In this document: one piece after another, positions 1 to 64,000 of the stretch
How the letters are laid out: every line of letters starts with the position of its first letter
Numbering within the stretch: position 1 is the stretch's first letter
From: a virus
Taxonomy: Duplodnaviria; Caudoviricetes
IMG/VR virus record: IMGVR_UViG_3300047382_000771
Span: 64,001-128,000 of that record
Strand: one strand, 5' to 3'
Length of the DNA: 64,000 nt
Notes under the pieces: generated by a model
What the model saw: the letters and a program-made list of their open reading frames with translations, nothing else
Databases searched by the model: none
What the model was told of the DNA's origin: nothing
Translations under genes and position numbers: made by a program

Positions 1-558
1 GAAATTTTCTAAACTACTACCTTCAGTATTGCTGGGAATTTCGGTCGGAGTTTTGGGGAAACTGCCTGGGTTGCCTTGGTTGCCAGGAATATCAAATGTA
101 AGATTTTTAAATTTTAATAAATTCAAAAAGTCTAACATAACCTTGTTTGGTTCTTTATCTATGGAAGTTAGGAACATGCAACCTGCTCCTCCTTTCCTAT
201 TTAACAAAGCAAAGAAAAGGTGTTCTGCACCTATGTAATGGTCTTGACACTTCTCAGAGAGCTTATGGGCTTCGTTTAAAGCAGTTTTGAAATCATCATT
301 ATACTGAACATCTTTAAGGCTAAGGTCTGATTCCCCTTTCTTGTTCAGGGAACCAAAGGTTGTTACAAAAGATACGAATTCATTTTTAGATATTTTTTGT
401 TTACGCAGAAACAGATCTATGAAATCATCTTCAGATTCTAACAAAAGAATCAACAAATGCTCTTCTCTTACGGACAGATGGCCAAGAGAAAATGCAAGCT
501 CTTTAGATTTAGTTATGAAATACTGGGACTTCGGTGAAAAGTTTGGGCCTTGTGACAT
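1..558 (-). CDS. Clp/Hsp100 ATPase (ClpA/B/C family), N-terminal domain; runs off the window's left edge
   Basis: Absent from the ORF track. Manual translation from ATG at 558 is open to position 1: MSQGPNFSPKSQYFITKSKELAFSLGHLSVREEHLLILLLE...ALNEAHKLSEKCQDHYIGAEHLFFALL...SSLENF. It has two Clp_N repeats (EHLL / EHLF motifs) and the SxLExF linker that precedes AAA-1. Confidence 0.85.
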   Translation of the reverse strand, partial: MSQGPNFSPKSQYFITKSKELAFSLGHLSVREEHLLILLLESEDDFIDLFLRKQKISKNEFVSFVTTFGSLNKKGESDLSLKDVQYNDDFKTALNEAHKLSEKCQDHYIGAEHLFFALLNRKGGAGCMFLTSIDKEPNKVMLDFLNLLKFKNLTFDIPGNQGNPGSFPKTPTEIPSNTEGSSLENF

Positions 559-565
559 ATATAAT

Positions 566-575
566 ATTATTACAC
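566..575 (-). promoter_or_regulatory. GTGTAH motif before the clp gene
   Basis: GTGTAATAAT; hexamer 11 nt before ATG 558; GTG TAA is also the last codon and stop of dnaE. Confidence 0.65.
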
Positions 576-3146
576 AGAATCGTTCTTAAAGTCGGAAAGT
601 TTCATGTAGATCATTTCGTCAATGATCCTTATTCGATTTAAAAATAATGCATCTCCAGACCTATTTTTTTCCCCATAAACAACAACTATGTTCCCTTCTG
701 AGGGGACCTTATTATCCTTTAAATATTCTGTGCATTTTTTGAACCTAGCTGTATCTACTAATATACCATCGACATTCCCGACCTCATCTTCGAGTTCGAG
801 TTTGATGTAAAGATTACCATTTCTGGATTTTTCTTTTTTTGCAAATTTAACGACCAGTAAATATTTAGCAACAGTACCAGCTTCGCACTCTTTAAAAAAC
901 TTAGAGTCCTTTAACTCCGAGTGTGAACTAGAAAATACATCTTTTAATCTAGTCGAGTAACTGAACCCAAGTAAGCTGCGTTCGAAGTACCAATTGGCGA
1001 ATTTCTGGTTCTTACTGTTTTTGTAGTATATTTCTTTTTGTGGCAAGTATTTTTTCTTAATAGTTTCATATCTAGATTCTTTAATTAATGGCTTGCCATC
1101 GTCCCCTGAGTATTTAAAACCAGAAGTTTTTGCTGAATTAAATATTTCGAACACGTCTTTATCTTCTTTTTCATGTATTGATATGAAGTTTCTTTTCTCT
1201 CTGTCAGTAAGAATATTAAATAATTGAGCCTCTAGTACTTGTTTGGCCCTATCTTCGTTTTGAGAGTCACTAAGAGCGCCTGCCTGTATTAAGGATGACA
1301 ATGTGCCTATATTGAGACCAGAATGCTTAGCTGCTATGAATACTTCGAATTTATTAACAAACTTTTCTTCCTTGAACAACTGTATGGCATGTAAAGTTTT
1401 ATCGCTTATGCCCTTTATGCTAGACAAACCATATCTTATGTTTCCATCTTCAACACAATAATCAAAATCAGATTTAACTAAATTTGGTGGTAATAGTTTT
1501 ATGTCAAAATTTGGTAGCTCTTTGCTGATATTAGAGACTTCAAGCTGCGGATTTGGCTCAAAGTTTGTCATTTTTAATAACGCAAGAAAGAACTCTTGTG
1601 GATGATTAAATTTTAAATAAACAGTCCATGCCGCTAATGTAGCGTAACTGATAGAGTGGCTTTTATTAAATGAATAATTAGCACTATCTTCAGCCACCTT
1701 CCATAAAATATCACCAATAGTCTCTTCGAGATTTTGTTCTTCTATCTTATCTTCAATCTTGCTTTTCCACTCTGGCATTTTGTCTACCTTTTTCTTGCCT
1801 ACAATTCTTCTTAATTGTTCTGACTCGTCAAGGGTGAACCCTAATCTCACCGCCATCTTCATTAACTGCTCTTGGTATAATGGTATACCACCAGTATACG
1901 AGAGCTCTTCTTCAAAGAAATCATGAACTACCTGAGCCTCTCCAGACCTAATATAGTCAGAGTACTTATCAACAAAATCTAATGCCCCTGGCCTGGCTAA
2001 AGCTATAACAGCACTAAGCTCTTCAAGGCTTCTGGGTTTCACTTTTCTGCAAACAGAAAAATTAGTATGAGCCTCTATCTGAAATAAACCATGCGGAGAA
2101 TCTAGTTCAGAGAAAGGGTAATAGGTCTTGTCTTCATCTAGAGGTATCTTTGTTGGGTCAATACCTATTGAGTTGCAGGTGTTGTAAATTACACTTAACG
2201 TACGCAACCCAAGAATATCAAACTTAACCATAAGTTCTGACACCCAATTCATATCATAACCAGTGACAAGAGAGCCGTCATTAGTTTTTTGAACGGGACA
2301 TATGTCTTCGATTGCATTACAGGAAATAGCTATGCCAGACGGATGAACTCCTGAGTTTTTGTTTAAACCCTCAAGCTTCCTTGAAATGTCTACCACCCTC
2401 GTGTTATCTTCGGACCACTCCTTGAATTTAGTACTCTCCTCTAAGGATTTATCTATAGATGCTACCTTCCCAAAATTCTTGGGTATAAATGATGTAACAT
2501 GATTTATGTCTTGCTCTATATAATTACCTACTATTTTTCCACACTCCCTAATGCAGAGTTTGCTGCTCAAAGTATTCAATGTGAGAATTTTAGCAGTTCT
2601 ATTTGGGTAGCGATTTTCTATGTAAGAAACAACCCTGTCCCTATGTTCATAAGAAATATCATTATCAATATCAGCTAGTAAGCTTCCATCAAGATATGTT
2701 ACTCCATCTTTCTTGATCTTTTTTGCTCGACTCTCACTCACGAACCTCTCAAAAAATAAGTCATACTTAATAGGGTCAATCTTTGTGACACCAATAAAGA
2801 ATAAAACTAAAGAACCAGCGGCAGAACCACGACCTGGCCCAGTAGGTATATCATTTTCATGACAAAAATTTAATATGTCCCAATTCAGCAATATATAATC
2901 TATAAACCCTAATCTTTTTAAAATTGATAGCTCGCTAGATAGTCTGCCCTTGTACCCAAGTTTATCTTTTGATAAATCAATCCCTTTTAGTTTAGCTCCC
3001 GATTCACAGATCCTTTTTAGAAACATGAAATTAGATGCCCCGTCCTCCAAACCAACAGACTCGTACTGTTCTTTAGAGATGTTGATAGTGGGAAGGAGCA
3101 CTCCCGCAGGGATGCATTCTTCATAACTTGTGTAGGAATCAAACAT
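570..3146 (-). CDS. dnaE: DNA polymerase III alpha-type (C-family) core lacking the PHP domain
   Basis: Motifs GPGRGSAAGSLV, DIDND (catalytic), SGVHPSGI, KFDILGL, GIPLYQEQLM, YSFNKSHS, IRYGLSSIKG and a C-terminal OB fold; begins just after the position of PHP. Confidence 0.95.
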   Translation of the reverse strand: MFDSYTSYEECIPAGVLLPTINISKEQYESVGLEDGASNFMFLKRICESGAKLKGIDLSKDKLGYKGRLSSELSILKRLGFIDYILLNWDILNFCHENDIPTGPGRGSAAGSLVLFFIGVTKIDPIKYDLFFERFVSESRAKKIKKDGVTYLDGSLLADIDNDISYEHRDRVVSYIENRYPNRTAKILTLNTLSSKLCIRECGKIVGNYIEQDINHVTSFIPKNFGKVASIDKSLEESTKFKEWSEDNTRVVDISRKLEGLNKNSGVHPSGIAISCNAIEDICPVQKTNDGSLVTGYDMNWVSELMVKFDILGLRTLSVIYNTCNSIGIDPTKIPLDEDKTYYPFSELDSPHGLFQIEAHTNFSVCRKVKPRSLEELSAVIALARPGALDFVDKYSDYIRSGEAQVVHDFFEEELSYTGGIPLYQEQLMKMAVRLGFTLDESEQLRRIVGKKKVDKMPEWKSKIEDKIEEQNLEETIGDILWKVAEDSANYSFNKSHSISYATLAAWTVYLKFNHPQEFFLALLKMTNFEPNPQLEVSNISKELPNFDIKLLPPNLVKSDFDYCVEDGNIRYGLSSIKGISDKTLHAIQLFKEEKFVNKFEVFIAAKHSGLNIGTLSSLIQAGALSDSQNEDRAKQVLEAQLFNILTDREKRNFISIHEKEDKDVFEIFNSAKTSGFKYSGDDGKPLIKESRYETIKKKYLPQKEIYYKNSKNQKFANWYFERSLLGFSYSTRLKDVFSSSHSELKDSKFFKECEAGTVAKYLLVVKFAKKEKSRNGNLYIKLELEDEVGNVDGILVDTARFKKCTEYLKDNKVPSEGNIVVVYGEKNRSGDALFLNRIRIIDEMIYMKLSDFKNDSV

Positions 3147-3345
3147 TATTCTGTAAGGTGTTTTCTATTTCAAGTAAATCTGTATAAACTGCGTATACTT
3201 CATCTGGTCTCGTGCTCCAATATTCTGGAGGTTTTGATAAGAAAAATTTAATTAGATCAGCTAAGTGTTGGTTGGCTTTGTTCTTGAGTAATGTGTCTTT
3301 TAAGTATTGGTATGTAATAGTATTATTCATATTGAAATATTCCAA
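3139..3345 (-). CDS. Hypothetical protein
   Basis: 68-aa ORF overlapping its neighbours in the polymerase cluster. Confidence 0.6.
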   Translation of the reverse strand: MEYFNMNNTITYQYLKDTLLKNKANQHLADLIKFFLSKPPEYWSTRPDEVYAVYTDLLEIENTLQNNV

Positions 3346-3974
3346 ATCATTTTATTAAAAACTTCAAAATTTTTAGTTATATCGTAAAGCGCATCATGCA
3401 GTTTTGCAGGATCAAAACTTATATCGTACTTTTTGCAACAAGAGGCTAAGTTTAAACTCATACCCCTCTCTCTGAAAGAATTTAATTTGAATTGAAAAAC
3501 AGATAAATCTTCTTTTTTGTTGTATGGTATTTCTTTTTGTATAGCTTTGCCGATTGATAATGTATCAATAGATCTTTTAAGATAACTGTAGTCAGTCTTT
3601 CTGCCTAAGCACTGTCTGAATATGTTGTGTATATATATATCAAAACCAAATATATTGTGCCCCAAATTTATGTACTCTGGATTATACAAGTAGGTCTCAA
3701 AGTGATCTAAGATAAAAGAAGGATCTTCGCCTCTAGCATTATATACTTTTCTCGAAAAACCAGTAATCTTTTCTGCATCTTTGGATATTTTTAAGTCATC
3801 CCATTTTATATAATAATCGTGCTTGGAAATAATCTTTGTTCCCTCAGCAATAATAAATGCTAACTGCCAAGGCTTGTTATCTTCTGACGCTAAATTAAGA
3901 TTGCAGGTTTCGAAATCAAAGATAAGATATTTTTGATCTTTTTTAAACCTTAAAAGTTCGTTATCCATTATCAC
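3327..3974 (-). CDS. DnaQ-like DEDDh 3'-5' exonuclease
   Basis: ExoI IFDFETC, ExoII GHNIFGFD, ExoIII LHDALYD. Confidence 0.9.
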   Translation of the reverse strand: MIMDNELLRFKKDQKYLIFDFETCNLNLASEDNKPWQLAFIIAEGTKIISKHDYYIKWDDLKISKDAEKITGFSRKVYNARGEDPSFILDHFETYLYNPEYINLGHNIFGFDIYIHNIFRQCLGRKTDYSYLKRSIDTLSIGKAIQKEIPYNKKEDLSVFQFKLNSFRERGMSLNLASCCKKYDISFDPAKLHDALYDITKNFEVFNKMIWNISI

Positions 3975-4167
3975 TTGAGAGGTTTTTTAAATTATTAATT
4001 AAAGCATGCTTTTCCTTGCTGGGTAAGGAGTTATACTGCCTCTTTAATGCTTTAAGCATTCTTTTGTGTTCTGGTATAGAGCTGTCATAATTTATGATAG
4101 ATTTTATTTTTTTAACAGTACTGGAATTCATAATTTTATATTTAGGATTGTTATAGGAGACTCTCAT
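3961..4167 (-). CDS. Hypothetical basic protein
   Basis: 68-aa ORF overlapping both neighbours. Confidence 0.55.
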   Translation of the reverse strand: MRVSYNNPKYKIMNSSTVKKIKSIINYDSSIPEHKRMLKALKRQYNSLPSKEKHALINNLKNLSSDNG

Positions 4168-4900
4168 AGCAAAATTCTTTACTACCCATGTGGTCTAAGT
4201 TGGGTTTTTCTAGAGAACTTTTTCTAGACGCGAAAGAGCTTCTAGAACATATGAGTTTATATGTTAAGAATGCTTCAAAATCTTTACGATTTTTATAAAA
4301 AACAGATTTAGTTTTATGGGTCGGGTAAGAATGATTCAATGTATAGTTTTTGATATTGTTTTCTAACATAAAATCAAAGGGTAAACCATTGTCTTCCAAA
4401 AAGAAATGAGGGTTAAAACTAGATAAATCCACGACAAATGAATTAAATAAAAATAAATTACAAAACAAAAAAGAATCATAAAATGGAACAGCTAAATCTA
4501 GATGGTCTGAATTCCAATATGAAGCCAAATCCGTTAAGGTGATAGCATTTATATCACTCGACTTTACTTTACTATAAATTTTAAATAAACACTTGCACCC
4601 TTCGGAATTCTTACTAAATACAATTAACTTATGTTTCGGAGTTTTTTTGTCTTCTGGGTCAAAAGATTCGTCTACTATATCTATTCTTAAACCGAATCTA
4701 AAATTAACATCCATAGCCTTAGCTACTTTGTTCGCTTGAAGGAAACCCATAAAGCTATCTTCAACCATTACTACTTCTGTAAGATTGTTTTCTTTAACTA
4801 TATCAAATACAGAATCTGATGAGCCATTCGACTCGGAAGGCTCGTTTAATGTTAAGATAGATTTACCAATAGAATAGTGGCTTTTGAATAGCGGTATCAT
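4151..4900 (-). CDS. Stand-alone PHP domain of a C-family DNA polymerase (degenerate metal site)
   Basis: PLFKSHYSIGKSIL...VVMVED...FGLRID...HKLIVFSKNSEG matches the DnaE N-terminal PHP pattern (HxHSxYS, TD, GxE, HLxLLAKNxxG) with several ligands lost. Confidence 0.8.
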   Translation of the reverse strand: MIPLFKSHYSIGKSILTLNEPSESNGSSDSVFDIVKENNLTEVVMVEDSFMGFLQANKVAKAMDVNFRFGLRIDIVDESFDPEDKKTPKHKLIVFSKNSEGCKCLFKIYSKVKSSDINAITLTDLASYWNSDHLDLAVPFYDSFLFCNLFLFNSFVVDLSSFNPHFFLEDNGLPFDFMLENNIKNYTLNHSYPTHKTKSVFYKNRKDFEAFLTYKLICSRSSFASRKSSLEKPNLDHMGSKEFCYESLL

Positions 4901-4939
4901 CGCTAAACATCATAGCAATAAACAGGTTCGAAGTCAAGG

Positions 4940-6094
4940 CTATTTTTTAGCTCTCTCAATGAAGTGGTCGGCTAAACCACCTTCGTCTATGTACTCCTGC
5001 AACTCTTCTAATAATTTATTCCTAATAGCTTTTACATCTGGTGGTAGCTCTTCCTTCTTGTGGGCTGCGAAAGTCATCGTAGCTGCTATCAGGAGTAGGA
5101 TAGCTAGAGGGTCAAATACGAATATAAGAGTTATTATAACTACACGGATGGCTTGATTAGTGTCAATAGACATACCTGCCCATTCGTTTAGCATGTTAGC
5201 TATATATAGGATTGGACCTATCTCCACTTCTAGGGCCCTTAATTTGGATCCATACTCAAATTTTTCTGACTCCATGACATCTATTCTGTCGTAAGCTTCT
5301 TCTATGACAGTTCTTGGGACACTTGTTTCTTTTGGAGCAATGGAGGTGCCTATTAAAATATTATCAATTTTATCTCTTGAGTCTTTTATTTTATCATCAA
5401 AACTTGAAGAAATAGATTGAATTTCTTCCTCAATAGATAAACGCTGTGAAGCTAAGCTTTCTTTTTCTTTTTTTTGAGCATCGACTAGTTGGTCATATTT
5501 TTTTTGACTCCCAAAAAGACCGCTTGGTTTTGCGTTTTTTAATTCTAGATCTAACTCCAAGAGCCTTCCTGATATATTTGTTATAATTTTCTCTTGTACA
5601 GATATAGAGGAAGACTTTTCTTCTTTTAATAATTTAACCCTAGACTCTAATACTGCAACAGTATCGCTCGAATTTTCTTGAGCGGACTGCATGGATTCAT
5701 TTAAGGATTTAAATTCTAACTCTTTTCTTTCTATAAATTTTAATTCCCTATTGATTTTATCATCTATCTGTTGAATGATTGCTTGTTCTTTTTCTATAGA
5801 TGCGTGGTGCTCCACGTGCGATCTTGAAAGGAAGCCAAAAATACCCATACTTGTTATCAAACTTAAAACAACAACAGAAAATAAAAGATAACGTTTAAGA
5901 AACTTAAATGCATTATTCCAATTATGGTGCAACCATACGGACGCAATAAGTTTTCCAATCTCCAGTACCCCGCCCATAATTATGATAGCTTCCCTTGAGC
6001 CTGGGAACATGGTAGCTAGACCTATGACACTAAAATAAGCTGCCGTCAAAGAAATAGATACGGCAGAAACAAAAACTAGTCCTGCAAAAAACAT
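4940..6094 (-). CDS. Membrane-anchored coiled-coil protein
   Basis: Three N-terminal hydrophobic helices, a long coiled coil and a C-terminal TM segment (IITLIFVFDPLAILLLIAA). Confidence 0.6.
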   Translation of the reverse strand: MFFAGLVFVSAVSISLTAAYFSVIGLATMFPGSREAIIIMGGVLEIGKLIASVWLHHNWNNAFKFLKRYLLFSVVVLSLITSMGIFGFLSRSHVEHHASIEKEQAIIQQIDDKINRELKFIERKELEFKSLNESMQSAQENSSDTVAVLESRVKLLKEEKSSSISVQEKIITNISGRLLELDLELKNAKPSGLFGSQKKYDQLVDAQKKEKESLASQRLSIEEEIQSISSSFDDKIKDSRDKIDNILIGTSIAPKETSVPRTVIEEAYDRIDVMESEKFEYGSKLRALEVEIGPILYIANMLNEWAGMSIDTNQAIRVVIITLIFVFDPLAILLLIAATMTFAAHKKEELPPDVKAIRNKLLEELQEYIDEGGLADHFIERAKK

Positions 6095-6355
6095 TTATAA
6101 GTCCTCCTTTAATCCTCTTTTCTTTATTTTATTATTTTGATATGTACAAAAAGTAATCAAAACAAAATGCCTACCCATAACTTTTTTATGAGTAATAGAA
6201 TAATTGTAGTTTTTTAGGAAACGAGATAAATCAATTAAGTATTTATCTTGTACATATATTATGATTTTTTTTGGATTACCTTTGTCGTCAATATCTTGAG
6301 AGAACATGACATCGTCTGCATATTCATAGCAAATATTTTCTATCGTAGTATTCAT
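6095..6355 (-). CDS. Hypothetical protein
   Basis: 86-aa ORF preceded by the GTGTAH motif. Confidence 0.6.
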   Translation of the reverse strand: MNTTIENICYEYADDVMFSQDIDDKGNPKKIIIYVQDKYLIDLSRFLKNYNYSITHKKVMGRHFVLITFCTYQNNKIKKRGLKEDL

Positions 6356-6361
6356 TCATAA

Positions 6362-6371
6362 TAATGTACAC
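6362..6371 (-). promoter_or_regulatory. GTGTAH motif
   Basis: GTGTACATTA; 10 nt before ATG 6355. Confidence 0.6.
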
Positions 6372-6377
6372 TACAAA

Positions 6378-7448
6378 TTACAAAAAATCATCAATTTCTA
6401 CAGCAGGTTTATTCCAATAAGGGCAGCCTTTGTATTCCATTTTTTCCACATATTCCCCTTTAGATTCGTCAGGTGTAAGTATATTTTTGGCTTCTTCAAA
6501 AACTGACTTAATAATTTTACCAGATTCATTTTTGATAACATAATAAGTCAACGGCTTCCTGTAAGAACATATATATGCCACGATAGGCTCACCGTTTTTA
6601 TCTAAAAGGGGACTACCTTTAGATATTTTATAACCATCCTTCCCGCACATTAGCGGGCCGCCAAAGGTTCCGTCTTGAGGATAACCTTGTGATCCAGCAA
6701 AGTTAGCTACTGCGTCTTGCTCGTCAAAACTATCTAGGAAAGATTGTATATCGGTTAAGTGAAGCTCTACCCCCTCTAGCTCTTCGTCTGATAAATTTTT
6801 CATTTTCAAATTGCCATTCGCATTTAAATCAAACTTTAAAAACAAAAACTCAACTTGACGTTTGGTGAAATTAGGGAACATTTTTTTAACAGCGAGAGTG
6901 TAAAGAAAATCTTGGAGATTATCTGTCACTTCTTTACCTTTGAAAATTTGCTTACTGCTCTTAAAGTCTCTGATGATGGCGGTGCTTTTTTCTTTATACA
7001 AGAATAATTTATCAATAAAGCCTCTAAGTCGGTAAAGTTTTCCTGCTTCATCAACAGTAATATCAAAAGATTGCTCAGATATAGCTTGATCGGGCGTCCC
7101 ATTATGATTGTCCCCGAAGAAATCAAAGTGCAGGCCTGCCAGCGTCATGTCGTCAATCATTTTTAAATTGTCTACATCGTTTACATTTAATTTTTTAGCA
7201 TGATACTGGACCAGCCTTTTGATTGGGGCACACGCAAATATAGAATCTTTAAGAATGATTTCGTCATATATTTTTTTGTGTTTTTCTTCCCCTAATAACT
7301 CAAAGATTAAGTGGCATATCCATCCCCTGCTTGCACCATCGTTACTTTTGTCTGGAACTTTTAAATGGTATGTAGCCCAATAACTCCAAGAGCAACTTTG
7401 GGCTTTTTTAATTTTACTAGCTGATAGTGGAGTGAGTTCTTTTTTCAT
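6378..7448 (-). CDS. PD-(D/E)XK nuclease (RecB/AddB/Cas4-like exonuclease)
   Basis: LSASKIK...C, GWICHLIFE, SEQSF, LRGFIDKL, IRDFKSSK, QDFLY; cysteines near both termini. Confidence 0.85.
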   Translation of the reverse strand: MKKELTPLSASKIKKAQSCSWSYWATYHLKVPDKSNDGASRGWICHLIFELLGEEKHKKIYDEIILKDSIFACAPIKRLVQYHAKKLNVNDVDNLKMIDDMTLAGLHFDFFGDNHNGTPDQAISEQSFDITVDEAGKLYRLRGFIDKLFLYKEKSTAIIRDFKSSKQIFKGKEVTDNLQDFLYTLAVKKMFPNFTKRQVEFLFLKFDLNANGNLKMKNLSDEELEGVELHLTDIQSFLDSFDEQDAVANFAGSQGYPQDGTFGGPLMCGKDGYKISKGSPLLDKNGEPIVAYICSYRKPLTYYVIKNESGKIIKSVFEEAKNILTPDESKGEYVEKMEYKGCPYWNKPAVEIDDFL

Positions 7449-8482
7449 TACATGTGTTTTTTGAATGATTGATAAGCAGATTTAGATATATCACCAGATT
7501 CATTGTAAGATTTTATATCACTATCTATTTGTTCTAGATTTGAGCCTGGCTCAGAAAGGTTTGATGACCAGACTTCTATCTGATATTCATTCATGTCTCC
7601 GAAGTCATTAAGTGTCGGAGGGTTAATAGCTATCCTTGATCGAGAGAAATAATTCAAAAGCTTACAATAAACTCCTAGAGATCCTATTTTGCCTCTATTT
7701 TTTTCTTTCCCTTCATCGTTATTAAGACAAATGTGAATACATTCAGCGTCAATACTTAATAAAAAACATAGAACTTTTGAAGATATAGATGTACCAAAAG
7801 TACATATAGTATTATGTATACCTGCAGAATGAAGTGATAGTATATCACCTATACTTTCAACTAAATATATACATCTGTTTTCTTTAATTGAATTTAGGAA
7901 TATATTTTCACCGTCAACGGGAACAAAAGCTGGGTATACCCAATTAGTTTTTTTACCGACATGTTTCCATTTGGGCCTATTAGAGGATTTACTATTCATG
8001 TCCCTTCCGCTGAAACCATGTATCTGACCAGTTTCATTGTAAATTGGGAAAACGAACCTTTGATACATAGCCCCCTCTGTAGCGAGACCCCCTTTTAAAT
8101 TAACCAAGACATCTTCACTAACCCCCTTGTTGGTATAAAAAATATAGTGAGGCATTAATTTTTGCAGAATGGATTCGTCGTATATTTTTTCAGAAGACAT
8201 TTTAGGTTTTTGCTGATTTACTGGGTTGTTAGAAAAGTTTTCTAAAAACTCACTAATTTTAGATTCATCTGTAGTTTTAATTGTTGCACAAATTAATTCC
8301 TTAAATGGCATTCTTGGGGTGTTTTTAACGAAGTCAGTCCACACCCCTGTGTCCTTATATATCATTAAAGCTGTGGGATTATTACCACCCCTGTACAATG
8401 CACTGGTCCTCCAATGATTGCCGCAATCTTGCAGAGAGTAGCCCATTTTGTTTAGGCTAGTTTTAATTACTTCTTGATTCAT
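7448..8482 (-). CDS. DNA primase (DnaG-like, TOPRIM)
   Basis: RFVFPIYN...GFSGR, LVESIGD, LNNDEG (DxD variant) and DFGDM. Confidence 0.85.
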   Translation of the reverse strand: MNQEVIKTSLNKMGYSLQDCGNHWRTSALYRGGNNPTALMIYKDTGVWTDFVKNTPRMPFKELICATIKTTDESKISEFLENFSNNPVNQQKPKMSSEKIYDESILQKLMPHYIFYTNKGVSEDVLVNLKGGLATEGAMYQRFVFPIYNETGQIHGFSGRDMNSKSSNRPKWKHVGKKTNWVYPAFVPVDGENIFLNSIKENRCIYLVESIGDILSLHSAGIHNTICTFGTSISSKVLCFLLSIDAECIHICLNNDEGKEKNRGKIGSLGVYCKLLNYFSRSRIAINPPTLNDFGDMNEYQIEVWSSNLSEPGSNLEQIDSDIKSYNESGDISKSAYQSFKKHM

Positions 8483-9984
8483 TAAAGCTCTGGATCGAAT
8501 AAGTCTCCTCCGCCTGGGTTATTTACATTTAATTCTGCAGCTGTCTGTGCATCCACCATGTCCTGCAAGTCGCCTACTTCTTTGACTGCAAAATTTTCAA
8601 TTTCAAGATTAATGCAGTTGCGTTTTAATTCACCGTCATGCATCCTTACTGGAACTACAGCTCTATGTACGTCTTCCCCTAAGTGCCTACACTTAAACCA
8701 GCTCAATTTATGAGTACCAAAACCCTCTTCTTCAGCTAATTCGTCTGTTGTTTTCTGCCTAAGACTAAGTAAGTGAGAGCTGAACTGAGTAATCCTGTCG
8801 GATAAAGAGACGATGCTCTCATCTTCAACTAAACTGTCTGACCTTCTATTATTAGTGATGCCAGTCCTATTACTTTGAACGCTGGTTATTAATGATAAGG
8901 CGGGTTCATCATTAAAGACTAAGTCTTTTTGGATGAGTCTTTTAAGTTTATCAACCATCTCCCCAACAACTTGCCATTCAGATTTATTTTGCATGCTTTC
9001 TGACGTGGTTTTGATATAGTCAAAGCTTAATATCATGGGGTTACCCCTCCCTACATTTGAAAAATAAAAATGTTTTACTTTCTGGATCATGGCATCTACA
9101 GGTAATCCCCCTACATTTTCATAGAAAAACTGATAGTTTTTAACCTTAGACCAAACATCTCTTACCTTAGAAACTATTTCGTCACCAGCCTGCCTCCATT
9201 GACCAGTTTCTAATAGTCTAATAGGTACCCCAGATAAAGCAGAGCACTGACGCATTATAAGTTCTTCTTTACTCATTTCGCCGTTGTCTAGATGCAAAAC
9301 AGGTATGCTGTATTTCAAGGAAACTTTAGTACAAAAGTCCATGACAAATTGTGTTTTACCAACACCAGATCTAGCTACTATTGTGGTGATGTTTCCAGGC
9401 CTAAGTAATGAACCTAGAACTTGATGTAACCTAGGGTGCGGACCAGTTGGGCCAAAATCTGTTATTGGATTGTTGCCTCTATCTTCTATTAACTCGCTCA
9501 TCTCTGAGAAAATATTTTTAGGAGCATCTGCTTGGTTTTCATAAGAACTAATTGTTTTATTGAAAATTTCATCAGCAGTATTGACTATATCTGTATAGGA
9601 TTTTTCTGCACTCATCTTTTCCATGGAGGATGAGAGTTTTAATCCTACTTGTTTAATTTCCCTGCGTATCGATAATTTTTTTACTTCTCGAGCTGAGGAA
9701 ACCGTACCTGCTTCAGAGCACTTCCTTAAGGATAACGCATGCAGATAGTCACCTATATCTATGTTGTCTTCAAAAGAGATCCCCGATAGAGATATCTTTT
9801 CAGCAAGAATAGATGAGTCTATTGATTCAGACTTTTCGTAACTGTTAGCGAGGAAAGCATAAATAGTTTTATTGACATCTGATACGAAGTCGTTAGCACT
9901 AAAAAAGGGGGCTACTTGACTGTAAGCACAAGGATGAGATAATAATCCAGCAATTAATTGCTGTTCGAGTTCAAATGAATGCAT
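8482..9984 (-). CDS. dnaB: Replicative DNA helicase
   Basis: N-terminal DnaB domain (EQQLIAGLL), Walker A ARSGVGKT, GEMS, FDYIK, SVQSNR and SDRITQFSS. Confidence 0.9.
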   Translation of the reverse strand: MHSFELEQQLIAGLLSHPCAYSQVAPFFSANDFVSDVNKTIYAFLANSYEKSESIDSSILAEKISLSGISFEDNIDIGDYLHALSLRKCSEAGTVSSAREVKKLSIRREIKQVGLKLSSSMEKMSAEKSYTDIVNTADEIFNKTISSYENQADAPKNIFSEMSELIEDRGNNPITDFGPTGPHPRLHQVLGSLLRPGNITTIVARSGVGKTQFVMDFCTKVSLKYSIPVLHLDNGEMSKEELIMRQCSALSGVPIRLLETGQWRQAGDEIVSKVRDVWSKVKNYQFFYENVGGLPVDAMIQKVKHFYFSNVGRGNPMILSFDYIKTTSESMQNKSEWQVVGEMVDKLKRLIQKDLVFNDEPALSLITSVQSNRTGITNNRRSDSLVEDESIVSLSDRITQFSSHLLSLRQKTTDELAEEEGFGTHKLSWFKCRHLGEDVHRAVVPVRMHDGELKRNCINLEIENFAVKEVGDLQDMVDAQTAAELNVNNPGGGDLFDPEL

Positions 9985-9994
9985 GTTTTATTTA

Positions 9995-10267
9995 TTAGTT
10001 GGAATCCTCTGGATCTATATCTCCGAAGCCAAACATGGATTCAGATTCTTCTAAGTTGGTGAGGTATTTTTCCAAAGATTTGCGTAATCCCATTTCTATG
10101 ATTTGGTTTTGAGCCCTTGTATAAACAAGAGGTTTTCCCTCTTGAGTTACGAAAGCTAATATGAAACCTTTGTGTTGGTTTCCCTCCCCGCTTAATTCAA
10201 AAATTGTATCAAGCAATGATTCGGGCATTTCAAATTTATTTAAGTCGTCTGGATTTATATCTGACAT
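9995..10267 (-). CDS. Hypothetical protein
   Basis: 90-aa ORF preceded by GTGTAATATA. Confidence 0.65.
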   Translation of the reverse strand: MSDINPDDLNKFEMPESLLDTIFELSGEGNQHKGFILAFVTQEGKPLVYTRAQNQIIEMGLRKSLEKYLTNLEESESMFGFGDIDPEDSN

Positions 10268-10272
10268 AATAA

Positions 10273-10282
10273 TATATTACAC
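10273..10282 (-). promoter_or_regulatory. GTGTAH motif
   Basis: GTGTAATATA; 9 nt before ATG 10267; overlaps the Val-stop of the upstream gene. Confidence 0.65.
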
Positions 10283-10687
10283 ATCTATCCCTAAGGATTT
10301 TAATAAAGTTTTGGATAAATCGTCCTTGGGGTATACCTCTATGAACTTAATGTTGTTGAGTTTGCAATATTCTTCTTTACTATTGTCACGTCTAATTTGG
10401 CTAAGAAAATTTGACTTAGCTTTGCCGTGAAAAAATGGAGTATATTTTAAGTGTTGCTCTCCTTGGACTTCTATAGCTATTGAGTGACTGGCATTGTAAA
10501 AATCAAAGGACATTCTAGTGCCAACTACAGGCATTTCCTCAAAAACAAAATCTGAAGACCAGTACTTTTTTAGAAATTGTTTTACAAAGAATTGCCTTTT
10601 GCTTCTGCTTGGTTTTTCCCAATCAATTAAATATTTTTTTGGCTTACTTAATCTTTTACTGCCGCCTGTGAGAGTTTTAAAAATCAT
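10277..10687 (-). CDS. Small PD-(D/E)XK-type endonuclease (Vsr/DUF559-like)
   Basis: FEE..., FDFY, IAIEVQGEQH and RDxxKxxYCxxNNIKFIEV pattern. Confidence 0.75.
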   Translation of the reverse strand: MIFKTLTGGSKRLSKPKKYLIDWEKPSRSKRQFFVKQFLKKYWSSDFVFEEMPVVGTRMSFDFYNASHSIAIEVQGEQHLKYTPFFHGKAKSNFLSQIRRDNSKEEYCKLNNIKFIEVYPKDDLSKTLLKSLGIDV

Positions 10688-11799
10688 GCTTTACAGATTA
10701 AGTTTTTAAAATGTTTAATTAAAAAATCTACTAACTCTGGGTTGGCTTCTAGTTCTTTGTTTAGATTAGATTCTCCTTGTATCTTATCTGGGAACTCAAA
10801 TTTGTTTTGCTTTAAGGTCGATATAAAATCTTCTTCACAGGATATCCAAGCTCCTTTCCTATTGATGTAGCCCCACATATAAAGCATGTCTATGATTTCA
10901 CGCTCAACCCATATAGAATTACCATCAGTTCTGCCATACTTGATTGGGTATTCGAGAGTATAATTAGTTTTTTCAATTGGAGATTTCTTTACCGTGATTT
11001 TAGCTATATGTCCAAGTATTTTATTTTTCTGTTGATCTATCGGTTGAGTTTGGTTCTCTAAGATGAGATCTTTTTTGAATCTAGGCTCGAACTCGAGTAT
11101 GTAATTAGCAAAGTGGAGTAAAGCATTACCTCCCGTCGCTGTTGTTTGCCTTATGGGAGCTTTACTGTAGGGGTCAAGTTTAATATCTGCACGAACTTGC
11201 GAGATAAAAATAGCCATATGACCTCTTTTAGCTAAAGCTATACTCATTTTTTGCATGAACTTAGCTCCCAATAAAGCTCCTCCTGCAACTTTATGAGAGT
11301 CCTGAAAGTCTTTTTCTAAGTCATCTTTCATGATTAAGCCATCTAAGGAATCCAAGACAAAGCAATACCTTGTTTCGTCTGGATTTTTAGCAACTAAAAC
11401 TCTCATTAGATCTAAAACCGTCTCATATATATTACAGTCAAAGATGAAGCATGTGCCTTGCTCCCAGTCACTTTCCTCTGTGACAAAGTTTATGCCGCAC
11501 CTTTTCTTCATTTCTTTAGAAAGTCTTCCTTCAGCTTTTATATAAACTGCTTTTGAATTAGGCATTTTGAGGAAATTTTTTGCTACCTCTAAAGCTTCAG
11601 AGCTCTTGCCCCCTTCATTCATCCCTGTAAAGCGATGTAATCCTGGACCTAGACCCCCATTTAATTCAAAGTCAACCTTTAAACTTCCAGAAGAGACTTT
11701 GTAATCTACTTCCTTTTCGAAGTTGTAATGGTGATCTTCGTTTTGTTTTAAAAATATTTTTAAAGCTTGTTGTCCTGATAAATCTTGCGTCTTACTCAT
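10684..11799 (-). CDS. RecA/UvsX-like recombinase
   Basis: SSGSLKVD..L.GG, Walker A GMNEGGKS, VYIKAEG, Walker B FVLDSL, FISQVR, TGGNALLHFA and VKKSP. Confidence 0.9.
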   Translation of the reverse strand: MSKTQDLSGQQALKIFLKQNEDHHYNFEKEVDYKVSSGSLKVDFELNGGLGPGLHRFTGMNEGGKSSEALEVAKNFLKMPNSKAVYIKAEGRLSKEMKKRCGINFVTEESDWEQGTCFIFDCNIYETVLDLMRVLVAKNPDETRYCFVLDSLDGLIMKDDLEKDFQDSHKVAGGALLGAKFMQKMSIALAKRGHMAIFISQVRADIKLDPYSKAPIRQTTATGGNALLHFANYILEFEPRFKKDLILENQTQPIDQQKNKILGHIAKITVKKSPIEKTNYTLEYPIKYGRTDGNSIWVEREIIDMLYMWGYINRKGAWISCEEDFISTLKQNKFEFPDKIQGESNLNKELEANPELVDFLIKHFKNLICKA

Positions 11800-12127
11800 A
11801 AAGGAATGATTTGATAGTTTTTGTAGATTTTTTATTTAAAATATTATCGCCACAAACTTCTCCGAGTTCTACCGTTTGTTTTTGTGGGATTTTATAATGA
11901 AACCTTTTGTACTTTTTGTCAAGCTCTTTAGCATAAAACCCTGACCTAAGTACGATTAATGTTTCTATTTTATCTGGAAACCTAAGGTTTTTCCAGAATA
12001 ACTTGGATGGATATTTTTCTAATAAAATATTAAGCGTTTTGATTTCTCTTGCCCAGAAAGGTCTTTTACCTTTTGCGGGAACATCTACCAAAGATTCAAT
12101 AATTATTTTCTTGTCTGAATGCCTCAC
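11792..12127 (-). CDS. Hypothetical protein, first gene of the replication operon
   Basis: GTG start 6 nt downstream of a sigma70 -10 box. Confidence 0.65.
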   Translation of the reverse strand: MRHSDKKIIIESLVDVPAKGKRPFWAREIKTLNILLEKYPSKLFWKNLRFPDKIETLIVLRSGFYAKELDKKYKRFHYKIPQKQTVELGEVCGDNILNKKSTKTIKSFLYE

Positions 12128-12133
12128 CCGACC

Positions 12134-12162
12134 ATAATACCAAAAGAGTTCGGTAAAGTCAA
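12134..12162 (-). promoter_or_regulatory. sigma70-type promoter for the replication operon, probably leaderless
   Basis: Minus strand reads TTGACT-N17-TATTAT, then 6 nt to the GTG at 12127. Confidence 0.75.
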
Positions 12163-12168
12163 GTATAA

Positions 12169-15100
12169 TTATGAATAACTATTTGGTGTAAAAGATGTAT
12201 TACTAGAAGGGTAGGATCTTGATGGGCCCCAAATCAATCTCGCTGCACCAACTCCACCTAGGCCTCCGTTAGCTCGGGTATCGTCTTCTGCACCACCACC
12301 GCCGCCACCGAAATTTCCTCCGTGTCCGCCAGATGAGCCATCGCTCCCTCCAGAACCACCCTTGCCTATTGTTGAGCCGCTTCCAGATCCTCCAGAACCA
12401 CTACTACCAACACCATAAATGCCGACTCCGCCACCCCCATTAGATTGAGTGCCACCTCTTGCTTGACCTGCTCCGCCTCCTCCGCCGCCACCTGATCCAT
12501 TAAATCCATTTTTGTAATTTCCTGATGAACCTTGGCCTCCATTACCAGAATACCCAGCAGCACCACCTCCACCGCCGCCCCCGTTATTGTATTGAGAGGG
12601 TCCTCCGTATCCTCCTCTGAAGCCATTTGGGCCAGTAATATGAGAACCTCCAAGAGTGGCATTACTACTTCCATACGCTCCACCTTTACCACCGCCTGCT
12701 TCTAAAATGGTTGAATTGTTAAGTTTAATTACAGTATTACCTCCGTCAACCCCAGATGTTTTTGCCCAACCAACTCCTCCGCTACCACCTCTACCGACTA
12801 TGATGGTTATTTCATCACCTGGATTCACTGACTGTGAGGATGTGTAAGAGAGTGCTCCCCCGCCTCCTCCAGAACCAGAGTGTGTACTATTACCGAAAGA
12901 TCCAGCGGCCCCACCACCAGCACCAACCGCTAAAGCTGATATAGAATTAACGTGATTTGGTACTATGAATCTATATGTACCATCGGTTGTAAATTGCTCT
13001 TCACCCTGAGGGGTGATTGGGTTAGTTCCACCACTCATTTGAATGGTTTGTCCTTGGTTTAAAATTACAGAGCCACCTTGGTTTATAATAATGTCGGGAT
13101 CATTAGAGTCGTTCCAGTCATTAACAAACTCGGTTATAGTTTTTATTCCGTCCCCACTAAATGTGAACCCATTAAAAAACGAACTGTTGGTACTACTAGT
13201 TAATGAAACACTGGCCTGACTCTGGTCTGACGCAGTCACATTGCCAGAAAATAAAGAAGGGGAGCCTATAGAGCCTACCATGTACAAGGCTCTTATGTTA
13301 TCATTACCAGTAGAAGTAGTAAACTCAGTGTTCGGGTCAATCGGGTCCGCAAAAGTTCCAGGGCCATCCGTAACCCATTTAGCAAAAAGATATCCATTAT
13401 TAGGTGAAGCTGATAATGTGATTTTAGAATCCATTACCTTAGACAGGTTATTAACTCCATCCCCGTTTTGGGTACCTTGATTACCTGAAACCGTGATATT
13501 GTATCTGATTAATTTAACAGACAAATTAATAGTAGCATTTCCAGCCCCAACCGTAAAAGTTGTGCTAGGAGTGCTTGGACCAATTTGGCCAGCACCAGAA
13601 AGAGACCATGATTCAAATTCATAGCCAAGATTAGGGAGTGAGGATATAGTAACTACATCACCAATATTATAAACCCCACCCCCAGTTGCACTGGAGTTAG
13701 AGCCATTAATTGTAATTGTATAATCGATTGGTGTGAAGACCGCCTCTAAGAAAGCATTTCCATCACCGCCAATAAAAGTGGTTGATGCGGAGTTTACGTC
13801 TCCTATCGAGCCAGGTCCGCTTATGTTCCAGTGACTAAATTCGTAGCCGAGGTTAGGTGTAGCTGAAATGTTTACAACTTCCTGGTAATTAAATGAACTA
13901 GAACCAGTGGTTGAACCCGTGAAAGATTGCAGGCTTAGTTCGTAATTTATTAATGTATAAGTACCTTCTATTGTAGCATCACCTGCACCAACAGTAAAAG
14001 TTGTGCGTTTATTGAAAGAGTCAAATAAGGATCCAGTACCAGTTATGCTCCAATGACTGAACTCGTATCCAGTATTACCTATAGCTTCAATAGAAAAGGT
14101 ATCATTTATATTATATATGCCAGATCCAGTTTCGGTACCATTATCACCTTGTACTGAAATATTGTAATCAATAGCTGAGTAGTTTGCTGTAAGAGTAGTA
14201 TGCCCTTCTCCGACTGTAAAACTAGTCGAAGCTGAATTAGAATTAGCAATGCTTCCAGAACCTGACTTAGTCCAGTTTACAAACTCATAACCAGAGTTTG
14301 GTACAGCTTCAATAGTGAAGTTATCGTTAATGATGTGACTACCCCCAGCGGTTTCAACTCCGTTCTGTCCACGAATAGATATCGTGTAAGGTATTGCTAC
14401 ATAATTAGCTGTTATTGTTGCATCTCCAGCACCAACTATAAAATTAGTATTAGTGATAGAGCTATTTTGTATAACTCCAGATCCAGATAAAGACCAATGA
14501 GAGAATCTGTAGCCAGGGTCAGGGTTAGCTGTTAAAGATACAATATTATTTATATTATAAATGCCCCCTAAGCTTTCTGTTCCATTGTCTCCGTTTACAG
14601 TTATAGTATAATCGATAGCATTATATGTCGCTGATATGTCACAGTCTCCGTTTCCTACTGTGAATTGTGTTGATGCGGAGGAGGTGTCAGCTATAGTTCC
14701 AGCTCCAGATTTAGACCAAGATACAAATTCATAACCTAGGTCTGGAGTTGATAATAAATTAATATTGTCATTAATATTGTATATACCAGGGCTATTAACT
14801 GTTCCATTAGTACTATTAAAGTTAATTAAATAATCTATAGCTTTATAGATTGCAGTAAGTACTGCATCACTAGTATTGACAACATAACTAGTATTATTTA
14901 AACTGGAATTAGTAATTGACCCATCTCCATTTGTGGACCAATTAGAAAATAAATAGCCAAGGTCTGGTGTCGCTGTTATATTAACAATATTGCCTATGTT
15001 ATGAATCCCTGGGCCAGGTGTTTCCGTACCATTGGAACCGTCTGTACTAATGGAGTAATCTATTAAAGTGTAAATAGCTTCAACCGTACAATTACCTGCA

Positions 15101-17547
15101 CCTACTGTGAGTTTTGCATTAGGGGAGGTTGAGGAATCCAGAGAGCCTTGACCTGTTATAGACCAAGAAGTAAACTCATAACCAGGATCTGGTGTTGAAG
15201 TGATATTAATTACATTATTTATATTATAAACTCCAGAACCTGTTTCTACGCCATTTGAACCTTCGACAGTAATTGTGTAATCTATCAACTCGTAAATAGC
15301 TGTGACTGCAGCGTGTCCTGCACCAACAATAAATGTCGTTGATGATACAGCTGTATTGGAAATTGATCCTGGGCCAGATTTAGACCAAGATACAAATTTA
15401 TATCCAGGGTCTGGGTTAGCACTTAATGAAATTGCGTCTCCTATATTGTAGACACCTGAGCCAGACTGACTGCCATTTGGGCCAATGATTGATATATTAT
15501 AATCTATAGCTGTATAATTAGCGCTGATTAATGCATCTCCTGCACCTACTGTAAATTTGGTTTGAGTTGAGGCAGCTGAAAGTATGGTGCCTGGATCAGA
15601 AGATGACCAAGAGGTGAATTCATATCCAAGTTCTGGCTTGGCTGTTATATCTAAAACATTACCTATATTATAGATGCCTCCGCCTGTTTCTACCCCATTA
15701 GATCCATTTGTAGATATTGTGTAGTCAATAGCTTCATAGATAGCCTCTATGGTGCAGTTGCCGTTTCCAATAACAATAGATGTGCTTCTTGAGGTGCGGC
15801 TTGTAAGGCTTCCAGGTCCAGTTAGTACCCAGTTTTTAAATAAATAACCAGGATTGGGTGTAGCCGTAATATTAATTACATCGTTAATATTATAAATCCC
15901 GCCTCCTGTGGAGCTTCCATTAGATCCTGATAGTATTAGGGTGTAATCAATTGCTTGATAGTTTGCAGTAATTAAAGCATCAGATGAAGATACTTGGAAA
16001 GTAGTTGATGGGGAGTTAGGTTGTGTTATTGATCCCGCGTCTGAGGTAGACCAGTTAGAGAATTCATAACCAGGGTCAGGGGTAGCTGTAAGTCCAGGAG
16101 CACTTAAATATTCAAAGGACCCAGATCCAGTCTCGGTTCCATTATCCCCAGATACTGTGATGTTGTATAGTATTTTTGAGTATGAGGGGTATACCTCAGA
16201 GTTGCCAGCACCAACTACAAATGTTGTGGTTTCAGAACTTGGCGAAGATACTGTGCCGTCTCCTTTTACTATCCATTTGTCAAAATTAAAACCAACCAAA
16301 GCATCGGCGGAAATATTTATAGTATCACCTATGTTGGATACCGTTTTAGTAGTATAATCATTTACTGGGGTGTTGTCAGACTCCCGTCTTGTTGAAGTGG
16401 TAATATTATAATCTATAGCTTCATAAGTAGCTGTTAAGTCAACACTGGAGGTACCTATAGTAAAAACAGTGCTTGCGGATCTGTCGTTTTTAATAGATCC
16501 TGCACCAGAATTTATTACCCATTTTTTGAACTTGTAACCCGCATTTGGGGTAGATGAAATATTAACGGTATTTCCTGTTTTATATTGTCCAGAGCCAGTC
16601 TCTATACCATTACCACCTGTAAGATTGAGTAGGATAATACTCTTTTTATATTTAGCTATAATTTCACACGATCCCGCACCGACAGTAAAATTAGTGGTTA
16701 ATGAAGATTTATTTTCCAGATTACCAGGTCCAGACAATCCCCATTGTGTAAATTCATAACCAGGCACAGATGCGGCAGAAATAGAAAATGTATCACTAAT
16801 ATTGTATATGCCACCTTCTGTTTGAGGACCTAGTCCAGATACTTTTACATTATAATCTATAGCTTCGTAATTAGCTACTATATTTGCATTGCCTGCTCCA
16901 ACTTTAAAATTAGTAGATGATGAAGAAGGGTCAGCTATAGTTCCTGGGCCAGTGAAACTCCATTGTTTAAACCTATATCCTGCAAATGGTTTTGCTGATA
17001 TATTAACTATGTTGGTGATATTGTATACTCCTGAGCCTTTTTCAGAACCATTAGTACCAGAAACATCTATGTCGTAGTCAATAGCTGTATAGCTAGCTTC
17101 AACTTTAGAGTGGAATGTGCCTACTGTAAATTGTGTAGAAGGGGAGGTTTTTTGAGCAACTGAACCTGGGCCGATGACTTTCCAGCTTTTAAATAAATAG
17201 CCAGGATTAGGTGTTGAGGATATTGGGATAGAGGTACCTACTGGAAATGCTCCCGCTCCAGTTTCTACACCGTTGTCGCCATCAATTTCTATGATGAATG
17301 TTGATATTTCAGCTAAGTCATCTGGCCTAAATGAGTTATCAAATGTATCTTGTAATAGATTATCTAATTCAGCTGTTTTTAATCTTCTATTAAATTCCCT
17401 ACCAATATGATTAACATAATAATCTTTTGCGAACTCTCCTCCGTTTTTTAAATATTCCTGAATCTCAACTTCAAGAGCATTATGTTTGCTCGAAAGTTTC
17501 CCTGAATTTCTAAGGGCATGTATTCGGTGGCGAAGATCGTATGACAT
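12169..17547 (-). CDS. Giant virion fibre/adhesin-like protein with 18 divergent InlB-B-like repeats and a Gly-rich C-terminal domain
   Basis: Repeats of about 74 aa (DYxIxxxGxNGxxxGxGxYNIxxxxxIxAxPxxGYxFxxW...TxFxVGxGxAxIxAxY) counted by eye, followed by a GAGGGGG-rich domain of the kind found in phage fibres. Confidence 0.8.
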   Translation of the reverse strand: MSYDLRHRIHALRNSGKLSSKHNALEVEIQEYLKNGGEFAKDYYVNHIGREFNRRLKTAELDNLLQDTFDNSFRPDDLAEISTFIIEIDGDNGVETGAGAFPVGTSIPISSTPNPGYLFKSWKVIGPGSVAQKTSPSTQFTVGTFHSKVEASYTAIDYDIDVSGTNGSEKGSGVYNITNIVNISAKPFAGYRFKQWSFTGPGTIADPSSSSTNFKVGAGNANIVANYEAIDYNVKVSGLGPQTEGGIYNISDTFSISAASVPGYEFTQWGLSGPGNLENKSSLTTNFTVGAGSCEIIAKYKKSIILLNLTGGNGIETGSGQYKTGNTVNISSTPNAGYKFKKWVINSGAGSIKNDRSASTVFTIGTSSVDLTATYEAIDYNITTSTRRESDNTPVNDYTTKTVSNIGDTINISADALVGFNFDKWIVKGDGTVSSPSSETTTFVVGAGNSEVYPSYSKILYNITVSGDNGTETGSGSFEYLSAPGLTATPDPGYEFSNWSTSDAGSITQPNSPSTTFQVSSSDALITANYQAIDYTLILSGSNGSSTGGGIYNINDVINITATPNPGYLFKNWVLTGPGSLTSRTSRSTSIVIGNGNCTIEAIYEAIDYTISTNGSNGVETGGGIYNIGNVLDITAKPELGYEFTSWSSSDPGTILSAASTQTKFTVGAGDALISANYTAIDYNISIIGPNGSQSGSGVYNIGDAISLSANPDPGYKFVSWSKSGPGSISNTAVSSTTFIVGAGHAAVTAIYELIDYTITVEGSNGVETGSGVYNINNVINITSTPDPGYEFTSWSITGQGSLDSSTSPNAKLTVGAGNCTVEAIYTLIDYSISTDGSNGTETPGPGIHNIGNIVNITATPDLGYLFSNWSTNGDGSITNSSLNNTSYVVNTSDAVLTAIYKAIDYLINFNSTNGTVNSPGIYNINDNINLLSTPDLGYEFVSWSKSGAGTIADTSSASTQFTVGNGDCDISATYNAIDYTITVNGDNGTESLGGIYNINNIVSLTANPDPGYRFSHWSLSGSGVIQNSSITNTNFIVGAGDATITANYVAIPYTISIRGQNGVETAGGSHIINDNFTIEAVPNSGYEFVNWTKSGSGSIANSNSASTSFTVGEGHTTLTANYSAIDYNISVQGDNGTETGSGIYNINDTFSIEAIGNTGYEFSHWSITGTGSLFDSFNKRTTFTVGAGDATIEGTYTLINYELSLQSFTGSTTGSSSFNYQEVVNISATPNLGYEFSHWNISGPGSIGDVNSASTTFIGGDGNAFLEAVFTPIDYTITINGSNSSATGGGVYNIGDVVTISSLPNLGYEFESWSLSGAGQIGPSTPSTTFTVGAGNATINLSVKLIRYNITVSGNQGTQNGDGVNNLSKVMDSKITLSASPNNGYLFAKWVTDGPGTFADPIDPNTEFTTSTGNDNIRALYMVGSIGSPSLFSGNVTASDQSQASVSLTSSTNSSFFNGFTFSGDGIKTITEFVNDWNDSNDPDIIINQGGSVILNQGQTIQMSGGTNPITPQGEEQFTTDGTYRFIVPNHVNSISALAVGAGGGAAGSFGNSTHSGSGGGGGALSYTSSQSVNPGDEITIIVGRGGSGGVGWAKTSGVDGGNTVIKLNNSTILEAGGGKGGAYGSSNATLGGSHITGPNGFRGGYGGPSQYNNGGGGGGGAAGYSGNGGQGSSGNYKNGFNGSGGGGGGGAGQARGGTQSNGGGGVGIYGVGSSGSGGSGSGSTIGKGGSGGSDGSSGGHGGNFGGGGGGAEDDTRANGGLGGVGAARLIWGPSRSYPSSNTSFTPNSYS

Positions 17548-17552
17548 AAATA

Positions 17553-17562
17553 ATAGTTACAC
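17553..17562 (-). promoter_or_regulatory. GTGTAH motif
   Basis: GTGTAACTAT; 9 nt before ATG 17547. Confidence 0.65.
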
Positions 17563-17568
17563 TAAAAA

Positions 17569-17808
17569 TTAAGATATGACTGCATCAACCCACTGAGAAT
17601 TTGTTCCGTCATTATAGTAGATTCTAAGTTTGCCGTAAACAGTATCAAACCAAAGGTCATTGTCGGCAGGATTAGATGGTGGCGTATCGCCACTAGCAAT
17701 GCCTGGGGTGAGGTCAGCGTTTGTGTTGACTGTAGTCTTGATTTCATTAACATTTACTGCTAATAATTTATCTCCGCTATTTTTATTCGCAAAAGTTATT
17801 TTATTCAT
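17569..17808 (-). CDS. Small virion-associated protein
   Basis: SGDTPPSNPADNDLWFDT...GKLRIYYNDGxxxQWVDA segment, typical of phage fibre/structural proteins. Confidence 0.6.
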   Translation of the reverse strand: MNKITFANKNSGDKLLAVNVNEIKTTVNTNADLTPGIASGDTPPSNPADNDLWFDTVYGKLRIYYNDGTNSQWVDAVIS

Positions 17809-18101
17809 TATTGTAAGATCATTGGTAGTGTTCCTGGTAGAAAAGCTGGATAATCAATAAACCTCGAGGTGATCCCAGACTGGGTAACATAAAATAAAAA
17901 AGCAACTCCAGGGGTTCCTATTTTTTTACATTTAATAGGGGAGAAAAAAGATATAGGCTCAACATCAATAGCTACATCATCAATAACAATAGTTCCAGCA
18001 TTTAAAATAGAAGTAAGATGTATGTACTCACCATCGGCCTGCATAGTGTTAGCATAAGGAGTCAAAACTGAGGATGAAGATACTATCTTTGATGTAATCA
18101 T
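17808..18101 (-). CDS. Hypothetical protein (paralog of 18098-18361)
   Basis: YIHLTSILNAGTIVID...ISFFSPIKCK. Confidence 0.6.
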   Translation of the reverse strand: MITSKIVSSSSVLTPYANTMQADGEYIHLTSILNAGTIVIDDVAIDVEPISFFSPIKCKKIGTPGVAFLFYVTQSGITSRFIDYPAFLPGTLPMILQ

Positions 18102-18361
18102 TGTATGTAATACGCAACCTGAGCTAAACCCGCAGTAAAAGATTTACATTCTAAAGGTGAGGCGAAACTTAATGCTGCGAAATCAGACTCTTCTCCGTCT
18201 ATAACTATAGGGCCAGAGTATAGCACAGCCGTAATATATATATTATCGTATTGACTGCGGGTCCAATCAGCACTGGGTGGCCAAGATAAATTGGAGTTAT
18301 TATCGATAGATACAGTTGGGTCAAGATTTAACTTGCTTGGTATAGATTGCGATAGGGGCAT
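18098..18361 (-). CDS. Hypothetical protein (paralog of 17808-18101)
   Basis: IYITAVLYSGPIVID...LSFASPLECK. Confidence 0.6.
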   Translation of the reverse strand: MPLSQSIPSKLNLDPTVSIDNNSNLSWPPSADWTRSQYDNIYITAVLYSGPIVIDGEESDFAALSFASPLECKSFTAGLAQVAYYIQ

Positions 18362-18364
18362 TAA

Positions 18365-18799
18365 TCATCTCCTTTTGTTTGGGACTGCATAAAAACCCAC
18401 AACCATAAAACATAAATCCATAAATGCCGACAACATTAGGCCTCCAGTTAATGTCACAACTTCCCAATCTTTACCACCAAAAACCCAACTAAATAAACCC
18501 CATTTAGCTGAATCACCTTTGGGTACTATTAAGTCATAAGTGATGTTGGGGTTATGGGCATAATAAATCATCATATAGCACATTGTAAAAGTTATACTCA
18601 TAAACAAAACCCTGCGTGTGACTTTAACAAATGGGTCATCAGCCCTCTTGTCTTGGTTGGATATTAATGCATTAAGCATTTCATTATCTCTTGCTGCAAG
18701 TAACATTTGATCTTGCCTCTTTTGTTCGAGCCAGGCATTAACTAGGTTACATCCAAGCTTGATGCCAGCACCTAAAATAGTATTTAATATGGGACCCAT
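18365..18799 (-). CDS. Putative holin-like membrane protein
   Basis: N-terminal amphipathic/hydrophobic helix, short charged linker, two further TM segments and a basic C-terminus (PNKRR). Confidence 0.5.
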   Translation of the reverse strand: MGPILNTILGAGIKLGCNLVNAWLEQKRQDQMLLAARDNEMLNALISNQDKRADDPFVKVTRRVLFMSITFTMCYMMIYYAHNPNITYDLIVPKGDSAKWGLFSWVFGGKDWEVVTLTGGLMLSAFMDLCFMVVGFYAVPNKRR

Positions 18800-18804
18800 A
18801 AAGG

Positions 18805-18814
18805 TATATTACAC
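18805..18814 (-). promoter_or_regulatory. GTGTAH motif
   Basis: GTGTAATATA; 9 nt before ATG 18799; overlaps the Val-stop of the upstream gene. Confidence 0.65.
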
Positions 18815-19339
18815 TTTTATGGAAACAAATAGTTTAATTATTGAAGTTTTTTTAATCGAGTCAGAGTAAAACCATACCCAGGGATAACTGCAATGTATTG
18901 AATTTACTTCTTTTTCTGCATCACTTATAGATTGTTCTAAATGCCTTATACTTTTGTAATCTATATCTGATGTGTCTATTTTTAATTTTTCAGCTATAGA
19001 GATCAAATCATAGGATTTGTTTTCTTTTTTAGCTTGAACAGCTTCTTCTAGTAGGCCTCTAGTGGAGTCATCTTTAGTTATATCTGTATGGGTTTGTGTA
19101 GCTATTTTCCTAAAAATACTTTTAAGATTTTTTGGGAGAGGCTCTTTTTTTTGACCCTCTTCTTTTTTGAGGTTTTGAAAGGGGTCTTTTAAATTATTCT
19201 TAGAGCAATACTCGTGAACAGCAGAGCAGAATAAAGGGACGGATTGTTCGTAAATTTCTTTACAAAGCGAAAGCTCTTCTTTTATCTCTTTGCTTTTAAA
19301 CTTTAACCTTCTGATTAAAGTTTTTTTATACCCATCCAC
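18809..19339 (-). CDS. Protein with a J-domain-like segment (HPD replaced by HTD)
   Basis: LKSIFRKIATQTHTDITKD...LLEEAVQAKKE fits J-domain helices II-III; DNA reads CAT ACA GAT. Confidence 0.55.
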   Translation of the reverse strand: MDGYKKTLIRRLKFKSKEIKEELSLCKEIYEQSVPLFCSAVHEYCSKNNLKDPFQNLKKEEGQKKEPLPKNLKSIFRKIATQTHTDITKDDSTRGLLEEAVQAKKENKSYDLISIAEKLKIDTSDIDYKSIRHLEQSISDAEKEVNSIHCSYPWVWFYSDSIKKTSIIKLFVSIKV

Positions 19340-19340
19340 A

Positions 19341-20357
19341 TTAAAAGTCGTCTTCTAATGATCCTGCCTGTTGGTATTCTCTAACTCTGCGCTCAAAGAA
19401 ATTACCCATAGCTTGCACATCTACAACCTCACCCAACCAGGGGAATGGGTTTTTATCACTAGGGAAACGAAAATCTAAACCGATTCCTTCTAATCTCCTA
19501 TTGCCTATATAATGCATGTAGTCAACGAACATTTCCGCATTCAAGCCCAAGATACCTGTCGGTAAAACATCGTGAGCATAGGCTATTTCAAGCTCTACAG
19601 CTTTTTTGATATGGTTGACAAATTCATCTTGGATTTCTTTGGTCCAAATTTCTGGGTTTTGCTCAATCAATGTATTGATTAAATATGTCCCAAAAGCTAT
19701 GTGGGAACTTTCATCTCTCAAAGTGTATTTAATTTGGTCAGAGACCCCTTGGAGTTTATTCTGGCGACCAAGAGCTAGAAGCATTGCGAAGCCGCTGAAG
19801 AAAAATGTACCCTCACAAACAATCCAGTAGGTCAAGAAATTTCTCAACAACTCTTGTTTGCCCTCTATGGTGGAAGTACTAAAATCATTTCTGGTTAAAT
19901 CATTAGTGATGCTCATTAAGAAGTCGTCTTTAGCCTTGATACTAGGTATAGTTTCGTAGGCTGTGTAAACTTCATCTATATCTAAGTCTAGACTATCGCA
20001 AATATAGACTACGGTTAAATTGTGCAAACTCTCTTCAAAGGCCTGCCTTAAGATGTACTGCCTACATTCCGCATCTGTGATATATTTAAACGCAGATAAT
20101 AATAAATTATTGCCCACTAAAGATTCAGACCCAGCAAAGAAACCTAAGCATCTTTTGACTAAAAGTTTTTCATCTTCTGTGATTTCGTCACCTTTCCATT
20201 GTTTGATATCATTTTGCATTGATATCTCAGTAGGCATCCAGTTGTTTGCGCAACTTTTTAAAAACAAGTCCCAGGCATATTTGTGTTTATGCGGAAGGAT
20301 CCTGTTGACGCCAGCAATATTTTCAGTTAAAAGTTGTCCTGTCTTATTAGTATTCAT
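19341..20357 (-). CDS. nrdB: Ribonucleotide reductase beta subunit, class Ic (R2c) signature
   Basis: NNWMPTE, FFAGSESLVGNN (E78), QAFEESLHNLTVVY (H112, V116), EGTFFFSGF, RDESSH and FFERRVREYQ. Confidence 0.95.
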   Translation of the reverse strand: MNTNKTGQLLTENIAGVNRILPHKHKYAWDLFLKSCANNWMPTEISMQNDIKQWKGDEITEDEKLLVKRCLGFFAGSESLVGNNLLLSAFKYITDAECRQYILRQAFEESLHNLTVVYICDSLDLDIDEVYTAYETIPSIKAKDDFLMSITNDLTRNDFSTSTIEGKQELLRNFLTYWIVCEGTFFFSGFAMLLALGRQNKLQGVSDQIKYTLRDESSHIAFGTYLINTLIEQNPEIWTKEIQDEFVNHIKKAVELEIAYAHDVLPTGILGLNAEMFVDYMHYIGNRRLEGIGLDFRFPSDKNPFPWLGEVVDVQAMGNFFERRVREYQQAGSLEDDF

Positions 20358-20366
20358 AGTGTGATC

Positions 20367-20395
20367 ATTATATAACGAAACTAAACTAATGTCAA
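20367..20395 (-). promoter_or_regulatory. Consensus sigma70 promoter of nrdB
   Basis: Minus strand reads TTGACA-N17-TATAAT, then 9 nt to ATG. Confidence 0.85.
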
Positions 20396-20458
20396 GATCA
20401 ATTTTATTTCCATAAAGTTAAAATAAGAACTATAACGCATAATAAAATAAGTCCCCAA

Positions 20459-20848
20459 TTACTTTTTTCGTTTAAATATCCCTTTAGCATAATTGTAAAA
20501 ATATAATATTAACCCTGGGAATGTAAAAATCAAGCAACAACCTATAATAAATAAAAAAGTAAACGCAGAATTAGATATACTATCGGGAGTGATGGAGGAT
20601 AATGGATAGTCCATTTCTTTAGTGATATTTAATTCATCCGATTTAATTATAGGTTTCATCGTTTTATTCGGTTGTTGTAATGTTTTTAGTTTACTGACAA
20701 CCTTTGTAGAACAAGAGCTTAATCCGAGAGTAAATAAGACATAAAGGCTAAGTAGCCATATATAGTGAGATAGTAAGCGAGGAAACTTGATAAACATAAT
20801 ATTGCTGATAGCAAAAGAGCTATTTTGTCTTTCATAATTTATATTCAT
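20459..20848 (-). CDS. Putative lipoprotein with C-terminal TM segment (u-spanin-like topology)
   Basis: Hydrophobic signal ending in LGLSSC and a C-terminal TM followed by KRKK. Confidence 0.45.
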   Translation of the reverse strand: MNINYERQNSSFAISNIMFIKFPRLLSHYIWLLSLYVLFTLGLSSCSTKVVSKLKTLQQPNKTMKPIIKSDELNITKEMDYPLSSITPDSISNSAFTFLFIIGCCLIFTFPGLILYFYNYAKGIFKRKK

Positions 20849-20849
20849 T

Positions 20850-21155
20850 TTATATAGAGCGCAATGAATTAATTATAAAAGCTAAGTTCCCAGCATGTAT
20901 GTTTGGTATTTTAAGGTTTCCTTTTGTAGTTGAAATGGTAAATCCGTATTCTTTTTCGTCTTCTGTTAGTAAATATGATATAAAATCATGCGCCCCATGT
21001 CTTTTTAACCAATCCCAATATATACTGCGAGTTCCATTTTTACAGCGAAGTAAAACATCTTCGCAGCGATATACTTTCGCATACAGTGTAACATCCCTAA
21101 AACATGAAATTTCGCTAGGAGGCTCAGATAGAACCGAATCTATAATTAATTTCAT
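20850..21155 (-). CDS. Hypothetical protein (start moved to ATG 21155)
   Basis: The ORF-track start at 21173 overlaps the GTGTAT motif; an in-frame ATG (MKLII) lies 8 nt after the hexamer. Confidence 0.6.
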   Translation of the reverse strand: MKLIIDSVLSEPPSEISCFRDVTLYAKVYRCEDVLLRCKNGTRSIYWDWLKRHGAHDFISYLLTEDEKEYGFTISTTKGNLKIPNIHAGNLAFIINSLRSI

Positions 21156-21159
21156 GCAT

Positions 21160-21169
21160 AATAATACAC
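21160..21169 (-). promoter_or_regulatory. GTGTAH motif
   Basis: GTGTATTATT; 8 nt before ATG 21155. Confidence 0.55.
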
Positions 21170-21179
21170 ACAAAAAAAA

Positions 21180-21581
21180 CTAGCAGTTCGATTTTATAAT
21201 TTTTACTATCTTGCTATCTATTAAATATGGGAACCTATCTAGCTCTTCAACTTTAAACCAACCGTACTCTGTATGCTCTTCATTCAGGTTAACATTAGGT
21301 ATTTCATCGAAGTTGTATTTGAATATGTCAAAAGTATTTGAACCCTTATATATAGTTTTGCAGAAAACAAGGTCTATTGGAGATATTTTTATGCCCGTTT
21401 CTTCGTCCAGTTCTCTGCTGGCACAAACCCTAGGAGACTCTGCAGGAGGCTCTCTTGAGCCTGCAAATATACTCCAGTAACCACTGTAGGCGATCTCTGG
21501 CCCTTCTATGCGTCTAGCCAAAAGGACTAAGGAATTATTATATATAATACAACCAGCAGCACTCACTGCCAATATGTACAC
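21180..21581 (-). CDS. Nudix hydrolase
   Basis: Nudix box variant GSREPPAESPRVCASRELDEETGI and LNEEHTEYGW; the real start may be GTG 21566. Confidence 0.9.
   Translation of the reverse strand: MYILAVSAAGCIIYNNSLVLLARRIEGPEIAYSGYWSIFAGSREPPAESPRVCASRELDEETGIKISPIDLVFCKTIYKGSNTFDIFKYNFDEIPNVNLNEEHTEYGWFKVEELDRFPYLIDSKIVKIIKSNC
21572..21581 (-). promoter_or_regulatory. GTGTAH motif
   Basis: GTGTACATAT; 9 nt before the in-frame GTG 21566. Confidence 0.55.
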
Positions 21582-21585
21582 CTAA

Positions 21586-24084
21586 TTACTGGCAACTTTC
21601 ACAGATTTCTCCATTTTTCATAGCCTCGATACTACAAGCAGAGGCTTCGGTTGTTTCCTTGGATTCCGTTTCAGACGAAGAGGGGGTGGATTTCTCAATT
21701 TTACTAGCAGCCCTATTCCTTAAATAGTAGGTTGTTTTTAAACCATCTTCCCATGACTTCATATATATATCATTAAGATACTTGAGAGATGTCCCTTTAT
21801 TATACAGATTAAAACTAATCGATTGATCGAACCACTTTTGCCTAGAAGCATTACATTCAATCAACTTGATCATATCCCTGTCGAAAGCTGTTTTATATTT
21901 TTCCTTAATACGATCAGGTATAGATCCATTGAGTAGAGATAAATCTCCATCGCAACTTTTAACTAAAGCTGCCATTTCGCTATTCCATAAACCTATGTCC
22001 TTCATGTCTTTAACGAAATGAGGGTTTGTGATGTAAAAATTCCCGCTCTTATTTTCGTAAACGAATAAAACAGAAAAGTTTGGCTCAATGCTTTGTTCTA
22101 CACCATTAATGTAACCTATTGTTGCGGTAGGCGCAATAGCCATGACATTGGAGTTTCTCATGCCAAATTCAGCGATGTGATCCCTGACAGTTTTCCAGTC
22201 ATCAAGAGATTCACCCTTGCCTTTTGGTGGGGATTTTCTCTCTTGGACTTGGTCGTTGTATTGGTATGTCTTGTTCCTGTATGCCATTAGATTATTGTAA
22301 GAATCTATAGGGAGTATGTTTTGACTCCACAGAGAACCTTCGTAAGTTTCATAAGAACCTCTTTCTTTTGCTAATTTAGAGCTAGCAAGAATAGCTTGTT
22401 TGCTAAAAAACTCAAAGAAAGAATCGTTCCATTTAACGGCTTCGTCGCTATCAATATTAATATTCATTACATGCAATACATCATGAATACCCATGACACC
22501 CAAGCCTATAGGCCTGTTCTTGAGATTGGAGTTACTAGACTCCTTTGTTGGGTAGAAATTAATATCAATAACATTATCTAACATTCTTACCGCTGTATGT
22601 ATTGATTCTTTTAATTTTTCGTAATCAAATACATAACTACTTTTACCATGAGTCATCTTTTCCTTGACATGATTGAGTAGATTAATAGAACCTAAATTAC
22701 AAACAGCAGTTTCTCCTATCTCTGTTTTTTCTCCTTTACTGTACTTTGAGGCTTTTGTGTGGAGAGTTATTTCTGTACAAAGATTACTACTATGAACTAC
22801 TCCTTCGTGCTGATTAGTATAACGTATGTTACAGGGATCCTTAAATGTACTCCATGGGTGAGAAGTTTCAAATAAAACCTTTAACATTTTTTTCCATAAC
22901 TCTTTTGCAGGGCTTACTCTGTAATTTTTAATTAAACCTTCCTCTGCTTTAGCGCATAGTTCATTGTATTTTTTATCAAATTCAGCCCCAAAGCAATCGT
23001 GTAAATCAGCTTCTGTTGGGTCAAAAAAGTACCAATCATCTTCGTTCTGTACTCTCCTCATGAACTCATCTGGAATCCAAGACGCAGTATTCATATCGTG
23101 ACAACGTAATCTGTCATCTCCAGTATTTCTTCTTAAGTTGAGGAAATCTTCGTAATCCAAATGCCAGGGCTCTAGATAAGCACAGCCTGCTCCAGGCCTT
23201 TTACCTCCCTGGTTAACTGCAACCAGAAGATCATTGTATATTTTTAACCAAGGTATTAAACCTCCAGATATACCATTCGTTCCTTTAATGTGAGAACCAG
23301 CAGAGCGAAACGGAGTGACATCAAAACCTAAACCTCCTGCAAATTTTGACTTGCGAGCTTCTTGCCAAGCCCCATCAAAAATTCCATCAATACTGTCGTC
23401 AAAGGTATTTAAATAACAAGAGCTAAGTTGAGAATGCGTGGTACCACTATTGAATAAAGTGGGTGTTGAGGACGTGTAAAGTTGTTGGCTTATCAGATTG
23501 TAAAACTCTATAGCTTTTTCGTTCTTATCTTTCTCGTTTAAGGCTAAACCCATGGCGACCCTCATGTAGAAAGACTGTGGAGCTTCCATCACTTTATTAT
23601 CAAGTCTTATAAAGTACCTGTCATACAAAATTTGTATGCCGAGATATTTTAAGTTCCTGTCTCTTCTAATAGAAATTGCTTCTGACAATTTAGAGAGATC
23701 GAAGTCGAGCAACTTACTATCTAACCTTTCTTCTTTTACTAATTTTTTAGTATTCTGAATAAAACTTTTCCTGTACTGGAGCTTGAACGCATCCGAATCC
23801 GCGCTTTCTTTAAATACTTCTTTATACAAAGTATTGAGTAATAATCCCGCTGCAGCGTAGGAATAGTTTGGTTCTTTCTCTATCTTTTCCCTTGCCGAAA
23901 AAATCAGAGCTTGGTCTATCTCTCTCGTAGTGATTTTATCAAATAGCTGAAGCTGTGCGTCTAGCACTATCTCGCTAGCTGATACATCTTCAATGCCTTC
24001 ACACGCTCTTTGGGCGCTGGCATTAATTTTCTCTACAGTAAAGTCTTCTAATCTTCCGTTTCTCTTCTTAACTTTTATATCCAT
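21586..24084 (-). CDS. nrdA: Ribonucleotide reductase alpha subunit with N-terminal ATP cone
   Basis: VKKRNG ATP cone, STPTLFNSG, LSSCYL, SSNLCTEI, AVCNLGS, IAPTAT, KTTYYLR and C-terminal CESCQ. Confidence 0.97.
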   Translation of the reverse strand: MDIKVKKRNGRLEDFTVEKINASAQRACEGIEDVSASEIVLDAQLQLFDKITTREIDQALIFSAREKIEKEPNYSYAAAGLLLNTLYKEVFKESADSDAFKLQYRKSFIQNTKKLVKEERLDSKLLDFDLSKLSEAISIRRDRNLKYLGIQILYDRYFIRLDNKVMEAPQSFYMRVAMGLALNEKDKNEKAIEFYNLISQQLYTSSTPTLFNSGTTHSQLSSCYLNTFDDSIDGIFDGAWQEARKSKFAGGLGFDVTPFRSAGSHIKGTNGISGGLIPWLKIYNDLLVAVNQGGKRPGAGCAYLEPWHLDYEDFLNLRRNTGDDRLRCHDMNTASWIPDEFMRRVQNEDDWYFFDPTEADLHDCFGAEFDKKYNELCAKAEEGLIKNYRVSPAKELWKKMLKVLFETSHPWSTFKDPCNIRYTNQHEGVVHSSNLCTEITLHTKASKYSKGEKTEIGETAVCNLGSINLLNHVKEKMTHGKSSYVFDYEKLKESIHTAVRMLDNVIDINFYPTKESSNSNLKNRPIGLGVMGIHDVLHVMNINIDSDEAVKWNDSFFEFFSKQAILASSKLAKERGSYETYEGSLWSQNILPIDSYNNLMAYRNKTYQYNDQVQERKSPPKGKGESLDDWKTVRDHIAEFGMRNSNVMAIAPTATIGYINGVEQSIEPNFSVLFVYENKSGNFYITNPHFVKDMKDIGLWNSEMAALVKSCDGDLSLLNGSIPDRIKEKYKTAFDRDMIKLIECNASRQKWFDQSISFNLYNKGTSLKYLNDIYMKSWEDGLKTTYYLRNRAASKIEKSTPSSSETESKETTEASACSIEAMKNGEICESCQ

Positions 24085-24089
24085 GAAAG

Positions 24090-24099
24090 TAATTTACAC
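24090..24099 (-). promoter_or_regulatory. GTGTAH motif
   Basis: GTGTAAATTA; 9 nt before the nrdA ATG. Confidence 0.65.
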
Positions 24100-24148
24100 G
24101 ATCTTGTGTGGGGTTTTAAAAAAATACAATTAAATTGTTATCTTTTAT

Positions 24149-24177
24149 AGATTAGCACATTTTTATGTGTATGACAA
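24149..24177 (-). promoter_or_regulatory. Possible sigma70-type promoter of nrdA with a palindrome in the spacer
   Basis: Minus strand reads TTGTCA-N17-TAATCT; the spacer contains CACAT-N4-ATGTG (24156-24169). Confidence 0.5.
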
Positions 24178-24186
24178 GACTATAAT

Positions 24187-25218
24187 TCAAGAGTTGTTAA
24201 CAAAATCATTTTGGTACATCTTTTCTACTAATTTATTAAAGTCTGTTTTTCTTGTCCAACCTAACTCTGTTTCAGCCATAGAGGGGTCTCCGCAAAGCTT
24301 GTGTACTTCTGCTGGTCTATAAAAATTGGGGTCAACTTCGAAAAATAATTTACCGTCGAGGGTGAAGTATTTTTCATTAACACCTTCTCCTCTTGAGATA
24401 AATGGTATATCTGCGTAAGCGAGACTAAGGTTTAAGAATTCTCTGACAGAGTGCATCTCCCCGCTGGCTAGAATATAATTTTTTGGCGAATCTTGGTTTA
24501 ACATTAACCATACACCCTCCATAAAATCTTCTGCGTCACTCCAATCTCTTTTAGCTTCTATGTTGCCTAATTTAAGTAGGGGCAGTTCGTCTGCATTTGA
24601 GTTTATTGCTTTTTTAAGTTTAGCTATTGAGTGGGAGATCTTCCTGGTGACAAAATCTAAACCCCTCCTAGATCCCTCATGGTTGAAGAGCCAGCCTTGA
24701 ACGGCATATAAACCGTAAGATTCTTTATAAACTCTAACTATGTGCCTCGCTGCACATTTAGCTGCCCCGTAAGGAGATTGGGGGTTTAATGGATGAGACT
24801 CGTTTTGAGGTGTGTACTCTACATCTCCAAACTCTTCAGATGATCCAGCATTATAAAAATTACAATGTGGGGAAAACCTTCTTATGGACTCCAAGATATG
24901 CAGGACTGAGTTTGAGTCTGTCTCCCATGTTTGTATGGGGTAATCCCAGCTCCCAGCAACGAATGACTGTGCTGCAAAGTTAATAAAGTAATCTGGCTGT
25001 ATGTCAATAATAACATCCCTGATACTATGAGCATCGTTTAGGTCCATGTTTAGTAATTGAAATCTGGGCTCTTTCTCTAGATGGAGGATATTACCATGGT
25101 TTTTGACACTCAACCTTCTCGCTGTTCCGTATATCATGTGCTTAGTATTGGCTAGAAGGTAATCAACCATGTGGCTTCCGTCTTGACCTGTAACTCCTGT
25201 GACTATAATTTTTTTCAT
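24187..25218 (-). CDS. gmd: GDP-mannose 4,6-dehydratase
   Basis: GVTGQDG, AAQSFV, SSEEFG, SPYGAAK, FNHEG.RRG..FVTRKI and RDW; start placed at MKKII (ATGA overlap with GT11). Confidence 0.95.
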   Translation of the reverse strand: MKKIIVTGVTGQDGSHMVDYLLANTKHMIYGTARRLSVKNHGNILHLEKEPRFQLLNMDLNDAHSIRDVIIDIQPDYFINFAAQSFVAGSWDYPIQTWETDSNSVLHILESIRRFSPHCNFYNAGSSEEFGDVEYTPQNESHPLNPQSPYGAAKCAARHIVRVYKESYGLYAVQGWLFNHEGSRRGLDFVTRKISHSIAKLKKAINSNADELPLLKLGNIEAKRDWSDAEDFMEGVWLMLNQDSPKNYILASGEMHSVREFLNLSLAYADIPFISRGEGVNEKYFTLDGKLFFEVDPNFYRPAEVHKLCGDPSMAETELGWTRKTDFNKLVEKMYQNDFVNNS

Positions 25219-26003
25219 AACATTTGTATCCATTCTTCGGGGATTATATCTCGATAACCAGGACCTTCTGGGCCAAACCATTTAGATGGTGCGATAATTT
25301 TCTTTTGTTTATTTTGGTTTAACCATGCAGCCCACCAGCTAAAACTACTATTTGCGATAATATTGTTTTCACAGCAACTCATGATTTTGAGGTCCTCTAG
25401 ATTGGAGTTACCTTCCATGAATATCATGTTCGGATATTTTAGTGAATTCTTGCACCATTGTATATCATCTGAGAATACGAATATATTACCACTTGGGTTA
25501 ATTTCTTCAAGGGCTTTATTATAATAATCAGCACTTAAATTTAAGTGGTATTTAGGAGCATTTAAATAATCCGTGCGTCTTATATGTATGGAGCAAGATC
25601 CAAGGAAGTCGAAGTTGGTAAACTTAGGGTTTTCTCCAAAATCTAATAAATTAATAATACCCTCTCTATGATGTTTGAAATATTTCTCCGATTGCCAGAA
25701 GCCGTCAAGCAATAGATTGCCATCAAGGGTGCTCAGATCTAGGTGATTGTAGAAATTTTCATCGCTAATTTTGTAAACTTTTTTGCTAAAAAAGTCATCC
25801 ATGATTTGGCCTTCGAATCTATCTATTTTTATTTTCTCAAAGTTTTGAAGGTCAAACGTCCTTGGAGTACAACCCTTGCAACCACCTCTAAAAAAAGAAT
25901 CATCTAGGTATAGGTCTAGTCCGTAATCTAAACTTAATGAATAACCGTAGGCCCATTGAAAGATTTGATTAGCTAGTCCACCTTGTATTTTGGATACTAT
26001 CAT
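25215..26003 (-). CDS. Alpha-1,2-fucosyltransferase (GT11)
   Basis: GGLANQIFQ, GFWQSEKYF, IHIRRTDY, VFSDDIQW and IIANSSFSWWAAWL; start placed at MIVSK (ATGA overlap). Confidence 0.92.
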   Translation of the reverse strand: MIVSKIQGGLANQIFQWAYGYSLSLDYGLDLYLDDSFFRGGCKGCTPRTFDLQNFEKIKIDRFEGQIMDDFFSKKVYKISDENFYNHLDLSTLDGNLLLDGFWQSEKYFKHHREGIINLLDFGENPKFTNFDFLGSCSIHIRRTDYLNAPKYHLNLSADYYNKALEEINPSGNIFVFSDDIQWCKNSLKYPNMIFMEGNSNLEDLKIMSCCENNIIANSSFSWWAAWLNQNKQKKIIAPSKWFGPEGPGYRDIIPEEWIQML

Positions 26004-26602
26004 ATTTCCACATACCAATTATGGTGACTTAAGACATTAACACCCAGACCCTTAGAGTTGAAGAAACGGTCTACACATTGTGAAACATGAGGGAAGTTAG
26101 GGTGATTGTAATCGTGCCCTGAAAGTATGCCTCCTGACCTTATTTTCGGAAACCAATTTTCTATATCTTGCTTGACAAATTTTTCAAAATGATTCCCGTC
26201 TATGTATACGAAATCCAAAGACGCATCTTCGAATAGTTCGTAGCATTCATTGGATAATTTCCTAATAAGCTCGAATCTATCTCCGTAGAAAGACATTCTA
26301 CCCTTGACCATGAGGTGTAGATCATCTTGCTTCTCTTGTTCTAAATTCCTCGAATCCCCTTTGTATTCGGAATAATTTAAATAAGGATCTATGCCGTAAA
26401 GTTTTGTGATATTAGTTTTATCTAAAATACTAATAGAATGACCACCATAAGCTACACCAACCTCTACCCCGATCTCATAATTATTGTCATTAATTATATT
26501 GGGTATATCGTTATGCCACTCTTTCCATTCCGAAAGATTTTCAGAAGGATATTTTGCAGTATATTTAACTTCGATTTCTTTTTGTTGTTTTTTACTTATC
26601 AT
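26000..26602 (-). CDS. Class I SAM methyltransferase (Methyltransf_24-like)
   Basis: GVEVGVAYG, LYGIDPY, LDFVYIDGNH and GGILSGHDY. Confidence 0.88.
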   Translation of the reverse strand: MISKKQQKEIEVKYTAKYPSENLSEWKEWHNDIPNIINDNNYEIGVEVGVAYGGHSISILDKTNITKLYGIDPYLNYSEYKGDSRNLEQEKQDDLHLMVKGRMSFYGDRFELIRKLSNECYELFEDASLDFVYIDGNHFEKFVKQDIENWFPKIRSGGILSGHDYNHPNFPHVSQCVDRFFNSKGLGVNVLSHHNWYVEI

Positions 26603-26608
26603 GAGAGG

Positions 26609-27340
26609 TTAAAACATAGACCTTAATTGGGCGGATATTTTCTGAGACTCAAAAGAGTTCTGGGTGTACCAACTGTCTTTAGAGGTTATGTCGTGATTAT
26701 ACTTTAGGCCTGGAACTATATTTAGCTTGAAGTTTTTTTCATTCCTAAAACATAAACATAACACATATAGCACATCAACACCGAGTGGGTTTATTGGGTT
26801 TTTACAAGATTCAATACAAGAGGTGTAAGTGTGTTTGTTGACTAGAAAATTGCCTGTATTAATTAAACACTGGTCAATTGAATCTTTGGAATAAATTAGA
26901 CCCCTGAAATCATCAATATCTAAAGTCCTGCCTGAGTAACGGGAATAATCGAGAGAGGGCGAATTACATTTAGCTAAGCTTGGTAGATAAAAAGTTTTAC
27001 TATCCAATTCACCTGGTAATGAATCTAAATAATCAGTACCGATAATATTGTCAGAGTCGAGTAGAACCACCCAATCATTTGAGGCAAGATCTATAGCTTT
27101 ATATTTATTTAGGAAGGCTCCTAGGTTTTCTGTATTCCTGTGTATTTTTAGCTTTTTAGATCCTATACATTGCACTTGGTCAGATAGGTCATTGAAAATA
27201 CTTGGCTTGGAGTGATCATCTAAAATAATAATTTCATCAACCCTGTCATCGTTTACAACGTTGTGGAAAGATCTAATTGTTTCACTAGACCTATTGTAGG
27301 ATGTGATAGCTAGGGTAATTTTATTTAACATATAATGCAT
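26609..27340 (-). CDS. GT-A fold glycosyltransferase (GT2-like)
   Basis: ITSYNR, IIILDDHS, NLGAFLNK and LLDSDN. Confidence 0.8.
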   Translation of the reverse strand: MHYMLNKITLAITSYNRSSETIRSFHNVVNDDRVDEIIILDDHSKPSIFNDLSDQVQCIGSKKLKIHRNTENLGAFLNKYKAIDLASNDWVVLLDSDNIIGTDYLDSLPGELDSKTFYLPSLAKCNSPSLDYSRYSGRTLDIDDFRGLIYSKDSIDQCLINTGNFLVNKHTYTSCIESCKNPINPLGVDVLYVLCLCFRNEKNFKLNIVPGLKYNHDITSKDSWYTQNSFESQKISAQLRSMF

Positions 27341-27941
27341 CCCCCCATTCGTACTCTGTCATTTTAGTTTCCTTTCTGGAGAAACCAAACTGGCTTAGGT
27401 AGTAGTCAATTTCATCTATCAGTGCACAGTTTTTATATAAATGTGCGGTGTTGACTTCTGTATAAATAAGGTCTATTGAATTTATTAAATTACCCGCACC
27501 CTTGAGAGCTAAGAGTTCCGCCCCTTGGATATCTATATTTAAAAAGTTATAAGAACTTATGTCAATTGAGTTTTCTTTAATTAAAGAATCGAGACGCTTT
27601 GTCTTCACTTTTATCGTCTCAGTAACATGTATGTGTGGGTGATGTATAGTATGTTTGCCTAAATCAAGTATTGAGGAAGACTCCCCGTTGTTTGTTATAT
27701 GGAAATCTAACTCTTGGTTATCAGTATCTGTAATCGCATAATTAAAGACACACTCAGGGCTTGGTGTATTGTTTGTTTTGCAAATAGATTTGTATTTGGA
27801 AGGGTTAGCCTCAATCCATATGGTGTTTTCTAAACCATGAAGAAGGTAGTCATTCCTTTCCTCCATAAGGTGAGCACCTATATGTATAATACCTTTTGGA
27901 GTACCATACTTAGATACTATATCTTTGAATTTAATTAACAT
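27321..27941 (-). CDS. FkbM-family methyltransferase
   Basis: IIHIGAH, IEANP, SSSILD, LNIDIQGAELLALKG and EVN. Confidence 0.88.
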   Translation of the reverse strand: MLIKFKDIVSKYGTPKGIIHIGAHLMEERNDYLLHGLENTIWIEANPSKYKSICKTNNTPSPECVFNYAITDTDNQELDFHITNNGESSSILDLGKHTIHHPHIHVTETIKVKTKRLDSLIKENSIDISSYNFLNIDIQGAELLALKGAGNLINSIDLIYTEVNTAHLYKNCALIDEIDYYLSQFGFSRKETKMTEYEWGDALYVK

Positions 27942-28591
27942 TATAAGATTTTACTTAGGTCGTGCTTCTTAGTATTGAAGTTACTTTCTGAATGAACTCT
28001 ATGAAAGACGAGGCTGATTGGTATATTATGGAAAAGGTAGCCTTTTTTCAATAGCTTTAACCAAAAGTCAAAATCCTCTATTCCATCTAAAGACTCATCC
28101 CAGCCCCCAATTTCAAGTGCGTGTTGTTTTTTGAACACCGCACTAGAATTTGCTGTCTGGTTATCTCCAGAAAGGGATTTGTTTTTTATTTTACTATGCT
28201 CCATAGATAAGTCTGGTTGACCGCATGGTTTATTGTTTTCATCTATGTAAGTTATGAAGGAGCCAATCACATCGAATTTATCAATGTACTTTACCTGCTC
28301 TTTTAGTTTATCTTGATGCCATAAATCGTCGTCATCTTGGATAGCACAAAAATCATAATTAGACTCTTTAATTAATTTATTAAGAGTTTTGGCTTTCCCC
28401 TTGTCGTTAGCATAATCAAAAACCCTAATCCTAGTATCACTAAATGAATTAACTAAATCTTTTGAGTTATCAGTCGTTCCGTTGAACCCTACTAATAATT
28501 CCCAGTCCGTGAAATTTTGATTTAATATAGATTCGATACTTGATTTTATATATTTTTCTCCATTATATGTCGCTAGTAGAATAGAAATCAT
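27941..28591 (-). CDS. Glycosyltransferase family 2
   Basis: ISILLATYNGEKYI, QDDDD and EDFDFW. Confidence 0.9.
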   Translation of the reverse strand: MISILLATYNGEKYIKSSIESILNQNFTDWELLVGFNGTTDNSKDLVNSFSDTRIRVFDYANDKGKAKTLNKLIKESNYDFCAIQDDDDLWHQDKLKEQVKYIDKFDVIGSFITYIDENNKPCGQPDLSMEHSKIKNKSLSGDNQTANSSAVFKKQHALEIGGWDESLDGIEDFDFWLKLLKKGYLFHNIPISLVFHRVHSESNFNTKKHDLSKIL

Positions 28592-28593
28592 TA

Positions 28594-29286
28594 CTAAGTC
28601 CTTAGTTCTTTGTGGTTTTTGTCGAGGGCTATTAATCTTGGATGAAACGGAGGTTTAAGACTTTCTCCATAACAGTAACCTGGGTCTAGGATTTTGGTTG
28701 GAGGGTTATCTATCATGTATCTATTAAGGTGACTTTCGTCGTGCCAAATAGCTATGTATTTTTTAGTTAAATCTTTATTAATGTTGCTTGATATTCGATT
28801 GGCCATTCTTAGGTAGGCAGATGAGCTGCCGCCATTAAAACCCCCAGCAAAATACTCCATTGGTTCTGAATCAGATACAAATGCCGAAGAGTCTTTATTA
28901 GTCTCAGGTGTGCCGCGTGTACCGTAGTAACCAGGATGTTGTGTGGCTACTAAATGGCTTAATATTTCCTCACCGACATGATCTCTAAAAATCATATCAG
29001 CATCGCAATAAAATAAATAATCGAATTTAGATAGTTGTTCTTTATTTTTATCAAAAATGTGATACCTACCTAAAGTCATCCAGGGCCAAGGCTCATGCTT
29101 CGTTAAGATAAAGTTCACAACTCTATCAGTATTTTTTGTATCGCATATAGTATCAGTAAAAATACAATACTCTACATCTATATTGTTTTGTTTTAAAAAA
29201 TATTTGTCCGCACTATGTATTAGGGGTTGTATAAATTTTTGGTATTTATTTGTAGCAATAATTAATAAGCCAACCTTAACACCCAT
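28594..29286 (-). CDS. Glycosyltransferase family 6 (ABO/alpha-1,3-Gal(NAc)T family)
   Basis: IIATNKY, YCDAD (DxD), YFAGGFNGG and WHDESHLNRY. Confidence 0.92.
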   Translation of the reverse strand: MGVKVGLLIIATNKYQKFIQPLIHSADKYFLKQNNIDVEYCIFTDTICDTKNTDRVVNFILTKHEPWPWMTLGRYHIFDKNKEQLSKFDYLFYCDADMIFRDHVGEEILSHLVATQHPGYYGTRGTPETNKDSSAFVSDSEPMEYFAGGFNGGSSSAYLRMANRISSNINKDLTKKYIAIWHDESHLNRYMIDNPPTKILDPGYCYGESLKPPFHPRLIALDKNHKELRT

Positions 29287-29926
29287 AGTTAACCACCCTT
29301 CCTTCTATATCACTAAAATCATTAGCTTGCACCCCGCATCTTTTTAATAAATACCATTTATTTTCAATAGATTGAAAAGATTTCCAAGTTTGGTCTATAG
29401 CATGTAGGTTAGGGTCTTCTCCGTTTTTTAAGGCATCTATTGATGCTTGTATTTTAGGTACGATCTTTTCACAAAAAGAAAGCCTAATAACATACGCAGA
29501 TGTAGTTTGAACATTATCGGATTTTAAAACTAAGCCTGATGAATCGATAGGTTCGCCTTTGGTCACATCATTATAGGATAGTTGGCATATATTAAAGTCT
29601 GGGTAACGTTCTATGAAATAATTCCACCTAGAAAGTAATTCACTAGTTTCTATCACTGGTATAAAATCATCCTCTAGAACAATAATTGTTTTATAGTCTT
29701 TCTCTATAGCGTCTTTGTATATATTTAAGTGGGATTGAGCGCAACCCACACTACGTAGGGGTAGTGTGGGTTGCTTTGATGTATCTATGGCTGGATATCG
29801 AGTAAAAAATCCCTCCTTAAAATTAAAAAAAGGTAGAACTAATTTGAGGGTGTGGCGATTCCTGTCCTCCCTTTTGTCTAGGTTTAAATAATAACAGTGA
29901 TCAATTTCATTCATAATTACAAGCAA
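29276..29926 (-). CDS. Glycosyltransferase family 25
   Basis: YLNLDKREDR, GCAQSH, IVLEDD, TTSAYVI and AIDQ. Confidence 0.88.
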   Translation of the reverse strand: MLVIMNEIDHCYYLNLDKREDRNRHTLKLVLPFFNFKEGFFTRYPAIDTSKQPTLPLRSVGCAQSHLNIYKDAIEKDYKTIIVLEDDFIPVIETSELLSRWNYFIERYPDFNICQLSYNDVTKGEPIDSSGLVLKSDNVQTTSAYVIRLSFCEKIVPKIQASIDALKNGEDPNLHAIDQTWKSFQSIENKWYLLKRCGVQANDFSDIEGRVVNYGC

Positions 29927-30623
29927 TGCCTACGCACATATCTTCGCACCCTCCCATGAGATTTTTACAGTCTTCGAACAAATCTTTTTGTTTAATGATT
30001 TTACTTACATATCTTTTACTTAAACAGTATCCACCGCCAGCCCAGTAATGATCTGGGAGTCCACTTAGGGAGTGGTTTGATATGAATATTTCTGGTAGTA
30101 CAAATAGTTTTTTAGATGAAGCCCAGTTCCTGAAGCCTTCAATCGTGCTTCCAATTATGGGTGTGAACCCACCGTAATCTTCAAACATAGTTTCATCGTG
30201 AAAACATTTCTTGAAATTATCGAAAGAAAATAAAGGGCTTGTTTGATTGTGTAGATTGTCTATGATTCTGCAGTCTATTTTAAGCAAGAAGTCAAATTCA
30301 AATATAGTTGAACAACAAGATAGCATTTTGAATGTTTTAATCGATAGGTTATCGTAAGACTCCTCGGTATTTAACCTTAAAACTTTAGTACTTGCGTCAT
30401 AAAGGAAGTCATTTTTATCAAGGGATGGATCTGCATAATAAGAAATTATTGTTATATTATCTTTTGACTCGCAATACTTATACCAATCAGATTTCTTTAT
30501 TTTATCTACTGAGCCAATATCTTTCTCGCAAGAATTTATACATATTAGTATTTCACTTGTGGATAAAATAGACATCACTTCTTTCCTCCTCGTACTCTTT
30601 ATACTTACTACACACAGGGTCAC
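29907..30623 (-). CDS. GT31-like galactosyltransferase
   Basis: ESYDNLSIKT, FLLKID, WAGGGYCLS and CEDMCVG. Confidence 0.75.
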   Translation of the reverse strand: MTLCVVSIKSTRRKEVMSILSTSEILICINSCEKDIGSVDKIKKSDWYKYCESKDNITIISYYADPSLDKNDFLYDASTKVLRLNTEESYDNLSIKTFKMLSCCSTIFEFDFLLKIDCRIIDNLHNQTSPLFSFDNFKKCFHDETMFEDYGGFTPIIGSTIEGFRNWASSKKLFVLPEIFISNHSLSGLPDHYWAGGGYCLSKRYVSKIIKQKDLFEDCKNLMGGCEDMCVGIACNYE

Positions 30624-31305
30624 CCATTACAAATTCCTTCTCAGATAAAACTGACCTAAGCAAATATTGGCATATCCACATGTCGGCATTAAACTCTGGC
30701 TCACCCATTTCCTCCCTCACCTCCTTGAATTTAGAATAAAACATGAGCATATCATCATAACTTCCGCCCACTACACCCATATTAATTAAATCCCAATCAT
30801 GGTAGTTTAACATAAACTTAAACCTATCATCCCAACCGAAGTGATCATGAACTTTGATATAAGGGAAGGAATCTAGGGGTATAGAATCCTTACAGCAAAA
30901 ATAAGACATACTAGGCATCTCAGAGATAAGGGTAGATGGATCCCTGACAACCTTCACATCTGAACCATCCGTATGAAAGACCACATCTGGTTTATCTTTT
31001 AGATTTAGCAAAAAATCATTAAAGCAGAAAAACCTCCAGTCATTATTGGAGTAGGTGCCAACATCTACTTTTTCGAAAGAAACTTGATCAGAGCTATATT
31101 CCTGCACGAATTCATCTGATAATTCGTCGTGAAAAACCACACCATTAATATCGCTGGAGTGAATTGAATCATACCAACCTTTAATATAATTAATATCTTG
31201 TTGCATAACCCTACCATCTGGACCCCTACCCACAACTGCGTTATCCGATGGGTCATTAGGGTGAGGCTTTGACGAAAAGTAAGAGGTTAGAATTAAGGTT
31301 TTCAT
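30553..31305 (-). CDS. Putative GT-A fold glycosyltransferase
   Basis: RFFCFNDFL, FHTDGSDV and INMGVVGG; first gene of the leftward glycan operon. Confidence 0.55.
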   Translation of the reverse strand: MKTLILTSYFSSKPHPNDPSDNAVVGRGPDGRVMQQDINYIKGWYDSIHSSDINGVVFHDELSDEFVQEYSSDQVSFEKVDVGTYSNNDWRFFCFNDFLLNLKDKPDVVFHTDGSDVKVVRDPSTLISEMPSMSYFCCKDSIPLDSFPYIKVHDHFGWDDRFKFMLNYHDWDLINMGVVGGSYDDMLMFYSKFKEVREEMGEPEFNADMWICQYLLRSVLSEKEFVMGDPVCSKYKEYEEERSDVYFIHK

Positions 31306-31312
31306 TTTTTAC

Positions 31313-31341
31313 TTGACATTTTGCTAAATTATTGTTATAAT
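31313..31341 (+). promoter_or_regulatory. Consensus sigma70 promoter of the rightward sigma-factor operon
   Basis: TTGACA-N17-TATAAT with an extended TG. Confidence 0.85.
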
Positions 31342-31345
31342 AGTT

Positions 31346-31448
31346 TTTCCAAAACTGGTTTTGGAAATATAAATCGTTAATCTTAGATATATTTCTAACG
31401 TTAACCTTAAATATAATGTTGACATAACTATAGATTATATGTTAACAT
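31346..31448. repeat. Three consecutive inverted repeats in the divergent control region
   Basis: TTTCCAAAAC-TG-GTTTTGGAAA (31346-31367); GTTAA-N2-TTAGA-N6-TCTAA-N2-TTAAC (31376-31405); ATGTTGACATA-N11-TATGTTAACAT (31416-31448). Confidence 0.8.
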
Positions 31449-31461
31449 AGTCATTTTTCAA
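31434..31461 (-). promoter_or_regulatory. Possible sigma70 promoter of the leftward glycan operon
   Basis: Minus strand reads TTGAAA-N16-TATAAT; its transcript would overlap the rightward one. Confidence 0.45.
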
Positions 31462-31465
31462 ATAT

Positions 31466-32035
31466 ATGGAGCAAAAAGATGATCAAGAGTTGGTATCCAA
31501 CCTTAAAGTTGGAAGGGATGTGAATGAAAGTTTATTTCATTTAGTCGAAAAGCATAGTGGCATATTTATAAATATGGTAAACCAGTACATGAATAAACAG
31601 TGTAGGTCTGAATTCATAAATGACAAGGAATACTATATTTATCAAGCTGCACTAAAATATGATTCAAGTAGGAATACAAAATTTTCAACATACCTAGGGA
31701 GTGAAACGAAGTGGATGTGCCTAAACACATACAACCGCTCGAAGAAAAAACATGAGGTTGATATTGATTATATAGAAAACCTAGGAGACAATTCCCAGCA
31801 ATACCATCAGATAATCAAAAGAGATACCCAGAATAAAATCTTAGAATTAGCTAACAGTAATCCAGACAAAAGAGTTCATAAAATTTTTCAATTAAGATAT
31901 AGTGGAGGCAATAAGAATAAAGTTATGCCATGGAGCGAGGTTTGCTCAAAAATAGGCCTAAGTGTGCAAGGCTGCATTAATGTACACGATCAAGCTTTAA
32001 CAAAAATAAAACAAGAACTGAAAGGCGAAATATAA
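31466..32035 (+). CDS. Phage sigma70-family factor (regions 2 and 4 only)
   Basis: AALKYDSSRNTKFSTY (region 2) and IFQLRY...WSEVCSKIGLS...QALTKIK (region 4 HTH). Confidence 0.85.
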   Translation: MEQKDDQELVSNLKVGRDVNESLFHLVEKHSGIFINMVNQYMNKQCRSEFINDKEYYIYQAALKYDSSRNTKFSTYLGSETKWMCLNTYNRSKKKHEVDIDYIENLGDNSQQYHQIIKRDTQNKILELANSNPDKRVHKIFQLRYSGGNKNKVMPWSEVCSKIGLSVQGCINVHDQALTKIKQELKGEI

Positions 32036-32037
32036 TT

Positions 32038-32445
32038 ATGATAAATAAATTCATCGGTATAGGGCATTTATGCCAAGACCCTAAGATACAAAACTTAGGA
32101 GATAAGAAGAAAGCATCGTTTAGTGTGGGTATTAATAATACTAAAGATGATGTGCTTTTCTTAAACGTAGAGTGTTGGAATAAGGTTGCAGAGAACTGTA
32201 AAAACTTTCTTTCTAAAGGATCTTGTATCTACTTAGAAGGTAAAGTTAAAACTAGCAAATGGACAGATAAAGAGGGTAACAATAGAACGAATTTCTATAT
32301 TGCTGCCGACATAGTCAGGTTCCTCCCCAACTCTAAAAGAGATACTCCCGCACCCAAGATACATAGTATCGAAAAAAAGGTTGAAAAACCTTTACCCAAA
32401 AGTAATATCCCTGATATAGTAACAGAAGACGAAATGCCTTTTTAA
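32038..32445 (+). CDS. ssb: Single-stranded DNA-binding protein
   Basis: NKFIGIGHL..DP, FLNVECW, LSKGSCIYLEG and the acidic tail DEMPF. Confidence 0.93.
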   Translation: MINKFIGIGHLCQDPKIQNLGDKKKASFSVGINNTKDDVLFLNVECWNKVAENCKNFLSKGSCIYLEGKVKTSKWTDKEGNNRTNFYIAADIVRFLPNSKRDTPAPKIHSIEKKVEKPLPKSNIPDIVTEDEMPF

Positions 32446-32448
32446 TAT

Positions 32449-33528
32449 ATGAAAAATTTAATATTCTCAGCACCTATCAATTCTTTAAGTTTCGGAAATG
32501 TCTCTTATAATTTCTTAAGAGAATTTTATAAGCTCGGAGTCAATTTAAAGTTCTTCCCCATAGGTAAGGATTTAGATTTTTCTGCGTTTGATAATACTGA
32601 CGAAGATTTCAAGCAGTGGATAGTTGATGCTTACAACTCTAGGCTAAAGAAAGTTTCCAGAGAAATTCCGTTTTTAAAAATGTGGCATTTGAATGGTTCC
32701 GAATCTGGCATAGGGGACAGAAGGCACTTGTACACATTCCACGAAACAGACGAGGCAACCGAAGAAGAAAAATCCATATGCTCGGTTCAAACTAAGACTA
32801 TTTTTTCTAGCAGTTTTTCTAGAGATATTTTTTCGCAAGAATGTGACAACTGTCATTTTGCCCCAATTGGATTCGATGAGGATTTTCACGAAACAAACAA
32901 AAAATATTTAAGTGGTAAAACCCATTTTGGATTAATGGGTAAATGGGAGAAAAGGAAACATACAGCAAAAATAATTTCATTATGGGCAGACAAATATGGA
33001 GACAATAAAGATTACCAATTAACCTGCTGTGTAGGTAATCCATTCCTTCAAGACGATCAATTCAAAGAGGCTATTCAGTCTGCTCTTAAAGGTAAGAAGT
33101 ATAAAAATATCAACTTTTTACCAAGACTAAAGACGAACTCAGAAGTTAATGAATTTCTAAACTCTATCGATATAGACCTAAGTGGACTTAGCGGGGCGGA
33201 AGGCTGGAATCTTCCATCGTTCAATGCGTCTTGTTTAGGTAAGTGGAGTATAGTTTTAAATTCTACAGCTCATAAAGATTGGGCTACGAAAGATAATTGC
33301 ATTTTAGTGGAACCCATAGGTCAAGAGCCTTGCTATGACGAAGTATTTTTCAAGGAAGGCAATGCCTTCAACCAAGGATCCATCAATGCATTCTCTGATG
33401 AATTATTTTATAAAGCTATCGATTCAGCTCTATCCAAAAATGGTACCTATAATAAAAATGGATCATCATTGAAGGAAAAATTTAATTACACTAAAACCGT
33501 TAACACTATTATAGACATTATATCATGA
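32449..33528 (+). CDS. GT-B fold glycosyltransferase (GT4-like)
   Basis: MGKWEKRKH and SGAEGWNLPSFNA (E-G-x-x-L-P signature). Confidence 0.75.
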   Translation: MKNLIFSAPINSLSFGNVSYNFLREFYKLGVNLKFFPIGKDLDFSAFDNTDEDFKQWIVDAYNSRLKKVSREIPFLKMWHLNGSESGIGDRRHLYTFHETDEATEEEKSICSVQTKTIFSSSFSRDIFSQECDNCHFAPIGFDEDFHETNKKYLSGKTHFGLMGKWEKRKHTAKIISLWADKYGDNKDYQLTCCVGNPFLQDDQFKEAIQSALKGKKYKNINFLPRLKTNSEVNEFLNSIDIDLSGLSGAEGWNLPSFNASCLGKWSIVLNSTAHKDWATKDNCILVEPIGQEPCYDEVFFKEGNAFNQGSINAFSDELFYKAIDSALSKNGTYNKNGSSLKEKFNYTKTVNTIIDIIS

Positions 33529-33731
33529 AACAAATAGGCAATATTAAAATTGAAAATAAAGAAATTCTGCTATGTTGTGGGAGAGGTAGATGCCCCTCCA
33601 TCTCAAGAGATGAATCTTCTAACGAAAAAGAAATGTTCTTACTCAAAGATGACTTCGGGGGTTTCGTAAAACTTGACAGAGAACAACTAAATGCAATCAA
33701 AGAAGCATTTAATAACTTAGATGCTATTTAA
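33525..33731 (+). CDS. Hypothetical protein
   Basis: 68 aa with a CCGRGRCP motif; overlaps both neighbours. Confidence 0.6.
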   Translation: MKQIGNIKIENKEILLCCGRGRCPSISRDESSNEKEMFLLKDDFGGFVKLDREQLNAIKEAFNNLDAI

Positions 33732-34020
33732 TCTTACAGCTTGTCTGGGGTTAATGTGGGTCCTGAAGTATGGAACCATACTAAACACTCCAAGAAACTT
33801 TCTGTCATCTAAGAGTAAAACCTTAAAGGAACTACTTAGTTGTAGCTTATGCTTAGGTTTTTGGGTTGGTGTTTTGTTTGGCTACCTAGAGTATCATTTA
33901 AATGGAGTAAATCCACTATATGTCTTATACCTAGCTTTTTCCTCTGCCGCAGTATGCTGGTTCTTTGACATCTTGTTCGAGCTGATAACCCTATCTTGCG
34001 ATAAAATAGACCCTAAATAA
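33721..34020 (+). CDS. Small membrane protein with CxxC (DUF1360-like)
   Basis: ELLSCSLCLGFWVG and three hydrophobic segments. Confidence 0.6.
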   Translation: MLFNLTACLGLMWVLKYGTILNTPRNFLSSKSKTLKELLSCSLCLGFWVGVLFGYLEYHLNGVNPLYVLYLAFSSAAVCWFFDILFELITLSCDKIDPK

Positions 34021-34403
34021 TGCCAATGTACATATTCCAGAAACCTGAAACCGAAGAGTATACTGAGGTTTTTTTCTCAATGAATGATGAGAAGAAATAT
34101 ATAGACGACGACGGTGTTGAGTGGAAGAGAGTATGGAGCCTGCCCCAACTTTCGACTGAGGCATCTATAGACCCCTGGGACAATGCTGACTTTGTAAATA
34201 AAACTTCAAACACCAAGGGAACACTTGGGGATATGATGGACAGAAGTCAAGAATTGTCTCAAAAAAGAGCTGAACAGAATGGGGGTGTAGACCCTGTTAA
34301 GGAAAAATACTACGAAAACTATAGTAAGCAAAGAGGTGGAGCTGTTCACCAAGACAAAGAAACCAAAACTTTTGAGAATAAACATATAAAAATAGACCTA
34401 TGA
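34020..34403 (+). CDS. FmdB-like ribbon protein lacking the cysteines
   Basis: MPMYIF...E....SMND...WKRVWS pattern. Confidence 0.5.
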   Translation: MPMYIFQKPETEEYTEVFFSMNDEKKYIDDDGVEWKRVWSLPQLSTEASIDPWDNADFVNKTSNTKGTLGDMMDRSQELSQKRAEQNGGVDPVKEKYYENYSKQRGGAVHQDKETKTFENKHIKIDL

Positions 34404-34954
34404 GTATACAAATTTATAAACCAAATAAAAACAATAATGGATTCGCTTTTAATTTCGCATTAGGATTTGAAAGAAAGAATAAAGAACCAGTACTTTATGT
34501 ATCAGCTATCGCCCAGCACAGTTGGGATGCAAAAAAACGATTAGGCTCATTCACCGCCAACAAAGATAATCCAGAAAAAAACATAAACCTAAAGTTTAAT
34601 GAATTCGAATGTGGATCAATTATAGACGCTATTGAGAGAAGGTACGAATATAGTACGTTCCATAAATTTGAAGACAACAAAACCACCATCAAATTTAGTC
34701 CCTGGGATAAAAAAGTTAAATCTAGTAAATTTAATCCCTCAACTAAAAGTTATGATGATTACGAATATATTTCTCCATGCTTCGGTTTATCTATTACGAA
34801 AAACGGCAACAACACTTTTAAGATCCCACTAGAACCTGGGGAAGCTTTCTGCGTTAAAGAGTATATTAAAAATATTATACTTAAAACATACGCGAAAAGA
34901 GATCGTGAAAGGCTCAAGGAATATTCTACCCCCTCGGAGGATTGCCCTATATAA
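34400..34954 (+). CDS. Hypothetical protein
   Basis: 184-aa ORF with an ATGA overlap. Confidence 0.65.
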   Translation: MSIQIYKPNKNNNGFAFNFALGFERKNKEPVLYVSAIAQHSWDAKKRLGSFTANKDNPEKNINLKFNEFECGSIIDAIERRYEYSTFHKFEDNKTTIKFSPWDKKVKSSKFNPSTKSYDDYEYISPCFGLSITKNGNNTFKIPLEPGEAFCVKEYIKNIILKTYAKRDRERLKEYSTPSEDCPI

Positions 34955-36858
34955 TGAAAAAAAAGAAAATACTTTTCCACAGCAACTTTAGTAGAGCATA
35001 TACTGGCTTCGGGAAAAATGCAAAAAATGTCTTATCCTACTTGTATAAAACTGGTAAGTATGAAATTGTAGAAGCCGCCAATGGTCACATCAAGACATCT
35101 CCCAAGCTTTCTAAAATGCCATGGGAATGTATCGGCACCTTACCAGATGATCCATCTAAAATAGAAATGATCAACAAAGATCCAGCCCTAGCCAGGCAGG
35201 CTGGGTATGGGTCTGAAACTATAGATGAATTAATTAAAGAAATTAAACCTGATATATATATAGGTGCTGAAGATGTATGGGGGTTTAATAATTTCTGGAA
35301 TAAAAAATGGTGGAACAAAATAAATTGTGCTATATGGACCACTATAGATTCTCAGCCAATACTTCCCCTAGCTGTAGACGCTGCACCCAAAATTAAAAAC
35401 TACTTCGTCTGGGCTTCGTTCGCCGAAAGAGAGATGAAGAAGTTAGGTCACGACCATGTCAAAACTTTAAGGGGCGCAATTGATACGGACTTTTATTTTA
35501 AGACCATCAAGTCTTACCGTAAAAATTTAAGACAAAGATTCGATATATCTGATGATACGTTTGTTATAGGTTTTGTTTTCAGGAACCAGTTAAGGAAAAG
35601 TGTCCCGAACTTACTTGAGGGGTATAAATTATTCTGTAAAAAAAACCCTAAAGTAAAAGCAAAGTTATTACTCCATACATCATGGTCTGAGGGTTGGGAT
35701 ATCCTAAGGCTACTAAAAGAAAAAGGTATACATCACTCAAATGTATTAACGACATACTACTGTTCAGCTTGTAAACGTTACCATGTAAAACCTTTCTCTG
35801 GAGAAGAAAATGATTGTCCTTACTGCAAAAGTAAAAAAACTTTCAGTACAACTAATGTTAAAAACGGCGTATCTGAAAATCAGCTTAATGAAGTTTACAA
35901 TTTAATGGATGTCTATTGTCACCCATTCACGAGTGGGGGGCAAGAAATTCCAGTGCAGGAAGCCAAACTCGCAGAGCTTGTAACCCTTGTAACTAATTAT
36001 TCCTGTGGTGAAGACTGTTGTACGGAAGAAAGCGGTGGACTACCTCTTGAATGGTCTGAATACAGGGAGCCAGGAACTCAATTCATTAAAGCTAGTACTA
36101 GCCCAGAAAGCATTTCCAATCAATTGGAAGTTGTCTACAATATGCCCCCAGAAGATAAAGAAGAAATGGGTAAAAGAGCTAGAGATTTTGTTTTAAATAA
36201 TTACTCCATAGATGTTATTGGTCCTAAGATAGAAGAATTTTTAGATAATTTACCAGAAATAGACTGGGATTATGATTTCTCTGAAGAGCAAAGAGACCCA
36301 AACTACGATCCGCCAGAAATTGAGTCAGACGCAGAATGGTTAATTGATATATATAAGAATATATTAAAAGTTTCAGTCGATAAAAATGATGATGGATTAA
36401 AGCATTGGGTTCAACAAATTCAAAAAGGCGGTAAAAGATCAGATGTTTTAAACTACTTCAAGAAGGTTGCTAAGAAAGAAAATAAAGATATAGAAGGGTC
36501 TAACTTTGAGGACTTACTGGACGACGAAGGTGCCGACAATAGGATAGCTGTGGTTTGTGAAAAAAATGCAAGAGATGCAATCATAGTAAATAGTTTCTTA
36601 ATTAACCTCCAGGAACTATATCCAGAAGATAAAATTTATGTAATCACTGACCCTAAATTTTTTCCCTTAATAGAGGATAACACTAACTGCTACAAAACAT
36701 TACCCTACATTAAGGAAATGGATTCCCCTTACTCATTAGAAGGTAGAGCTGATCACCCAGGTTATTTTAAAATTGCATTTTATCCAAGTGCAACTACTGA
36801 TAAATTTCAGTCTTTCACACACAATACAAAAGATAAAAATATTTTCAATATACTATGA
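34942..36858 (+). CDS. Multidomain glycosyltransferase: GT4-like, Zn ribbon, DUF4214-like helix and the N-half of GT9
   Basis: VFRNQLRK, CSAC...CPYC, SGGQEIPVQEA, DGLKHWV, then RIAVVC..NARD...LQELYPEDKIYVIT. Confidence 0.75.
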   Translation: MPYIMKKKKILFHSNFSRAYTGFGKNAKNVLSYLYKTGKYEIVEAANGHIKTSPKLSKMPWECIGTLPDDPSKIEMINKDPALARQAGYGSETIDELIKEIKPDIYIGAEDVWGFNNFWNKKWWNKINCAIWTTIDSQPILPLAVDAAPKIKNYFVWASFAEREMKKLGHDHVKTLRGAIDTDFYFKTIKSYRKNLRQRFDISDDTFVIGFVFRNQLRKSVPNLLEGYKLFCKKNPKVKAKLLLHTSWSEGWDILRLLKEKGIHHSNVLTTYYCSACKRYHVKPFSGEENDCPYCKSKKTFSTTNVKNGVSENQLNEVYNLMDVYCHPFTSGGQEIPVQEAKLAELVTLVTNYSCGEDCCTEESGGLPLEWSEYREPGTQFIKASTSPESISNQLEVVYNMPPEDKEEMGKRARDFVLNNYSIDVIGPKIEEFLDNLPEIDWDYDFSEEQRDPNYDPPEIESDAEWLIDIYKNILKVSVDKNDDGLKHWVQQIQKGGKRSDVLNYFKKVAKKENKDIEGSNFEDLLDDEGADNRIAVVCEKNARDAIIVNSFLINLQELYPEDKIYVITDPKFFPLIEDNTNCYKTLPYIKEMDSPYSLEGRADHPGYFKIAFYPSATTDKFQSFTHNTKDKNIFNIL

Positions 36859-38015
36859 GCCACATTATAGAAGAGTATGCTAAAAGTCTTGGCACTAAGC
36901 CAGGCAAACCTCAAATTGATTTACACTTTTATCCGATTTCTCTTGATAGGTATGTGACTGTTGACACGAGCTCTGTAGACTCATTAAATTATCAACACTT
37001 CGAGTCTGTAATAAATTTAATAAAACAATACGACCCTTCTATAAAATTTGTAGACATAACAGAGAGCAGGGAAAAAGGCTTAGAGTATTTTGATAAATCC
37101 TTATTAGGTAAGTGTTCTTACAGACACATTTCTTATATAATTTCTAAAGCAGAATTACATCTTTGCGTTGATACATTCTCTTCTTACATAGCTTCAGCCT
37201 TTAATGTTCCCACCGTTTGCTTGTACGGACCTATGTATCCAGAAAACAGCAAGCCTATTTGGGACGGTAAATTAGTTTGCTTATTTGAGTGCCCCACTGA
37301 CACAAAGCCAAGCTATAGCGGCAAAGACCCCAACTCAATCATTAACCTAGTAAGTCCAGAAAAAGTTGCTAAAGAGTGCTTGTCTTTAATTGGTGTTGAA
37401 AATGACTTAGATTGTTTCACCACAATTAATATAGGTAAATACTACAAAGATAAAATATTAGAAGTTATACCAGATTTCGTTCCCCACCAAGAATACAAGC
37501 CAGACAGACTAGTTAACCTGCGCTGTGATTATAATTTCGATCAAGAAATAATTTCTAAATGGATGCAGTTTAAGGTAAACTTAATGCTAGATAAAGCCTT
37601 AGATATAGATCTGATTGTTAAATACGCAAATAATATAGCTGGCATTACCCTTTTCTTGGGAGATAAATCCTTAACCAGTAGTTATGTCTCCACACTACAA
37701 ACCTTAAATTTAAACCCGTCACTAATCTGTAAAGATGAGTCTATAATATCAGATATTAGATTAGACTTTTTTGGTTCAGATGTAGAGGAATATAAAGTTA
37801 AGTCTAAAAAAGATCTTGACTTTGTAGATGAAGTATGCGATAATTGCTTCTATGATAGTAATAAAATACTCAAGTCTAAAAACAAAATATACAAGAGTAG
37901 AGCTGCATGGAAAATTGGTCAAACAACAGACAAGCTCACACCAATCATAGATTCCCCCGATTTTTGGGAAGAAATCGAACACTTCAATATCTATAAATAT
38001 GACAGGAAAAACTAA
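36855..38015 (+). CDS. GT9 (heptosyltransferase-like) C-terminal half plus extension
   Basis: AELHLCVDTFSSYIASAFNVPTVCLYGP corresponds to the GT9 DSGxxHxAxAxxxPxVxLFGP motif; the N-domain is absent. Confidence 0.7.
   Translation: MSHIIEEYAKSLGTKPGKPQIDLHFYPISLDRYVTVDTSSVDSLNYQHFESVINLIKQYDPSIKFVDITESREKGLEYFDKSLLGKCSYRHISYIISKAELHLCVDTFSSYIASAFNVPTVCLYGPMYPENSKPIWDGKLVCLFECPTDTKPSYSGKDPNSIINLVSPEKVAKECLSLIGVENDLDCFTTINIGKYYKDKILEVIPDFVPHQEYKPDRLVNLRCDYNFDQEIISKWMQFKVNLMLDKALDIDLIVKYANNIAGITLFLGDKSLTSSYVSTLQTLNLNPSLICKDESIISDIRLDFFGSDVEEYKVKSKKDLDFVDEVCDNCFYDSNKILKSKNKIYKSRAAWKIGQTTDKLTPIIDSPDFWEEIEHFNIYKYDRKN
37816..37844 (+). promoter_or_regulatory. Possible internal sigma70 promoter upstream of 37999
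   Basis: TTGACT-N17-GATAAT with an extended TG. Confidence 0.45.
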
Positions 38016-38811
38016 AATAGAAGATAAAATATCTAAAGCAAGAATCAAAACATCAAATAGTAAAGGCCCAAGCCTTTATGTTAGAGATGACAACGGATTA
38101 CTGCAAAACGTTATCTATGAATTCAATGAAGATGGCTCAATAAACTGGAGGGCTATGATAAAAGAAGAGCACTTGTTCCCCAACAGGTCCTGGTTTGAGT
38201 CTAGGGGTAAAGATTGCCCTAGGTCAATAGATGGGTTAGCTGACCATCAGCTTTTAATTAAGCTCGCTGGGATCAAAGAATTAGCAAAGCTTAGGGGGTT
38301 TGAATCTATTAGTTATGATACAGTTAAGTGTGATGAAGGTCATGTAGCCGTATGTTGCACTGTGTCATTTACACCAAACTATGAAACAGGTTCTCAGAGT
38401 GTTACTTTTCAAGACATGGCTAATGCTACATTAAATAACACTAGTAGCTTTGCGACTAAATTTTTAGAGACCATAGCTTGTAACAGGGCTTTTGTTAGGT
38501 GTGTTAGAAACTTCCTTAATGTACATATTGTAGGAGATGACGAAATAGATAAGTCTGATAAGAAAAGTGTAAGCTCTGCAGTTTCTAAAACCAACTCTAA
38601 TCCATTCAGCCCTGTAACTACTTTGCAAAAACAAGCCGAAAGTGTTTTGGGTTGTACAGATTTTCAAGACTTCAAGTCCCACATAAGGGAGTGGTGGAGG
38701 AATAAAGTTGCAGGAGTCTACCAGAATGAAAGTATTTCTAAATGGGAAGACTGGTTAGATATCTCGGATAAAGACGCAAGGATACTGGTTGGAGTAATTT
38801 CTAAATCTTAG
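37999..38811 (+). CDS. Putative single-strand annealing protein (Rad52/Sak/ERF-like)
   Basis: beta-beta-beta-alpha pattern VAVCCTVSF...FQDMANA...ETIACNRAFVRCVRNFL, then GDDEI. Confidence 0.5.
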   Translation: MTGKTKIEDKISKARIKTSNSKGPSLYVRDDNGLLQNVIYEFNEDGSINWRAMIKEEHLFPNRSWFESRGKDCPRSIDGLADHQLLIKLAGIKELAKLRGFESISYDTVKCDEGHVAVCCTVSFTPNYETGSQSVTFQDMANATLNNTSSFATKFLETIACNRAFVRCVRNFLNVHIVGDDEIDKSDKKSVSSAVSKTNSNPFSPVTTLQKQAESVLGCTDFQDFKSHIREWWRNKVAGVYQNESISKWEDWLDISDKDARILVGVISKS

Positions 38812-41168
38812 TCTTCGACTTCTTCGCTCTGCGAAGTTATATTCAAAACATACCCCGCTGAAGGTGCCGATTGATTCGTTAGAAAATCAACGCCACTAAT
38901 CGTAGGCTCTCCTATCATCATGGCGTTTATAAAAGTTGGTGTTGATGACCCAGTATAATTTATATTAAAAGACACACTAGGTATACTTGTGTGCTTATCC
39001 TTAAACGGAACATTAAAACTTGTTCCTACACCCTCTAGATCAAACTTAGTCTCCTGCCTGGGAACCAAGTATTCTATGCTATCATTTACTTGGTAGTATT
39101 TATTGGGTCCAGCAGCATCATGAGTCATTATCGTTATATACTGTGGCCTATTACCTTCTAGGTCTGTGGAAGCTGCCCCGACATGCAGACCATCAACATT
39201 TGAATCTTCGATTGTTGCCTCACTATAAAAGTTATTATCATCAGGTATTATATTAGGAATTTCTCCTGTATGAAAAGATACCTTAGTTAAATCTAAATTA
39301 TTTTTATTTTTCTTAAATTCCGAATCCCTTATTTCGTAAGTTATTGTGAAATTCGTTCCATTAGTTGTATAATTTAGGTTGTCTAGTTCTATTTTATTAA
39401 ATACATGCACCTTACTATGACCACCTACCCTCTCTTGATTTTCTCTTTTAATAAAATCTGATCTTATCAATATACTATCATTTCTTAAGTAATCACAACC
39501 AAGATCTCGATAAACATGAGACCCGCTTGAATTTACCCAGCACCAACCTGAGCCCACATCATTTGAGGTAAAATTAATTATCTCGTTATTGTTATTGATA
39601 TAGTCTCCAGATCTAAACCCACTAGGATGAAACTGATTAAACGACGATCTATTTTTAATTTCACTATCAAAGACTTCGTCGAAAATTCCAACATTACCCC
39701 TCCTTAGCCCTAGCCATCCTTTAGCTCCACTAAATTGATTAACCTGATTCCATTGAGATTTATTTAATAGAACCGCTGGCATTTCAGCAATTTGATTTAA
39801 ATAAGATGCTGACATTTCGTAACCACTACTAAACTTCTCCCCTTCTCTAAATTGAATATTTAAACCATTAGGGTTGTCTCTTTCCATTGAAAATGTTCCA
39901 TTAACGTAGCATTGGCCAGATAATATATCTTCGTATGTATGAAAACATATTCGTTTTTCATCTACATCGTAGTATGCGTATTCATAAATCCCACTTTCTC
40001 CACTATATAAAACTTCCCCACCTTTAAAATAATCACCAGCACCACTACCATAAATAAGGCCGTCTTTTTCTTGTAGATCTCCAGTGGTTGTTTTTGATAA
40101 AAAATCATAAGTATGATCATAATAGAAAGAACTATTATCATTTACTTCGGTAGAGATTGAATTATTAATACTAGCATGATCAATTAATATATTACCATTA
40201 TAACCAGACTTTGGCTTTGAGATTAAACCTGTACCATCTACTTTATATATAAGGTCTACAATTTGGTGGTCTTGCCAGTCGTAGTTTAATTTTATTAAGC
40301 TTCTAATTCCTGCTTCAACTTTTGTTACATCTACATCTTTAACTATTGGCTTGAAATTTACACCGCTAGCCTTATACGGATCTTGAGTCTGACTAACCAA
40401 AGGTAATGGCCCACCTTCGCCAAGATTATCAAACGGTACTGCCATTAAATAATTATTCCTATCTGGTAATAAGGGTATCGACCCACTCCTATTGTAATTC
40501 ACTGTTTTTATTTTAGCTCCAGATTTAAACTCAACGGTGTCCTCTAATTCACCGTATGCATTTGTCCCTGTAAATAAATACATATTAATACCTTGTAGGT
40601 CGCTTGTTCCAGTGTACTCTATCTCAAAATGCCCCCCAGTTTTATTGTAACTCGTAATTTCGCCAGTAGGCGGGGGGTTATACATATAAAGGTGTCCTGT
40701 TTCTTTATTCCCAAATTTATCGTTCAGTACAACTGAAACATTCAGGTATCTATTAAAATCACCAGACGCATCTATAGTGGTCTGATTCCCTGAGATTCCA
40801 GTTTCGCTATGTATTAACTTACCCCCCTCGAAGGATGGATTATTTAAACTAGAAGGATCTTGCCTGTAAACAAAAACATCAAAATTATCTATGTATTGAT
40901 TTTTCTTAACCAGTGATTCATTCTTGATAACCTTATTACCCTTAGGTTCAGTAACACTCCACCTCAAATTTATCTTACTAGATAATGTTTCCTGGGAAAA
41001 AAGTTTCTCTCCAGTTTCATCTTTAATTATTACTAATTCTGGTTGGTTAACACCATTATCCACAAATATTTTATTAATCCTGAAAGTTTTTCCGAACTTA
41101 TCTTTTGGATTTTTGAGAGGTATTTGGATGGATGCACTGGATCCAATATTTGTTTTTCTAATACTCAT
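38808..41168 (-). CDS. Tail-associated protein, probably the continuation of the J-like tip
   Basis: Coupled to J by TAATG; beta-rich FN3-like segments and a fibre-type C-terminus (FNVPFKDKHTSIPSVSF). Confidence 0.6.
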   Translation of the reverse strand: MSIRKTNIGSSASIQIPLKNPKDKFGKTFRINKIFVDNGVNQPELVIIKDETGEKLFSQETLSSKINLRWSVTEPKGNKVIKNESLVKKNQYIDNFDVFVYRQDPSSLNNPSFEGGKLIHSETGISGNQTTIDASGDFNRYLNVSVVLNDKFGNKETGHLYMYNPPPTGEITSYNKTGGHFEIEYTGTSDLQGINMYLFTGTNAYGELEDTVEFKSGAKIKTVNYNRSGSIPLLPDRNNYLMAVPFDNLGEGGPLPLVSQTQDPYKASGVNFKPIVKDVDVTKVEAGIRSLIKLNYDWQDHQIVDLIYKVDGTGLISKPKSGYNGNILIDHASINNSISTEVNDNSSFYYDHTYDFLSKTTTGDLQEKDGLIYGSGAGDYFKGGEVLYSGESGIYEYAYYDVDEKRICFHTYEDILSGQCYVNGTFSMERDNPNGLNIQFREGEKFSSGYEMSASYLNQIAEMPAVLLNKSQWNQVNQFSGAKGWLGLRRGNVGIFDEVFDSEIKNRSSFNQFHPSGFRSGDYINNNNEIINFTSNDVGSGWCWVNSSGSHVYRDLGCDYLRNDSILIRSDFIKRENQERVGGHSKVHVFNKIELDNLNYTTNGTNFTITYEIRDSEFKKNKNNLDLTKVSFHTGEIPNIIPDDNNFYSEATIEDSNVDGLHVGAASTDLEGNRPQYITIMTHDAAGPNKYYQVNDSIEYLVPRQETKFDLEGVGTSFNVPFKDKHTSIPSVSFNINYTGSSTPTFINAMMIGEPTISGVDFLTNQSAPSAGYVLNITSQSEEVED

Positions 41169-44100
41169 TAGGGTACCGCCTCAATTCTAACATAATAACT
41201 CTTACCTTCCTCTATGGATGTATCCCTAAAGTCATAAGAAATTTGTTTAGTTAAATCGTCTCTATTTATGTTTTTATTCCCAAGCTCAAGTGTTTTTATT
41301 AGCTGCTTTGAGTGGAAAACTTGAACACGATATAATCTTGCAGCAGAAACTTCGTTCCAGAATATCCTTAAGCCATATTTTAACCCAAGCTCTTCATCTT
41401 CATCTAGCATTTCGATGTATATATTTTCAGGAGGCGGAGTAAAGTTTGTATTCATAACAATTGGGGATCTTGGGACAGGCAGAGTTGCGTTATCTTCAAT
41501 TGTTCCAAATTTACCAGAGTTATATTCCATAGCTTCTATTTTATATATAGCATCCCCCTCTTCAATTATATTTAAAACTTTATACTGCTTTGTTGTTGCT
41601 AAATTTAATTCATCCTCTATAACAAAAGTAGTACCTTCTATATCATGCAACTTAAGTAAAGCATCGTCAGTTTTCCTCTCAAGTATATAGCTTTTTAATA
41701 TATTTTTGTCATGGGTTACCCAATCCCCATGGTCTTCAAAATCGCTAGATCCACTAACACAAATAAAATTATAACCAGAAGGCAAATCTGGATCCTCTAC
41801 TATAATCTCCATAGATTCACTCACTAAGGGTTTAGGATAACTAGGAGAATCCGTTTCCACCCCTTCTTGAGCTTCTAGACTAGCTATCCTATCTCTCCCA
41901 ATATCAGATTCAGTATTACCAAATTCATCTTCTAGGGGATCTCTAGCTATCGTTAATCCAACTTTTGGGTAACCTACCCCCCAATTATAAAAATCTATTT
42001 CATCATCAGTACAGCCTTGTGGGTTAACCCATACAAATTTTTCAGGAGGAGGAGTCTCTCTGTAATACCCGCCTATCCATGCAAGCTCATTATCATCTTT
42101 TGGCAACACATCCCCAACGAATTGTTGGTCTACTTCGTTAGCAATCGAAGCTACATCGCCACCTCGTAATCTAGCATCCTGCATTGCTGTCACAAATGTA
42201 AACTTGCCAGATATATGCTCGTAAGGATTATTGATAACTTGCACCCTAGTATCGTTATTAGTTATAGAGCCTATAGTGTATTCACCTATTTGCCCAATCC
42301 TAATACTATCTATTTCTTCATCCGTTATCGCATCCCCATAAAGTGATTTTTGATTTAAGGTCTCCAGAGTGTTGTAGCCCGATATGTTGTATAGTTTTAT
42401 TTTCTTGTGAGTCCTATTATCAAATGAGTCAACTATAGTCCTAACTGGAAAATCTATATCTAGGTATGCTACCTTACCATCACCACTTACATCTATATTT
42501 AAAACTTTCCCAGCAAATCTACCTACAGTTTTTTTATTGTCTAATATATCTATCACATCTCCAGGCCTAAGATAAGATCCTGGATGAGCAGTATTAAATG
42601 TGACAATCTCTGTCTCTAAGTTCTTCCCTTGTACTAAAAACTCAGCCGTTCTTTGAGCTTGTGATTTAGATGTAACACCTAATGCGTTTATAGACTCTTC
42701 ATATAAACCGTTCTCTACGATCTTTTCTCTGTTTTCTGCGAACGCAATTTTTGGTCTATACCTATTGTATTGATCTAGGTATTTAACTTTTACAGAATTA
42801 GTTCTACTACTCCTGGGTGTATTTGAATACTGAAAGCCCTCGCTGGACACCATATTATTAGTAAACAACATGATACTATTAGTAGGCACATCCTGATAAA
42901 AGTTTATTTTCCCTCCACCCCAATAAGTGTATGCCCTAAATATGTCAGCTATTTCATTTATTAATTTAAAAGCATTACTAGGCTGGGATAAAACAGCATT
43001 CATTTTATACCTATGCTCTATTACTGGGTAATATATTTCGGCAGCACAAGTACCTTCCATCACATTACCTATACCTCTATCAAGGACAACATAATACCTA
43101 CCTATAGTTTCATCTCCAGTGACAGAGACAATTTTCCTTAATGCTCTTTTTTTATAACCGTTTTCCTCCCAAAATAGAGCTATATTCTTTTGTATATGTT
43201 TAAATTCTTGACCAAATTGTTCTTTAGTTAAAAACTGACCCTCCATTAAAATTCTAGCACTACCAACTGTTTTAAAATTTCTCCTTGGATATGTTGATGA
43301 ATACCCAGTTGGAACAAGTTCGTCACAAAATTTTGCTACTTTGTAAAATGTCCACTTGTCTATAAACTCTTCTTCCATACCGAACTTACCCAATCCATAA
43401 ACATTATTAGATATTAAATCGTATAGACACCATGCTGGATTGTCAGTCCACACAAGTTCATCTGAAAATTGTCCATTCCACGCTTGCCCATAAGTTTTCA
43501 AAACTGGATCGTAATTATTTGGTACTTTTACTTTTTTAAGTTTTAAGTTGTAATTTCTCCTTAACTGCTGTGGGACTTCTTTTGCTGAAACCCTAGTTCC
43601 TATTACTACTGAATTTGGGTAATTAGTTTTTATAGTGGATATTTCAGTTATGTTAGCTAAAGCAACATCATCCTTGTACCTCGCTGCTGACTCACCCTCC
43701 CTTACTACATTTCGCTCTCTAGTTATTTTGAAAGCTTTTATAATTCTAGGTCTACCCAACGGATTAGGAGGTAGATAAATTTTAATATCCTTCATGTACC
43801 CACCTGTGCAGGTTCCGAAGAAAGAAACATCTGTCTCGTATAAAGTTTCTCCTTCATTTCCATAGTGTATTCTAACCTGAACTCTGTTCGGCCAAGTTTC
43901 TCCAGAATTTTCAATTTTAGTTCCTATCTTAAATTCAGAATTTTTTTCAAGAATAATACCAAAAATTAAACCAACAACGCCTCCCCATATAACACTGGTC
44001 AGAAATGCACCCAAGTCAAATGGTTCATCACTTTCAGCCATTAAGTCAGCTGCATAACCTGCCCCAGTAATAGCACCTATAACAGCAAATAAAGTAGCAC

Positions 44101-46573
44101 CAGGAACATATGTAACCTCTACTTCGTCCCCTGGGTATATAAAAAATAATTGATTTATTTGAAATGTAACCAATGCTTCATCTACTAAGGGATTCGTTAT
44201 TATATGTTTTACTGGATATTCTTCTTCTGGTCTTACGTCTCCAATATCTCCTAATGAGTCTAATGAAATAAAAACTGGGTCATCCGATACAGCGGATGTG
44301 TCTTCGTTGTAAAAAACTACCCCAGGATTTTCTATAGTAATTTCTTTCCATAAGTTACTATTCGTTTCGGGATCTGGATCTATGGCTGTAAAAATGGTGG
44401 GAAATTCTTCGGCAACAGTTTCTAAAAACCCTCTTCCGTTTAATTCTATTTTCTCGAAATAAACAACCCCTTGCTGAGCTTGATCACTTAAAGATACTAT
44501 AGTTGAATTTTCATCACTTAAGTCTCCCTCTGGGATAGCTGTTATTGTTTTATAAACAGACGTATTATTAAAGTAAACAACATCATTCACTGCAAAAGGT
44601 TTAGCTGGCCTAAATTGCTTAAACCTTGTTGCTGCTTCTGGGCCAGCCCTAAAATAACCAGAACCTACTAGATCTAAATCCTGATTATTAGGTATACCAT
44701 CACCATCATCGTCATCCATAGGATATTGGCCCATATATTCAGGCTCTTCAAAAACCACGGTATTCGCATCGTAAGCCATATTGTATGTAAAAACTTGAAT
44801 ACCATCCCCAGGATTGTCTGGATCTTCTTTAAATATTCCTCTAGCCTCAAATAACCTTGTTCCCTTTTTAACTATTGGGAGCGGGTCAAATTGTCCAACA
44901 ACATAATTAGACGCAGGACTATACTCAGTATCGGTGGCTCTTAATGTTTTATACCTAACCTCTGTAGTTCCATTAAAAAATGTAACTATTGTGCCCTTGG
45001 GATAAAAAGGTGTAGATTTATTAAAATCTTTAAAATTAGTACCCTGGAACTTAGCCGCATTAACTTCATCTAATATTCTAGGCCCAAAAAGTTTTGCGTT
45101 TATTGGTTTTGTTTCCCCTATAAACTGGTAAGGCTTTTCTAACAAAGATTGATCGTTTGCTCCAATCTCTCCTTTTGTATTCCTAGCTACATCAATATCA
45201 AACTGTAATAGATTATAACTTTCTTGTACAGTTGTTTCGTCTATATATTTCTCTTCTTTTACTGGTAGGTCATTAAGTAAAACAGCCTTAAGGTAACTAT
45301 CCGAACCATCTCCAGGATTACTGTCTTTCGCATCTGTAAAAATTAAATCATTACCATCGTCATCAGAGAATCCTTGAATTGGTCCTTCGCATATTAAATC
45401 TACTATTGTAGCTATCGCTGAAGACTCGAATTTATACCAACCTAAACCATTCCTTTTACTTCCATTCTTGTATCTTCTTCCAACACAAATAACATTTCCT
45501 AGGTTAGAGGATTGAACATTAGTTGGGTCATCTACAAGTTGAGCATTCCTGAAATTTATCGGATAAAATATTCTTTCTGAAGAATCGTTAATTCTTTTGG
45601 GTTCGCTCTGCAGCATAGTGAAAGGAGCTAAATGTAAATCAGCCTCTTTAACTGTAGCTATTCCTTCTTGTGGAGTTGGTCCCCAATCCCCATTGTAACT
45701 ACTATAATTTTGAAGGAAATATTCTGGCACCCCTTTGTTATAAATAGTTTTATAATACAATGTGCCCGCACTTAAAAAACCCTTACCAAGTTTTTGCTTT
45801 TCAATAGCTTCCTCCCCTGTGTATGATACATCTGCTCCGTACATTCCATCATTAGATCCAAAACCTGTAGCAGGGTCCCTAGATTTAAGAGCCTTAAATA
45901 CTATACTTTCTATACCCATTTCTGATGGCCCGTCAGCGATAGAGGAAAAAGCACTAGATAATAGCGGGCCAGGATCTTCTCCTAATTGCTCAATTAATAA
46001 CTGTCTGTATTTATTATATAAAGGTATAAGGTGGTATGCTCCATTTTCTAATTTATATATTTTACCTAAATCAGCATCATATTCATAATTATTAATTGAA
46101 TTTGATACAACCTTAGAGCCCACTTTCATTTTACCGTAACCAAGTGGTACATTACTACCTTGTTCTGTTACATTCTCCACACCCCTATAAATATAAGATT
46201 TGGTTTGAGCTTGTAAAACTCTAGTATCTCTCTCTTTCTTCCCTAGCATTTTATTCTGAATCCATCCGCTAAGGAAACTTGTACCAAAAGACATAGCCAT
46301 TCCCATAACCATTCCAGCACCTTGAGCTACAGGAGATATAATAATATCTTCTTTTGTATTTTTATCTATTTCTTCTTGGCGGAAATACTCATTAGAGTCT
46401 TTCTTCTTAAAAGAGTACCTAACTCCATCCATCTCTTTAGATTGCAGGTATTGTATAAAACCATCAGTATTTGCTTCGATAGCCGATATAGCTTCTAGGG
46501 GAGACCCCACATCTAGTTCCCACTTTTTCCCAAAGCGTTTGCCTAGTTTTCCATATAAGTATACCTTTTTCAT
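41168..46573 (-). CDS. Fused lambda gpI-gpJ-like tail tip / host-specificity protein with inserted C-type lectin, CBM-like and Ca-binding segments
   Basis: gpI: VYLYGKLGKRFG...EAISAI and QGSNVPLGYG. gpJ: VDLICEGPIQG, WTDNPAWCLYD, RYKMNAV and GVTSKSQAQR. Confidence 0.9.
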   Translation of the reverse strand: MKKVYLYGKLGKRFGKKWELDVGSPLEAISAIEANTDGFIQYLQSKEMDGVRYSFKKKDSNEYFRQEEIDKNTKEDIIISPVAQGAGMVMGMAMSFGTSFLSGWIQNKMLGKKERDTRVLQAQTKSYIYRGVENVTEQGSNVPLGYGKMKVGSKVVSNSINNYEYDADLGKIYKLENGAYHLIPLYNKYRQLLIEQLGEDPGPLLSSAFSSIADGPSEMGIESIVFKALKSRDPATGFGSNDGMYGADVSYTGEEAIEKQKLGKGFLSAGTLYYKTIYNKGVPEYFLQNYSSYNGDWGPTPQEGIATVKEADLHLAPFTMLQSEPKRINDSSERIFYPINFRNAQLVDDPTNVQSSNLGNVICVGRRYKNGSKRNGLGWYKFESSAIATIVDLICEGPIQGFSDDDGNDLIFTDAKDSNPGDGSDSYLKAVLLNDLPVKEEKYIDETTVQESYNLLQFDIDVARNTKGEIGANDQSLLEKPYQFIGETKPINAKLFGPRILDEVNAAKFQGTNFKDFNKSTPFYPKGTIVTFFNGTTEVRYKTLRATDTEYSPASNYVVGQFDPLPIVKKGTRLFEARGIFKEDPDNPGDGIQVFTYNMAYDANTVVFEEPEYMGQYPMDDDDGDGIPNNQDLDLVGSGYFRAGPEAATRFKQFRPAKPFAVNDVVYFNNTSVYKTITAIPEGDLSDENSTIVSLSDQAQQGVVYFEKIELNGRGFLETVAEEFPTIFTAIDPDPETNSNLWKEITIENPGVVFYNEDTSAVSDDPVFISLDSLGDIGDVRPEEEYPVKHIITNPLVDEALVTFQINQLFFIYPGDEVEVTYVPGATLFAVIGAITGAGYAADLMAESDEPFDLGAFLTSVIWGGVVGLIFGIILEKNSEFKIGTKIENSGETWPNRVQVRIHYGNEGETLYETDVSFFGTCTGGYMKDIKIYLPPNPLGRPRIIKAFKITRERNVVREGESAARYKDDVALANITEISTIKTNYPNSVVIGTRVSAKEVPQQLRRNYNLKLKKVKVPNNYDPVLKTYGQAWNGQFSDELVWTDNPAWCLYDLISNNVYGLGKFGMEEEFIDKWTFYKVAKFCDELVPTGYSSTYPRRNFKTVGSARILMEGQFLTKEQFGQEFKHIQKNIALFWEENGYKKRALRKIVSVTGDETIGRYYVVLDRGIGNVMEGTCAAEIYYPVIEHRYKMNAVLSQPSNAFKLINEIADIFRAYTYWGGGKINFYQDVPTNSIMLFTNNMVSSEGFQYSNTPRSSRTNSVKVKYLDQYNRYRPKIAFAENREKIVENGLYEESINALGVTSKSQAQRTAEFLVQGKNLETEIVTFNTAHPGSYLRPGDVIDILDNKKTVGRFAGKVLNIDVSGDGKVAYLDIDFPVRTIVDSFDNRTHKKIKLYNISGYNTLETLNQKSLYGDAITDEEIDSIRIGQIGEYTIGSITNNDTRVQVINNPYEHISGKFTFVTAMQDARLRGGDVASIANEVDQQFVGDVLPKDDNELAWIGGYYRETPPPEKFVWVNPQGCTDDEIDFYNWGVGYPKVGLTIARDPLEDEFGNTESDIGRDRIASLEAQEGVETDSPSYPKPLVSESMEIIVEDPDLPSGYNFICVSGSSDFEDHGDWVTHDKNILKSYILERKTDDALLKLHDIEGTTFVIEDELNLATTKQYKVLNIIEEGDAIYKIEAMEYNSGKFGTIEDNATLPVPRSPIVMNTNFTPPPENIYIEMLDEDEELGLKYGLRIFWNEVSAARLYRVQVFHSKQLIKTLELGNKNINRDDLTKQISYDFRDTSIEEGKSYYVRIEAVP

Positions 46574-46589
46574 CCTTTTTCCTAAAATA

Positions 46590-46599
46590 GGTATTACAC
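46590..46599 (-). promoter_or_regulatory. GTGTAH motif
   Basis: GTGTAATACC directly after the K stop; 20 nt before the I-J ATG. Confidence 0.55.
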
Positions 46600-47328
46600 T
46601 TAAGAATTAGGTCTGTATACTCTAACTATTCTTTTTCTCCATTTATCGTCTAAAAAGTCTTCGCCAGATAAGTGGTGAGCTTTTTGATGATAAAATTCAT
46701 CTACTTCAGAGCAAACACCTACGTGCAATACATCTTCATTAGGGATATGAAATATCAACATGTCATGTTTTCTTATGTCTTCCTTATCTTTAACTTTAGT
46801 AAATCCCTCCTCAAATATTTTAAGCATATATTTGTTAGCTTTTTTACCATCTATAGGGGGAAAATAATTAAAGGATTTATAATCTAATTTAAACCAAGGG
46901 CATCTTTCGGAATAATAATCTCTAGGAATATTAACGCACTCACAAAAGCCCCTAACATAAGGTCTACCAGTTAGACTTGGCGGCTCAAATGAATCAGGTA
47001 TATATAAAAATATTTTTTTAGTTACCAAGCTATATATTAAGAAAGGTATACCCAGTTCTTCTGAATTATTTATATCAACCTGAGATGGATTCTCTGAAGA
47101 TGTAGGATGGGAGTGATATATACCTAAAAGTTTTTTTTGCCCTAAAATTTTTAAAGGAGAAATCTCAAACATTCTCTGTTTATCAAAGCTTTGATTTTTT
47201 TCCCTAGTAACTTTAACTATCAAATTAGAATCTAAAGATATGGTACCGCAAACTTCTTCACTTGGATTTGATTCTGCGTGCTCTATAATTTCTTTATAGT
47301 AATCTTTATTTTGTTTATTCAAAGTCAT
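46600..47328 (-). CDS. Tail tip assembly protein K-like (JAB/MPN plus NlpC/P60)
   Basis: EEVCG, YHSHP...PSQVD, GRPYVRGFCEC and LHVGV. Confidence 0.9.
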   Translation of the reverse strand: MTLNKQNKDYYKEIIEHAESNPSEEVCGTISLDSNLIVKVTREKNQSFDKQRMFEISPLKILGQKKLLGIYHSHPTSSENPSQVDINNSEELGIPFLIYSLVTKKIFLYIPDSFEPPSLTGRPYVRGFCECVNIPRDYYSERCPWFKLDYKSFNYFPPIDGKKANKYMLKIFEEGFTKVKDKEDIRKHDMLIFHIPNEDVLHVGVCSEVDEFYHQKAHHLSGEDFLDDKWRKRIVRVYRPNS

Positions 47329-48340
47329 AAGGTTCTACTCCTGGAAAACCTCCGAAGGGCAAACCTTCATTGAATTCCGTATATAAATCGTCATCTCCTT
47401 GGTTTGATTGAAATCTTTTACACCCCCCAGCTTCTTTTGCGTCATCTGAATACCTTAACCTGCAGCCACAGATACTTTTGTCACACTGATCTTGAATCCA
47501 GTTTTTTCTATCAAACAAGGGGCTTGATATAACTTCCTTACCAATGCACACATATATAGATATAGGCTGGTTTTCTGATGTGCCTGTTTTTGGTGTTATG
47601 GTTACAACATCTCCCTTATTGTAAGTCCCATATGCAGTCCATTCTGGGTAAGATCCATTTTCATCAGGCTCAGCAAAACCATCAGGAAAATCATCTTTAT
47701 TCAAATGCACAAAAGCCCCCACATCTTCGCCTTCGTATCCAAGTTCCACGAATCTTTGGTTTTTTATGTCAGCTATAGGTTTACCCACATAACCACATCC
47801 GACTGTAGATCTATATTTCCACTCACAGTAATTAGAATATATTGTTCTGGATGGTATAGTTGAATTTTCAAGCTCCAACGGAGATACTAACTCAAACTCC
47901 ACTAAATCATCAGTTTCTCTTAATTTTTGGTTAACAAAATATATCTCTCTAGCAAAAGCCTCCTCTGGGTCTGGTTCAGCATAAGGATTAATATTGTTTG
48001 GGAAGTTCGAATGATCTAAATATTTTAATAAAGTTTTTATCCTAGTAACTCTGTAATTTGTAAAGTCATTAAATATTGGCAGCCTTACCGATATGTTACC
48101 TCTATAATTAGACAAAGTCATGGTCGGCCTAGGTAGTCTTCCATCGCCTTGAAATTCAAACCCCTGAACTTCTATAGGGTAATATAAATATTCCATACCG
48201 TCAAAAACAATTTTACCACGAAACTCATTCTCTCCAGCATGAAAAGTAAACACACCCCTTTCCTTTATATCCAGCTGATATAATACTATAGGCATAGTAG
48301 GGTCTGCCTGAAATAAATCTTTTACTTTTTCTTCTTTCAT
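47315..48340 (-). CDS. Minor tail protein L-like
   Basis: YPIEVQGFE..GDGRLPRPTMTLSN, KYLD..NFP, CEWKYR...CGY, CDKSICGCRLR and LPFGGFPG. Confidence 0.92.
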   Translation of the reverse strand: MKEEKVKDLFQADPTMPIVLYQLDIKERGVFTFHAGENEFRGKIVFDGMEYLYYPIEVQGFEFQGDGRLPRPTMTLSNYRGNISVRLPIFNDFTNYRVTRIKTLLKYLDHSNFPNNINPYAEPDPEEAFAREIYFVNQKLRETDDLVEFELVSPLELENSTIPSRTIYSNYCEWKYRSTVGCGYVGKPIADIKNQRFVELGYEGEDVGAFVHLNKDDFPDGFAEPDENGSYPEWTAYGTYNKGDVVTITPKTGTSENQPISIYVCIGKEVISSPLFDRKNWIQDQCDKSICGCRLRYSDDAKEAGGCKRFQSNQGDDDLYTEFNEGLPFGGFPGVEPYDFE

Positions 48341-48341
48341 T

Positions 48342-49838
48342 TTAGTATGAACTCGTACTTATGTTACCGCCTGTATTTGTCTGGTTATTAATTTCGCCTA
48401 TTTGAGTTCCCTCTGCAACATCTTCTTCGCTTGCTGAAACTATATTGTTATATAATATGATTTTAGGGTCATAGTTTCCAAGGAAAAATGTTTTATTTTC
48501 AATTAGCCCCTCAGGCATAAAATACATCTTGCCGTTAAACTCAAACTTCCTAAACGCTCCGCTTCCTGATTTTTCCGCGCTAGCTTTAGATAAATACAAC
48601 GGATAGTAACCTTGAACATTTTTAGGCGACTCTATATACGAGCTACCAATATCTACAGCTAGCCTTTTATCACTTTTTACATTTTCCGAAACGATACCCC
48701 TTAAAGGTAAATCATATACTCTACTAAATTCAATTGATTTATTAAGTGCGGTAACAAACGAATATTCACGACCAAGATATCTTTTATTGGCTCCTAATTT
48801 AGTTGCTCCCCCTAAACCTATATGCCATCTCATAGATTGGCCAAGCCTACCCTGCTGCTGTTGATATTCTGACATTATTTTTATGTCATCTGATGCTCCA
48901 TGCCTAGACAATTGATAGGATATAACTTTTTTTAGTTTAATAGGGTCATCCGTACTTAGAGATTGCCCTATGTTTTGTACAGAATCTTTCCACAGAAAAT
49001 CTCTAAGCATGCCATCCCAATGCCTGTTTACGAAATTCTGAATTTCCTTAACATAAACCTCGTCCCTTATTTCTTTAGTATCGAATGTAGAGTCGGCATT
49101 CGAGTCGTCATTTATTCGAAAAATAGAGTTCCATTCTTTAATTAAATTCCTTTCACTATATTCGCCTGTATAGATAGGGTATATTCTCCTCGTCTCTGGT
49201 ATACCTGATATATCTTGGGACAATTCTGTCGTTATATCAGGCTTGATTTGCAAAGAAAATATAGATCCTTTTTCCGATGAAGAATATATATCAAATACAC
49301 AAATGCCTTCTGCATTTTCTTGAACATCTATAAAAGGAATATTAGATTCTCCCGCTTCTAATTCTAACAACTCCATAATGGAAGCTCCACTCCAGCCGCC
49401 AGAAAACATATCACTCAAAACTATAGTGTTCCCTTCAACTATGCCAGACATACCTATATCCTGAGGATCAAAATCTCCAGTTCCAGTAATCAGATAACCT
49501 CCCGACCAATAAGACCCTCCAGGCAACCTTAATTCATTTTCGATTTGTTTAGAACTCGATAGTGAGCTAGACCTCTGTCCAGGTACCCAAGAAAACTGAT
49601 CAGGGTATCCTAGTAAATTGTTTTTGTCTAGATTTAAATCTCTTTCTTCGTTATTAAAAAAAGATATTCTTTTTACTGTGTGAATATAATCAGACTCAGT
49701 TAAATAAGTTATAAAACCAGATCCATTTATTGTTCTCAAAACTAGAGTTGAGACCGAGTCTGGATCCATCGCTATACCTAAACTGACACCATCATTGTAG
49801 GTATTGAAATCCCCGCTATTAAAATTAATTTTTTTCAT
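48342..49838 (-). CDS. Hypothetical tail-module protein
   Basis: Lies inside the tail operon; start placed at MKKINF (TAATG overlap). Confidence 0.6.
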   Translation of the reverse strand: MKKINFNSGDFNTYNDGVSLGIAMDPDSVSTLVLRTINGSGFITYLTESDYIHTVKRISFFNNEERDLNLDKNNLLGYPDQFSWVPGQRSSSLSSSKQIENELRLPGGSYWSGGYLITGTGDFDPQDIGMSGIVEGNTIVLSDMFSGGWSGASIMELLELEAGESNIPFIDVQENAEGICVFDIYSSSEKGSIFSLQIKPDITTELSQDISGIPETRRIYPIYTGEYSERNLIKEWNSIFRINDDSNADSTFDTKEIRDEVYVKEIQNFVNRHWDGMLRDFLWKDSVQNIGQSLSTDDPIKLKKVISYQLSRHGASDDIKIMSEYQQQQGRLGQSMRWHIGLGGATKLGANKRYLGREYSFVTALNKSIEFSRVYDLPLRGIVSENVKSDKRLAVDIGSSYIESPKNVQGYYPLYLSKASAEKSGSGAFRKFEFNGKMYFMPEGLIENKTFFLGNYDPKIILYNNIVSASEEDVAEGTQIGEINNQTNTGGNISTSSY

Positions 49839-50680
49839 TATGGCCAATTAGGTTCATTGATCGTATCAAGTTTATACATTTGATTAGCTAAAGGTCCAAA
49901 GTAAGCTGTCCTAGGGATTGCTGTTAAACTATTAACAAGATTAGTTCCATTATAATTCCAATTAAGCACTATACCTAAATGAGTAGGAGGTTGTTGTGTA
50001 AATCTAAGCTGAAACGGGTGAAGGCCTTTCTTTAAAAAAACACTTCCTGTAGCACTCCAAGCAAATCCATGATTACTGTAATCATCATCAATAATTAATG
50101 TTCTATTAGTTGGAGCTAGACCACCTTGAAATATATAAAATATCGCCCTATCATCCGATATTGTAGCAAATTTATAGGTGCCATCTACTGGTGCATAAAT
50201 TTGACCATCCCAAACAGCTGCGAAATACTGGGTTAACGAGGTCATTCCAGGAAACCCTTTAGTGTAAGACTGGTTAGGCACATTTATTTGGTGACTACAC
50301 ATATCTGTTTTAAATTTACCGTTATAGTTAGTATCTGTCTTTAGTCCATTAGCTCCAATACCTCCAATTTGGTAAAGCCTTAATGCCATAGGCAATCCAG
50401 GCGACCCACAAGGACCCCCGAACGCAGAGAATACAGCTGATGGGTCAGGAGCTGGAGCGGGCTGAGGCACTTCTTCTACATCTACAACATTGATATTGAA
50501 ATTTTTCTCCAAGCTCAAACCCCTCTCGTCCGTGCAAGACACTCTAATTGAAAAAGAGGGATTATTAAAAGCTTCGTAATCTAAGCTTTGAACAAGTTTA
50601 ACCTTTCCATCTTCGGTGACAGAAACATATTGGTTACCTTCACTCCCTGCCCCAGATACTAATTTAAATTTTCTAGCCAT
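49838..50680 (-). CDS. C-terminal part of a cadherin domain plus a PA14 domain
   Basis: LVSGAG..N...LDYE...FSIRV..TDERGLSLEKNFNINVVDVEE; PA14: WDGQIYAP.DGTYKF...SDD...LKKGLHPFQL. Confidence 0.85.
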   Translation of the reverse strand: MARKFKLVSGAGSEGNQYVSVTEDGKVKLVQSLDYEAFNNPSFSIRVSCTDERGLSLEKNFNINVVDVEEVPQPAPAPDPSAVFSAFGGPCGSPGLPMALRLYQIGGIGANGLKTDTNYNGKFKTDMCSHQINVPNQSYTKGFPGMTSLTQYFAAVWDGQIYAPVDGTYKFATISDDRAIFYIFQGGLAPTNRTLIIDDDYSNHGFAWSATGSVFLKKGLHPFQLRFTQQPPTHLGIVLNWNYNGTNLVNSLTAIPRTAYFGPLANQMYKLDTINEPNWP

Positions 50681-50681
50681 T

Positions 50682-52004
50682 TTATTCTACCACTCCTAGT
50701 TGACCTATTAATGTTCCAGCTGGAAGGTTTTCTTTGATATCTGAATTAGATAATGTTATATCCGTAAAAGGCACATACCTTGCGGCATCCAACTCCACAA
50801 ACCCAGGCGAAAAACAAAATCCTTCATTCACAAAATCTCCTTTCTCGGATAAAAATATATTATTATCCCTCAAAGTATTATCTCTTTTTTCTGTATTAAA
50901 AAATATAGACATATTACTGACAAGTGTCGAAGGACTATCGGTTGTAACATCTATATGCATGCCTGTGTATTCAATACCATCGAAATATATTCTCTCGTTT
51001 TGCCTAAAATATGTTCCAGTTACTTTTGCATTATTAAAGTCTATAATTTCAATAGCGTAACTATCCAACATTTCATCTAAGCTCGAAGCGTCAAATATAG
51101 CTTTATTAAATGTCGCCATAGCTGCCTTAAATGACACTTGGTCTTTACAATACTTTTGGGTTATCTGTTGAGACAAACCCTGTAATGCAAAAAACTTATC
51201 ATAATCACTATCAGTAATATCAGAAAATATACCAGATGTTAATAAACAATTCTCGAATTCTAAATCCCCCAAAGGATTTTGATCTTCGCAAGAATAATAA
51301 CCTTCATAGTTCTGGTAATTAAGTAGTGGCTCTCTATCAAGCTTGTCGCAAACTAATTCCCCACTAACAATGAAATTTGTATCACAATTATTTGTTTCAC
51401 AATTAACAATAGGAAACCCTGGGAAAATACTAAACTTTGCATGCCATGCGTCTCCAGTCCTATTCTCCCAAGACCCTTCTCTCCCATCCTCTATTTCATT
51501 TCTTGACGGATGAAAAAATGTTGGTATCCTTAATCTTGTATAAGGAGCTATAGTGGCTGGCAAATAGTCCTCATCCACATTTCCTGTATTATATTCCTCT
51601 AACCCCTTATATGTTTGCTCGAAAATAGTAAACCTAACTGGGTCAGAATTAGTAAAGCCAGTTATAGTAATTGGCATATCGCAAACATTTACTATCTCCA
51701 AAGACTTACCATCAGCCGTTAAACCGACTGGTTCATTACAGGGGTATGTTATTTCTGAAGTTTCACAGTCGTCTAAATAAATAACCTGAGGCTGACCAGG
51801 AGCAACACCAGAAACACCATCGGTTAAAATAAGCTTATTATTATATGTTGCTTGCTTTAGGATCCAATCTTCATATGTAGGTGAAGATGGGTCAGTATCT
51901 TGTACATAATACAACCCTGTTTCCTGAAGTAGTCCACCGCAATTCGCATACTCAGTAATACCAGTGTAAGCGAAGTCGACGTTTTTGTCATTCAAGAAAC
52001 TCAT
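50682..52004 (-). CDS. Tail-module protein ending in the first two strands of a cadherin domain
   Basis: Ig-like middle (LEIVNVCDMPITIT) and C-terminus FTDITLSNSDIKENLPAGTLIGQL. Confidence 0.7.
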   Translation of the reverse strand: MSFLNDKNVDFAYTGITEYANCGGLLQETGLYYVQDTDPSSPTYEDWILKQATYNNKLILTDGVSGVAPGQPQVIYLDDCETSEITYPCNEPVGLTADGKSLEIVNVCDMPITITGFTNSDPVRFTIFEQTYKGLEEYNTGNVDEDYLPATIAPYTRLRIPTFFHPSRNEIEDGREGSWENRTGDAWHAKFSIFPGFPIVNCETNNCDTNFIVSGELVCDKLDREPLLNYQNYEGYYSCEDQNPLGDLEFENCLLTSGIFSDITDSDYDKFFALQGLSQQITQKYCKDQVSFKAAMATFNKAIFDASSLDEMLDSYAIEIIDFNNAKVTGTYFRQNERIYFDGIEYTGMHIDVTTDSPSTLVSNMSIFFNTEKRDNTLRDNNIFLSEKGDFVNEGFCFSPGFVELDAARYVPFTDITLSNSDIKENLPAGTLIGQLGVVE

Positions 52005-54796
52005 TGCTTCTTCATTGTTATATTTTTAAAATTAGAAGACACCCACAGGGTTGAGCTTGCTGGGTCACTAGCATCAGGCTCAACAGTATAGTCGGCTAGG
52101 TGAGCCCAAGTCTGCTGTGGTATGAGCCATCTTCCATGGGCTCCACTAAACGCCCCCACGATATCATTCATCTTGCCAGGGACATCCGTAAGTGTGGGGA
52201 AGTCAGCATTAGCTATATAAAATTGAAAACACGAATATGTGGTATTCGGGCTAGTGATTTGGTTTTTTCCTAAAAGGTCTGCCGCTTCAGGACTTAAGTC
52301 ATACTTAATCAACTTAGGATTTTCCCCAACTTTATCATTTATTTTTAAATGAGGTGGCGGAGGCTCCCCTGACTGATTTAAGGATAATAATTCTGGCCCC
52401 GATACTATGTACAGCTCTCCAGTTTGTGCATAATAAGTGAACTGGGCTTGATGATAATATGTGGTACTAGGTGCGGATGCTAATGTCGATGGGGTTGATG
52501 CATACGCATTTATATCTGCGAGGGATTCAGCACTTAAAGTTGCTATCACCGCAGTTCCATCTTCGTTCGTTACGTCGGGTGAAGCTGCAACCGAAGACCA
52601 AAAGCCACTAAGATTAAACTCTCCTGATGGAATGTTATGCTCAAGAATAACTTCCCCAACCATCACATCTTCAGTTGAACCTATAGTGTTTCCATCTTCA
52701 TCAACACCTGAGTTTGGGGTAGGATATCGAGGTAGTGTTAATTTAATTTCGCTCCCTGCTGGCAAATAGCCAGCTTCAGGCTCAATAATCCATGTTCCAT
52801 ATATAGGTAACTCCAGTGGCTCTTCCTCTTCTGGCTCATCTTCAAATTCTCCTGGCGTATAAGGCAAATACATTCCTATCCCATCTACAGACCTACCTGT
52901 GCTAGTAAATGGCATTTCACATGTTAAGTCGAAATGCATGTTAGCATAAGCCTGCATTTGATTCATTGTTTTATCTTTTCCATTAAAAACCATCTGAATT
53001 TTTTCGACGATAGCTTGATACCCTGGCTTGGTTGGCATGCTTTGATTCATTCTTACTCCAAAAAACAAATCTATTTCTTGCCCTCTCATTAATAAAGGTA
53101 AATGAGAATAATCACCCATATATCCATTTTCTTTAGATACGTTACCTATATTATAATCTATTATTTCTAACCCAGTTGTTTGTGATCTAAAAACCCTAAT
53201 TGGCATACCCCTTGATGCTACCCCTTGGTTTTTCACGCCCTTACTTTTTAGCCAATTATTAGCCCAACCTCCACCTACATTGTAAAGTACCCCACGTCTA
53301 TACACTTCATACTGTGTATTAAATGAATGCCAAAGTATATTGTAATTACTATTAATATCTTCCAGGTAATCTCTATTTAAAGGATCATTATAAAATTGGC
53401 CACCATTACCAGCTTCTAGATTTAAATTCAACCCACCTATTCTATCTGAAGGATCATCAAATGGAGTGGCTTCAAAAACCATTTGGTGATCGTCGGTAGA
53501 CTTTAAAAAAGTACCATCTTCTATACCCGCAGCCATATAACCATAACTAGTATTACCATTTCCTGGTTTCAAGAACTGCATGTTATGTAAATCATTACCC
53601 TTAAGTATCCCTTGTTTTAAAGTTTCAGTCCTCCATCTTGTAGCCCCCACATCTGGATCATTCCTACTTTCTTCTGGGGTTGGGTCTTCATCTAATTCGA
53701 AATTTACTATCGTGTTTAGTAGGTTAACTTCATGAGGTCCACAATTATGAAGTGTTATCGAATATAAATTCTCAAAACCAGTGTCATAACATAACCTATC
53801 AATCATGTTAACAACGCCAAGAATTCTCCTAAATTCCTTATCTGGGTTTTTTCCATCTGTCAGCTCTATATATCCTACGGGTAATTCTGGCCTTGCTTCG
53901 TAATCAAAAGCATATTTTTTAGCATCAGGAGAAATGCCTTTGCTTTTTGGGTCACCTACTCCGATAAAAAAAGAAGAAGTTTTTACTGGGTATTTATACC
54001 AGTCTTGTTTGTCTGCCCCAGAATATCTTGTTGGCAATTTTAAATGGGTACCTTCTATAGGTTCCTGATTTGATATAACAAAATCTCTTCTCAAATTTAT
54101 ATCTAAAGGTCTTCGGTATGAGTATATCCTATCATCTCTAGTTAACCCAAGTATGCCGTCAGCATTTCTACCAAAATCACTATAACCATCACCTATGTAA
54201 AATAAAAATCTTTTCTTTACCTGCCTGGCTCTTGGAGAGAAGAATAATTCATAGAAAGCTTTTCTTGTTGCATTAATATAATCCTTCCCGTCGCCTGGTG
54301 TTATTCCAGATTCAAGGTTCTTATACAAAGCATGCCTATCCATGTTTTGAGGGTAATCTAAAATAGAAGATATAACTTCGCAATCTTCCTTGCTGGATAT
54401 TTTTATAACACCAATATTTACATGTTGACCTTCTATCCTAACACTGAACCTTTTAAGCTCTCGAGGAGACATCGCATTCAAACCATCTGCATCAAGAAGA
54501 CCTCCTCCTGATGCAGCTCCCCATGGCGGTATATTTTCGTTGTAATCTATAGTCGGACAATCTATTTTATCTCCATAACCAAATGATTCTGTGCCAGGCA
54601 TAACGCTACAGTCGTGCAGTGTTGCAACTTTTTTTATAACATCTGTTATAATCTCAAGTCTAGTGAAAATCTTTACACCACCGCCTTCTACAGGAATGCG
54701 TATTTGGCTCGAAGACGAAGGTGATGAATCGACCAAAAAAATCAAATCTATCTGATTATCATGTACTTTGTACAACCTATCGTATTGCTTTTCCAT
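52001..54796 (-). CDS. Tail-module protein with an N-terminal vWA domain
   Basis: DLIFLVDSSPS (MIDAS DxSxS), FLFYIGDG and FFIGVG, followed by an Ig-like segment. Confidence 0.75.
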   Translation of the reverse strand: MEKQYDRLYKVHDNQIDLIFLVDSSPSSSSQIRIPVEGGGVKIFTRLEIITDVIKKVATLHDCSVMPGTESFGYGDKIDCPTIDYNENIPPWGAASGGGLLDADGLNAMSPRELKRFSVRIEGQHVNIGVIKISSKEDCEVISSILDYPQNMDRHALYKNLESGITPGDGKDYINATRKAFYELFFSPRARQVKKRFLFYIGDGYSDFGRNADGILGLTRDDRIYSYRRPLDINLRRDFVISNQEPIEGTHLKLPTRYSGADKQDWYKYPVKTSSFFIGVGDPKSKGISPDAKKYAFDYEARPELPVGYIELTDGKNPDKEFRRILGVVNMIDRLCYDTGFENLYSITLHNCGPHEVNLLNTIVNFELDEDPTPEESRNDPDVGATRWRTETLKQGILKGNDLHNMQFLKPGNGNTSYGYMAAGIEDGTFLKSTDDHQMVFEATPFDDPSDRIGGLNLNLEAGNGGQFYNDPLNRDYLEDINSNYNILWHSFNTQYEVYRRGVLYNVGGGWANNWLKSKGVKNQGVASRGMPIRVFRSQTTGLEIIDYNIGNVSKENGYMGDYSHLPLLMRGQEIDLFFGVRMNQSMPTKPGYQAIVEKIQMVFNGKDKTMNQMQAYANMHFDLTCEMPFTSTGRSVDGIGMYLPYTPGEFEDEPEEEEPLELPIYGTWIIEPEAGYLPAGSEIKLTLPRYPTPNSGVDEDGNTIGSTEDVMVGEVILEHNIPSGEFNLSGFWSSVAASPDVTNEDGTAVIATLSAESLADINAYASTPSTLASAPSTTYYHQAQFTYYAQTGELYIVSGPELLSLNQSGEPPPPHLKINDKVGENPKLIKYDLSPEAADLLGKNQITSPNTTYSCFQFYIANADFPTLTDVPGKMNDIVGAFSGAHGRWLIPQQTWAHLADYTVEPDASDPASSTLWVSSNFKNITMKKQ

Positions 54797-57700
54797 TATT
54801 CAGTATATTCTATTAATATAGATCCTATGTGCTGCCAAGAATACTGAGCCCATTTTATCCTAGTGTCATATATCCCAAAAGATTTTAGATAAGTTCCAGC
54901 TTTAGGTAAAAACCCTAATTTAGATCCATCATTAAGAGATGGCCTAAGTTTCCATAGATCTGAAATAGTCATCTCTAACTGATCGTAATAACCTAAATCC
55001 CTCATATTTCTTTTTATAACATTATTCCAAAGTTTATTTCTGTAATCATCCCTCTCTACCCAAAAGTTATTATATATTATAAATGGCCCGATTTCATCCA
55101 TTATTAAATCACCCTCAAAGTTTTCCTTACTATACATCCTAACTCTTACACCTTTAGGGGCACCTATTGCATCAAGCAGCCCTTTACTAACGGATACTGG
55201 GTCTTCTGGTTCCCTTCTGTCTATCAGAACATTTTTAAGAACAAATTCTGCGGCTGGGAATCTACCTACTGGTAAAGAGTTTGTGAATTTTGACGAGTCT
55301 GACTTAAAGGGTTGTGCGAGGCAGTGATAATTATTTAATAAACCTCCGTATTGTTCCCTGGTAATAACTTGCCCTGCAGCATAACTATGCTTAAAGTCCC
55401 ACTGCTGGTCATGTATACCCACCCCAGAGAAAGTAACTTTTAATGGCTCAGACAATGTCACAGGTTCCCAGGGAATAAGTTTACTTTTATATAAATAATC
55501 TGGGGTTGTGAACGCAGCTTCCACCACGGAGGACAAAACACACATAGTGTTCAATGTAATGGGTTCGTAAAGCTCTGCCCCGAAACAACCAGATTGAATC
55601 CTTTGCCCTCCAAAACCAAACACTTCCTTAAGGTTTTCATTTATACCACTAACAGACTCAATGAAAGTGCAAGATATGGTGTTATTATTTTTGTATAAAA
55701 CAGTATGCTCCCAGCTAGGACAATAAAAAGTCGATGTATTCGGTGATGCTGGAGTCGTGTATGGGTTTAAATCTTTCGAGAAAGGCCTAGGCAGCTGAAA
55801 CCTGAACTTTTTGTAGCCTAAATGAGACTCCAGAAACTGAAGTATTTCCTTAGCTTCTCTGTCAGACCTTTGAGAAAACTCAATATTCACACTTACTAGA
55901 TTTTGATTTATACCTACTTTTGTGTATCTTTTATAAACCTGAGTAAACGCAGTCTCTTTATGTGTTGGAGTATTTTCAATACTAAAAGATATAGAAGGCA
56001 AAAAATCTAAAGACCTAACTTGCAAATAAGGATAAGACGCAAATTCGTTAGCATCATCTATATATATATTTCTCCTCCCTTTTACAGCTGGAACAATAAA
56101 ACTAAAGTTATCCTTGACTTGAAAGTTTTCTAATGGAGTTATCTTTAATTTATTAGACTTTGGGGTAATTTTAGAATCCAAAGTAATCCTCCTGTAATCC
56201 CTTAAGAATAATTCCCTAGCCCTAAAAGTCCCATCTTCGGATGTGGAGGCGGGTATTTCATCTATGTTTTCTGGAAAGAAAGTCTTACTAGTTAAACAGT
56301 CTTCAGGGCACCTTCCAAGTTTTATTATATTCCAGGGTATTTCATCAACAGTTAGATCTTCGTAGTCTACCACTAATTCTTCAGCAGGAAAAGAATCCGC
56401 AAAAATTCTATTTCTATCTGAGTCTGTTATCATTCCTTGTTCGGTTTTTTTGTTTGCTCCAGGATCCTCTACTATAGGCCACTCTATTAATTCAAAGGAT
56501 ACATTTTCAGATTCTAGATCAAATTCCCCCTCAAACAGATATTCTGTAGCACTTATTCTTTTTGTAATTTTTACTACTCCAACATTAAATATAGAATTCT
56601 CATTTGGTTCTGGGATGTCAATATTTAAACATTGACCTATATCTAGAACATAATCTTCCTTAAACTCAATCTTACCTGCTTCGAAATCTTTGCCTGGATC
56701 TTCTGGATATCTAGAAAGGGTTTTGATCATTTTCCTTATCTGAACATTCTCGGTTGTCTCCCTATCCCTGCCTTTATATTCTCCACCAGGCTCTTCCTCT
56801 ATTTCTGCGGATATTTCGAACATCCTCAAACTCAACTGTTTGCCTTTCTCAAATTGTATTGGTTCATCTATCGCAACGGGAACTAATGCATCAATTCTTT
56901 TATTAAATCCAAAATGACTGTCAGAACTATACAGTGTGCTAGATGTGTTACATATAAATGTAGCACTTACATTATTATCGTTTCTGTAATTTTTCTCTTG
57001 ACCAAAACTTAAGCAGGTGAAATCTAAATCACTTTTATATGGGTAACCAAAATGAAATTTAAATTTTTGCACATCTGAAGATAGTAGTCTCTCTCCTTTA
57101 TAGTCTAAGGAAAAGGCAGAATCATAAGGAAAATGTTTTTCCTGTAAAAAATGCATTATAGCCTTTGCTTCTCTATCTGTTCTGTTTTCGAACTTTAGCG
57201 AGCACTGCATCGGCATAGAATTTATACTTTTATTACCAACGTATTCGTATCCATCACCAAGCTTAAGAGCTTCGTTTATAGTGCCAAAAGACGCACTCGA
57301 TCCGTAGCTTGGTCTCCAGAAAAAATCTTGAGACCATAATTCTTCAACATTTAACTCTGGAAAAGAATTGTTTGGGTTTAGTTGGAAATTTGAAACATGA
57401 TCTTTCTTGCAATAAAAAAACGGACTTAGATTGGATACGCTTGGGTTCCTAAAATAAAAACCACCAGTAACCAACCCGCCAATAATTGCATACATCCTTG
57501 CATACCTTGCGTTCGCTGGTATAGTTCTTTGGTGAATGTCATGCTGCATATGGAAGTATTGAGTCAAATCAAACTCACTAGACGCCATAAATCTAAAATG
57601 GTCTCTGTAATTTATAGGTTGAATATATTCTGAATTTTGATCGTAATATTTTATTCCAATACCAACCCCAATCGATGTCTCAGGGTCTATGTCGTATTGA

Positions 57701-58092
57701 CCATCATGACCATGTGTATATGAGATGTGCTCTTTTTCCGAAATTAAAGTATTAAATATATCAGTAGTAGCAGTATCTTCAGAATTTTTTCTCACCATAC
57801 ATTTAACTGTATAGCTGTACTTAGGATTAATTGCGAAGTCTACCCCCATTTGTTTCTGAAGGCCTTCTTCTTTATTATCTATATTGATACTAGCCTCACC
57901 CTTATAGTCTAATCCAAGTATGTAATCGTTTTCTGCATCTATTATATTAACAATTGGTTGGGTCTCATCCGCTAAACCTATACCATCTAATGCTGGGTTT
58001 TCAGGAAACGCAAGATTACCTATGCTTACTATCTCATGAGCAAGGTATTCTCTTCCATTGGGATCCCATGGATTATTTACTGATATATCCAT
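54796..58092 (-). CDS. Distal tail protein with two lambda gpM-like domains
   Basis: FFWRPS...LGDGYE...SIN...FENRTDREAKAIMHFL and FLPS...GIN...FSQRSDREAKEILQFLESHLGYKKF. Confidence 0.8.
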   Translation of the reverse strand: MDISVNNPWDPNGREYLAHEIVSIGNLAFPENPALDGIGLADETQPIVNIIDAENDYILGLDYKGEASINIDNKEEGLQKQMGVDFAINPKYSYTVKCMVRKNSEDTATTDIFNTLISEKEHISYTHGHDGQYDIDPETSIGVGIGIKYYDQNSEYIQPINYRDHFRFMASSEFDLTQYFHMQHDIHQRTIPANARYARMYAIIGGLVTGGFYFRNPSVSNLSPFFYCKKDHVSNFQLNPNNSFPELNVEELWSQDFFWRPSYGSSASFGTINEALKLGDGYEYVGNKSINSMPMQCSLKFENRTDREAKAIMHFLQEKHFPYDSAFSLDYKGERLLSSDVQKFKFHFGYPYKSDLDFTCLSFGQEKNYRNDNNVSATFICNTSSTLYSSDSHFGFNKRIDALVPVAIDEPIQFEKGKQLSLRMFEISAEIEEEPGGEYKGRDRETTENVQIRKMIKTLSRYPEDPGKDFEAGKIEFKEDYVLDIGQCLNIDIPEPNENSIFNVGVVKITKRISATEYLFEGEFDLESENVSFELIEWPIVEDPGANKKTEQGMITDSDRNRIFADSFPAEELVVDYEDLTVDEIPWNIIKLGRCPEDCLTSKTFFPENIDEIPASTSEDGTFRARELFLRDYRRITLDSKITPKSNKLKITPLENFQVKDNFSFIVPAVKGRRNIYIDDANEFASYPYLQVRSLDFLPSISFSIENTPTHKETAFTQVYKRYTKVGINQNLVSVNIEFSQRSDREAKEILQFLESHLGYKKFRFQLPRPFSKDLNPYTTPASPNTSTFYCPSWEHTVLYKNNNTISCTFIESVSGINENLKEVFGFGGQRIQSGCFGAELYEPITLNTMCVLSSVVEAAFTTPDYLYKSKLIPWEPVTLSEPLKVTFSGVGIHDQQWDFKHSYAAGQVITREQYGGLLNNYHCLAQPFKSDSSKFTNSLPVGRFPAAEFVLKNVLIDRREPEDPVSVSKGLLDAIGAPKGVRVRMYSKENFEGDLIMDEIGPFIIYNNFWVERDDYRNKLWNNVIKRNMRDLGYYDQLEMTISDLWKLRPSLNDGSKLGFLPKAGTYLKSFGIYDTRIKWAQYSWQHIGSILIEYTE

Positions 58093-59294
58093 TATCTATA
58101 GGATTGTTTTATACTCGCCCTTCCTTGCAAGTATCCACCGTCACCAACACTTATGGTGTCTTGTTCAACAACTCCATAACTTTGTAATTGTTCGGGTATG
58201 GGTTCTGGATAAACAAGATTACCTATTAATCTAAATTCTCCAAGCTCACCTCTATTGTTATCAGTAAAACCTGTTTCAAATCCAATATCAGAAAGCCTAA
58301 CGGTTAAGTCGGCTCTTTGTCCAGTTATCTTTAAGTATGGGTCTAATTTTTCACCCATTATATCTGCCGTGATATCTATGGAAGTTTTATTAACTCTTAC
58401 TGGTATTTCTCCATCATCCCCAATGTTTCCACTTTGAGGTATATGATATGTTGGATCCCTATCAACAGATATAGTATATGTAAAATCTAAAGGATACTCC
58501 ATACCTATATTTTCTATACCTTCTAGTTTAGTTCCTATTGAGTGAGGTACAGTCAACTGCTCTTTTCTATAGCAGTAGTAATCATTATCTATAATTGATT
58601 GAGCTTGCCCCGACACATACTCTAATGTGCCATATATATCTAAAGTTATTTGCGTCTCTATAGGTTCGTATGCTCTAGCATTAAATGACATTTCAGTTAT
58701 ATACGCATCATTAAAAGCATAATCACCAAGTACACCAGTTATTTTTCCTTCATTTACTTGGGGGTAGATCTCCTTATCAAGTAAACCAGTAATATCAAAA
58801 AAGCTATGTATATTCCCAGTATTCATGTAATAACTAACATTTAGTCTACCACGGACACCTTGTTCAGCTGCATAATGCCTAACAACATCAACTTCACCAA
58901 ACTCTATATCATTATAATAATTTAATAATGTATCCCCTGTTGATTGAACCTTTATATGGTAATCCCCAGGGAACATGTCCTGAGCAACAACCAAGCTTTG
59001 TTTAGATGGGTAAGAAATTTTCATTCCTTTTCTAATTACCTCAATAGACTCAGGCACTCTAATGCCAGGCCCCTCTTTAGGGCCGAGTAAAAATTCCTTC
59101 TCCTCTATGCCCTCAAACCTTATGTCTCCCGTCTGAAGAGCGAAAGATATCCTGTAGTCATCATCAAACTTTTTAGACTGAATACTTTGGGAAACTCCTA
59201 TACTAGCATTAGATGCAAATATAAATGTAGGCTCCCCACCCTCGTCCGCTAAAACAAGGGGTACATCTTCATATGCCAAAAAAGGTTTACTCAT
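58092..59294 (-). CDS. Tail tube/hub-like protein
   Basis: Lies between the TMP and M; beta-rich; FTYTISVDRDPTY resembles the adjacent gene. Confidence 0.5.
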   Translation of the reverse strand: MSKPFLAYEDVPLVLADEGGEPTFIFASNASIGVSQSIQSKKFDDDYRISFALQTGDIRFEGIEEKEFLLGPKEGPGIRVPESIEVIRKGMKISYPSKQSLVVAQDMFPGDYHIKVQSTGDTLLNYYNDIEFGEVDVVRHYAAEQGVRGRLNVSYYMNTGNIHSFFDITGLLDKEIYPQVNEGKITGVLGDYAFNDAYITEMSFNARAYEPIETQITLDIYGTLEYVSGQAQSIIDNDYYCYRKEQLTVPHSIGTKLEGIENIGMEYPLDFTYTISVDRDPTYHIPQSGNIGDDGEIPVRVNKTSIDITADIMGEKLDPYLKITGQRADLTVRLSDIGFETGFTDNNRGELGEFRLIGNLVYPEPIPEQLQSYGVVEQDTISVGDGGYLQGRASIKQSYR

Positions 59295-60343
59295 CTCTTA
59301 TTATAATAAGAATTATAGGTTAAATTTACAGTTAATCTTCCTTGAGCCGACGCACTAACTTGTTCAGCTACCATTCTGGCTTCCCTAACTATATAATCCT
59401 GAACTTTATTACCCAAGCAATCGTCAACCTTAATTGATATATCTTCCACTTTAGGCTTAATTAAATATTCCTTCATCCTGTGATATTCGTACTCATCTAC
59501 CTCAAGGGTAAAGTTAGTAGTTGTAACTATAGGCCAAACCACATCTACTTGTACGGGAGCACTTTTACCCACAACATAAATTGGGGTCAGATTAACATTA
59601 ACTGTATGTTGAAATGAAACCACCCTATCAGTTTTTGAACCAGCACACTCAATTCTTATGGAGCCTGGATCGGGCACTCTAATTTCTGGAAACGGATTAT
59701 CCCCAGAAGCATTATATGGTTGCTCTGGACCAGTTCCCTCAACAGCTATCCCAAAATCATTTTCTTGATCTATATAATCATATGGATCTTCAGAGTCTTC
59801 TGTTGCAAAGTAATCTGGGGCTCCACCTATATCGCCAAACACGGTTACGCTCGTCGATGTTTGTGGTATTTGATTCACGGCGCACGAAACACTATGAGAT
59901 GTCACATACCCATGATAAAAGCCAAAATATTCCTTACCGTGATGAATACTTCCAGTAAAAGGATTATCTCCAGTATAATCTAACATGAAGTCATCTCCAA
60001 CTAAAACTGAATTTATATTAAATTGTCCCTGCATTGGGGCATTAACCACCGCCAGGCTTTTAGGCAAGTCGCCTTGAGATGACATACAACTTTCATTAGT
60101 GGTTATCTTGAAACCATCTTCAGATAAAATAAAATCCTGCTTCTTGAAATACCCTCCCTGAGAAGAAGTTTCCCCTTCCATTTGGCCAACCAATTCATTG
60201 TAGTTGTGATTAACATGCCCCCAACCAATAACATTAATCGGTTTTTCGGATATCGAATAAGATCCGTCTACGCTTTGTATACCTGATAACTGAGTTCCGT
60301 CAACAAAAAACTTTTGTTCATGACCTAGGATAGTTTGCTTCAT
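59291..60343 (-). CDS. Tail tube/hub-like protein
   Basis: LSGIQSVDGSYSI.EKPI..IG and SFQHTVNVNLTPIYVVG. Confidence 0.5.
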   Translation of the reverse strand: MKQTILGHEQKFFVDGTQLSGIQSVDGSYSISEKPINVIGWGHVNHNYNELVGQMEGETSSQGGYFKKQDFILSEDGFKITTNESCMSSQGDLPKSLAVVNAPMQGQFNINSVLVGDDFMLDYTGDNPFTGSIHHGKEYFGFYHGYVTSHSVSCAVNQIPQTSTSVTVFGDIGGAPDYFATEDSEDPYDYIDQENDFGIAVEGTGPEQPYNASGDNPFPEIRVPDPGSIRIECAGSKTDRVVSFQHTVNVNLTPIYVVGKSAPVQVDVVWPIVTTTNFTLEVDEYEYHRMKEYLIKPKVEDISIKVDDCLGNKVQDYIVREARMVAEQVSASAQGRLTVNLTYNSYYNKR

Positions 60344-63300
60344 TAGCTAAGCTCCCCACCAACTCTTTTTTCCTGCCTTATTACATCAAGTACTGCTGCT
60401 TTAATTTTCTTAGATAAATCTTTTTCATTAGCTCCCCCTTTAGAACCTCCAGCCCCTCCTGTCTCTGTAGATGTTTCTTTTCCTGATTCATCTATGCTAA
60501 CATTTACATTTATATTATTAGTGACACTTGATGCCGAGCTTGGTTGCTGCCCAGACTGACCTGTAGACTCTGGGAGAGGGGCCATTTGCGGGGCCTGAAC
60601 TTGCGGCATCTGGGGAGCCATTTGTGGCTGGGCAGACGCACTAGGCAACCTATTGTTAGAAACAACTCCACCCTGGTAGTAATTATTAATTCCTTTCCTA
60701 AATCCATCAGGGTTTTGGACGGCCATCTTAAATAAGTTCGGATTTCTCTTCATCAACTTATCTGTGGATGACTTTTTGACTACAAAATCTCCTTCGTTTA
60801 ATCCAACTGGACCGACCTTATCTATACCAGATTGACCTCTCACTATGGGTATATCCCCCGAAGTATTCAACTGCTCAAGATTTGAATACCCTATTTTCTT
60901 TGCCACACTAGATGGAATTAAAGATTCACCCGCAGTTAACATTGCTGGCACAACACTGCCTCCTTTATTATAACCTCTTAATTTTCTTCTATTAGCGTGA
61001 TCTATTCCCGTTTTATTAGCAGAATATCTATTGTGTCCAGCAAGGATATTTGCGTTAGTTAGATTTATGCCGCTTTGAACTGTATGCTTCTTAGCTCTTC
61101 TGTTTTGTGATATTTGATTTTTGCTTTTACCATCTCCATAAAGGTCGCCAATAAAACTATTAACCTCATCACTAACAGCTTTTGATGTTACATCTTTTTT
61201 AGCTTGATCTAACATTTTTTCTTCTTTGGATTTGAACAAACCGCCTAATTTTTCTTTTCCTTTTGCGATTAAGGGTGAAGCTAAAGTTGTGCCCATTGAT
61301 ACGAGTCCGCTAGTAACATAACCACCTACCATGCCCATAATTTGATTAAAGGTACCCATCCTTTTTTCAAATTTTTGGTTTTTCTTACCAACATTATATT
61401 CATGCAAGTTTAATAAATGTTGTTCGTATTCTTGTAAACCTGCATTACTTTCAGCCAGCCTACCGCTAACCATTTTATCGTTAGCATTAAGGGATACATC
61501 AAATCCTAAATCTAGAGATTGTAATTGTTTTTCATCGAATACTGGGGGGCCAGCCTCTTGAGGTTTTTGTGCTGATCGAGACGCTGCGTGTGAGCCATAT
61601 GCAGAAGCAGCTGTATTCATTACTCCTTGAGCTCCAGACTTTAATCTATCCTGCCAAGTAGCCTTTCCTCCTTTATTAAACTTAGACACAACATCTTTGG
61701 GTATGACATACTCTCCAGCAGTGAGCATAGCGGGAACATTATCTATCCCTCCTGGGCCATTTACTAGTCCACCCTTGGCATATTTTTTAACCTTTCCACC
61801 AGCCATCATTTCAGCAGGGCTTGGAGTAGAATTTTTAATACCATTTAAAGCTATAGGTATTTTAGATATTTCGGTTTTAGCCGAATTAACTTCGCCTACT
61901 AATTTTCCTAAATGAGCGTTCGTAGCTTGAGCATTAGCATCCGCACTTTGTACCAACTGTGATAATTCAGGCGTACCCGCTGTAGCTATTGATTCTTGAG
62001 GGTTTGCTACAGATACTGTAGCTGGCTCAGCCATGATTGGCCTCTCGTATCCAACGGGTACAGCTCTATCTGAAGTAACAAAATCATTAACTTCTTTCTG
62101 TGCAACTTTTTCTTTTGATTCAGCCTGACTGAGTTTGTTTGAATATTTCTTTAATTGCTCTTGAGCTCTTGCAAGCTCAGCTGCTAGCGGAGCAAGAGCT
62201 GCTTCAGCATCTTCAAGCTTACCCCTGAACATTTCTAACTTTGCTATTGCACTGTCATACTCTGCCTTATCCTCACTATTCGTCAAGTCTGAATTTAATT
62301 TTAAATCATTCACCTTATTTTGTTGCACATCAAAATTAGACTGTGCATAATCTTTGCTCTTTGACAACGAGCTAAATTCATCAAAGTTTTTACCTGTAGG
62401 TCTTACGAGCTGATTACCACCCATGAACATTCCCTTGTTTTCGTATAAGGGGCCCTTGAATGATTTGATAGTTTTTTGAGAATTATCAATCATTGACTGA
62501 GCATGGTCTTTATCTGATCTAATGTTGTGTAGTTTTGATTTAGCTATATCTATATTTTTGTTCCTAGTTATTTCAGACATTTTTGAATCATCGTATTTAG
62601 ATACATCCAAATCCCTTTCCATCATAGATCTTCTTTGCATCTCCACATTTACATATGGATTCTTGTCATAGCTTTGTTTGAATGGATCTACTTTGTTTTT
62701 TAAAGCTATAGAATTTATTTGATCCTGGCTCTTCGGCTTATTAGCTTCATTCGCCTTTTTTTCAGCTGTTTTTTGAACTTGCTCTACTTTATCTTTTGAA
62801 CTAGAAGATGGAGCTTCTGTCAGTTGCTTTTTTTCTATAGCATCCTTTAATAGGATAAGGCTGTCTTTAAGATCCACCATTGGTGACTTAAGGCCTTCTA
62901 TAGCATTATCAATCCATTGAGGTTTATCTCCAAACAGACCCTTTAATTCCTCTCTAAATTTTGCAGCAAAATCACTCGCTCCACCAGCAATTTCTGATTT
63001 TAAGTTAGCTACTAATTTTTCTGTATTAGTTAATTCAACTCCGTCAGTGAGCCCAGACTCAACCCTACTAATTAAAGATTCTAGTTTAGAAGAAAGCTCT
63101 TTCTCTACATTAGAAGATTCATCAAGTTTAGCCCCTAATTCAGTATTAGCGTCTACGACCATCTGGGCATCGCTTTTTGCAGATTCCCCAGTAAAAGCAA
63201 AAGTCAAATCCTTAATAATGTTATCTATATTAGCATCCATCATTCTGTCCATAATGGTGTCCGCAATACCAAGTCCCACGTCAGCAAATGCCTCTCCTAT

Positions 63301-64000
63301 GTCCTTGGCTCCAGTAGCTATATCTTTAAATGCTCCTTTTAAGCCAGACCTTGCACTATCAATTCCAAGGTTAACTAAGTCTGATTTTAAGTTAGATGCC
63401 TGAGCGTTCATCTCTGCCATCTTTACCTTGAGAGCATCTACTATTTCAGAGTTATTACCAATCTCTTTATTGTATGCCTTGTAGGCTTCCGCAAATGCAA
63501 GAATATCATCGGGGTCATCAGTAAGTGTTGCCCTTGTTGCTGATTGTCTTACCGCCCCTAGGCTTTGAAATTTTTCTGTCTGAACATCTGCGGCTACCAT
63601 CAAATCCATAGTTGGCTGATCCATCAAGGCTTGCTCTTTAGCATTCCTGAGAGCTTTTAATTTATTACCAGTTTCTTCCAGAGATACAGCAGCTCTCATT
63701 CTTTCTGCCATTTGGTCATTCAGAGATAACAGTAATTCTTTTTTAGCATTTATTAATGAGCTTTTTTCTGTACTTAATATTTCTTGTTCTACTTGCTCTG
63801 AAACTATCTCATTTATTTTACCAGTTATAATAAGTCTTTGTAATTTTTCTTTCTCTAACTTATTACCATCTTTAAGTTCAGATAATTCTTGCTCTATTTG
63901 TTGATCTGCAATTATAGACCTGTAACCCATTTTATCCATTATTTCTCTGCGTATTTGGGCAGTCTTATTGGTGGTTACTAAATCTATCATTTCTCCCTGA
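60343..64000 (-). CDS. Tape measure protein (N-terminus lies beyond the window)
   Basis: Long Ala/Glu/Lys-rich helical protein with GGxVxGPGGxDxVPAMLTAGE motifs and a KIKAAVLDVIRQEKR.GG end; the frame has no stop between ATG 63990 and the window edge. Confidence 0.88.
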   Translation of the reverse strand, partial: QGEMIDLVTTNKTAQIRREIMDKMGYRSIIADQQIEQELSELKDGNKLEKEKLQRLIITGKINEIVSEQVEQEILSTEKSSLINAKKELLLSLNDQMAERMRAAVSLEETGNKLKALRNAKEQALMDQPTMDLMVAADVQTEKFQSLGAVRQSATRATLTDDPDDILAFAEAYKAYNKEIGNNSEIVDALKVKMAEMNAQASNLKSDLVNLGIDSARSGLKGAFKDIATGAKDIGEAFADVGLGIADTIMDRMMDANIDNIIKDLTFAFTGESAKSDAQMVVDANTELGAKLDESSNVEKELSSKLESLISRVESGLTDGVELTNTEKLVANLKSEIAGGASDFAAKFREELKGLFGDKPQWIDNAIEGLKSPMVDLKDSLILLKDAIEKKQLTEAPSSSSKDKVEQVQKTAEKKANEANKPKSQDQINSIALKNKVDPFKQSYDKNPYVNVEMQRRSMMERDLDVSKYDDSKMSEITRNKNIDIAKSKLHNIRSDKDHAQSMIDNSQKTIKSFKGPLYENKGMFMGGNQLVRPTGKNFDEFSSLSKSKDYAQSNFDVQQNKVNDLKLNSDLTNSEDKAEYDSAIAKLEMFRGKLEDAEAALAPLAAELARAQEQLKKYSNKLSQAESKEKVAQKEVNDFVTSDRAVPVGYERPIMAEPATVSVANPQESIATAGTPELSQLVQSADANAQATNAHLGKLVGEVNSAKTEISKIPIALNGIKNSTPSPAEMMAGGKVKKYAKGGLVNGPGGIDNVPAMLTAGEYVIPKDVVSKFNKGGKATWQDRLKSGAQGVMNTAASAYGSHAASRSAQKPQEAGPPVFDEKQLQSLDLGFDVSLNANDKMVSGRLAESNAGLQEYEQHLLNLHEYNVGKKNQKFEKRMGTFNQIMGMVGGYVTSGLVSMGTTLASPLIAKGKEKLGGLFKSKEEKMLDQAKKDVTSKAVSDEVNSFIGDLYGDGKSKNQISQNRRAKKHTVQSGINLTNANILAGHNRYSANKTGIDHANRRKLRGYNKGGSVVPAMLTAGESLIPSSVAKKIGYSNLEQLNTSGDIPIVRGQSGIDKVGPVGLNEGDFVVKKSSTDKLMKRNPNLFKMAVQNPDGFRKGINNYYQGGVVSNNRLPSASAQPQMAPQMPQVQAPQMAPLPESTGQSGQQPSSASSVTNNINVNVSIDESGKETSTETGGAGGSKGGANEKDLSKKIKAAVLDVIRQEKRVGGELS

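Follow-up and report, generated by a model that had tools for sequence, protein, structure and literature searches.

A conserved GTGTA(A/T) element close to start codons is a candidate one-piece middle/late promoter in an uncultured marine phage

In a 64,000-nucleotide stretch of phage DNA (the window), the hexamer GTGTAH recurs shortly before gene starts, which raises the question of whether it acts on DNA, as a promoter, or on RNA. The initial annotation favoured a compact −10-only promoter giving near-leaderless mRNA, with a translation signal other than Shine-Dalgarno as its alternative. The window belongs to the genome of a siphovirus-like phage (200,094 bp, 220 genes, with three sigma genes) from a large, uncultured, marine phage group. 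Relatives of its portal-like protein are encoded on at least 600 IMG/VR contigs, and its best-conserved sigma has 689 matching protein clusters, including clusters from Tara Oceans samples. A megablast search for cultured relatives with 12 kb of the phage gave no match, and its DnaE-like gene shares at most 27% identity with actinophage genes.

All nine hexamers first reported, each on the minus strand, were found again at the same positions, and re-measurement gave the same distances to the start codon (11, 10, 9, 9, 9, 8, 9, 9 and 20 nt). GTGTAA at 570-575 stands 11 nt ahead of ATG 558 of a ClpA/B-like ATPase gene, which continues past the window edge, and is followed along the window by GTGTAC at 6366-6371 (10 nt ahead of ATG 6355, 86-aa ORF) and by three further GTGTAA copies, each at 9 nt: 10277-10282 (ATG 10267, 90-aa ORF), 17557-17562 (ATG 17547, 1792-aa protein) and 18809-18814 (ATG 18799, 144-aa ORF). 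GTGTAT at 21164-21169 lies 8 nt ahead of an in-frame ATG at 21155 in an ORF ending at 20850. GTGTAC at 21576-21581 is the weakest of the nine because its start codon is uncertain: an in-frame GTG at 21566 would be 9 nt away, and an alternative TTG at 21572 only 3 nt. GTGTAA at 24094-24099 precedes ATG 24084 of the ribonucleotide reductase large subunit by 9 nt, and GTGTAA at 46594-46599 precedes ATG 46573 of a 1801-aa tail fibre J-like protein by 20 nt, with an AGGA-type Shine-Dalgarno sequence in the leader. In three cases the hexamer doubles as the GTG TAA end of the upstream gene, as had been noticed: at 570-575 it closes the DnaE-like gene (570-3146) with its final codon and stop, and at 10277-10282 and 18809-18814 it is the Val codon and stop of the ORFs at 10277-10687 and 18809-19339.

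Counted over the whole window, GTGTAH is not enriched (62 copies versus 72.8 ± 8.5 in shuffles); the signal is exclusively positional and strand-specific, with upstream sites all co-oriented with the gene. Genome-wide, GTGTAA ranks first among hexamers found de novo in the 30 nt upstream of genes (18 versus 0.66 expected). GTGTA occurs 7-14 nt ahead of the start at 20 of the 220 genes, where dinucleotide shuffling gives 1.18 ± 0.97 genes (never more than 4 in 300 shuffles), and the best non-overlapping permutation of its letters reaches five occurrences at the same upstream position. Comparison with shuffled controls, which the initial annotation had suggested as a check, therefore gives a clear positional excess (z ~19). 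About nine further sites lie 19-33 nt from the start, some with their own GGAGG or AGGA and one after a terminator-like hairpin, and in total about 30 genes of the phage are preceded by GTGTA. Within genes, the sense strand holds 70 copies and avoidance is modest (z = −2 sense and −4.2 antisense against synonymous shuffles; rank 35 of 987 pentamers), so the pentamer alone cannot suffice. As an argument for a promoter, this intragenic avoidance was set aside, being too weak at that rank.

We followed the element by footprinting in three sets of 80 contigs each, related to the phage via the reductase gene, the portal and one of the sigma genes (sigma-C, see below). In the reductase-related contigs, the spacing of GTGTA to the start codon has a sharp maximum at 9 nt (76 cases) and 10 nt (67 cases), and this 9-10-nt maximum recurs near the sigma-C relatives and near the portal relatives. 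Across 144 non-redundant family sites, only GTGTA and the following A/T are conserved, every other column carrying at most 0.5 bit, and no one-mismatch variant of GTGTA is enriched. A −35 element at fixed or loosely fixed spacing was not found in the 29 sites of the phage genome, nor was a −35 element found in the 144 family sites (at most 0.16 bit per column from −50 to −6). An AAAACTT word present at four sites was dropped as a −35 candidate since its spacing is inconsistent. Near structural genes, as compared with replication genes, T at −3 is more frequent (66% versus 41%) and A directly after GTGTA less so (50% versus 69%); because the sites are phylogenetically non-independent, we do not claim two promoter sub-classes.

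These data bear on the simplest explanation, that the pattern is a by-product of chance or of composition, such as stop codons and A/T-rich junctions. The three overlaps with GTG-TAA gene ends would fit it, as would the lack of overall enrichment in the window, but the excess over shuffles, the missing peak for letter permutations and the retention of element and spacing in relatives with completely diverged flanks refute it, and we give it practically no credence.

A signal acting on RNA deserves closer attention. If GTGTA replaced the Shine-Dalgarno sequence as a translation-initiation signal, recognised by the ribosome or a phage factor, its sharp spacing of 9-10 nt would be well explained, since pentamers of the Shine-Dalgarno type are likewise enriched 9-10 nt ahead of starts; position alone therefore leaves an RNA-level signal possible. 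The short-spacing genes also fit this idea, in that most are without a Shine-Dalgarno sequence, as was originally described, whereas several long-spacing sites have one. It is these sites at 19-33 nt, some combining GTGTA with their own Shine-Dalgarno sequence, that sit poorly with a replacement signal. Moreover, the reverse complement of GTGTA is depleted in genes too, which an RNA signal would not cause, and to our knowledge GTGTA is not complementary to the consensus 3′ terminus of 16S rRNA.

Evidence at the level of DNA comes from the region upstream of the reductase gene. Among 58 distinct relatives, 30 carry GTGTA there (mode 10 nt), 25 carry TTGACW-N16-18-TAnnnT, three have neither, and none has both. 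GTGTA is thus interchangeable with sigma70-type promoters at an orthologous position, as expected of a promoter. In addition, a 72-bp divergent intergenic region contains TTACAC-N9-GTGTAA, that is, one motif for the first gene on each side, arranged back-to-back where promoters are required. GTGTA also stands before the first gene of an inverted plus-strand block and before the first minus-strand gene adjoining the early block. The exchange with complete sigma70-type promoters and the divergent junction both argue against the translation signal, and this alternative, offered alongside the promoter in the initial annotation, is now disfavoured; we regard it as very unlikely.

The same observations weigh on the idea that GTGTA is a site for a phage or host endoribonuclease that cuts polycistronic RNA into leaderless cistrons. 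Many sites do lie within operons and overlap the upstream stop codon, and primary and processed 5′ ends look alike in sequence data. However, cleavage would not account for the motif at the starts of transcription units and at divergent junctions, for its exchange with promoters, or for its separation along the genome from the early promoter class, and the sites lack the conserved structure or extended context typical of a cleavage site. We consider processing still less probable than a translation signal.

The separation along the genome is pronounced. A central block (genome 31-179 kb) holds 26 of 28 GTGTA genes, while the two arms hold 22 of 32 sigma70-type promoters (Fisher p = 8.7e-7). 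By promoter type, the arms would be the early region and the central ~150 kb GTGTA territory. A 9-kb stretch of the phage matched no RNA data set. Eleven marine metatranscriptome runs matched the capsid region, as assembled contigs only; in the four that were compared, contigs cover the presumed capsid operon but leave the upstream portal gene almost bare. The contig ends did not match the start codon, and 5′ ends are beyond what assembled contigs can show.

Host-type promoters in this phage offer a guide to where transcription might begin. In the window, on the minus strand, TTGACT-17-TATGAT (4909-4937) ends 8 nt ahead of ATG 4900 in a leaderless geometry, TTGACT-17-TATTAT (12134-12162) ends 6 nt ahead of GTG 12127, and TTGACA-17-TATAAT (20367-20395) ends 9 nt ahead of ATG 20357 of the ribonucleotide reductase small subunit. 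Of the perfect TTGACA-N16-18-TAnnnT promoters, 10 of 25 end 6 nt ahead of the start codon. Extended by 4 nt, GTGTA ends 5-6 nt ahead of the start codon, which equals the host-type geometry if its TA is placed at −12/−11. The short-spacing genes thus look like leaderless genes, having a −10-type element 5-8 nt before the start, a preference for ATG (18 of 20 starts) and mostly no Shine-Dalgarno sequence. As host-type promoters also end 6 nt before ATG, leaderless mRNA may well be the general design of this phage, at all its promoter classes.

This geometry leads to the most serious competitor, namely that GTGTA is a promoter but is read by a host sigma, either the primary holoenzyme re-targeted by a phage factor, as in the case of T4 AsiA/MotA, or an alternative sigma. 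The TA of GTGTA aligns with −12/−11 of the genome's host-type −10 hexamers, and at one gene (genome 17995-18246) GTGTAACAT also serves as the −10 of a TTGACT-N17 promoter. The missing −35 element is ill-suited to ECF sigmas, and for Thermus phages the authors infer a phage factor that alters host polymerase specificity. The details of the element fit less well. T at −7 is a hallmark of primary-sigma −10 elements, and an extended −10 promoter (TGnTATAAT) has its TG at −15/−14, separated by one base from a hexamer in which −11 is A and −7 is T. In GTGTA the TG directly abuts the TA, and the equivalent of T at −7 is found in only ~50% of sites. For these reasons we rejected GTGTA as an extended −10 of the primary sigma; genuine TGnTAnnnT promoters occur in the same phage family and do not resemble the GTGTA sites. 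A host reader would also leave three phage sigma genes without a visible promoter class, and no GTGTA peak before genes is present in 492 kb of a bacterial genome bin (described below), the one bin sampled as a negative control. Overall, reading by a host sigma seems unlikely, though less so than any RNA-level function.

As possible phage-encoded readers, the genome contains three sigma70-family or ECF-like ORFs, named sigma-A, sigma-B and sigma-C, and no T7-type polymerase was found in it. The three match TIGR02937 with E values of 1.6e-8, 2.9e-11 and 3.4e-9, although just one match passes the curated cut-off, and all have a C-terminal sigma4-like part and the size of two-domain ECF sigmas (~190-250 aa). 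The predicted structure of sigma-C (pLDDT 81) has two helical domains with a disordered linker between them and matches sigma factors only, the top 50 structural matches being cellular sigmas. In a tblastn search of 50,697 GenBank phage records, none of the three sigmas had a match at E <= 0.01.

The initial annotation named the gene at 31466 as the cognate sigma. This gene (31466-32035, plus strand) encodes sigma-C, a 189-aa two-domain ECF-like protein, and is preceded by two tandem sigma70-type promoters (31313-31448, plus strand), TTGACA-17-TATAAT at 31313-31341 and TTGACA-18-TAACAT at 31419-31448, the second of which is kept in relatives. In none of 80 relatives does sigma-C lie behind GTGTA, and in ~28 it has its own TTGACA promoter. 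The picture for sigma-A (genome 167977-168720) is the reverse: most of 47 relatives have GTGTA-N9-12-ATG about 1 kb upstream, with no sigma70-type promoter within 1.8 kb. In one of three complete relatives no sigma-B was found, yet GTGTA is still present before its reductase gene. Regulatory logic thus favours sigma-C, which is a plausible candidate for the GTGTA reader among the three ECF-like sigmas. Against sigma-C stands its modest conservation: identity among its relatives is only 36-55%, lower than for sigma-A, although the motif does not vary within the family. ECF sigmas as a rule require a −35 element; all three sigmas here have a sigma4-like domain, yet no −35 is detectable, which counts against reading of GTGTA by an ECF sigma.

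Positional statistics, footprinting, promoter interchange, divergent starts and the partition between arms and centre all support the compact −10-only promoter with near-leaderless mRNA that was first proposed. We infer that GTGTA(A/T) is, with good probability, a one-piece middle/late phage promoter that is read by a phage ECF-like sigma and gives near-leaderless mRNA. GTGTA(A/T) and the G-poor, A/T-rich stretch after it would form a single recognition element of a phage-specific middle/late class, bound by host core RNA polymerase carrying the phage-encoded sigma. The TA would stand in for −12/−11 of a −10 element, or for −10/−9 by analogy with phiEco32, with melting within the A/T-rich stretch and transcription starting 0-2 nt upstream of the start codon. 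The ~20 short-spacing genes would then give leaderless or near-leaderless mRNAs, making a Shine-Dalgarno sequence unnecessary there, and at the ~nine further sites the same element would produce an ordinary leader of 10-25 nt. In a cascade of this kind, host sigma70-type promoters would express sigma-C early, and sigma-C would then open the GTGTA promoters, including that of the operon with the second sigma, sigma-A.

A bolder version, which we put forward tentatively and think rather less likely to hold than to fail, is a two-step sigma cascade in which an early, −35-independent ECF sigma-C switches on the sigma-A operon and nearly all primary transcripts, early or late, are leaderless. If true, it would imply a surface-ocean host lineage, or a phage-induced ribosome state, specialised for leaderless translation, and a −35-independent group IV sigma would be unusual in itself.

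A literature search on GTGTAA as a phage promoter found nothing relevant, and the closest parallel is phiEco32. Its gp36 promoters have a single consensus, AATGTA, centred at −11.5 (PMC12276001), and its middle/late promoters are read by the phage sigma gp36, according to Pavlova et al. (2012) as cited in PMC12276001. In both phages, a distant two-domain phage sigma redirects the core polymerase of the host away from the sigma70-type promoters used early and towards a one-element class (here as proposed), the element is single, short and near −11 with a common TGTA core and no strong −35, and the sigma gene itself is early (here by promoter type). Our phage departs from phiEco32 in its consensus, GTGTA(A/T), whose G, two bases further upstream, is invariant, in promoters that mostly abut the start codon, and in being a siphovirus-like marine phage of 200 kb that encodes three sigmas. 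The phiEco32 system also includes gp79, a co-factor by which the phage sigma is stabilised and host sigma4 displaced. Sequence homology of these sigmas to gp36 was considered and rejected, as GenBank phages gave no tblastn match and the structural matches are cellular.

The Thermus phages YS40 and Lalka27a resemble our phage in their leaderless design, in promoter classes set by the −10 element and in opposed promoters in divergent regions. Most of their transcripts lack a leader and begin with the first base (A or G) of the start codon, temporal classes differ by −10 elements, and late promoters are dense between collinear genes and form opposed pairs in divergent intergenic regions (bioRxiv 10.64898/2026.04.20.719267, where Sevostyanova et al. 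2007 is cited on Thermus phages). Their promoters, however, have variants of TAnnnT (TAGGGT together with a C at −25 in the late class), probably read by the host holoenzyme in modified form. The phages infect thermophiles from a phylum noted for its leaderless genes, and their starts are experimentally mapped, whereas here starts are deduced from sequence. Leaderless genes of Deinococcus-Thermus likewise have a −10 motif few bases before the ORF, which alone suffices for activity (PMC12340547). Such an element is shared with leaderless genes of Actinobacteria and with our phage; in those bacteria it is the host TAnnnT read by the primary sigma, whereas here host-type and phage-specific elements share the geometry.

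Like T4 late promoters, GTGTA would be a single −10-like element without a −35, served by a phage-made sigma at late and structural genes. The T4 late promoter has TATAAATA at −10 and no −35, and is read by gp55, a truncated sigma that lacks sigma4 and works only together with gp33 and the sliding clamp; the late mRNAs of T4 carry a leader and a Shine-Dalgarno sequence. ECF promoters, such as those of B. subtilis SigW and SigX, combine an AAC-type −35 with a CGT-type −10. We rejected a gp55-type promoter here, as the motif is not TATAAATA and all three sigmas have a sigma4-like part (T4 late promoters and gp55 are named in PMC5312081). The candidate sigmas do match TIGR02937, as group IV (ECF) sigmas do, and the TGTA core resembles a CGTA-type −10, but the AAC-type −35 expected 16-17 bp upstream of the −10 is missing in the 144 non-redundant sites. 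The GTGTA system is a new example of a known phage strategy and does not point to an unknown mechanism, since earlier work has documented both one-element promoters served by phage sigmas and phages in which most transcripts lack a leader.

In practical terms, GTGTA at its fixed spacing offers a rule for choosing start codons, tells early genes from middle/late genes, and makes it possible to delimit transcription units across hundreds of contigs that have neither a culture nor a transcriptome. A sigma/promoter pair with so short an element (5 bp) may be orthogonal to host promoters, a type sought for synthetic circuits. The leaderless design is also a testable clue to the host, which would be expected to be proficient in leaderless translation. 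One relative contig (9.4 kb) was assigned by binning to a 3.3-Mb bacterial genome bin with 38% GC, but one binned phage contig is too weak a basis for naming the host. In this bin, −10 elements peak only slightly at 5-6 nt ahead of starts (12 of 341 ORFs), and its primary sigma is nearest to solved Firmicutes SigA structures.

All nine minus-strand GTGTAH hexamers that the initial annotation had placed ahead of start codons are present with the spacings it gave, and three indeed double as the final codon and stop codon (GTG TAA) of the gene upstream. Across the window the hexamer is no commoner than chance predicts (62 copies, 73 expected); what is unusual about it is its location, not its abundance. 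The proposed positional enrichment is borne out in the full genome, for which a crude set of 220 ORFs was used: of all hexamers in the 30 nt preceding genes, GTGTAA is the most enriched, with 18 occurrences compared with 0.66 expected. The pentamer GTGTA lies 7-14 nt before the start codon, which is ATG in 18 cases, of 20 genes, compared with 1.18 ± 0.97 in 300 dinucleotide shuffles (maximum 4), and among non-overlapping permutations of the same letters the best scores 5. Intergenic sequence holds 2.1 copies of GTGTA per kb, the sense strand of genes 0.25 per kb. In a control of 492 kb from a bacterial genome bin, GTGTA forms no peak.

The arrangement is conserved in relatives. Among 1622 ORFs of at least 100 aa on 80 related contigs, recovered via the ribonucleotide reductase large subunit gene (74-97% protein identity), the commonest spacings between GTGTA and the start codon are 9 nt (76 cases) and 10 nt (67 cases). 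The 9-10-nt peak recurs in two more sets of 80 contigs, recovered via sigma-C, a sigma gene of the phage, and via a portal-like protein, whose search yielded at least 600 contigs; the three sets overlap, with some contigs in more than one. Removal of near-duplicates left 144 sites, in which G-T-G-T-A are the only invariant bases. They are followed by A in 66% of sites and by T in 27%, and the ten bases after that position contain almost no G. No single-mismatch variant of GTGTA is enriched at the 9-10 offset. Since no column between -50 and -6 exceeds 0.16 bit, these sites have no -35 element. Near structural genes, 66% of sites have T at -3 and 50% have A after GTGTA; near replication genes the shares are 41% and 69%. 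These differences may hint at middle and late sub-classes.

Position alone does not decide between a promoter and a translation signal, the two readings offered initially: enrichment at this offset is also seen for Shine-Dalgarno-like words. Five results besides position favour the compact promoter, and that GTGTA acts as a DNA-level promoter is, on sequence evidence, well supported computationally. Upstream of the reductase gene (ATG at window position 24084, minus strand), 30 of 58 distinct relatives carry GTGTA (mode 10 nt), 25 carry a complete TTGACW-N16-18-TAnnnT promoter, frequently with TGn, and the remaining three have neither; the two never occur together. The two elements would be alternatives for one job at this gene, where the promoter class has been swapped repeatedly, presumably with a change in expression timing. 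Between divergent genes at genome positions 170405 and 170478, a 72-bp region contains TTACAC-N9-GTGTAA, with each gene faced by one motif; the leaders of this pair (genome 170403-170480) are 23 and 29 nt long and have no obvious Shine-Dalgarno sequence. The motif is also present at the first gene of an inverted plus-strand block (genome 153887) and at the first minus-strand gene adjoining the early block (genome 178628). At about nine sites the spacing to the start is longer, 19-33 nt; several of these have a GGAGG or AGGA of their own, and one (genome 157916) is 3′ of a hairpin and T-run that looks terminator-like by eye. Furthermore, 26 of 28 GTGTA genes fall within 31-179 kb of the genome, whereas 22 of 32 sigma70-type promoters are in the two genome arms with their many small genes (Fisher p = 8.7e-7). 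The reverse complement of GTGTA is rarer than expected inside genes (z = -4.2), which also counts toward a DNA-level promoter, although this depletion is not extreme (rank 35 of 987 pentamers). As a separate observation, the presumed capsid operon (genome 156900-161200) is covered by contigs from four marine metatranscriptome runs of four studies at 90-100% identity, so relatives of the phage occur in RNA libraries, as transcripts or otherwise.

The host-type promoters indicate where messages might begin. Perfect TTGACA-N16-18-TAnnnT promoters in this genome end exactly 6 nt before the start codon in 10 of 25 cases, and many intergenic spacers in the early arms are just 31 nt long and filled by one such promoter. 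Early spacers of about 31 nt (genome 1-33000 and 179000-200094) read TTGACA-N17-TAnnnT-N6-ATG and nothing more. From this spacing, mRNAs from host-type promoters are predicted to start at the A of ATG, and each early gene appears to be a leaderless cistron transcribed on its own. With the TA of GTGTA at -12/-11, the equivalent of the hexamer would end 5-6 nt before ATG, as at the host-type promoters; if its A is at -9, the placement in phage phiEco32, the leader would be 1-2 nt. Under either alignment, we infer from this geometry that GTGTA messages are leaderless or near-leaderless.

As to what reads GTGTA, a T7-type polymerase was not found in the genome, in a search not validated by control genomes. 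Three ECF-like ORFs are hit by sigma70-family models (E values for TIGR02937): sigma-C (window 31466-32035, 189 aa; full-length match, E 1.6e-8), sigma-A (genome 167977-168720, 247 aa; E 2.9e-11) and sigma-B (genome 19499-20053, 184 aa; E 3.4e-9). Of the three, only sigma-A clears the curated cut-off, by a small margin. They have no detectable similarity to one another, and tblastn against the GenBank phage collection found nothing for any of them. A profile built from 17 sigma-C orthologues matches region 2 of RpoD, SigA, RpoS and FliA, and the AlphaFold model of sigma-C (pLDDT 81) has two helical domains, with sigma-factor entries making up all 50 of its listed PDB matches.

Sigma-C was the reader proposed initially. 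It is preceded by GTGTA in none of 80 relatives, and about 28 of them, like the window, have a conserved TTGACA-N17/18-TTAACAT promoter of its own ahead of it. Given the regulatory logic of the three sigmas, the simplest scheme is one in which host sigma would drive sigma-C expression, sigma-C would open the GTGTA promoters, and sigma-A would be one of their products. These gene contexts favour sigma-C, to which we give about an even chance. The 160-bp divergent region ahead of sigma-C (window 31306-31465) contains two tandem sigma70-type promoters with a short inverted repeat (aaaactggttttgg) between them; its leader would be at least 17 nt, unlike that of most genes. Most of 47 relatives have GTGTA-N9-12-ATG about 1 kb upstream of sigma-A, two genes ahead, with no sigma70-type promoter within 1.8 kb. 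Sigma-A could instead read GTGTA in a self-sustaining manner; we consider this possible, with a clearly smaller probability. Sigma-A adjoins the terminase gene in a GTGTA-driven operon and is the best conserved sigma (52-70% in complete relatives). All three sigmas have a sigma4-like domain, yet GTGTA sites lack a -35 element. A host holoenzyme in modified form, or an alternative sigma of the host, is an unlikely reader. Sigma-B is the least probable. Of three complete relatives, one yielded no sigma-B but keeps GTGTA ahead of the reductase gene. No further motif that would define a third promoter class was found.

Late promoters of T4, read with gp55, likewise rely on a -10 element and lack a -35 element, but their motif and the architecture of their sigma are different and their transcripts have leaders. 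An extended -10 element of the primary sigma was ruled out, as TG directly adjoins TA and there is no conserved T at -7. In mechanism, phiEco32 is the closest precedent: its middle and late promoters share a single consensus, AATGTA, centred at -11.5 and read by gp36, a distant two-domain sigma (PMC12276001); TGTA is common to both motifs. In architecture, the nearest parallel is with Thermus phages YS40 and Lalka27a, in which most transcripts are leaderless and the -10 element differs between temporal classes (bioRxiv 10.64898/2026.04.20.719267); a -10 motif directly adjoining ORFs is common in Deinococcus-Thermus hosts (PMC12340547). No description of GTGTA was found in the searched literature. 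The GTGTA class, well supported computationally, is a new example of a known strategy, useful mainly for annotating a large group of uncultured marine phages.

A weak lead to the host comes from a 9.4-kb relative contig (CAZYUV010000119.1; terminase 77% identical) that was assigned to a 3.3-Mb bacterial genome bin (38% GC). The bin's primary sigma is closest to solved Firmicutes SigA structures, and -10 elements lying 5-6 nt ahead of starts form just a small peak in the bin.

The phage genome is a single viral contig of 200,094 bp with 36% G+C, rated complete (IMG/VR, CheckV), with about 90% of genes on the minus strand and no close relative among GenBank phages; the window spans its bases 64001-128000. 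The genome encodes a DnaE-type polymerase, both ribonucleotide reductase subunits, SSB, the large terminase, a tape measure protein (4218 aa) and a tail fibre J-like protein (1801 aa). A run at window 25215-31305 comprises nine or ten genes on the minus strand, each encoding about 200-270 aa, with no recognisable promoter of either class upstream of 31305. A 442-bp gap at genome ~30630-31070 contains a tRNA-like 3′ end (…gggttcaactcccgcc…cca). In coding regions of the whole genome, ACGT-containing pentamers are the most depleted relative to synonymous-codon shuffles (z about -8; ACGTT, 37 versus 121), which suggests avoidance of an ACGT-containing restriction site; TGATC and Shine-Dalgarno-like words (GAGGA, AGGAC, AAAGG) are depleted there as well.

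Follow-up and report, generated by a model that had tools for sequence, protein, structure and literature searches.

Conserved gene fissions in an uncultured marine phage suggest split proteins that reassemble in trans

Results

Four split proteins in the window

The DNA analyzed here (hereafter the window) is a 64,000-nt part of the ~200-kb genome of an uncultured marine phage, with 58 genes and 55 same-strand junctions. At four places, both halves of a protein are present on separate genes, where they are collinear with intact domains and kept as orphans (Table 1). An earlier note on this DNA had listed all four as domains cut by a gene boundary, namely a cadherin repeat, a GT9 glycosyltransferase, an FN3 domain, and a DnaE-type polymerase. 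The first two stand as described. For FN3, only one half can be recognized, and the polymerase has its PHP and core on separate genes but is not clearly cut within a domain.

Table 1 Features at the four split proteins (positions in the window)
Feature	Parent protein	Position	Strand	Assignment
pol858		570..3146	(-)	Pol III alpha core (palm, thumb, fingers, HhH) without PHP domain
p68b		3139..3345	(-)	Small ORF between exonuclease and polymerase; only in closest relatives L002 and L003
exo215		3327..3974	(-)	DnaQ/RNase T-type 3'-5' exonuclease gene between PHP and core
p249		4151..4900	(-)	Stand-alone divergent PHP domain, putative detached N-terminal domain of DnaE-type polymerase
C-terminal ~105 residues	638-aa GT4+DUF4214 protein (34942-36858)	36535..36858	(+)	Start of GT9 N-terminal Rossmann domain
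N-terminal ~175 residues	386-aa protein (36855-38015)	36855..37379	(+)	Remainder of GT9 fold: last N-domain helix, linker, C-terminal sugar-nucleotide domain
First 26 residues	786-aa fibre protein (38808-41168)	41091..41168	(-)	Conserved N-terminal segment, candidate donor G strand and linker
Last ~85 residues	1801-aa J-like tail tip protein (41168-46573)	41171..41425	(-)	FN3 domain, strands A-F only
First 72 residues	280-aa PA14 protein (49838-50680)	50465..50680	(-)	Strands C-G of cadherin repeat
Last 32 residues	440-aa tail protein (50682-52004)	50685..50780	(-)	Strands A-B of the same cadherin repeat

Separate genes for the modules of a DnaE-type replicase

pol858 matches DnaE structures at E 1e-38 and contains the palm/thumb (PF07733, profile positions 3-260 of 260 from residue 43, E 4.7e-60), fingers (PF17657, E 3.3e-32), and HhH (PF14579, E 3.4e-14) modules. 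Since its residue 62 is aligned to residue 318 of E. coli DnaE, residue 1 of pol858 corresponds to approximately DnaE residue 257, and this start is conserved to ~10 residues in nearly all of 80 relatives. The PHP domain is not in the core chain, and PF02811 gave no match in any frame of the genome. p249 is assigned as PHP on several grounds: 17 of 26 orthologues match PF02811 (best E 4.2e-7), viral PHP clusters were matched at 0.98 in an atlas feature search, and the best PDB matches of the p249 profile, weak at E 0.2, are PHP segments of PolC. exo215 covers the whole of PF00929 (1-164 of 164, E 7.7e-11).

Most of the 80 relatives in IMG/VR (55-98% identity) encode PHP, exonuclease, and core as individual ORFs. 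p249 is kept upstream of the exonuclease and polymerase in most of the 80 related loci, and the exonuclease is a separate ~213-aa ORF in those loci that extend to it. Three ORFs lie between the PHP and core genes; a family search with the small p68b returned no match. The polymerase is cut at or near the PHP/palm border. The replicase would be a hetero-oligomer in which the PHP protein, the DnaQ-type exonuclease, and a core lacking PHP are distinct subunits, with a presumed contact between p249 and the core.

A GT9 glycosyltransferase domain divided between two genes

Profile comparisons confirm that a GT9 domain is split across two genes, as the coordinates in heptosyltransferase profiles are complementary: positions 1-57 in orthologues of the upstream protein and ~198-334 in the downstream protein, with PDB matches distributed likewise. 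Orthologues of the upstream protein match five full-length heptosyltransferase models at positions 1-57, including L087 with TIGR02195 (E 1.1e-5) and L089 with TIGR02193 (E 2.9e-4), and the profile of this half has residues 8-63 of the GT9 structure 3tov_A as its top PDB match (E 0.15). Only these orthologues match; the copy in the window gave no match in an NCBIfam search. The downstream 386-aa protein matches PF01075 at profile positions 155-228 of 247 through residues 70-143 (31.1 bits, cut-off 22). It also matches the RfaQ, RfaF, and RfaC models at ~225-304 (RfaQ 244-304 of 352, E 2.6e-6), and the profile of this half matches WaaC 146-282 and WaaF 244-335.

A stop and a start codon separate the halves in all eight loci, none of which encodes a single polypeptide, and the 386-aa protein begins with 8 residues that do not vary among 7 relatives. 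In two loci (L087 and L089), a DUF6165 gene is located between the halves. The split enzyme would be of the GT-B type; the preceding GT4-type protein carries the start of the enzyme's N-domain as a C-terminal fusion, and the next gene supplies the remainder.

An FN3 domain without strand G at the end of the J-like protein

The J-like protein matches PF24801 at residues 884-978 and PF13550 at residues 1197-1346. Its C-terminal domain has 48 homologues, ~40 of which are tandem FN3 arrays with canonical FN3 F-G motifs. The unit HMM matches the C-terminus at positions 20-80 of 98 (E 6.6e-11) and this match ends at the protein end, so that positions 81-98 are absent. Pfam fn3 has no match at the junction with the fibre gene, either in the single proteins or in their fusion. 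The AF2 model of the domain (pLDDT 86) ends in strand F, and its residues 20-110 superpose on residues 1-76 of the 93-97 of Tencon (Z 8.2-8.4, rmsd 2.0-2.2, 72-73 aligned residues). In nine distant representatives, taken from 50%-identity clusters, the J-like protein ends 2-4 residues past strand F. According to the model, the C-terminal FN3 domain of the J-like protein is thus devoid of strand G.

The fibre protein encoded directly downstream begins with a conserved segment, whose motif ends in P-x-x-K-[FY]-G and is common to 7 relatives at 25-82% identity, with S11, P17, P21, K24, and G26 invariant. In the AF2 model of fibre residues 1-200 alone, residues 1-20 are coil, with pLDDT of 46 and 67 in the 10-residue blocks. 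This segment, disordered alone, would donate strand G to the FN3 domain of the J-like protein. Sequence statistics do not single it out as G-strand-like: the true junctions rank 27-243 among 245 ORF N-termini with an F+G HMM, and joining the J-like and fibre proteins did not raise the unit-HMM score (35.5 vs 36.4 bits). The J-like protein is probably trimeric, and the open FN3 edge could therefore also be covered within the trimer.

A cadherin repeat shared by two tail proteins

At the third tight junction, comparison with intact repeats confirms that a cadherin repeat is split across two proteins. The joined ends (query residues 4-104, with 29 C-terminal residues from the 440-aa protein and 72 N-terminal residues from the 280-aa protein) align end to end with two intact repeats of protein P0055, including residues 970-1071. 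Joined, they score 36.4 bits, whereas the pieces score 18.0 and 12.6 bits and 20 shuffles reach at most 20.0 bits; the 440-aa C-terminus alone aligns to P0055 970-995 (12.6 bits) and the 280-aa N-terminus to 1007-1071. Pfam Cadherin matches the 280-aa protein at residues 15-65 (profile 41-92 of 93, E 0.012-0.047) and spans the junction once the proteins are fused (profile 4-92 of 93), but the window fusion scores 16.9 bits and that of L107 18.7 bits, below the PF00028 cut-off of 28.8. Exactly where the intact P0055 repeats have the acidic calcium-binding loop that connects strands B and C, the phage has the stop, 1-nt spacer, and start, and its sequence is 4 residues shorter at this point.

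The joined ends of L107 and L108 behave like the window copy, and the A-B half is conserved in L090, L107, and L108. In L104-L106, the A-B half is internal and is followed by ~208 more residues and a 9-nt gap, yet both orphan halves persist. All 280-aa orthologues at 73-91% identity have 280-281 residues. Complex prediction gave the two halves a score of 0.42, compared with 0.18 for the best of 3 controls, with at least 77% of contacts in agreement between runs and a partner pLDDT of at least 56. Of 80 solved complexes, 58 reached this mark, as did 2 of 110 mismatched pairs; at scores of 0.60 or lower, however, it was reached by only 7 of the 80 solved complexes and by both passing mismatches. 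Cadherin folds are already solved, and the pass may therefore come from the memory of the predictor. Complex prediction thus lends weak support to the pairing of the halves.

Frequency, spacing, and conservation of the cuts

The spacing at three of the four cuts is as the earlier note described, with ATGA at 36855-36858 (GT9), TAATG at 41166-41170 (J-like protein/fibre), and TAA-A-ATG at 50678-50684 (cadherin). That note went further and proposed a genome-wide tendency of gene boundaries to fall inside domains, in which translational coupling leads to co-translational assembly in fixed order and stoichiometry. The tight spacing in three of four cases suits this proposal, as does the retention of the J/fibre spacing in 6 of 7 relatives; across the relatives, the geometry is TAATG or TGATG, or has moved to a 1-nt gap. 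As a whole, however, the proposal is improbable. Just 4 of the 55 same-strand junctions in the window are affected, single-protein Pfam scans of all 58 window genes revealed no further terminally truncated domain, and two control fusions gave no junction-spanning match; a genome-wide tendency thus finds no backing here. Nor is the spacing specific, as ATGA, TAATG, or 1-nt spacing occurs at 20 of the 55 borders, among them 8 of the 11 borders of the tail block, which would reflect the ordinary gene packing of the phage. The GT9 halves separated by the DUF6165 gene, the internal cadherin half with its 9-nt gap in L104-L106, and the PHP gene three ORFs from the core also speak against the proposal, as adjacency and coupling seem to be dispensable.

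The frame changes over 0-4 nt at all junctions, as it would at an indel or a frameshift site, and the splits could accordingly be frameshifts introduced in sequencing or assembly, pseudogenes of recent origin, or ORFs fused by programmed frameshifting. We regard this as very improbable, since identical borders recur in many independent assemblies from different samples at 25-98% identity, with real stop and start codons retained in the relatives. The frame offset itself varies among relatives (a 1-nt overlap vs a 1-nt gap; a 4-nt overlap vs a 1-nt gap), and a single frameshift mechanism therefore cannot serve all of them. A single-chain form was not found among longer proteins, which is weak evidence. 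The GT9 break point persists in relatives as distant as 31% identity, that of the J-like FN3 in the nine representatives, and that of cadherin down to 73% identity, so that the cuts have the conservation by which the earlier note proposed to judge them.

Discussion

The window contains four evolutionarily stable gene fissions as opposed to a genome-wide habit, and we consider conserved split proteins that reassemble in trans to be the best reading, with a probability of about 60%. As the same cuts are kept in related phages, the pieces probably snap together after translation, and such trans-assembly is the most economical reading of the orphan halves. What we infer is that the halves bind each other and that proteins attach by this route. 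The fissions would be of two kinds: two split enzymes acting as hetero-oligomers, and two split β-sandwich domains at the tail tip. Each orphan half would fold solely against its partner; if so, successive tail proteins are physically joined through a split domain, by strand donation in trans. The split domains in the tail are probably such strand-donation joints between successive proteins. The acceptors that this calls for, Ig-type folds without a strand, are present in the FN3 domain without strand G and in the C-G half of the cadherin repeat without strands A-B.

A more specific proposal, which we put forward tentatively, is that these joints form a "plug and socket" principle, not described so far, by which receptor-binding modules of phages are built and exchanged. 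Any fibre with the ~26-residue plug would snap into the FN3 domain as its strand G, and the cadherin repeat, cut 2+5, would join two further tip proteins. The truncated tail domains could instead be self-sufficient or completed within a homo-oligomer, such as by a strand swap in the J trimer, while the fibre N-terminus would bind elsewhere and the FG-loop border would be no more than a convenient module boundary for fibre swapping by recombination. The confident model of FN3 A-F on its own and the lack of statistical support for a G strand in the fibre agree with this explanation, as does the faster divergence of the proteins past the border than of the border region (49% vs 72% identity in L109). 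It nevertheless seems unlikely to us, as nine distant J-like representatives stop alike whereas the homologous tandem FN3 units are always ~17-20 residues longer, and as the first 26 residues of the fibre are its best conserved part despite being unstructured alone. Moreover, the 2+5 cut of the cadherin repeat leaves no plausible stable fold in either half, yet both are conserved.

If the halves pair in trans, the cuts predict at the residue level how the tail-tip proteins of a large group of uncultured marine siphophages are fastened. They would also predict the sites of fibre exchange and could be used for grafting receptor-binding proteins. Pairing in trans would likewise imply that a C-family replicase can operate when PHP is a subunit of its own, and that a neighbouring glycosyltransferase can lend one half of a GT9 enzyme; the shared half would then physically couple two steps of glycan synthesis. 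The splits also call for caution in annotation, as single-ORF profile searches overlooked three of the four cases.

The proposed tail joints resemble donor-strand complementation in chaperone-usher pili and donor-strand exchange between contractile sheath protomers in that an Ig-type fold is devoid of a strand (PMC13266070). In those systems, another polypeptide supplies the strand and turns the incomplete fold into a fibre-building joint, and strand exchange is an accepted assembly principle in contractile tail-like machines (PMC13266070). In the phage, the pairing would be between two distinct proteins of a siphophage tail tip, through an FN3 that lacks one strand and a cadherin repeat divided 2+5, and there is no evident chaperone. 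The FNIII-bearing J-like tip protein is common to the phage, lambda gpJ, and the central fibre of F-type pyocin (PMC13455828; PF24801). In the systems described there, side fibres attach elsewhere, via the helical shaft or the distal tail protein (PMC13455828), whereas in the phage the C-terminal FN3 is cut short past strand F and the very next gene encodes a separate fibre.

The replicase has its three modules in common with the E. coli Pol III core, in which epsilon is bound on the alpha PHP, with PolC, in which the exonuclease is inserted in the PHP (PDB 3f2b, 9qpc), and with viral C-family polymerases (PMC3201878); the gene order is PHP-exonuclease-core. While the described viral and cellular C-family polymerases carry the PHP within the same chain (PMC3201878), in most of the 80 related phages it is a separate 249-aa protein and the core begins at approximately DnaE residue 257. 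The putative GT9 enzyme is comparable to Alg13/Alg14, the eukaryotic split GT-B UDP-GlcNAc transferase, and its relatives, in which a GT-B enzyme is likewise made as two polypeptides whose association is required and whose one active site lies between two Rossmann-like halves (PMC8993221, PMC4973528). The phage enzyme differs in its family, GT9 (heptosyltransferase-like), and in its cut, which is located before the last N-domain helix (~WaaC residue 140), whereas Alg13/Alg14 is cut cleanly between domains. It also differs in that another glycosyltransferase (GT4 with DUF4214) carries the N-half as a fusion at its end.

Gene borders in the window

The source record, an IMG/VR virus of 200,094 bp, is complete by its CheckV rating, and the 64-kb window, its bases 64001-128000, holds about 58 genes. 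No close isolate relative was found in the INPHARED phage records, by DNA or by p249 (the PHP protein of the window); only distant DnaE matches of about 27% identity came up. Relatives are plentiful in metagenomes. The 280-aa PA14 protein and the 786-aa fibre have no homologue in four complete related genomes, and IMG/VR single-protein scans recovered only the 96% relative. In the window, minor tail protein M forms part of a far bigger protein of 1098 aa.

Features of the window and of related loci
Feature	Coordinates	Strand	Description
Replication block		minus	DnaB, primase, RecA, RNR, Pol III alpha
Glycosyltransferase cluster			in window
Short block		plus	in window
Lambda-like tail-tip block			gpM, gpL and gpK domains; 1801-aa J-like protein
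Clp_N gene	1-558	minus	next gene after polymerase
858-aa core	570-3146	minus	palm/thumb, fingers and HhH domains of Pol III alpha; no PHP
RNase T/DnaQ exonuclease	3327-3974	minus	complete gene between PHP and core
p249	4151-4900	minus	PHP protein, 249 aa
1792-aa protein	12169-17547	minus	inside replication block; 18 Flg_new_2 (InlB B-repeat-like) repeats, C-terminal glycine-rich domain
386-aa protein	36855-38015		downstream GT9 protein
ATGA junction	36855-36858
TAATG junction	41166-41170
TAA-A-ATG junction	50678-50684
Control read-through fusions	47318-49847; 20462-21173
1098-aa protein	54796-58092	minus	lambda gpM-type domain PF05939 at residues 695-812
DUF6165 gene	L087:4615-5001		E 4e-8
DUF6165 gene	L089:4594-5004		E 3e-10
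Clp_N gene, continued	L002:8589-11003
1110-aa polymerase ORF	L027:5233-8565
647-aa upstream tail protein	L106:305-2248
J-like protein, 1649 aa	L101 (G002:C1:103000-115000), ~6066
J-like protein, 1595 aa	L102 (G003), ~6034
237-aa ORF	L103 (G004:C1:55000-70000), 2913-3626
2875-aa ORF	L103, 3630-12257

The earlier note had suggested that gene borders tend to fall inside domains genome-wide, on the basis of up to four cases, three of them with tight stop/start spacing. Its three junction sequences are all correct. Among the 55 same-strand junctions of the window, however, ATGA accounts for 7, a TAATG-type 1-nt overlap for 9 and a 1-nt gap for 4. Such spacing (20 of 55 borders, including 8 of the 11 in the tail block) is the genome default and does not single out the split cases. 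Pfam coordinates, taken protein by protein for the 58 genes, revealed terminal domain truncation only in GT9 and a weak cadherin match; other apparent truncations, such as a GT6 match beginning at profile position 75, were rejected, the matches being otherwise collinear. Pfam searches of single ORFs and 200-residue ends at E values up to 10 found no PHP in the window copy, no FN3 and no N-terminal half of GT9. After deeper tests, 4 of 55 borders in the window are split borders, one of the four being at a domain border, and nothing in the 64 kb favours a genome-wide tendency. Read-through fusions were constructed by joining genes using four-letter codes, and the two control fusions gave no junction-spanning match.

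Division of the GT9 domain

Residues 70-143 of the 386-aa protein match only positions 155-228 of 247 in PF01075, and the protein also matches full-length heptosyltransferase models at positions ~225-304. In its family profile, residue 6 is aligned to WaaC residue 146, indicating that the protein begins before the last helix of the N domain. The upstream 638-aa protein comprises a GT4 domain, DUF4214 and then about 105 residues. In orthologues, this C-terminal tail is matched by positions 1-57 of five heptosyltransferase models (E 1.1e-5 and 2.9e-4 in the related loci L087 and L089, respectively), and of 177,635 PDB sequences the tail family profile ranks a GT9 structure first, at residues 8-63 (E 0.15). 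This preceding protein carries the missing start of GT9. The claim that a gene border cuts GT9 is borne out by the complementary profile positions of the two proteins and by the border being preserved across 8 loci with identities as low as 31%. The downstream protein opens with eight invariant residues. In the read-through fusion, the GT9 match was not extended across the junction.

The earlier note had further proposed that translational coupling leads to co-translational assembly in a fixed order. Since a DUF6165 gene lies exactly between the GT9 halves in two loci and one locus has a 1-nt gap in place of ATGA, direct translational coupling of these halves is not essential.

Division of a cadherin repeat

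The 280-aa protein alone gives a sub-threshold Cadherin match at profile positions 41-92 only. When read through with the upstream 440-aa protein, the match spans the junction (positions 4-92 of 93) at 16.9 bits in the window and 18.7 bits in the related locus L107, both below the Pfam cut-off of 28.8 bits. The decisive test was based on P0055, a bacterial adhesin whose repeats are intact, found by a search with the 280-aa N-terminus. When the 32 C-terminal residues of the 440-aa protein were joined to the 72 N-terminal residues of the 280-aa protein, they aligned over positions 4-104 with two consecutive P0055 repeats at 36.4 and 30.2 bits, whereas the pieces alone scored 18.0 and 12.6 bits and no more than 20.0 was reached in 20 shufflings of the upstream piece. 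The joined ends of L107 and L108 behaved in the same way. These scores confirm that a gene border cuts the cadherin repeat. The 280-aa protein has orthologues at 73-91% identity that all measure 280-281 aa. The acidic B-C loop is replaced by the cut.

The upstream protein of L104-L106 shares 68% identity with the full length of the 440-aa protein and keeps strands A-B, followed by a proline-rich linker and about 150 further residues, and the downstream protein still begins with strands C-G. Two different architectures thus retain both orphan halves. In the 647-aa upstream protein of the 73% relatives, the ~150-residue domain after the linker is absent from the window. Complex prediction for the two halves scored 0.42 against 0.18 for the best control, a weak support. 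By the tool's own caveat, a pass in this range is wrong in the majority of cases if the pairing was not likely beforehand, and solved cadherin folds may be remembered by the model.

The border between the J-like protein and the fibre

Pfam gave no match at the 1801-aa/786-aa border, and fn3 did not match the read-through fusion of the window or of the related genome G002. Exhaustive searching with the 110 C-terminal residues of the J-like protein yielded 48 proteins. Some 40 of them are tandem arrays that repeat about every 94 residues and show the canonical FN3 motifs of F strand, FG loop and G strand, and in eight representatives the domain is at the extreme C-terminus, the chain ending 2-4 residues after strand F as in the window protein. 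From 126 tandem units, a unit HMM of 98 positions was derived; its positions 20-80 match the window protein (E 6.6e-11), and the match ends with the protein. The last element in the AF2 model of this domain (pLDDT 86) is strand F, and the model is aligned with residues 1-76 of 93-97 of a consensus FN3 (Tencon; Z 8.2-8.4, rmsd 2.0-2.2, 72-73 aligned). Together, these results show that a whole family has this domain without strand G.

The next gene, which encodes the fibre, begins with an overlap or a gap of 1 nt in six related loci. Over 25-82% identity, the first ~26 residues of the fibre have a common motif, five positions of which are invariant; in a model of residues 1-200, this segment is a low-confidence coil and the remainder folds well. 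Its position, conservation and disorder suggest that it may be strand G. The supposed cut of FN3 stands for the upstream domain, but the fibre N-terminus as strand G failed two sequence tests. An HMM of strands F and G did not enrich true partners among 245 ORF N-termini, and the unit-HMM score was no higher for the joined proteins. A separate phmmer comparison of the joined junction with the tandem arrays was dropped, as a shuffled control outscored the true fusion.

In the genomes G002 and G003, the J-like proteins end in P-x-A-P-x-[DN]-[FL], and a giant ORF (at least 1982 and at least 2021 aa, respectively) follows 2-5 nt downstream, with strands B-G assigned by eye without HMM support. That these J-like proteins end after FN3 strand A was likewise seen by eye only and was rejected, as it drew no support from the family HMM or the unit HMM. 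In G004, a 237-aa ORF with an N-terminus resembling that of the 1801-aa protein precedes a 2875-aa ORF, another fission/fusion difference in the J-like gene.

Separation of PHP from the polymerase core

PF02811 has no match in any frame of the whole genome, and the window copy of p249 itself has no Pfam match. A PHP match was found in 17 of 26 p249 orthologues (best E 4.2e-7), the Atlas feature neighbours of p249 at 0.98 are viral PHP clusters, and its family profile weakly matches PolC PHP segments best among PDB sequences (E 0.2). In the core, the PF07733 match begins at residue 43, and residue 62 is aligned to E. coli DnaE residue 318. The core thus begins at about residue 257, no more than about 15 residues from the PHP/palm border, which lies at about residue 270 in the DnaE structure. 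Two 68-aa ORFs also lie between PHP and core, the one adjoining the core occurring in the two closest relatives only. Across 80 related loci (55-98% identity), each of PHP, exonuclease (~213 aa) and core (~855 aa) has its own ORF wherever the retrieved sequence extends to it, and the core start is the same. The polymerase is a real and stable fission of a C-family polymerase; of the earlier claim, the separate, conserved genes hold, but the cut is near a domain border and the genes are not adjacent.

The L027 polymerase has 256 extra N-terminal residues without a Pfam match, and its locus also retains a separate PHP gene. In most relatives, the polymerase is adjoined by a gene for a ~800-aa protein with a Clp_N domain.

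Alternative explanations

An artefact, pseudogene or frameshift fusion behind the cuts is very unlikely, since independent assemblies show the same cuts and relatives differ in frame offset. Stop-codon reassignment was rejected for these junctions because the halves are in different frames. A motif scan of the proteins then collected found no chain with the fibre N-terminal motif internally, and a search for longer proteins gave only the bacterial adhesin P0055.

The main live alternative to strand donation between the tail proteins is that open domain edges are covered within homo-oligomers and the border is merely a recombination-friendly module boundary. The 2+5 strand cut of the cadherin repeat argues against it, and the FN3 case decides less clearly.

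Comparison with known systems

Our literature search found no paper describing a detached PHP subunit or strand complementation between siphophage tail-tip proteins. According to a survey of viral replicases, the polymerase chain of viral C-family enzymes includes the PHP domain (PMC3201878), whereas the window polymerase has it on a separate protein. The splitting of GT-B enzymes and strand donation are already established principles. The GT9 split shares with Alg13/Alg14 the distribution of a GT-B enzyme over two polypeptides (PMC8993221, PMC4973528), and the strand donation proposed for the split domains of the tail tip is a principle already known from pili and from contractile sheaths (PMC13266070).

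Follow-up and report, generated by a model that had tools for sequence, protein, structure and literature searches.

The window, a stretch of 64,000 nucleotides, belongs to the genome of an uncultured marine virus (200,094 bp, 36% G+C) that turned up in metagenomes from 15 studies, both seawater and viral. Two adjacent genes on its minus strand, designated ORF A and ORF B, meet at one junction, around which the following features were identified.

50682..52004, minus strand: ORF A, 440 aa, a conserved putative tail-tip accessory protein ending in an A-B hairpin
49838..50680, minus strand: ORF B, 280 aa, a half-cadherin head followed by a Pro-rich linker and a PA14 domain
50685..50768, minus strand: strands A and B of a cadherin-type repeat (the 'plug'), ORF A residues 413-440, from the intact-repeat HMM and AF2
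50465..50680, minus strand: strands C-G (the 'socket'), ORF B residues 1-72, from the intact-repeat HMM and AF2
50678..50684, minus strand: the junction, with TAA at 50684-50682, a single spacer base at 50681 and the ORF B ATG at 50680-50678, from the sequence and other contigs
50693..50697, minus strand: AGGAG, a Shine-Dalgarno-like word inside the end of ORF A, 12 nt before the ORF B ATG
50438..50473, minus strand: Pro-rich linker EVPQPAPAPDPS from head to PA14, read from the translation
49946..50353, minus strand: PA14 domain, ORF B residues 110-245, Pfam PF07691, E 1.8e-8

ORF A closes with ..ENLPAGTLIGQLGVVE (last residues ..GQLGVVE) and TAA, the spacer base is A, and ORF B begins with MARKFKLVSG... 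The ORF B frame reads TAG AAT AAA ATG at this point, so that the ATG at 50680-50678 is the first possible start. The layout described by the initial annotation (ORF coordinates, one-nucleotide offset, minus strand, upstream TAG and AGGAG) was found to be correct in every detail on re-reading. The end of ORF A is acidic and the start of ORF B is basic; this charge pairing across the break occurs in the PA14 clade only and was not used as evidence. An intermolecular disulfide was ruled out because the 27-residue hairpin contains no Cys.

The neighbouring genes, all on the minus strand, are tail genes or are placed among them.

52001..58092, minus strand: upstream tail genes for a 931-aa protein and a 1098-aa protein with a gpM-like domain (Pfam Phage_min_tail)
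48342..49847, minus strand: 501-aa protein, whose homologue stands directly after ORF A in relatives lacking the ORF A tail and ORF B
47315-48340, minus strand: gpL-like protein (Pfam Phage_tail_L)
46600-47328, minus strand: gpK-like JAB protein (Pfam Prok-JAB)
41168-46573, minus strand: gpJ-like protein (Pfam Phage-tail_3)

The operon thus runs from the gpM-like domain protein through the 931-aa protein, ORF A, ORF B and the 501-aa protein to the gpL-, gpK- and gpJ-like proteins. With gpM-, gpL-, gpK- and gpJ-like genes in order, the module is assigned by Pfam content to the tail tip of a lambda-type siphovirus, and the same order of upstream tail genes was recorded in L002, L005, L008 and L009. 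ORF A, ORF B and their neighbours had no match in PHROGs, where 33 members of the ORF A family gave one weak match only. No credible match was returned when the ORF A family was compared as a profile with the PDB. As to the fold of the ORF A body, the fold-search lists of the 721-residue model described below were filled by its cadherin part, and an Atlas feature search was empty.

For the sequence comparison, an HMM was built from 244 intact repeats of cellular adhesins, drawn from 301 near-full-length intact repeats cut from giant adhesins, with no phage sequence included. ORF A residues 413-439 matched profile positions 2-28 (E 2.4e-8) and ORF B residues 4-72 matched positions 37-102 (E 2.5e-14); these two pieces were the only significant matches in six frames of the 200,094-bp genome. 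Both frames were also read through by a four-letter step (TAAA=K) to give a 721-residue composite (P0001), in which residues 413-513 matched positions 2-102 with E 8.7e-25. The assignment of strands A-B to ORF A and of C-G to ORF B, made in the initial annotation, was thereby borne out, since the two genes match complementary pieces of the intact repeat. The positions 29-36 that are missing between the pieces correspond to the TDPDxGD loop, where the phage pair is four residues shorter than intact repeats; the break indeed takes the place of the DxD loop, as had been proposed. ORF A residues 406-439 alone matched 5-15 repeated stretches in many giant cellular adhesins, and one cellular protein with intact repeats (P0014) could be aligned over the junction with 31-38% identity; for most of its repeats, this alignment opens a gap of three residues precisely at the break.

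Pfam gave no match for ORF A, and for ORF B a weak match to Cadherin (PF00028) in its second half only (profile 41-92). The composite matched the same family over positions 4-92/93 (E 1.3e-4), with 22.8 bits, which lies below the gathering score of 28.8, and Cadherin-23 EC1 was aligned to the composite across the junction. The PA14 match (PF07691) had 34.7 bits against a cut-off of 24 and is above the gathering score. Of the calcium motifs, the composite retains the E of ENLP, LDYE and TDERG, lacks the DxD loop and has a degenerate end motif (VDVEE). Judged by the whole-repeat sequence match, the composite is a member of the cadherin-type repeats.

The structure of the read-through was predicted by AF2 as a single fused chain with one artificial residue, from an alignment of natural rows including 51 intact repeats. 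Residues 411-510 of the fused model had pLDDT 88-97, with strands at 422-424 and 432-437 from ORF A and at 445-448, 460-462, 467-470, 483-491 and 497-507 (fused numbering) from ORF B. Compared with cadherin EC domains (Foldseek was also used), the model gave Z ~12 and rmsd 2.1-2.8 A over 93-99 residues, so the fused reading is predicted to form a seven-strand Greek-key beta-sandwich. The pLDDT was low from residue 518 on (linker region) and above 85 for most of ORF A residues 100-400, and a prediction of the junction region without alignment had pLDDT 40.8. Because the 51 intact repeats in the alignment bring the cadherin fold close to guaranteed, the model is to be read as compatibility of the two halves with that fold and not as association of the chains. 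In the cadherin topology, strand B has a central place in one sheet, strand A' is paired with G, the B-C loop is found at the N-terminal pole of the domain and carries the DxD calcium site of tandem repeats, and the G strand exits at the opposite pole. With strand B central in its sheet, a head of five strands alone would be expected to expose its core.

The family of ORF A comprised 89 representatives, and scans with the family alignment yielded three loci from IMG/VR and ten from metagenomes. Both the hairpin tail of ORF A and the head of ORF B were found at 12 loci, which are given here with the spacing between the ORF A stop codon and the ORF B ATG.

+1 nt: the window, L001, L002, L005, L013, L018 and L023
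0 nt: L012
-4 nt (ATGA overlap): L007 and L009
+5 nt: L008
+9 nt: L003 (L004, L020 and L021 are of the same sequence type)

In all 12 of them, the gene following ORF A opens with strands C-G (from sequence and HMM, the match beginning at profile position 33-37 and residue 3-9), and a stop codon and a new ATG fall inside the cadherin-type domain, so that the domain does not lie within one polypeptide. The closest of these relatives, the IMG/VR contig L001, differs from the window by 152 substitutions in 2164 bases (7%) and by zero indels, and has the same break with C as spacer. Comparison of the two gave dN/dS values of 0.051 (ORF A) and 0.044 (ORF B); within ORF B, the head, taken as codons 1-75, had 0.018. 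ORF A relatives with 41-93% identity end directly after the same hairpin, and the eleven further loci (L001 and ten more distant ones), with ORF A body identity down to 33%, are cut at the same loop. None of about 70 ORF A family members had an intact domain, all matches stopping at profile positions 26-31. The split thus appears from these comparisons to be old and fixed in position. A word-based search with the ORF B head alone found three close relatives only, and protein and distant DNA searches of the INPHARED phages gave no match.

In many of the more distant relatives of ORF A, the chain stops some 40 residues sooner, right behind a conserved GDF....FC motif, and has no hairpin. Tail and head, both present at the 12 loci, are both absent at three other sequenced loci (L014, L015 and L027). 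In L014 and L015, the gene directly after ORF A is a homologue of the 501-aa protein of the window (blastp, 27-29% identity, E 1e-45 to 1e-50); in L027, this gene was matched to the same homologue by a similar N-terminus only. Two further contigs, judged from gene sizes without DNA, agree with the hairpin-less loci. This joint presence and absence suggests that the hairpin and the head-bearing gene were gained or lost together as one cassette.

Two kinds of cargo were found behind the head. PA14 follows it in the window, L001, L002, L003/L020 and L012, and Gly_rich_2 (Pfam, at or just below the cut-off) follows it in L007, L008 and L023, as well as in L005 according to precomputed Pfam hits. 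L012 shares 33% identity with the window in the ORF A body and 61% in the head, with a tail of the canonical type, whereas in the glycine-rich clade the body is closer to that of the window (47-48%), the head is more distant (31-51%) and the tail has diverged. This pattern is suggestive, and suggestive only, of tail, head and cargo moving as a unit. Since the same head carries either a glycine-rich fibre domain or PA14, the split domain may act as a standard mount.

A real split whose halves are no longer complementary, i.e. relics of a gene fission that bind other things or nothing while ORF B is held by other contacts, is considered unlikely, though it is the most serious alternative to a domain completed by two chains. 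It draws on the glycine-rich clade, whose tail is far from the repeat consensus and was equated with strands A-B by motif and weak hhalign matches only (P 0.002-0.009), and on ORF A variants of 647 aa (P0005, P0007, L003 and L020), in which an extra domain of about 200 aa after the hairpin buries it between two domains; the association of the halves, moreover, is here deduced from comparison. The 647-aa variants are nevertheless followed by a normal ORF B, so that the hairpin need not be a free chain end. Loss of complementarity is further opposed by the strong purifying selection on both halves, their occurrence always together or not at all, the fixed position of the cut, and the correspondence of tail type with head type across distant ORF A bodies. 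From the established cadherin topology, a five-strand fragment without strand B would also expose its core.

A +1 frameshift, stop read-through or slippage, by which one 721-aa chain with an ordinary cadherin domain would be made, is regarded as very improbable; its +1 form was another proposal of the initial annotation. Programmed frameshifts are a frequent means by which phage structural proteins acquire Ig-like domains, and the window has frames differing by +1, one base between TAA and ATG, and AGGAG upstream of the junction, while L003 and L012 are in frame. Against these points, the frame relation of ORF A and ORF B is 0, +1 or +2 among the loci at spacings from -4 to +9 nt, the spacer base varies (TAAA, TAAC, TAAT), no slippery heptamer is shared, and the run of four A in the window is missing in L001. 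The ORF B frame of the window also holds the TAG three codons upstream, and the ATG, which a fused product would not need, is kept at the homologous alignment column in 12 of 12 loci. The varying frame, the lack of a common slippery site and the constant ATG argue against programmed recoding and for separately started genes. In 10 of the 12 loci, the ATG is preceded at a distance of 4-12 nt by an SD-like word of 4-6 bases, and the two genes are probably translationally coupled, as the tight junction suggests.

A sequencing or assembly error or a recent pseudogene, also put forward in the initial annotation, has practically no probability left, because the one-base offset, although it is the expected outcome of a single indel, lies at a junction (50678-50690) that contigs from two other seawater metagenome studies bridge with zero differences and that a contig from a third study spans without a difference (reaching only some 20 bases into the ORF B side), and because the break recurs in L001 with no indel and at all the other loci down to 33% body identity, with dN/dS of about 0.05.

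Among the readings compared, the probable one is that ORF A and ORF B are translated separately and jointly build one cadherin-type beta-sandwich, by which exchangeable receptor-binding modules are mounted on the tail tip. All of the comparative evidence agrees with a split fold of natural origin that connects a PA14 module with a tail protein. Of the initial proposal of a natural split Ig-fold, the split itself is supported by the co-occurrence of the halves, the purifying selection on them and the two kinds of cargo, and the physical joining of the chains is what we infer from these. Of the pilus-like or tag/catcher-like linkage proposed with it, the principle holds as an analogy and a covalent link is not indicated.

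The proposed assembly is as follows. The last 28 residues of ORF A would give strands A and B, and the first 72 residues of ORF B would give strands C to G, with the break in the B-C loop; the DxD calcium site of this loop would be dispensable for a single domain without a cadherin neighbour. As the hydrophobic core would be uncovered with five strands alone, the ORF B head is expected to need the ORF A hairpin and would fold only on it, by which ORF B would be fixed to the tail. The pole with the B-C loop would adjoin the ORF A body, and the G strand would exit at the far pole through the Pro-rich linker into PA14. The PA14 domain, of lectin type and likely carbohydrate-binding, would then point away from the tail and could bind a glycan on the host surface. 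Through coupled translation at the tight junction (-4 to +9 nt), a new head would meet a hairpin made from the same mRNA. The split domain would in this way serve as a standard mount for different receptor-binding modules.

The arrangement was compared with known systems. Phage receptor-binding proteins have conserved N-terminal anchor domains and variable C-terminal heads. ORF B resembles them in its conserved N-terminal part, its exchangeable distal domain and its location beside the carrier gene, but its anchor is five-sevenths of a domain, the remainder being on the carrier. SpyTag/SpyCatcher and other engineered split adhesin domains are man-made, with the CnaB fold and an isopeptide bond. 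The likeness lies in an Ig-like adhesin domain that exists as a short peptide and a larger partner and reassembles from them; in contrast, the phage pair is a natural split of a cadherin-type fold with no sign of a covalent bond.

Completion of an Ig-like sandwich in trans is a very stable non-covalent link between subunits of surface appendages. In chaperone-usher pili (Fim, Pap, Caf1) and TasA fibres (PMC9674648), as in the proposed phage joint, an incomplete Ig-like beta-sandwich is finished by strands of another polypeptide. In those systems, the C-terminal strand G is missing, the donor is the N-terminal extension of the next related subunit and polymers are formed. In the phage pair, strand G is not the missing part and no N-terminal extension is the donor: the N-terminal strands A and B are missing, the donor would be the C-terminus of an unrelated protein, a one-to-one heterodimer joint is expected, and the domain has clear intact homologues. 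Pili also need a chaperone and an usher, whereas none is expected in a phage tail operon, where the neighbours are tail proteins.

The PilC/PilY1 adhesins have C-terminal tails that enter the minor pilin complex through beta-strand augmentation (PMC13711793). There too, an adhesin is secured at a fibre tip by a short C-terminal peptide that docks into a partner's beta-sheet; however, the tail is on the adhesin and adds one strand to a fold that is already complete (PMC13711793), while in the phage pair the tail is on the carrier and would supply two integral strands of a seven-strand domain. In contractile tails and injection systems, strand exchange (the 'handshake') occurs between sheath protomers (PMC13266070). 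It shows the same locking of subunits by terminal strands in trans in machines of the phage-tail type, but as a homotypic mesh of one sheath protein, with no single domain cut between different genes (PMC13266070). None of the papers searched on strand complementation, donor strands, split domains and gene fission in phage tails describes one domain divided over two tail genes. Completion of an Ig-like fold in trans is a known principle, and what differs here is that two N-terminal strands would come from an unrelated C-terminus, in a domain with plain intact homologues and at a siphovirus tail tip.

The mounting and swapping of receptor-binding proteins are central to the host range of phages, and in most studies of these proteins the anchor is taken to be a whole domain. 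One divided over carrier and cargo would, if true, be a new and simple mounting rule, in which folding is attachment and very tight binding is reached without a covalent bond. For protein engineers, the pair might offer a small natural peptide and partner with a cadherin fold. A half domain at the end of one gene and its rest at the start of the next would provide an annotation signature for carrier-fibre pairs in uncultured phages. With confidence a little better than even, we extend the reading to tailed phages, and perhaps to tail-like machines generally: Ig-type domains cut between neighbouring genes would be self-assembling plug-and-socket joints, the 28-residue hairpin and the 72-residue head a natural non-covalent counterpart of tag and catcher, and plug, socket and cargo would be both inherited and swapped together. 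If so, matched pairs could pass between phages as a single cassette.

Two further genes of the window lie in the tail-tip operon of the split pair:

41168-46573: gpJ-like protein of 1801 aa
52001-54796: protein of 931 aa, upstream of ORF A

In the gpJ-like protein, about 1200 residues precede the Phage-tail_3 domain. No separate gene is found between the gpJ-like and gpK-like genes, so the gpJ-like protein may include a fused gpI-like part. The 931-aa protein was not matched by any Pfam family, and its synteny was kept across all related loci. Its N-terminus carries a DLIFLVDSS.. stretch reminiscent of a von Willebrand A domain at its first strand and metal site.

The body of ORF A, the conserved tail-tip accessory protein (window 50682-52004, minus strand), was modelled with high confidence over residues 100-400 (pLDDT mostly >85) and contained near-invariant cysteines at C80, C89, C108, C202, C207 and C219, and no family was matched to it in Pfam, PHROG or PDB.

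Irregular forms of ORF B, the partner that carries strands C-G of the cadherin-type repeat in its head, were recorded at two related loci. The two-piece homologue at L012:6267-7180 consisted of a 165-aa head and a 137-aa PA14 piece, and since the contig comes from long reads assembled at a labelled 1.36x, an erroneous frameshift is a more probable cause than another natural split. The glycine-rich homologue at L005:7376-8104 was just 242 aa, compared with 404-423 aa for its counterparts in L007, L008, L009 and L023, and ended in an odd basic tail; it was possibly cut short by a frameshift.

ORF A itself was extended in one sub-lineage, to 639-647 aa:

L003, 6001-7944, and L020, 3017-4960: long ORF A variant (proteins P0005 and P0007)

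In these proteins the A-B hairpin of the cadherin-type repeat was followed by a Pro-rich linker and then by an additional domain, some 200 aa long, for which no Pfam match was obtained. At both loci a normal ORF B came after the long ORF A, in frame with it and separated by a 9-nt spacer. The extra domain may represent a second binding module placed at the break point.
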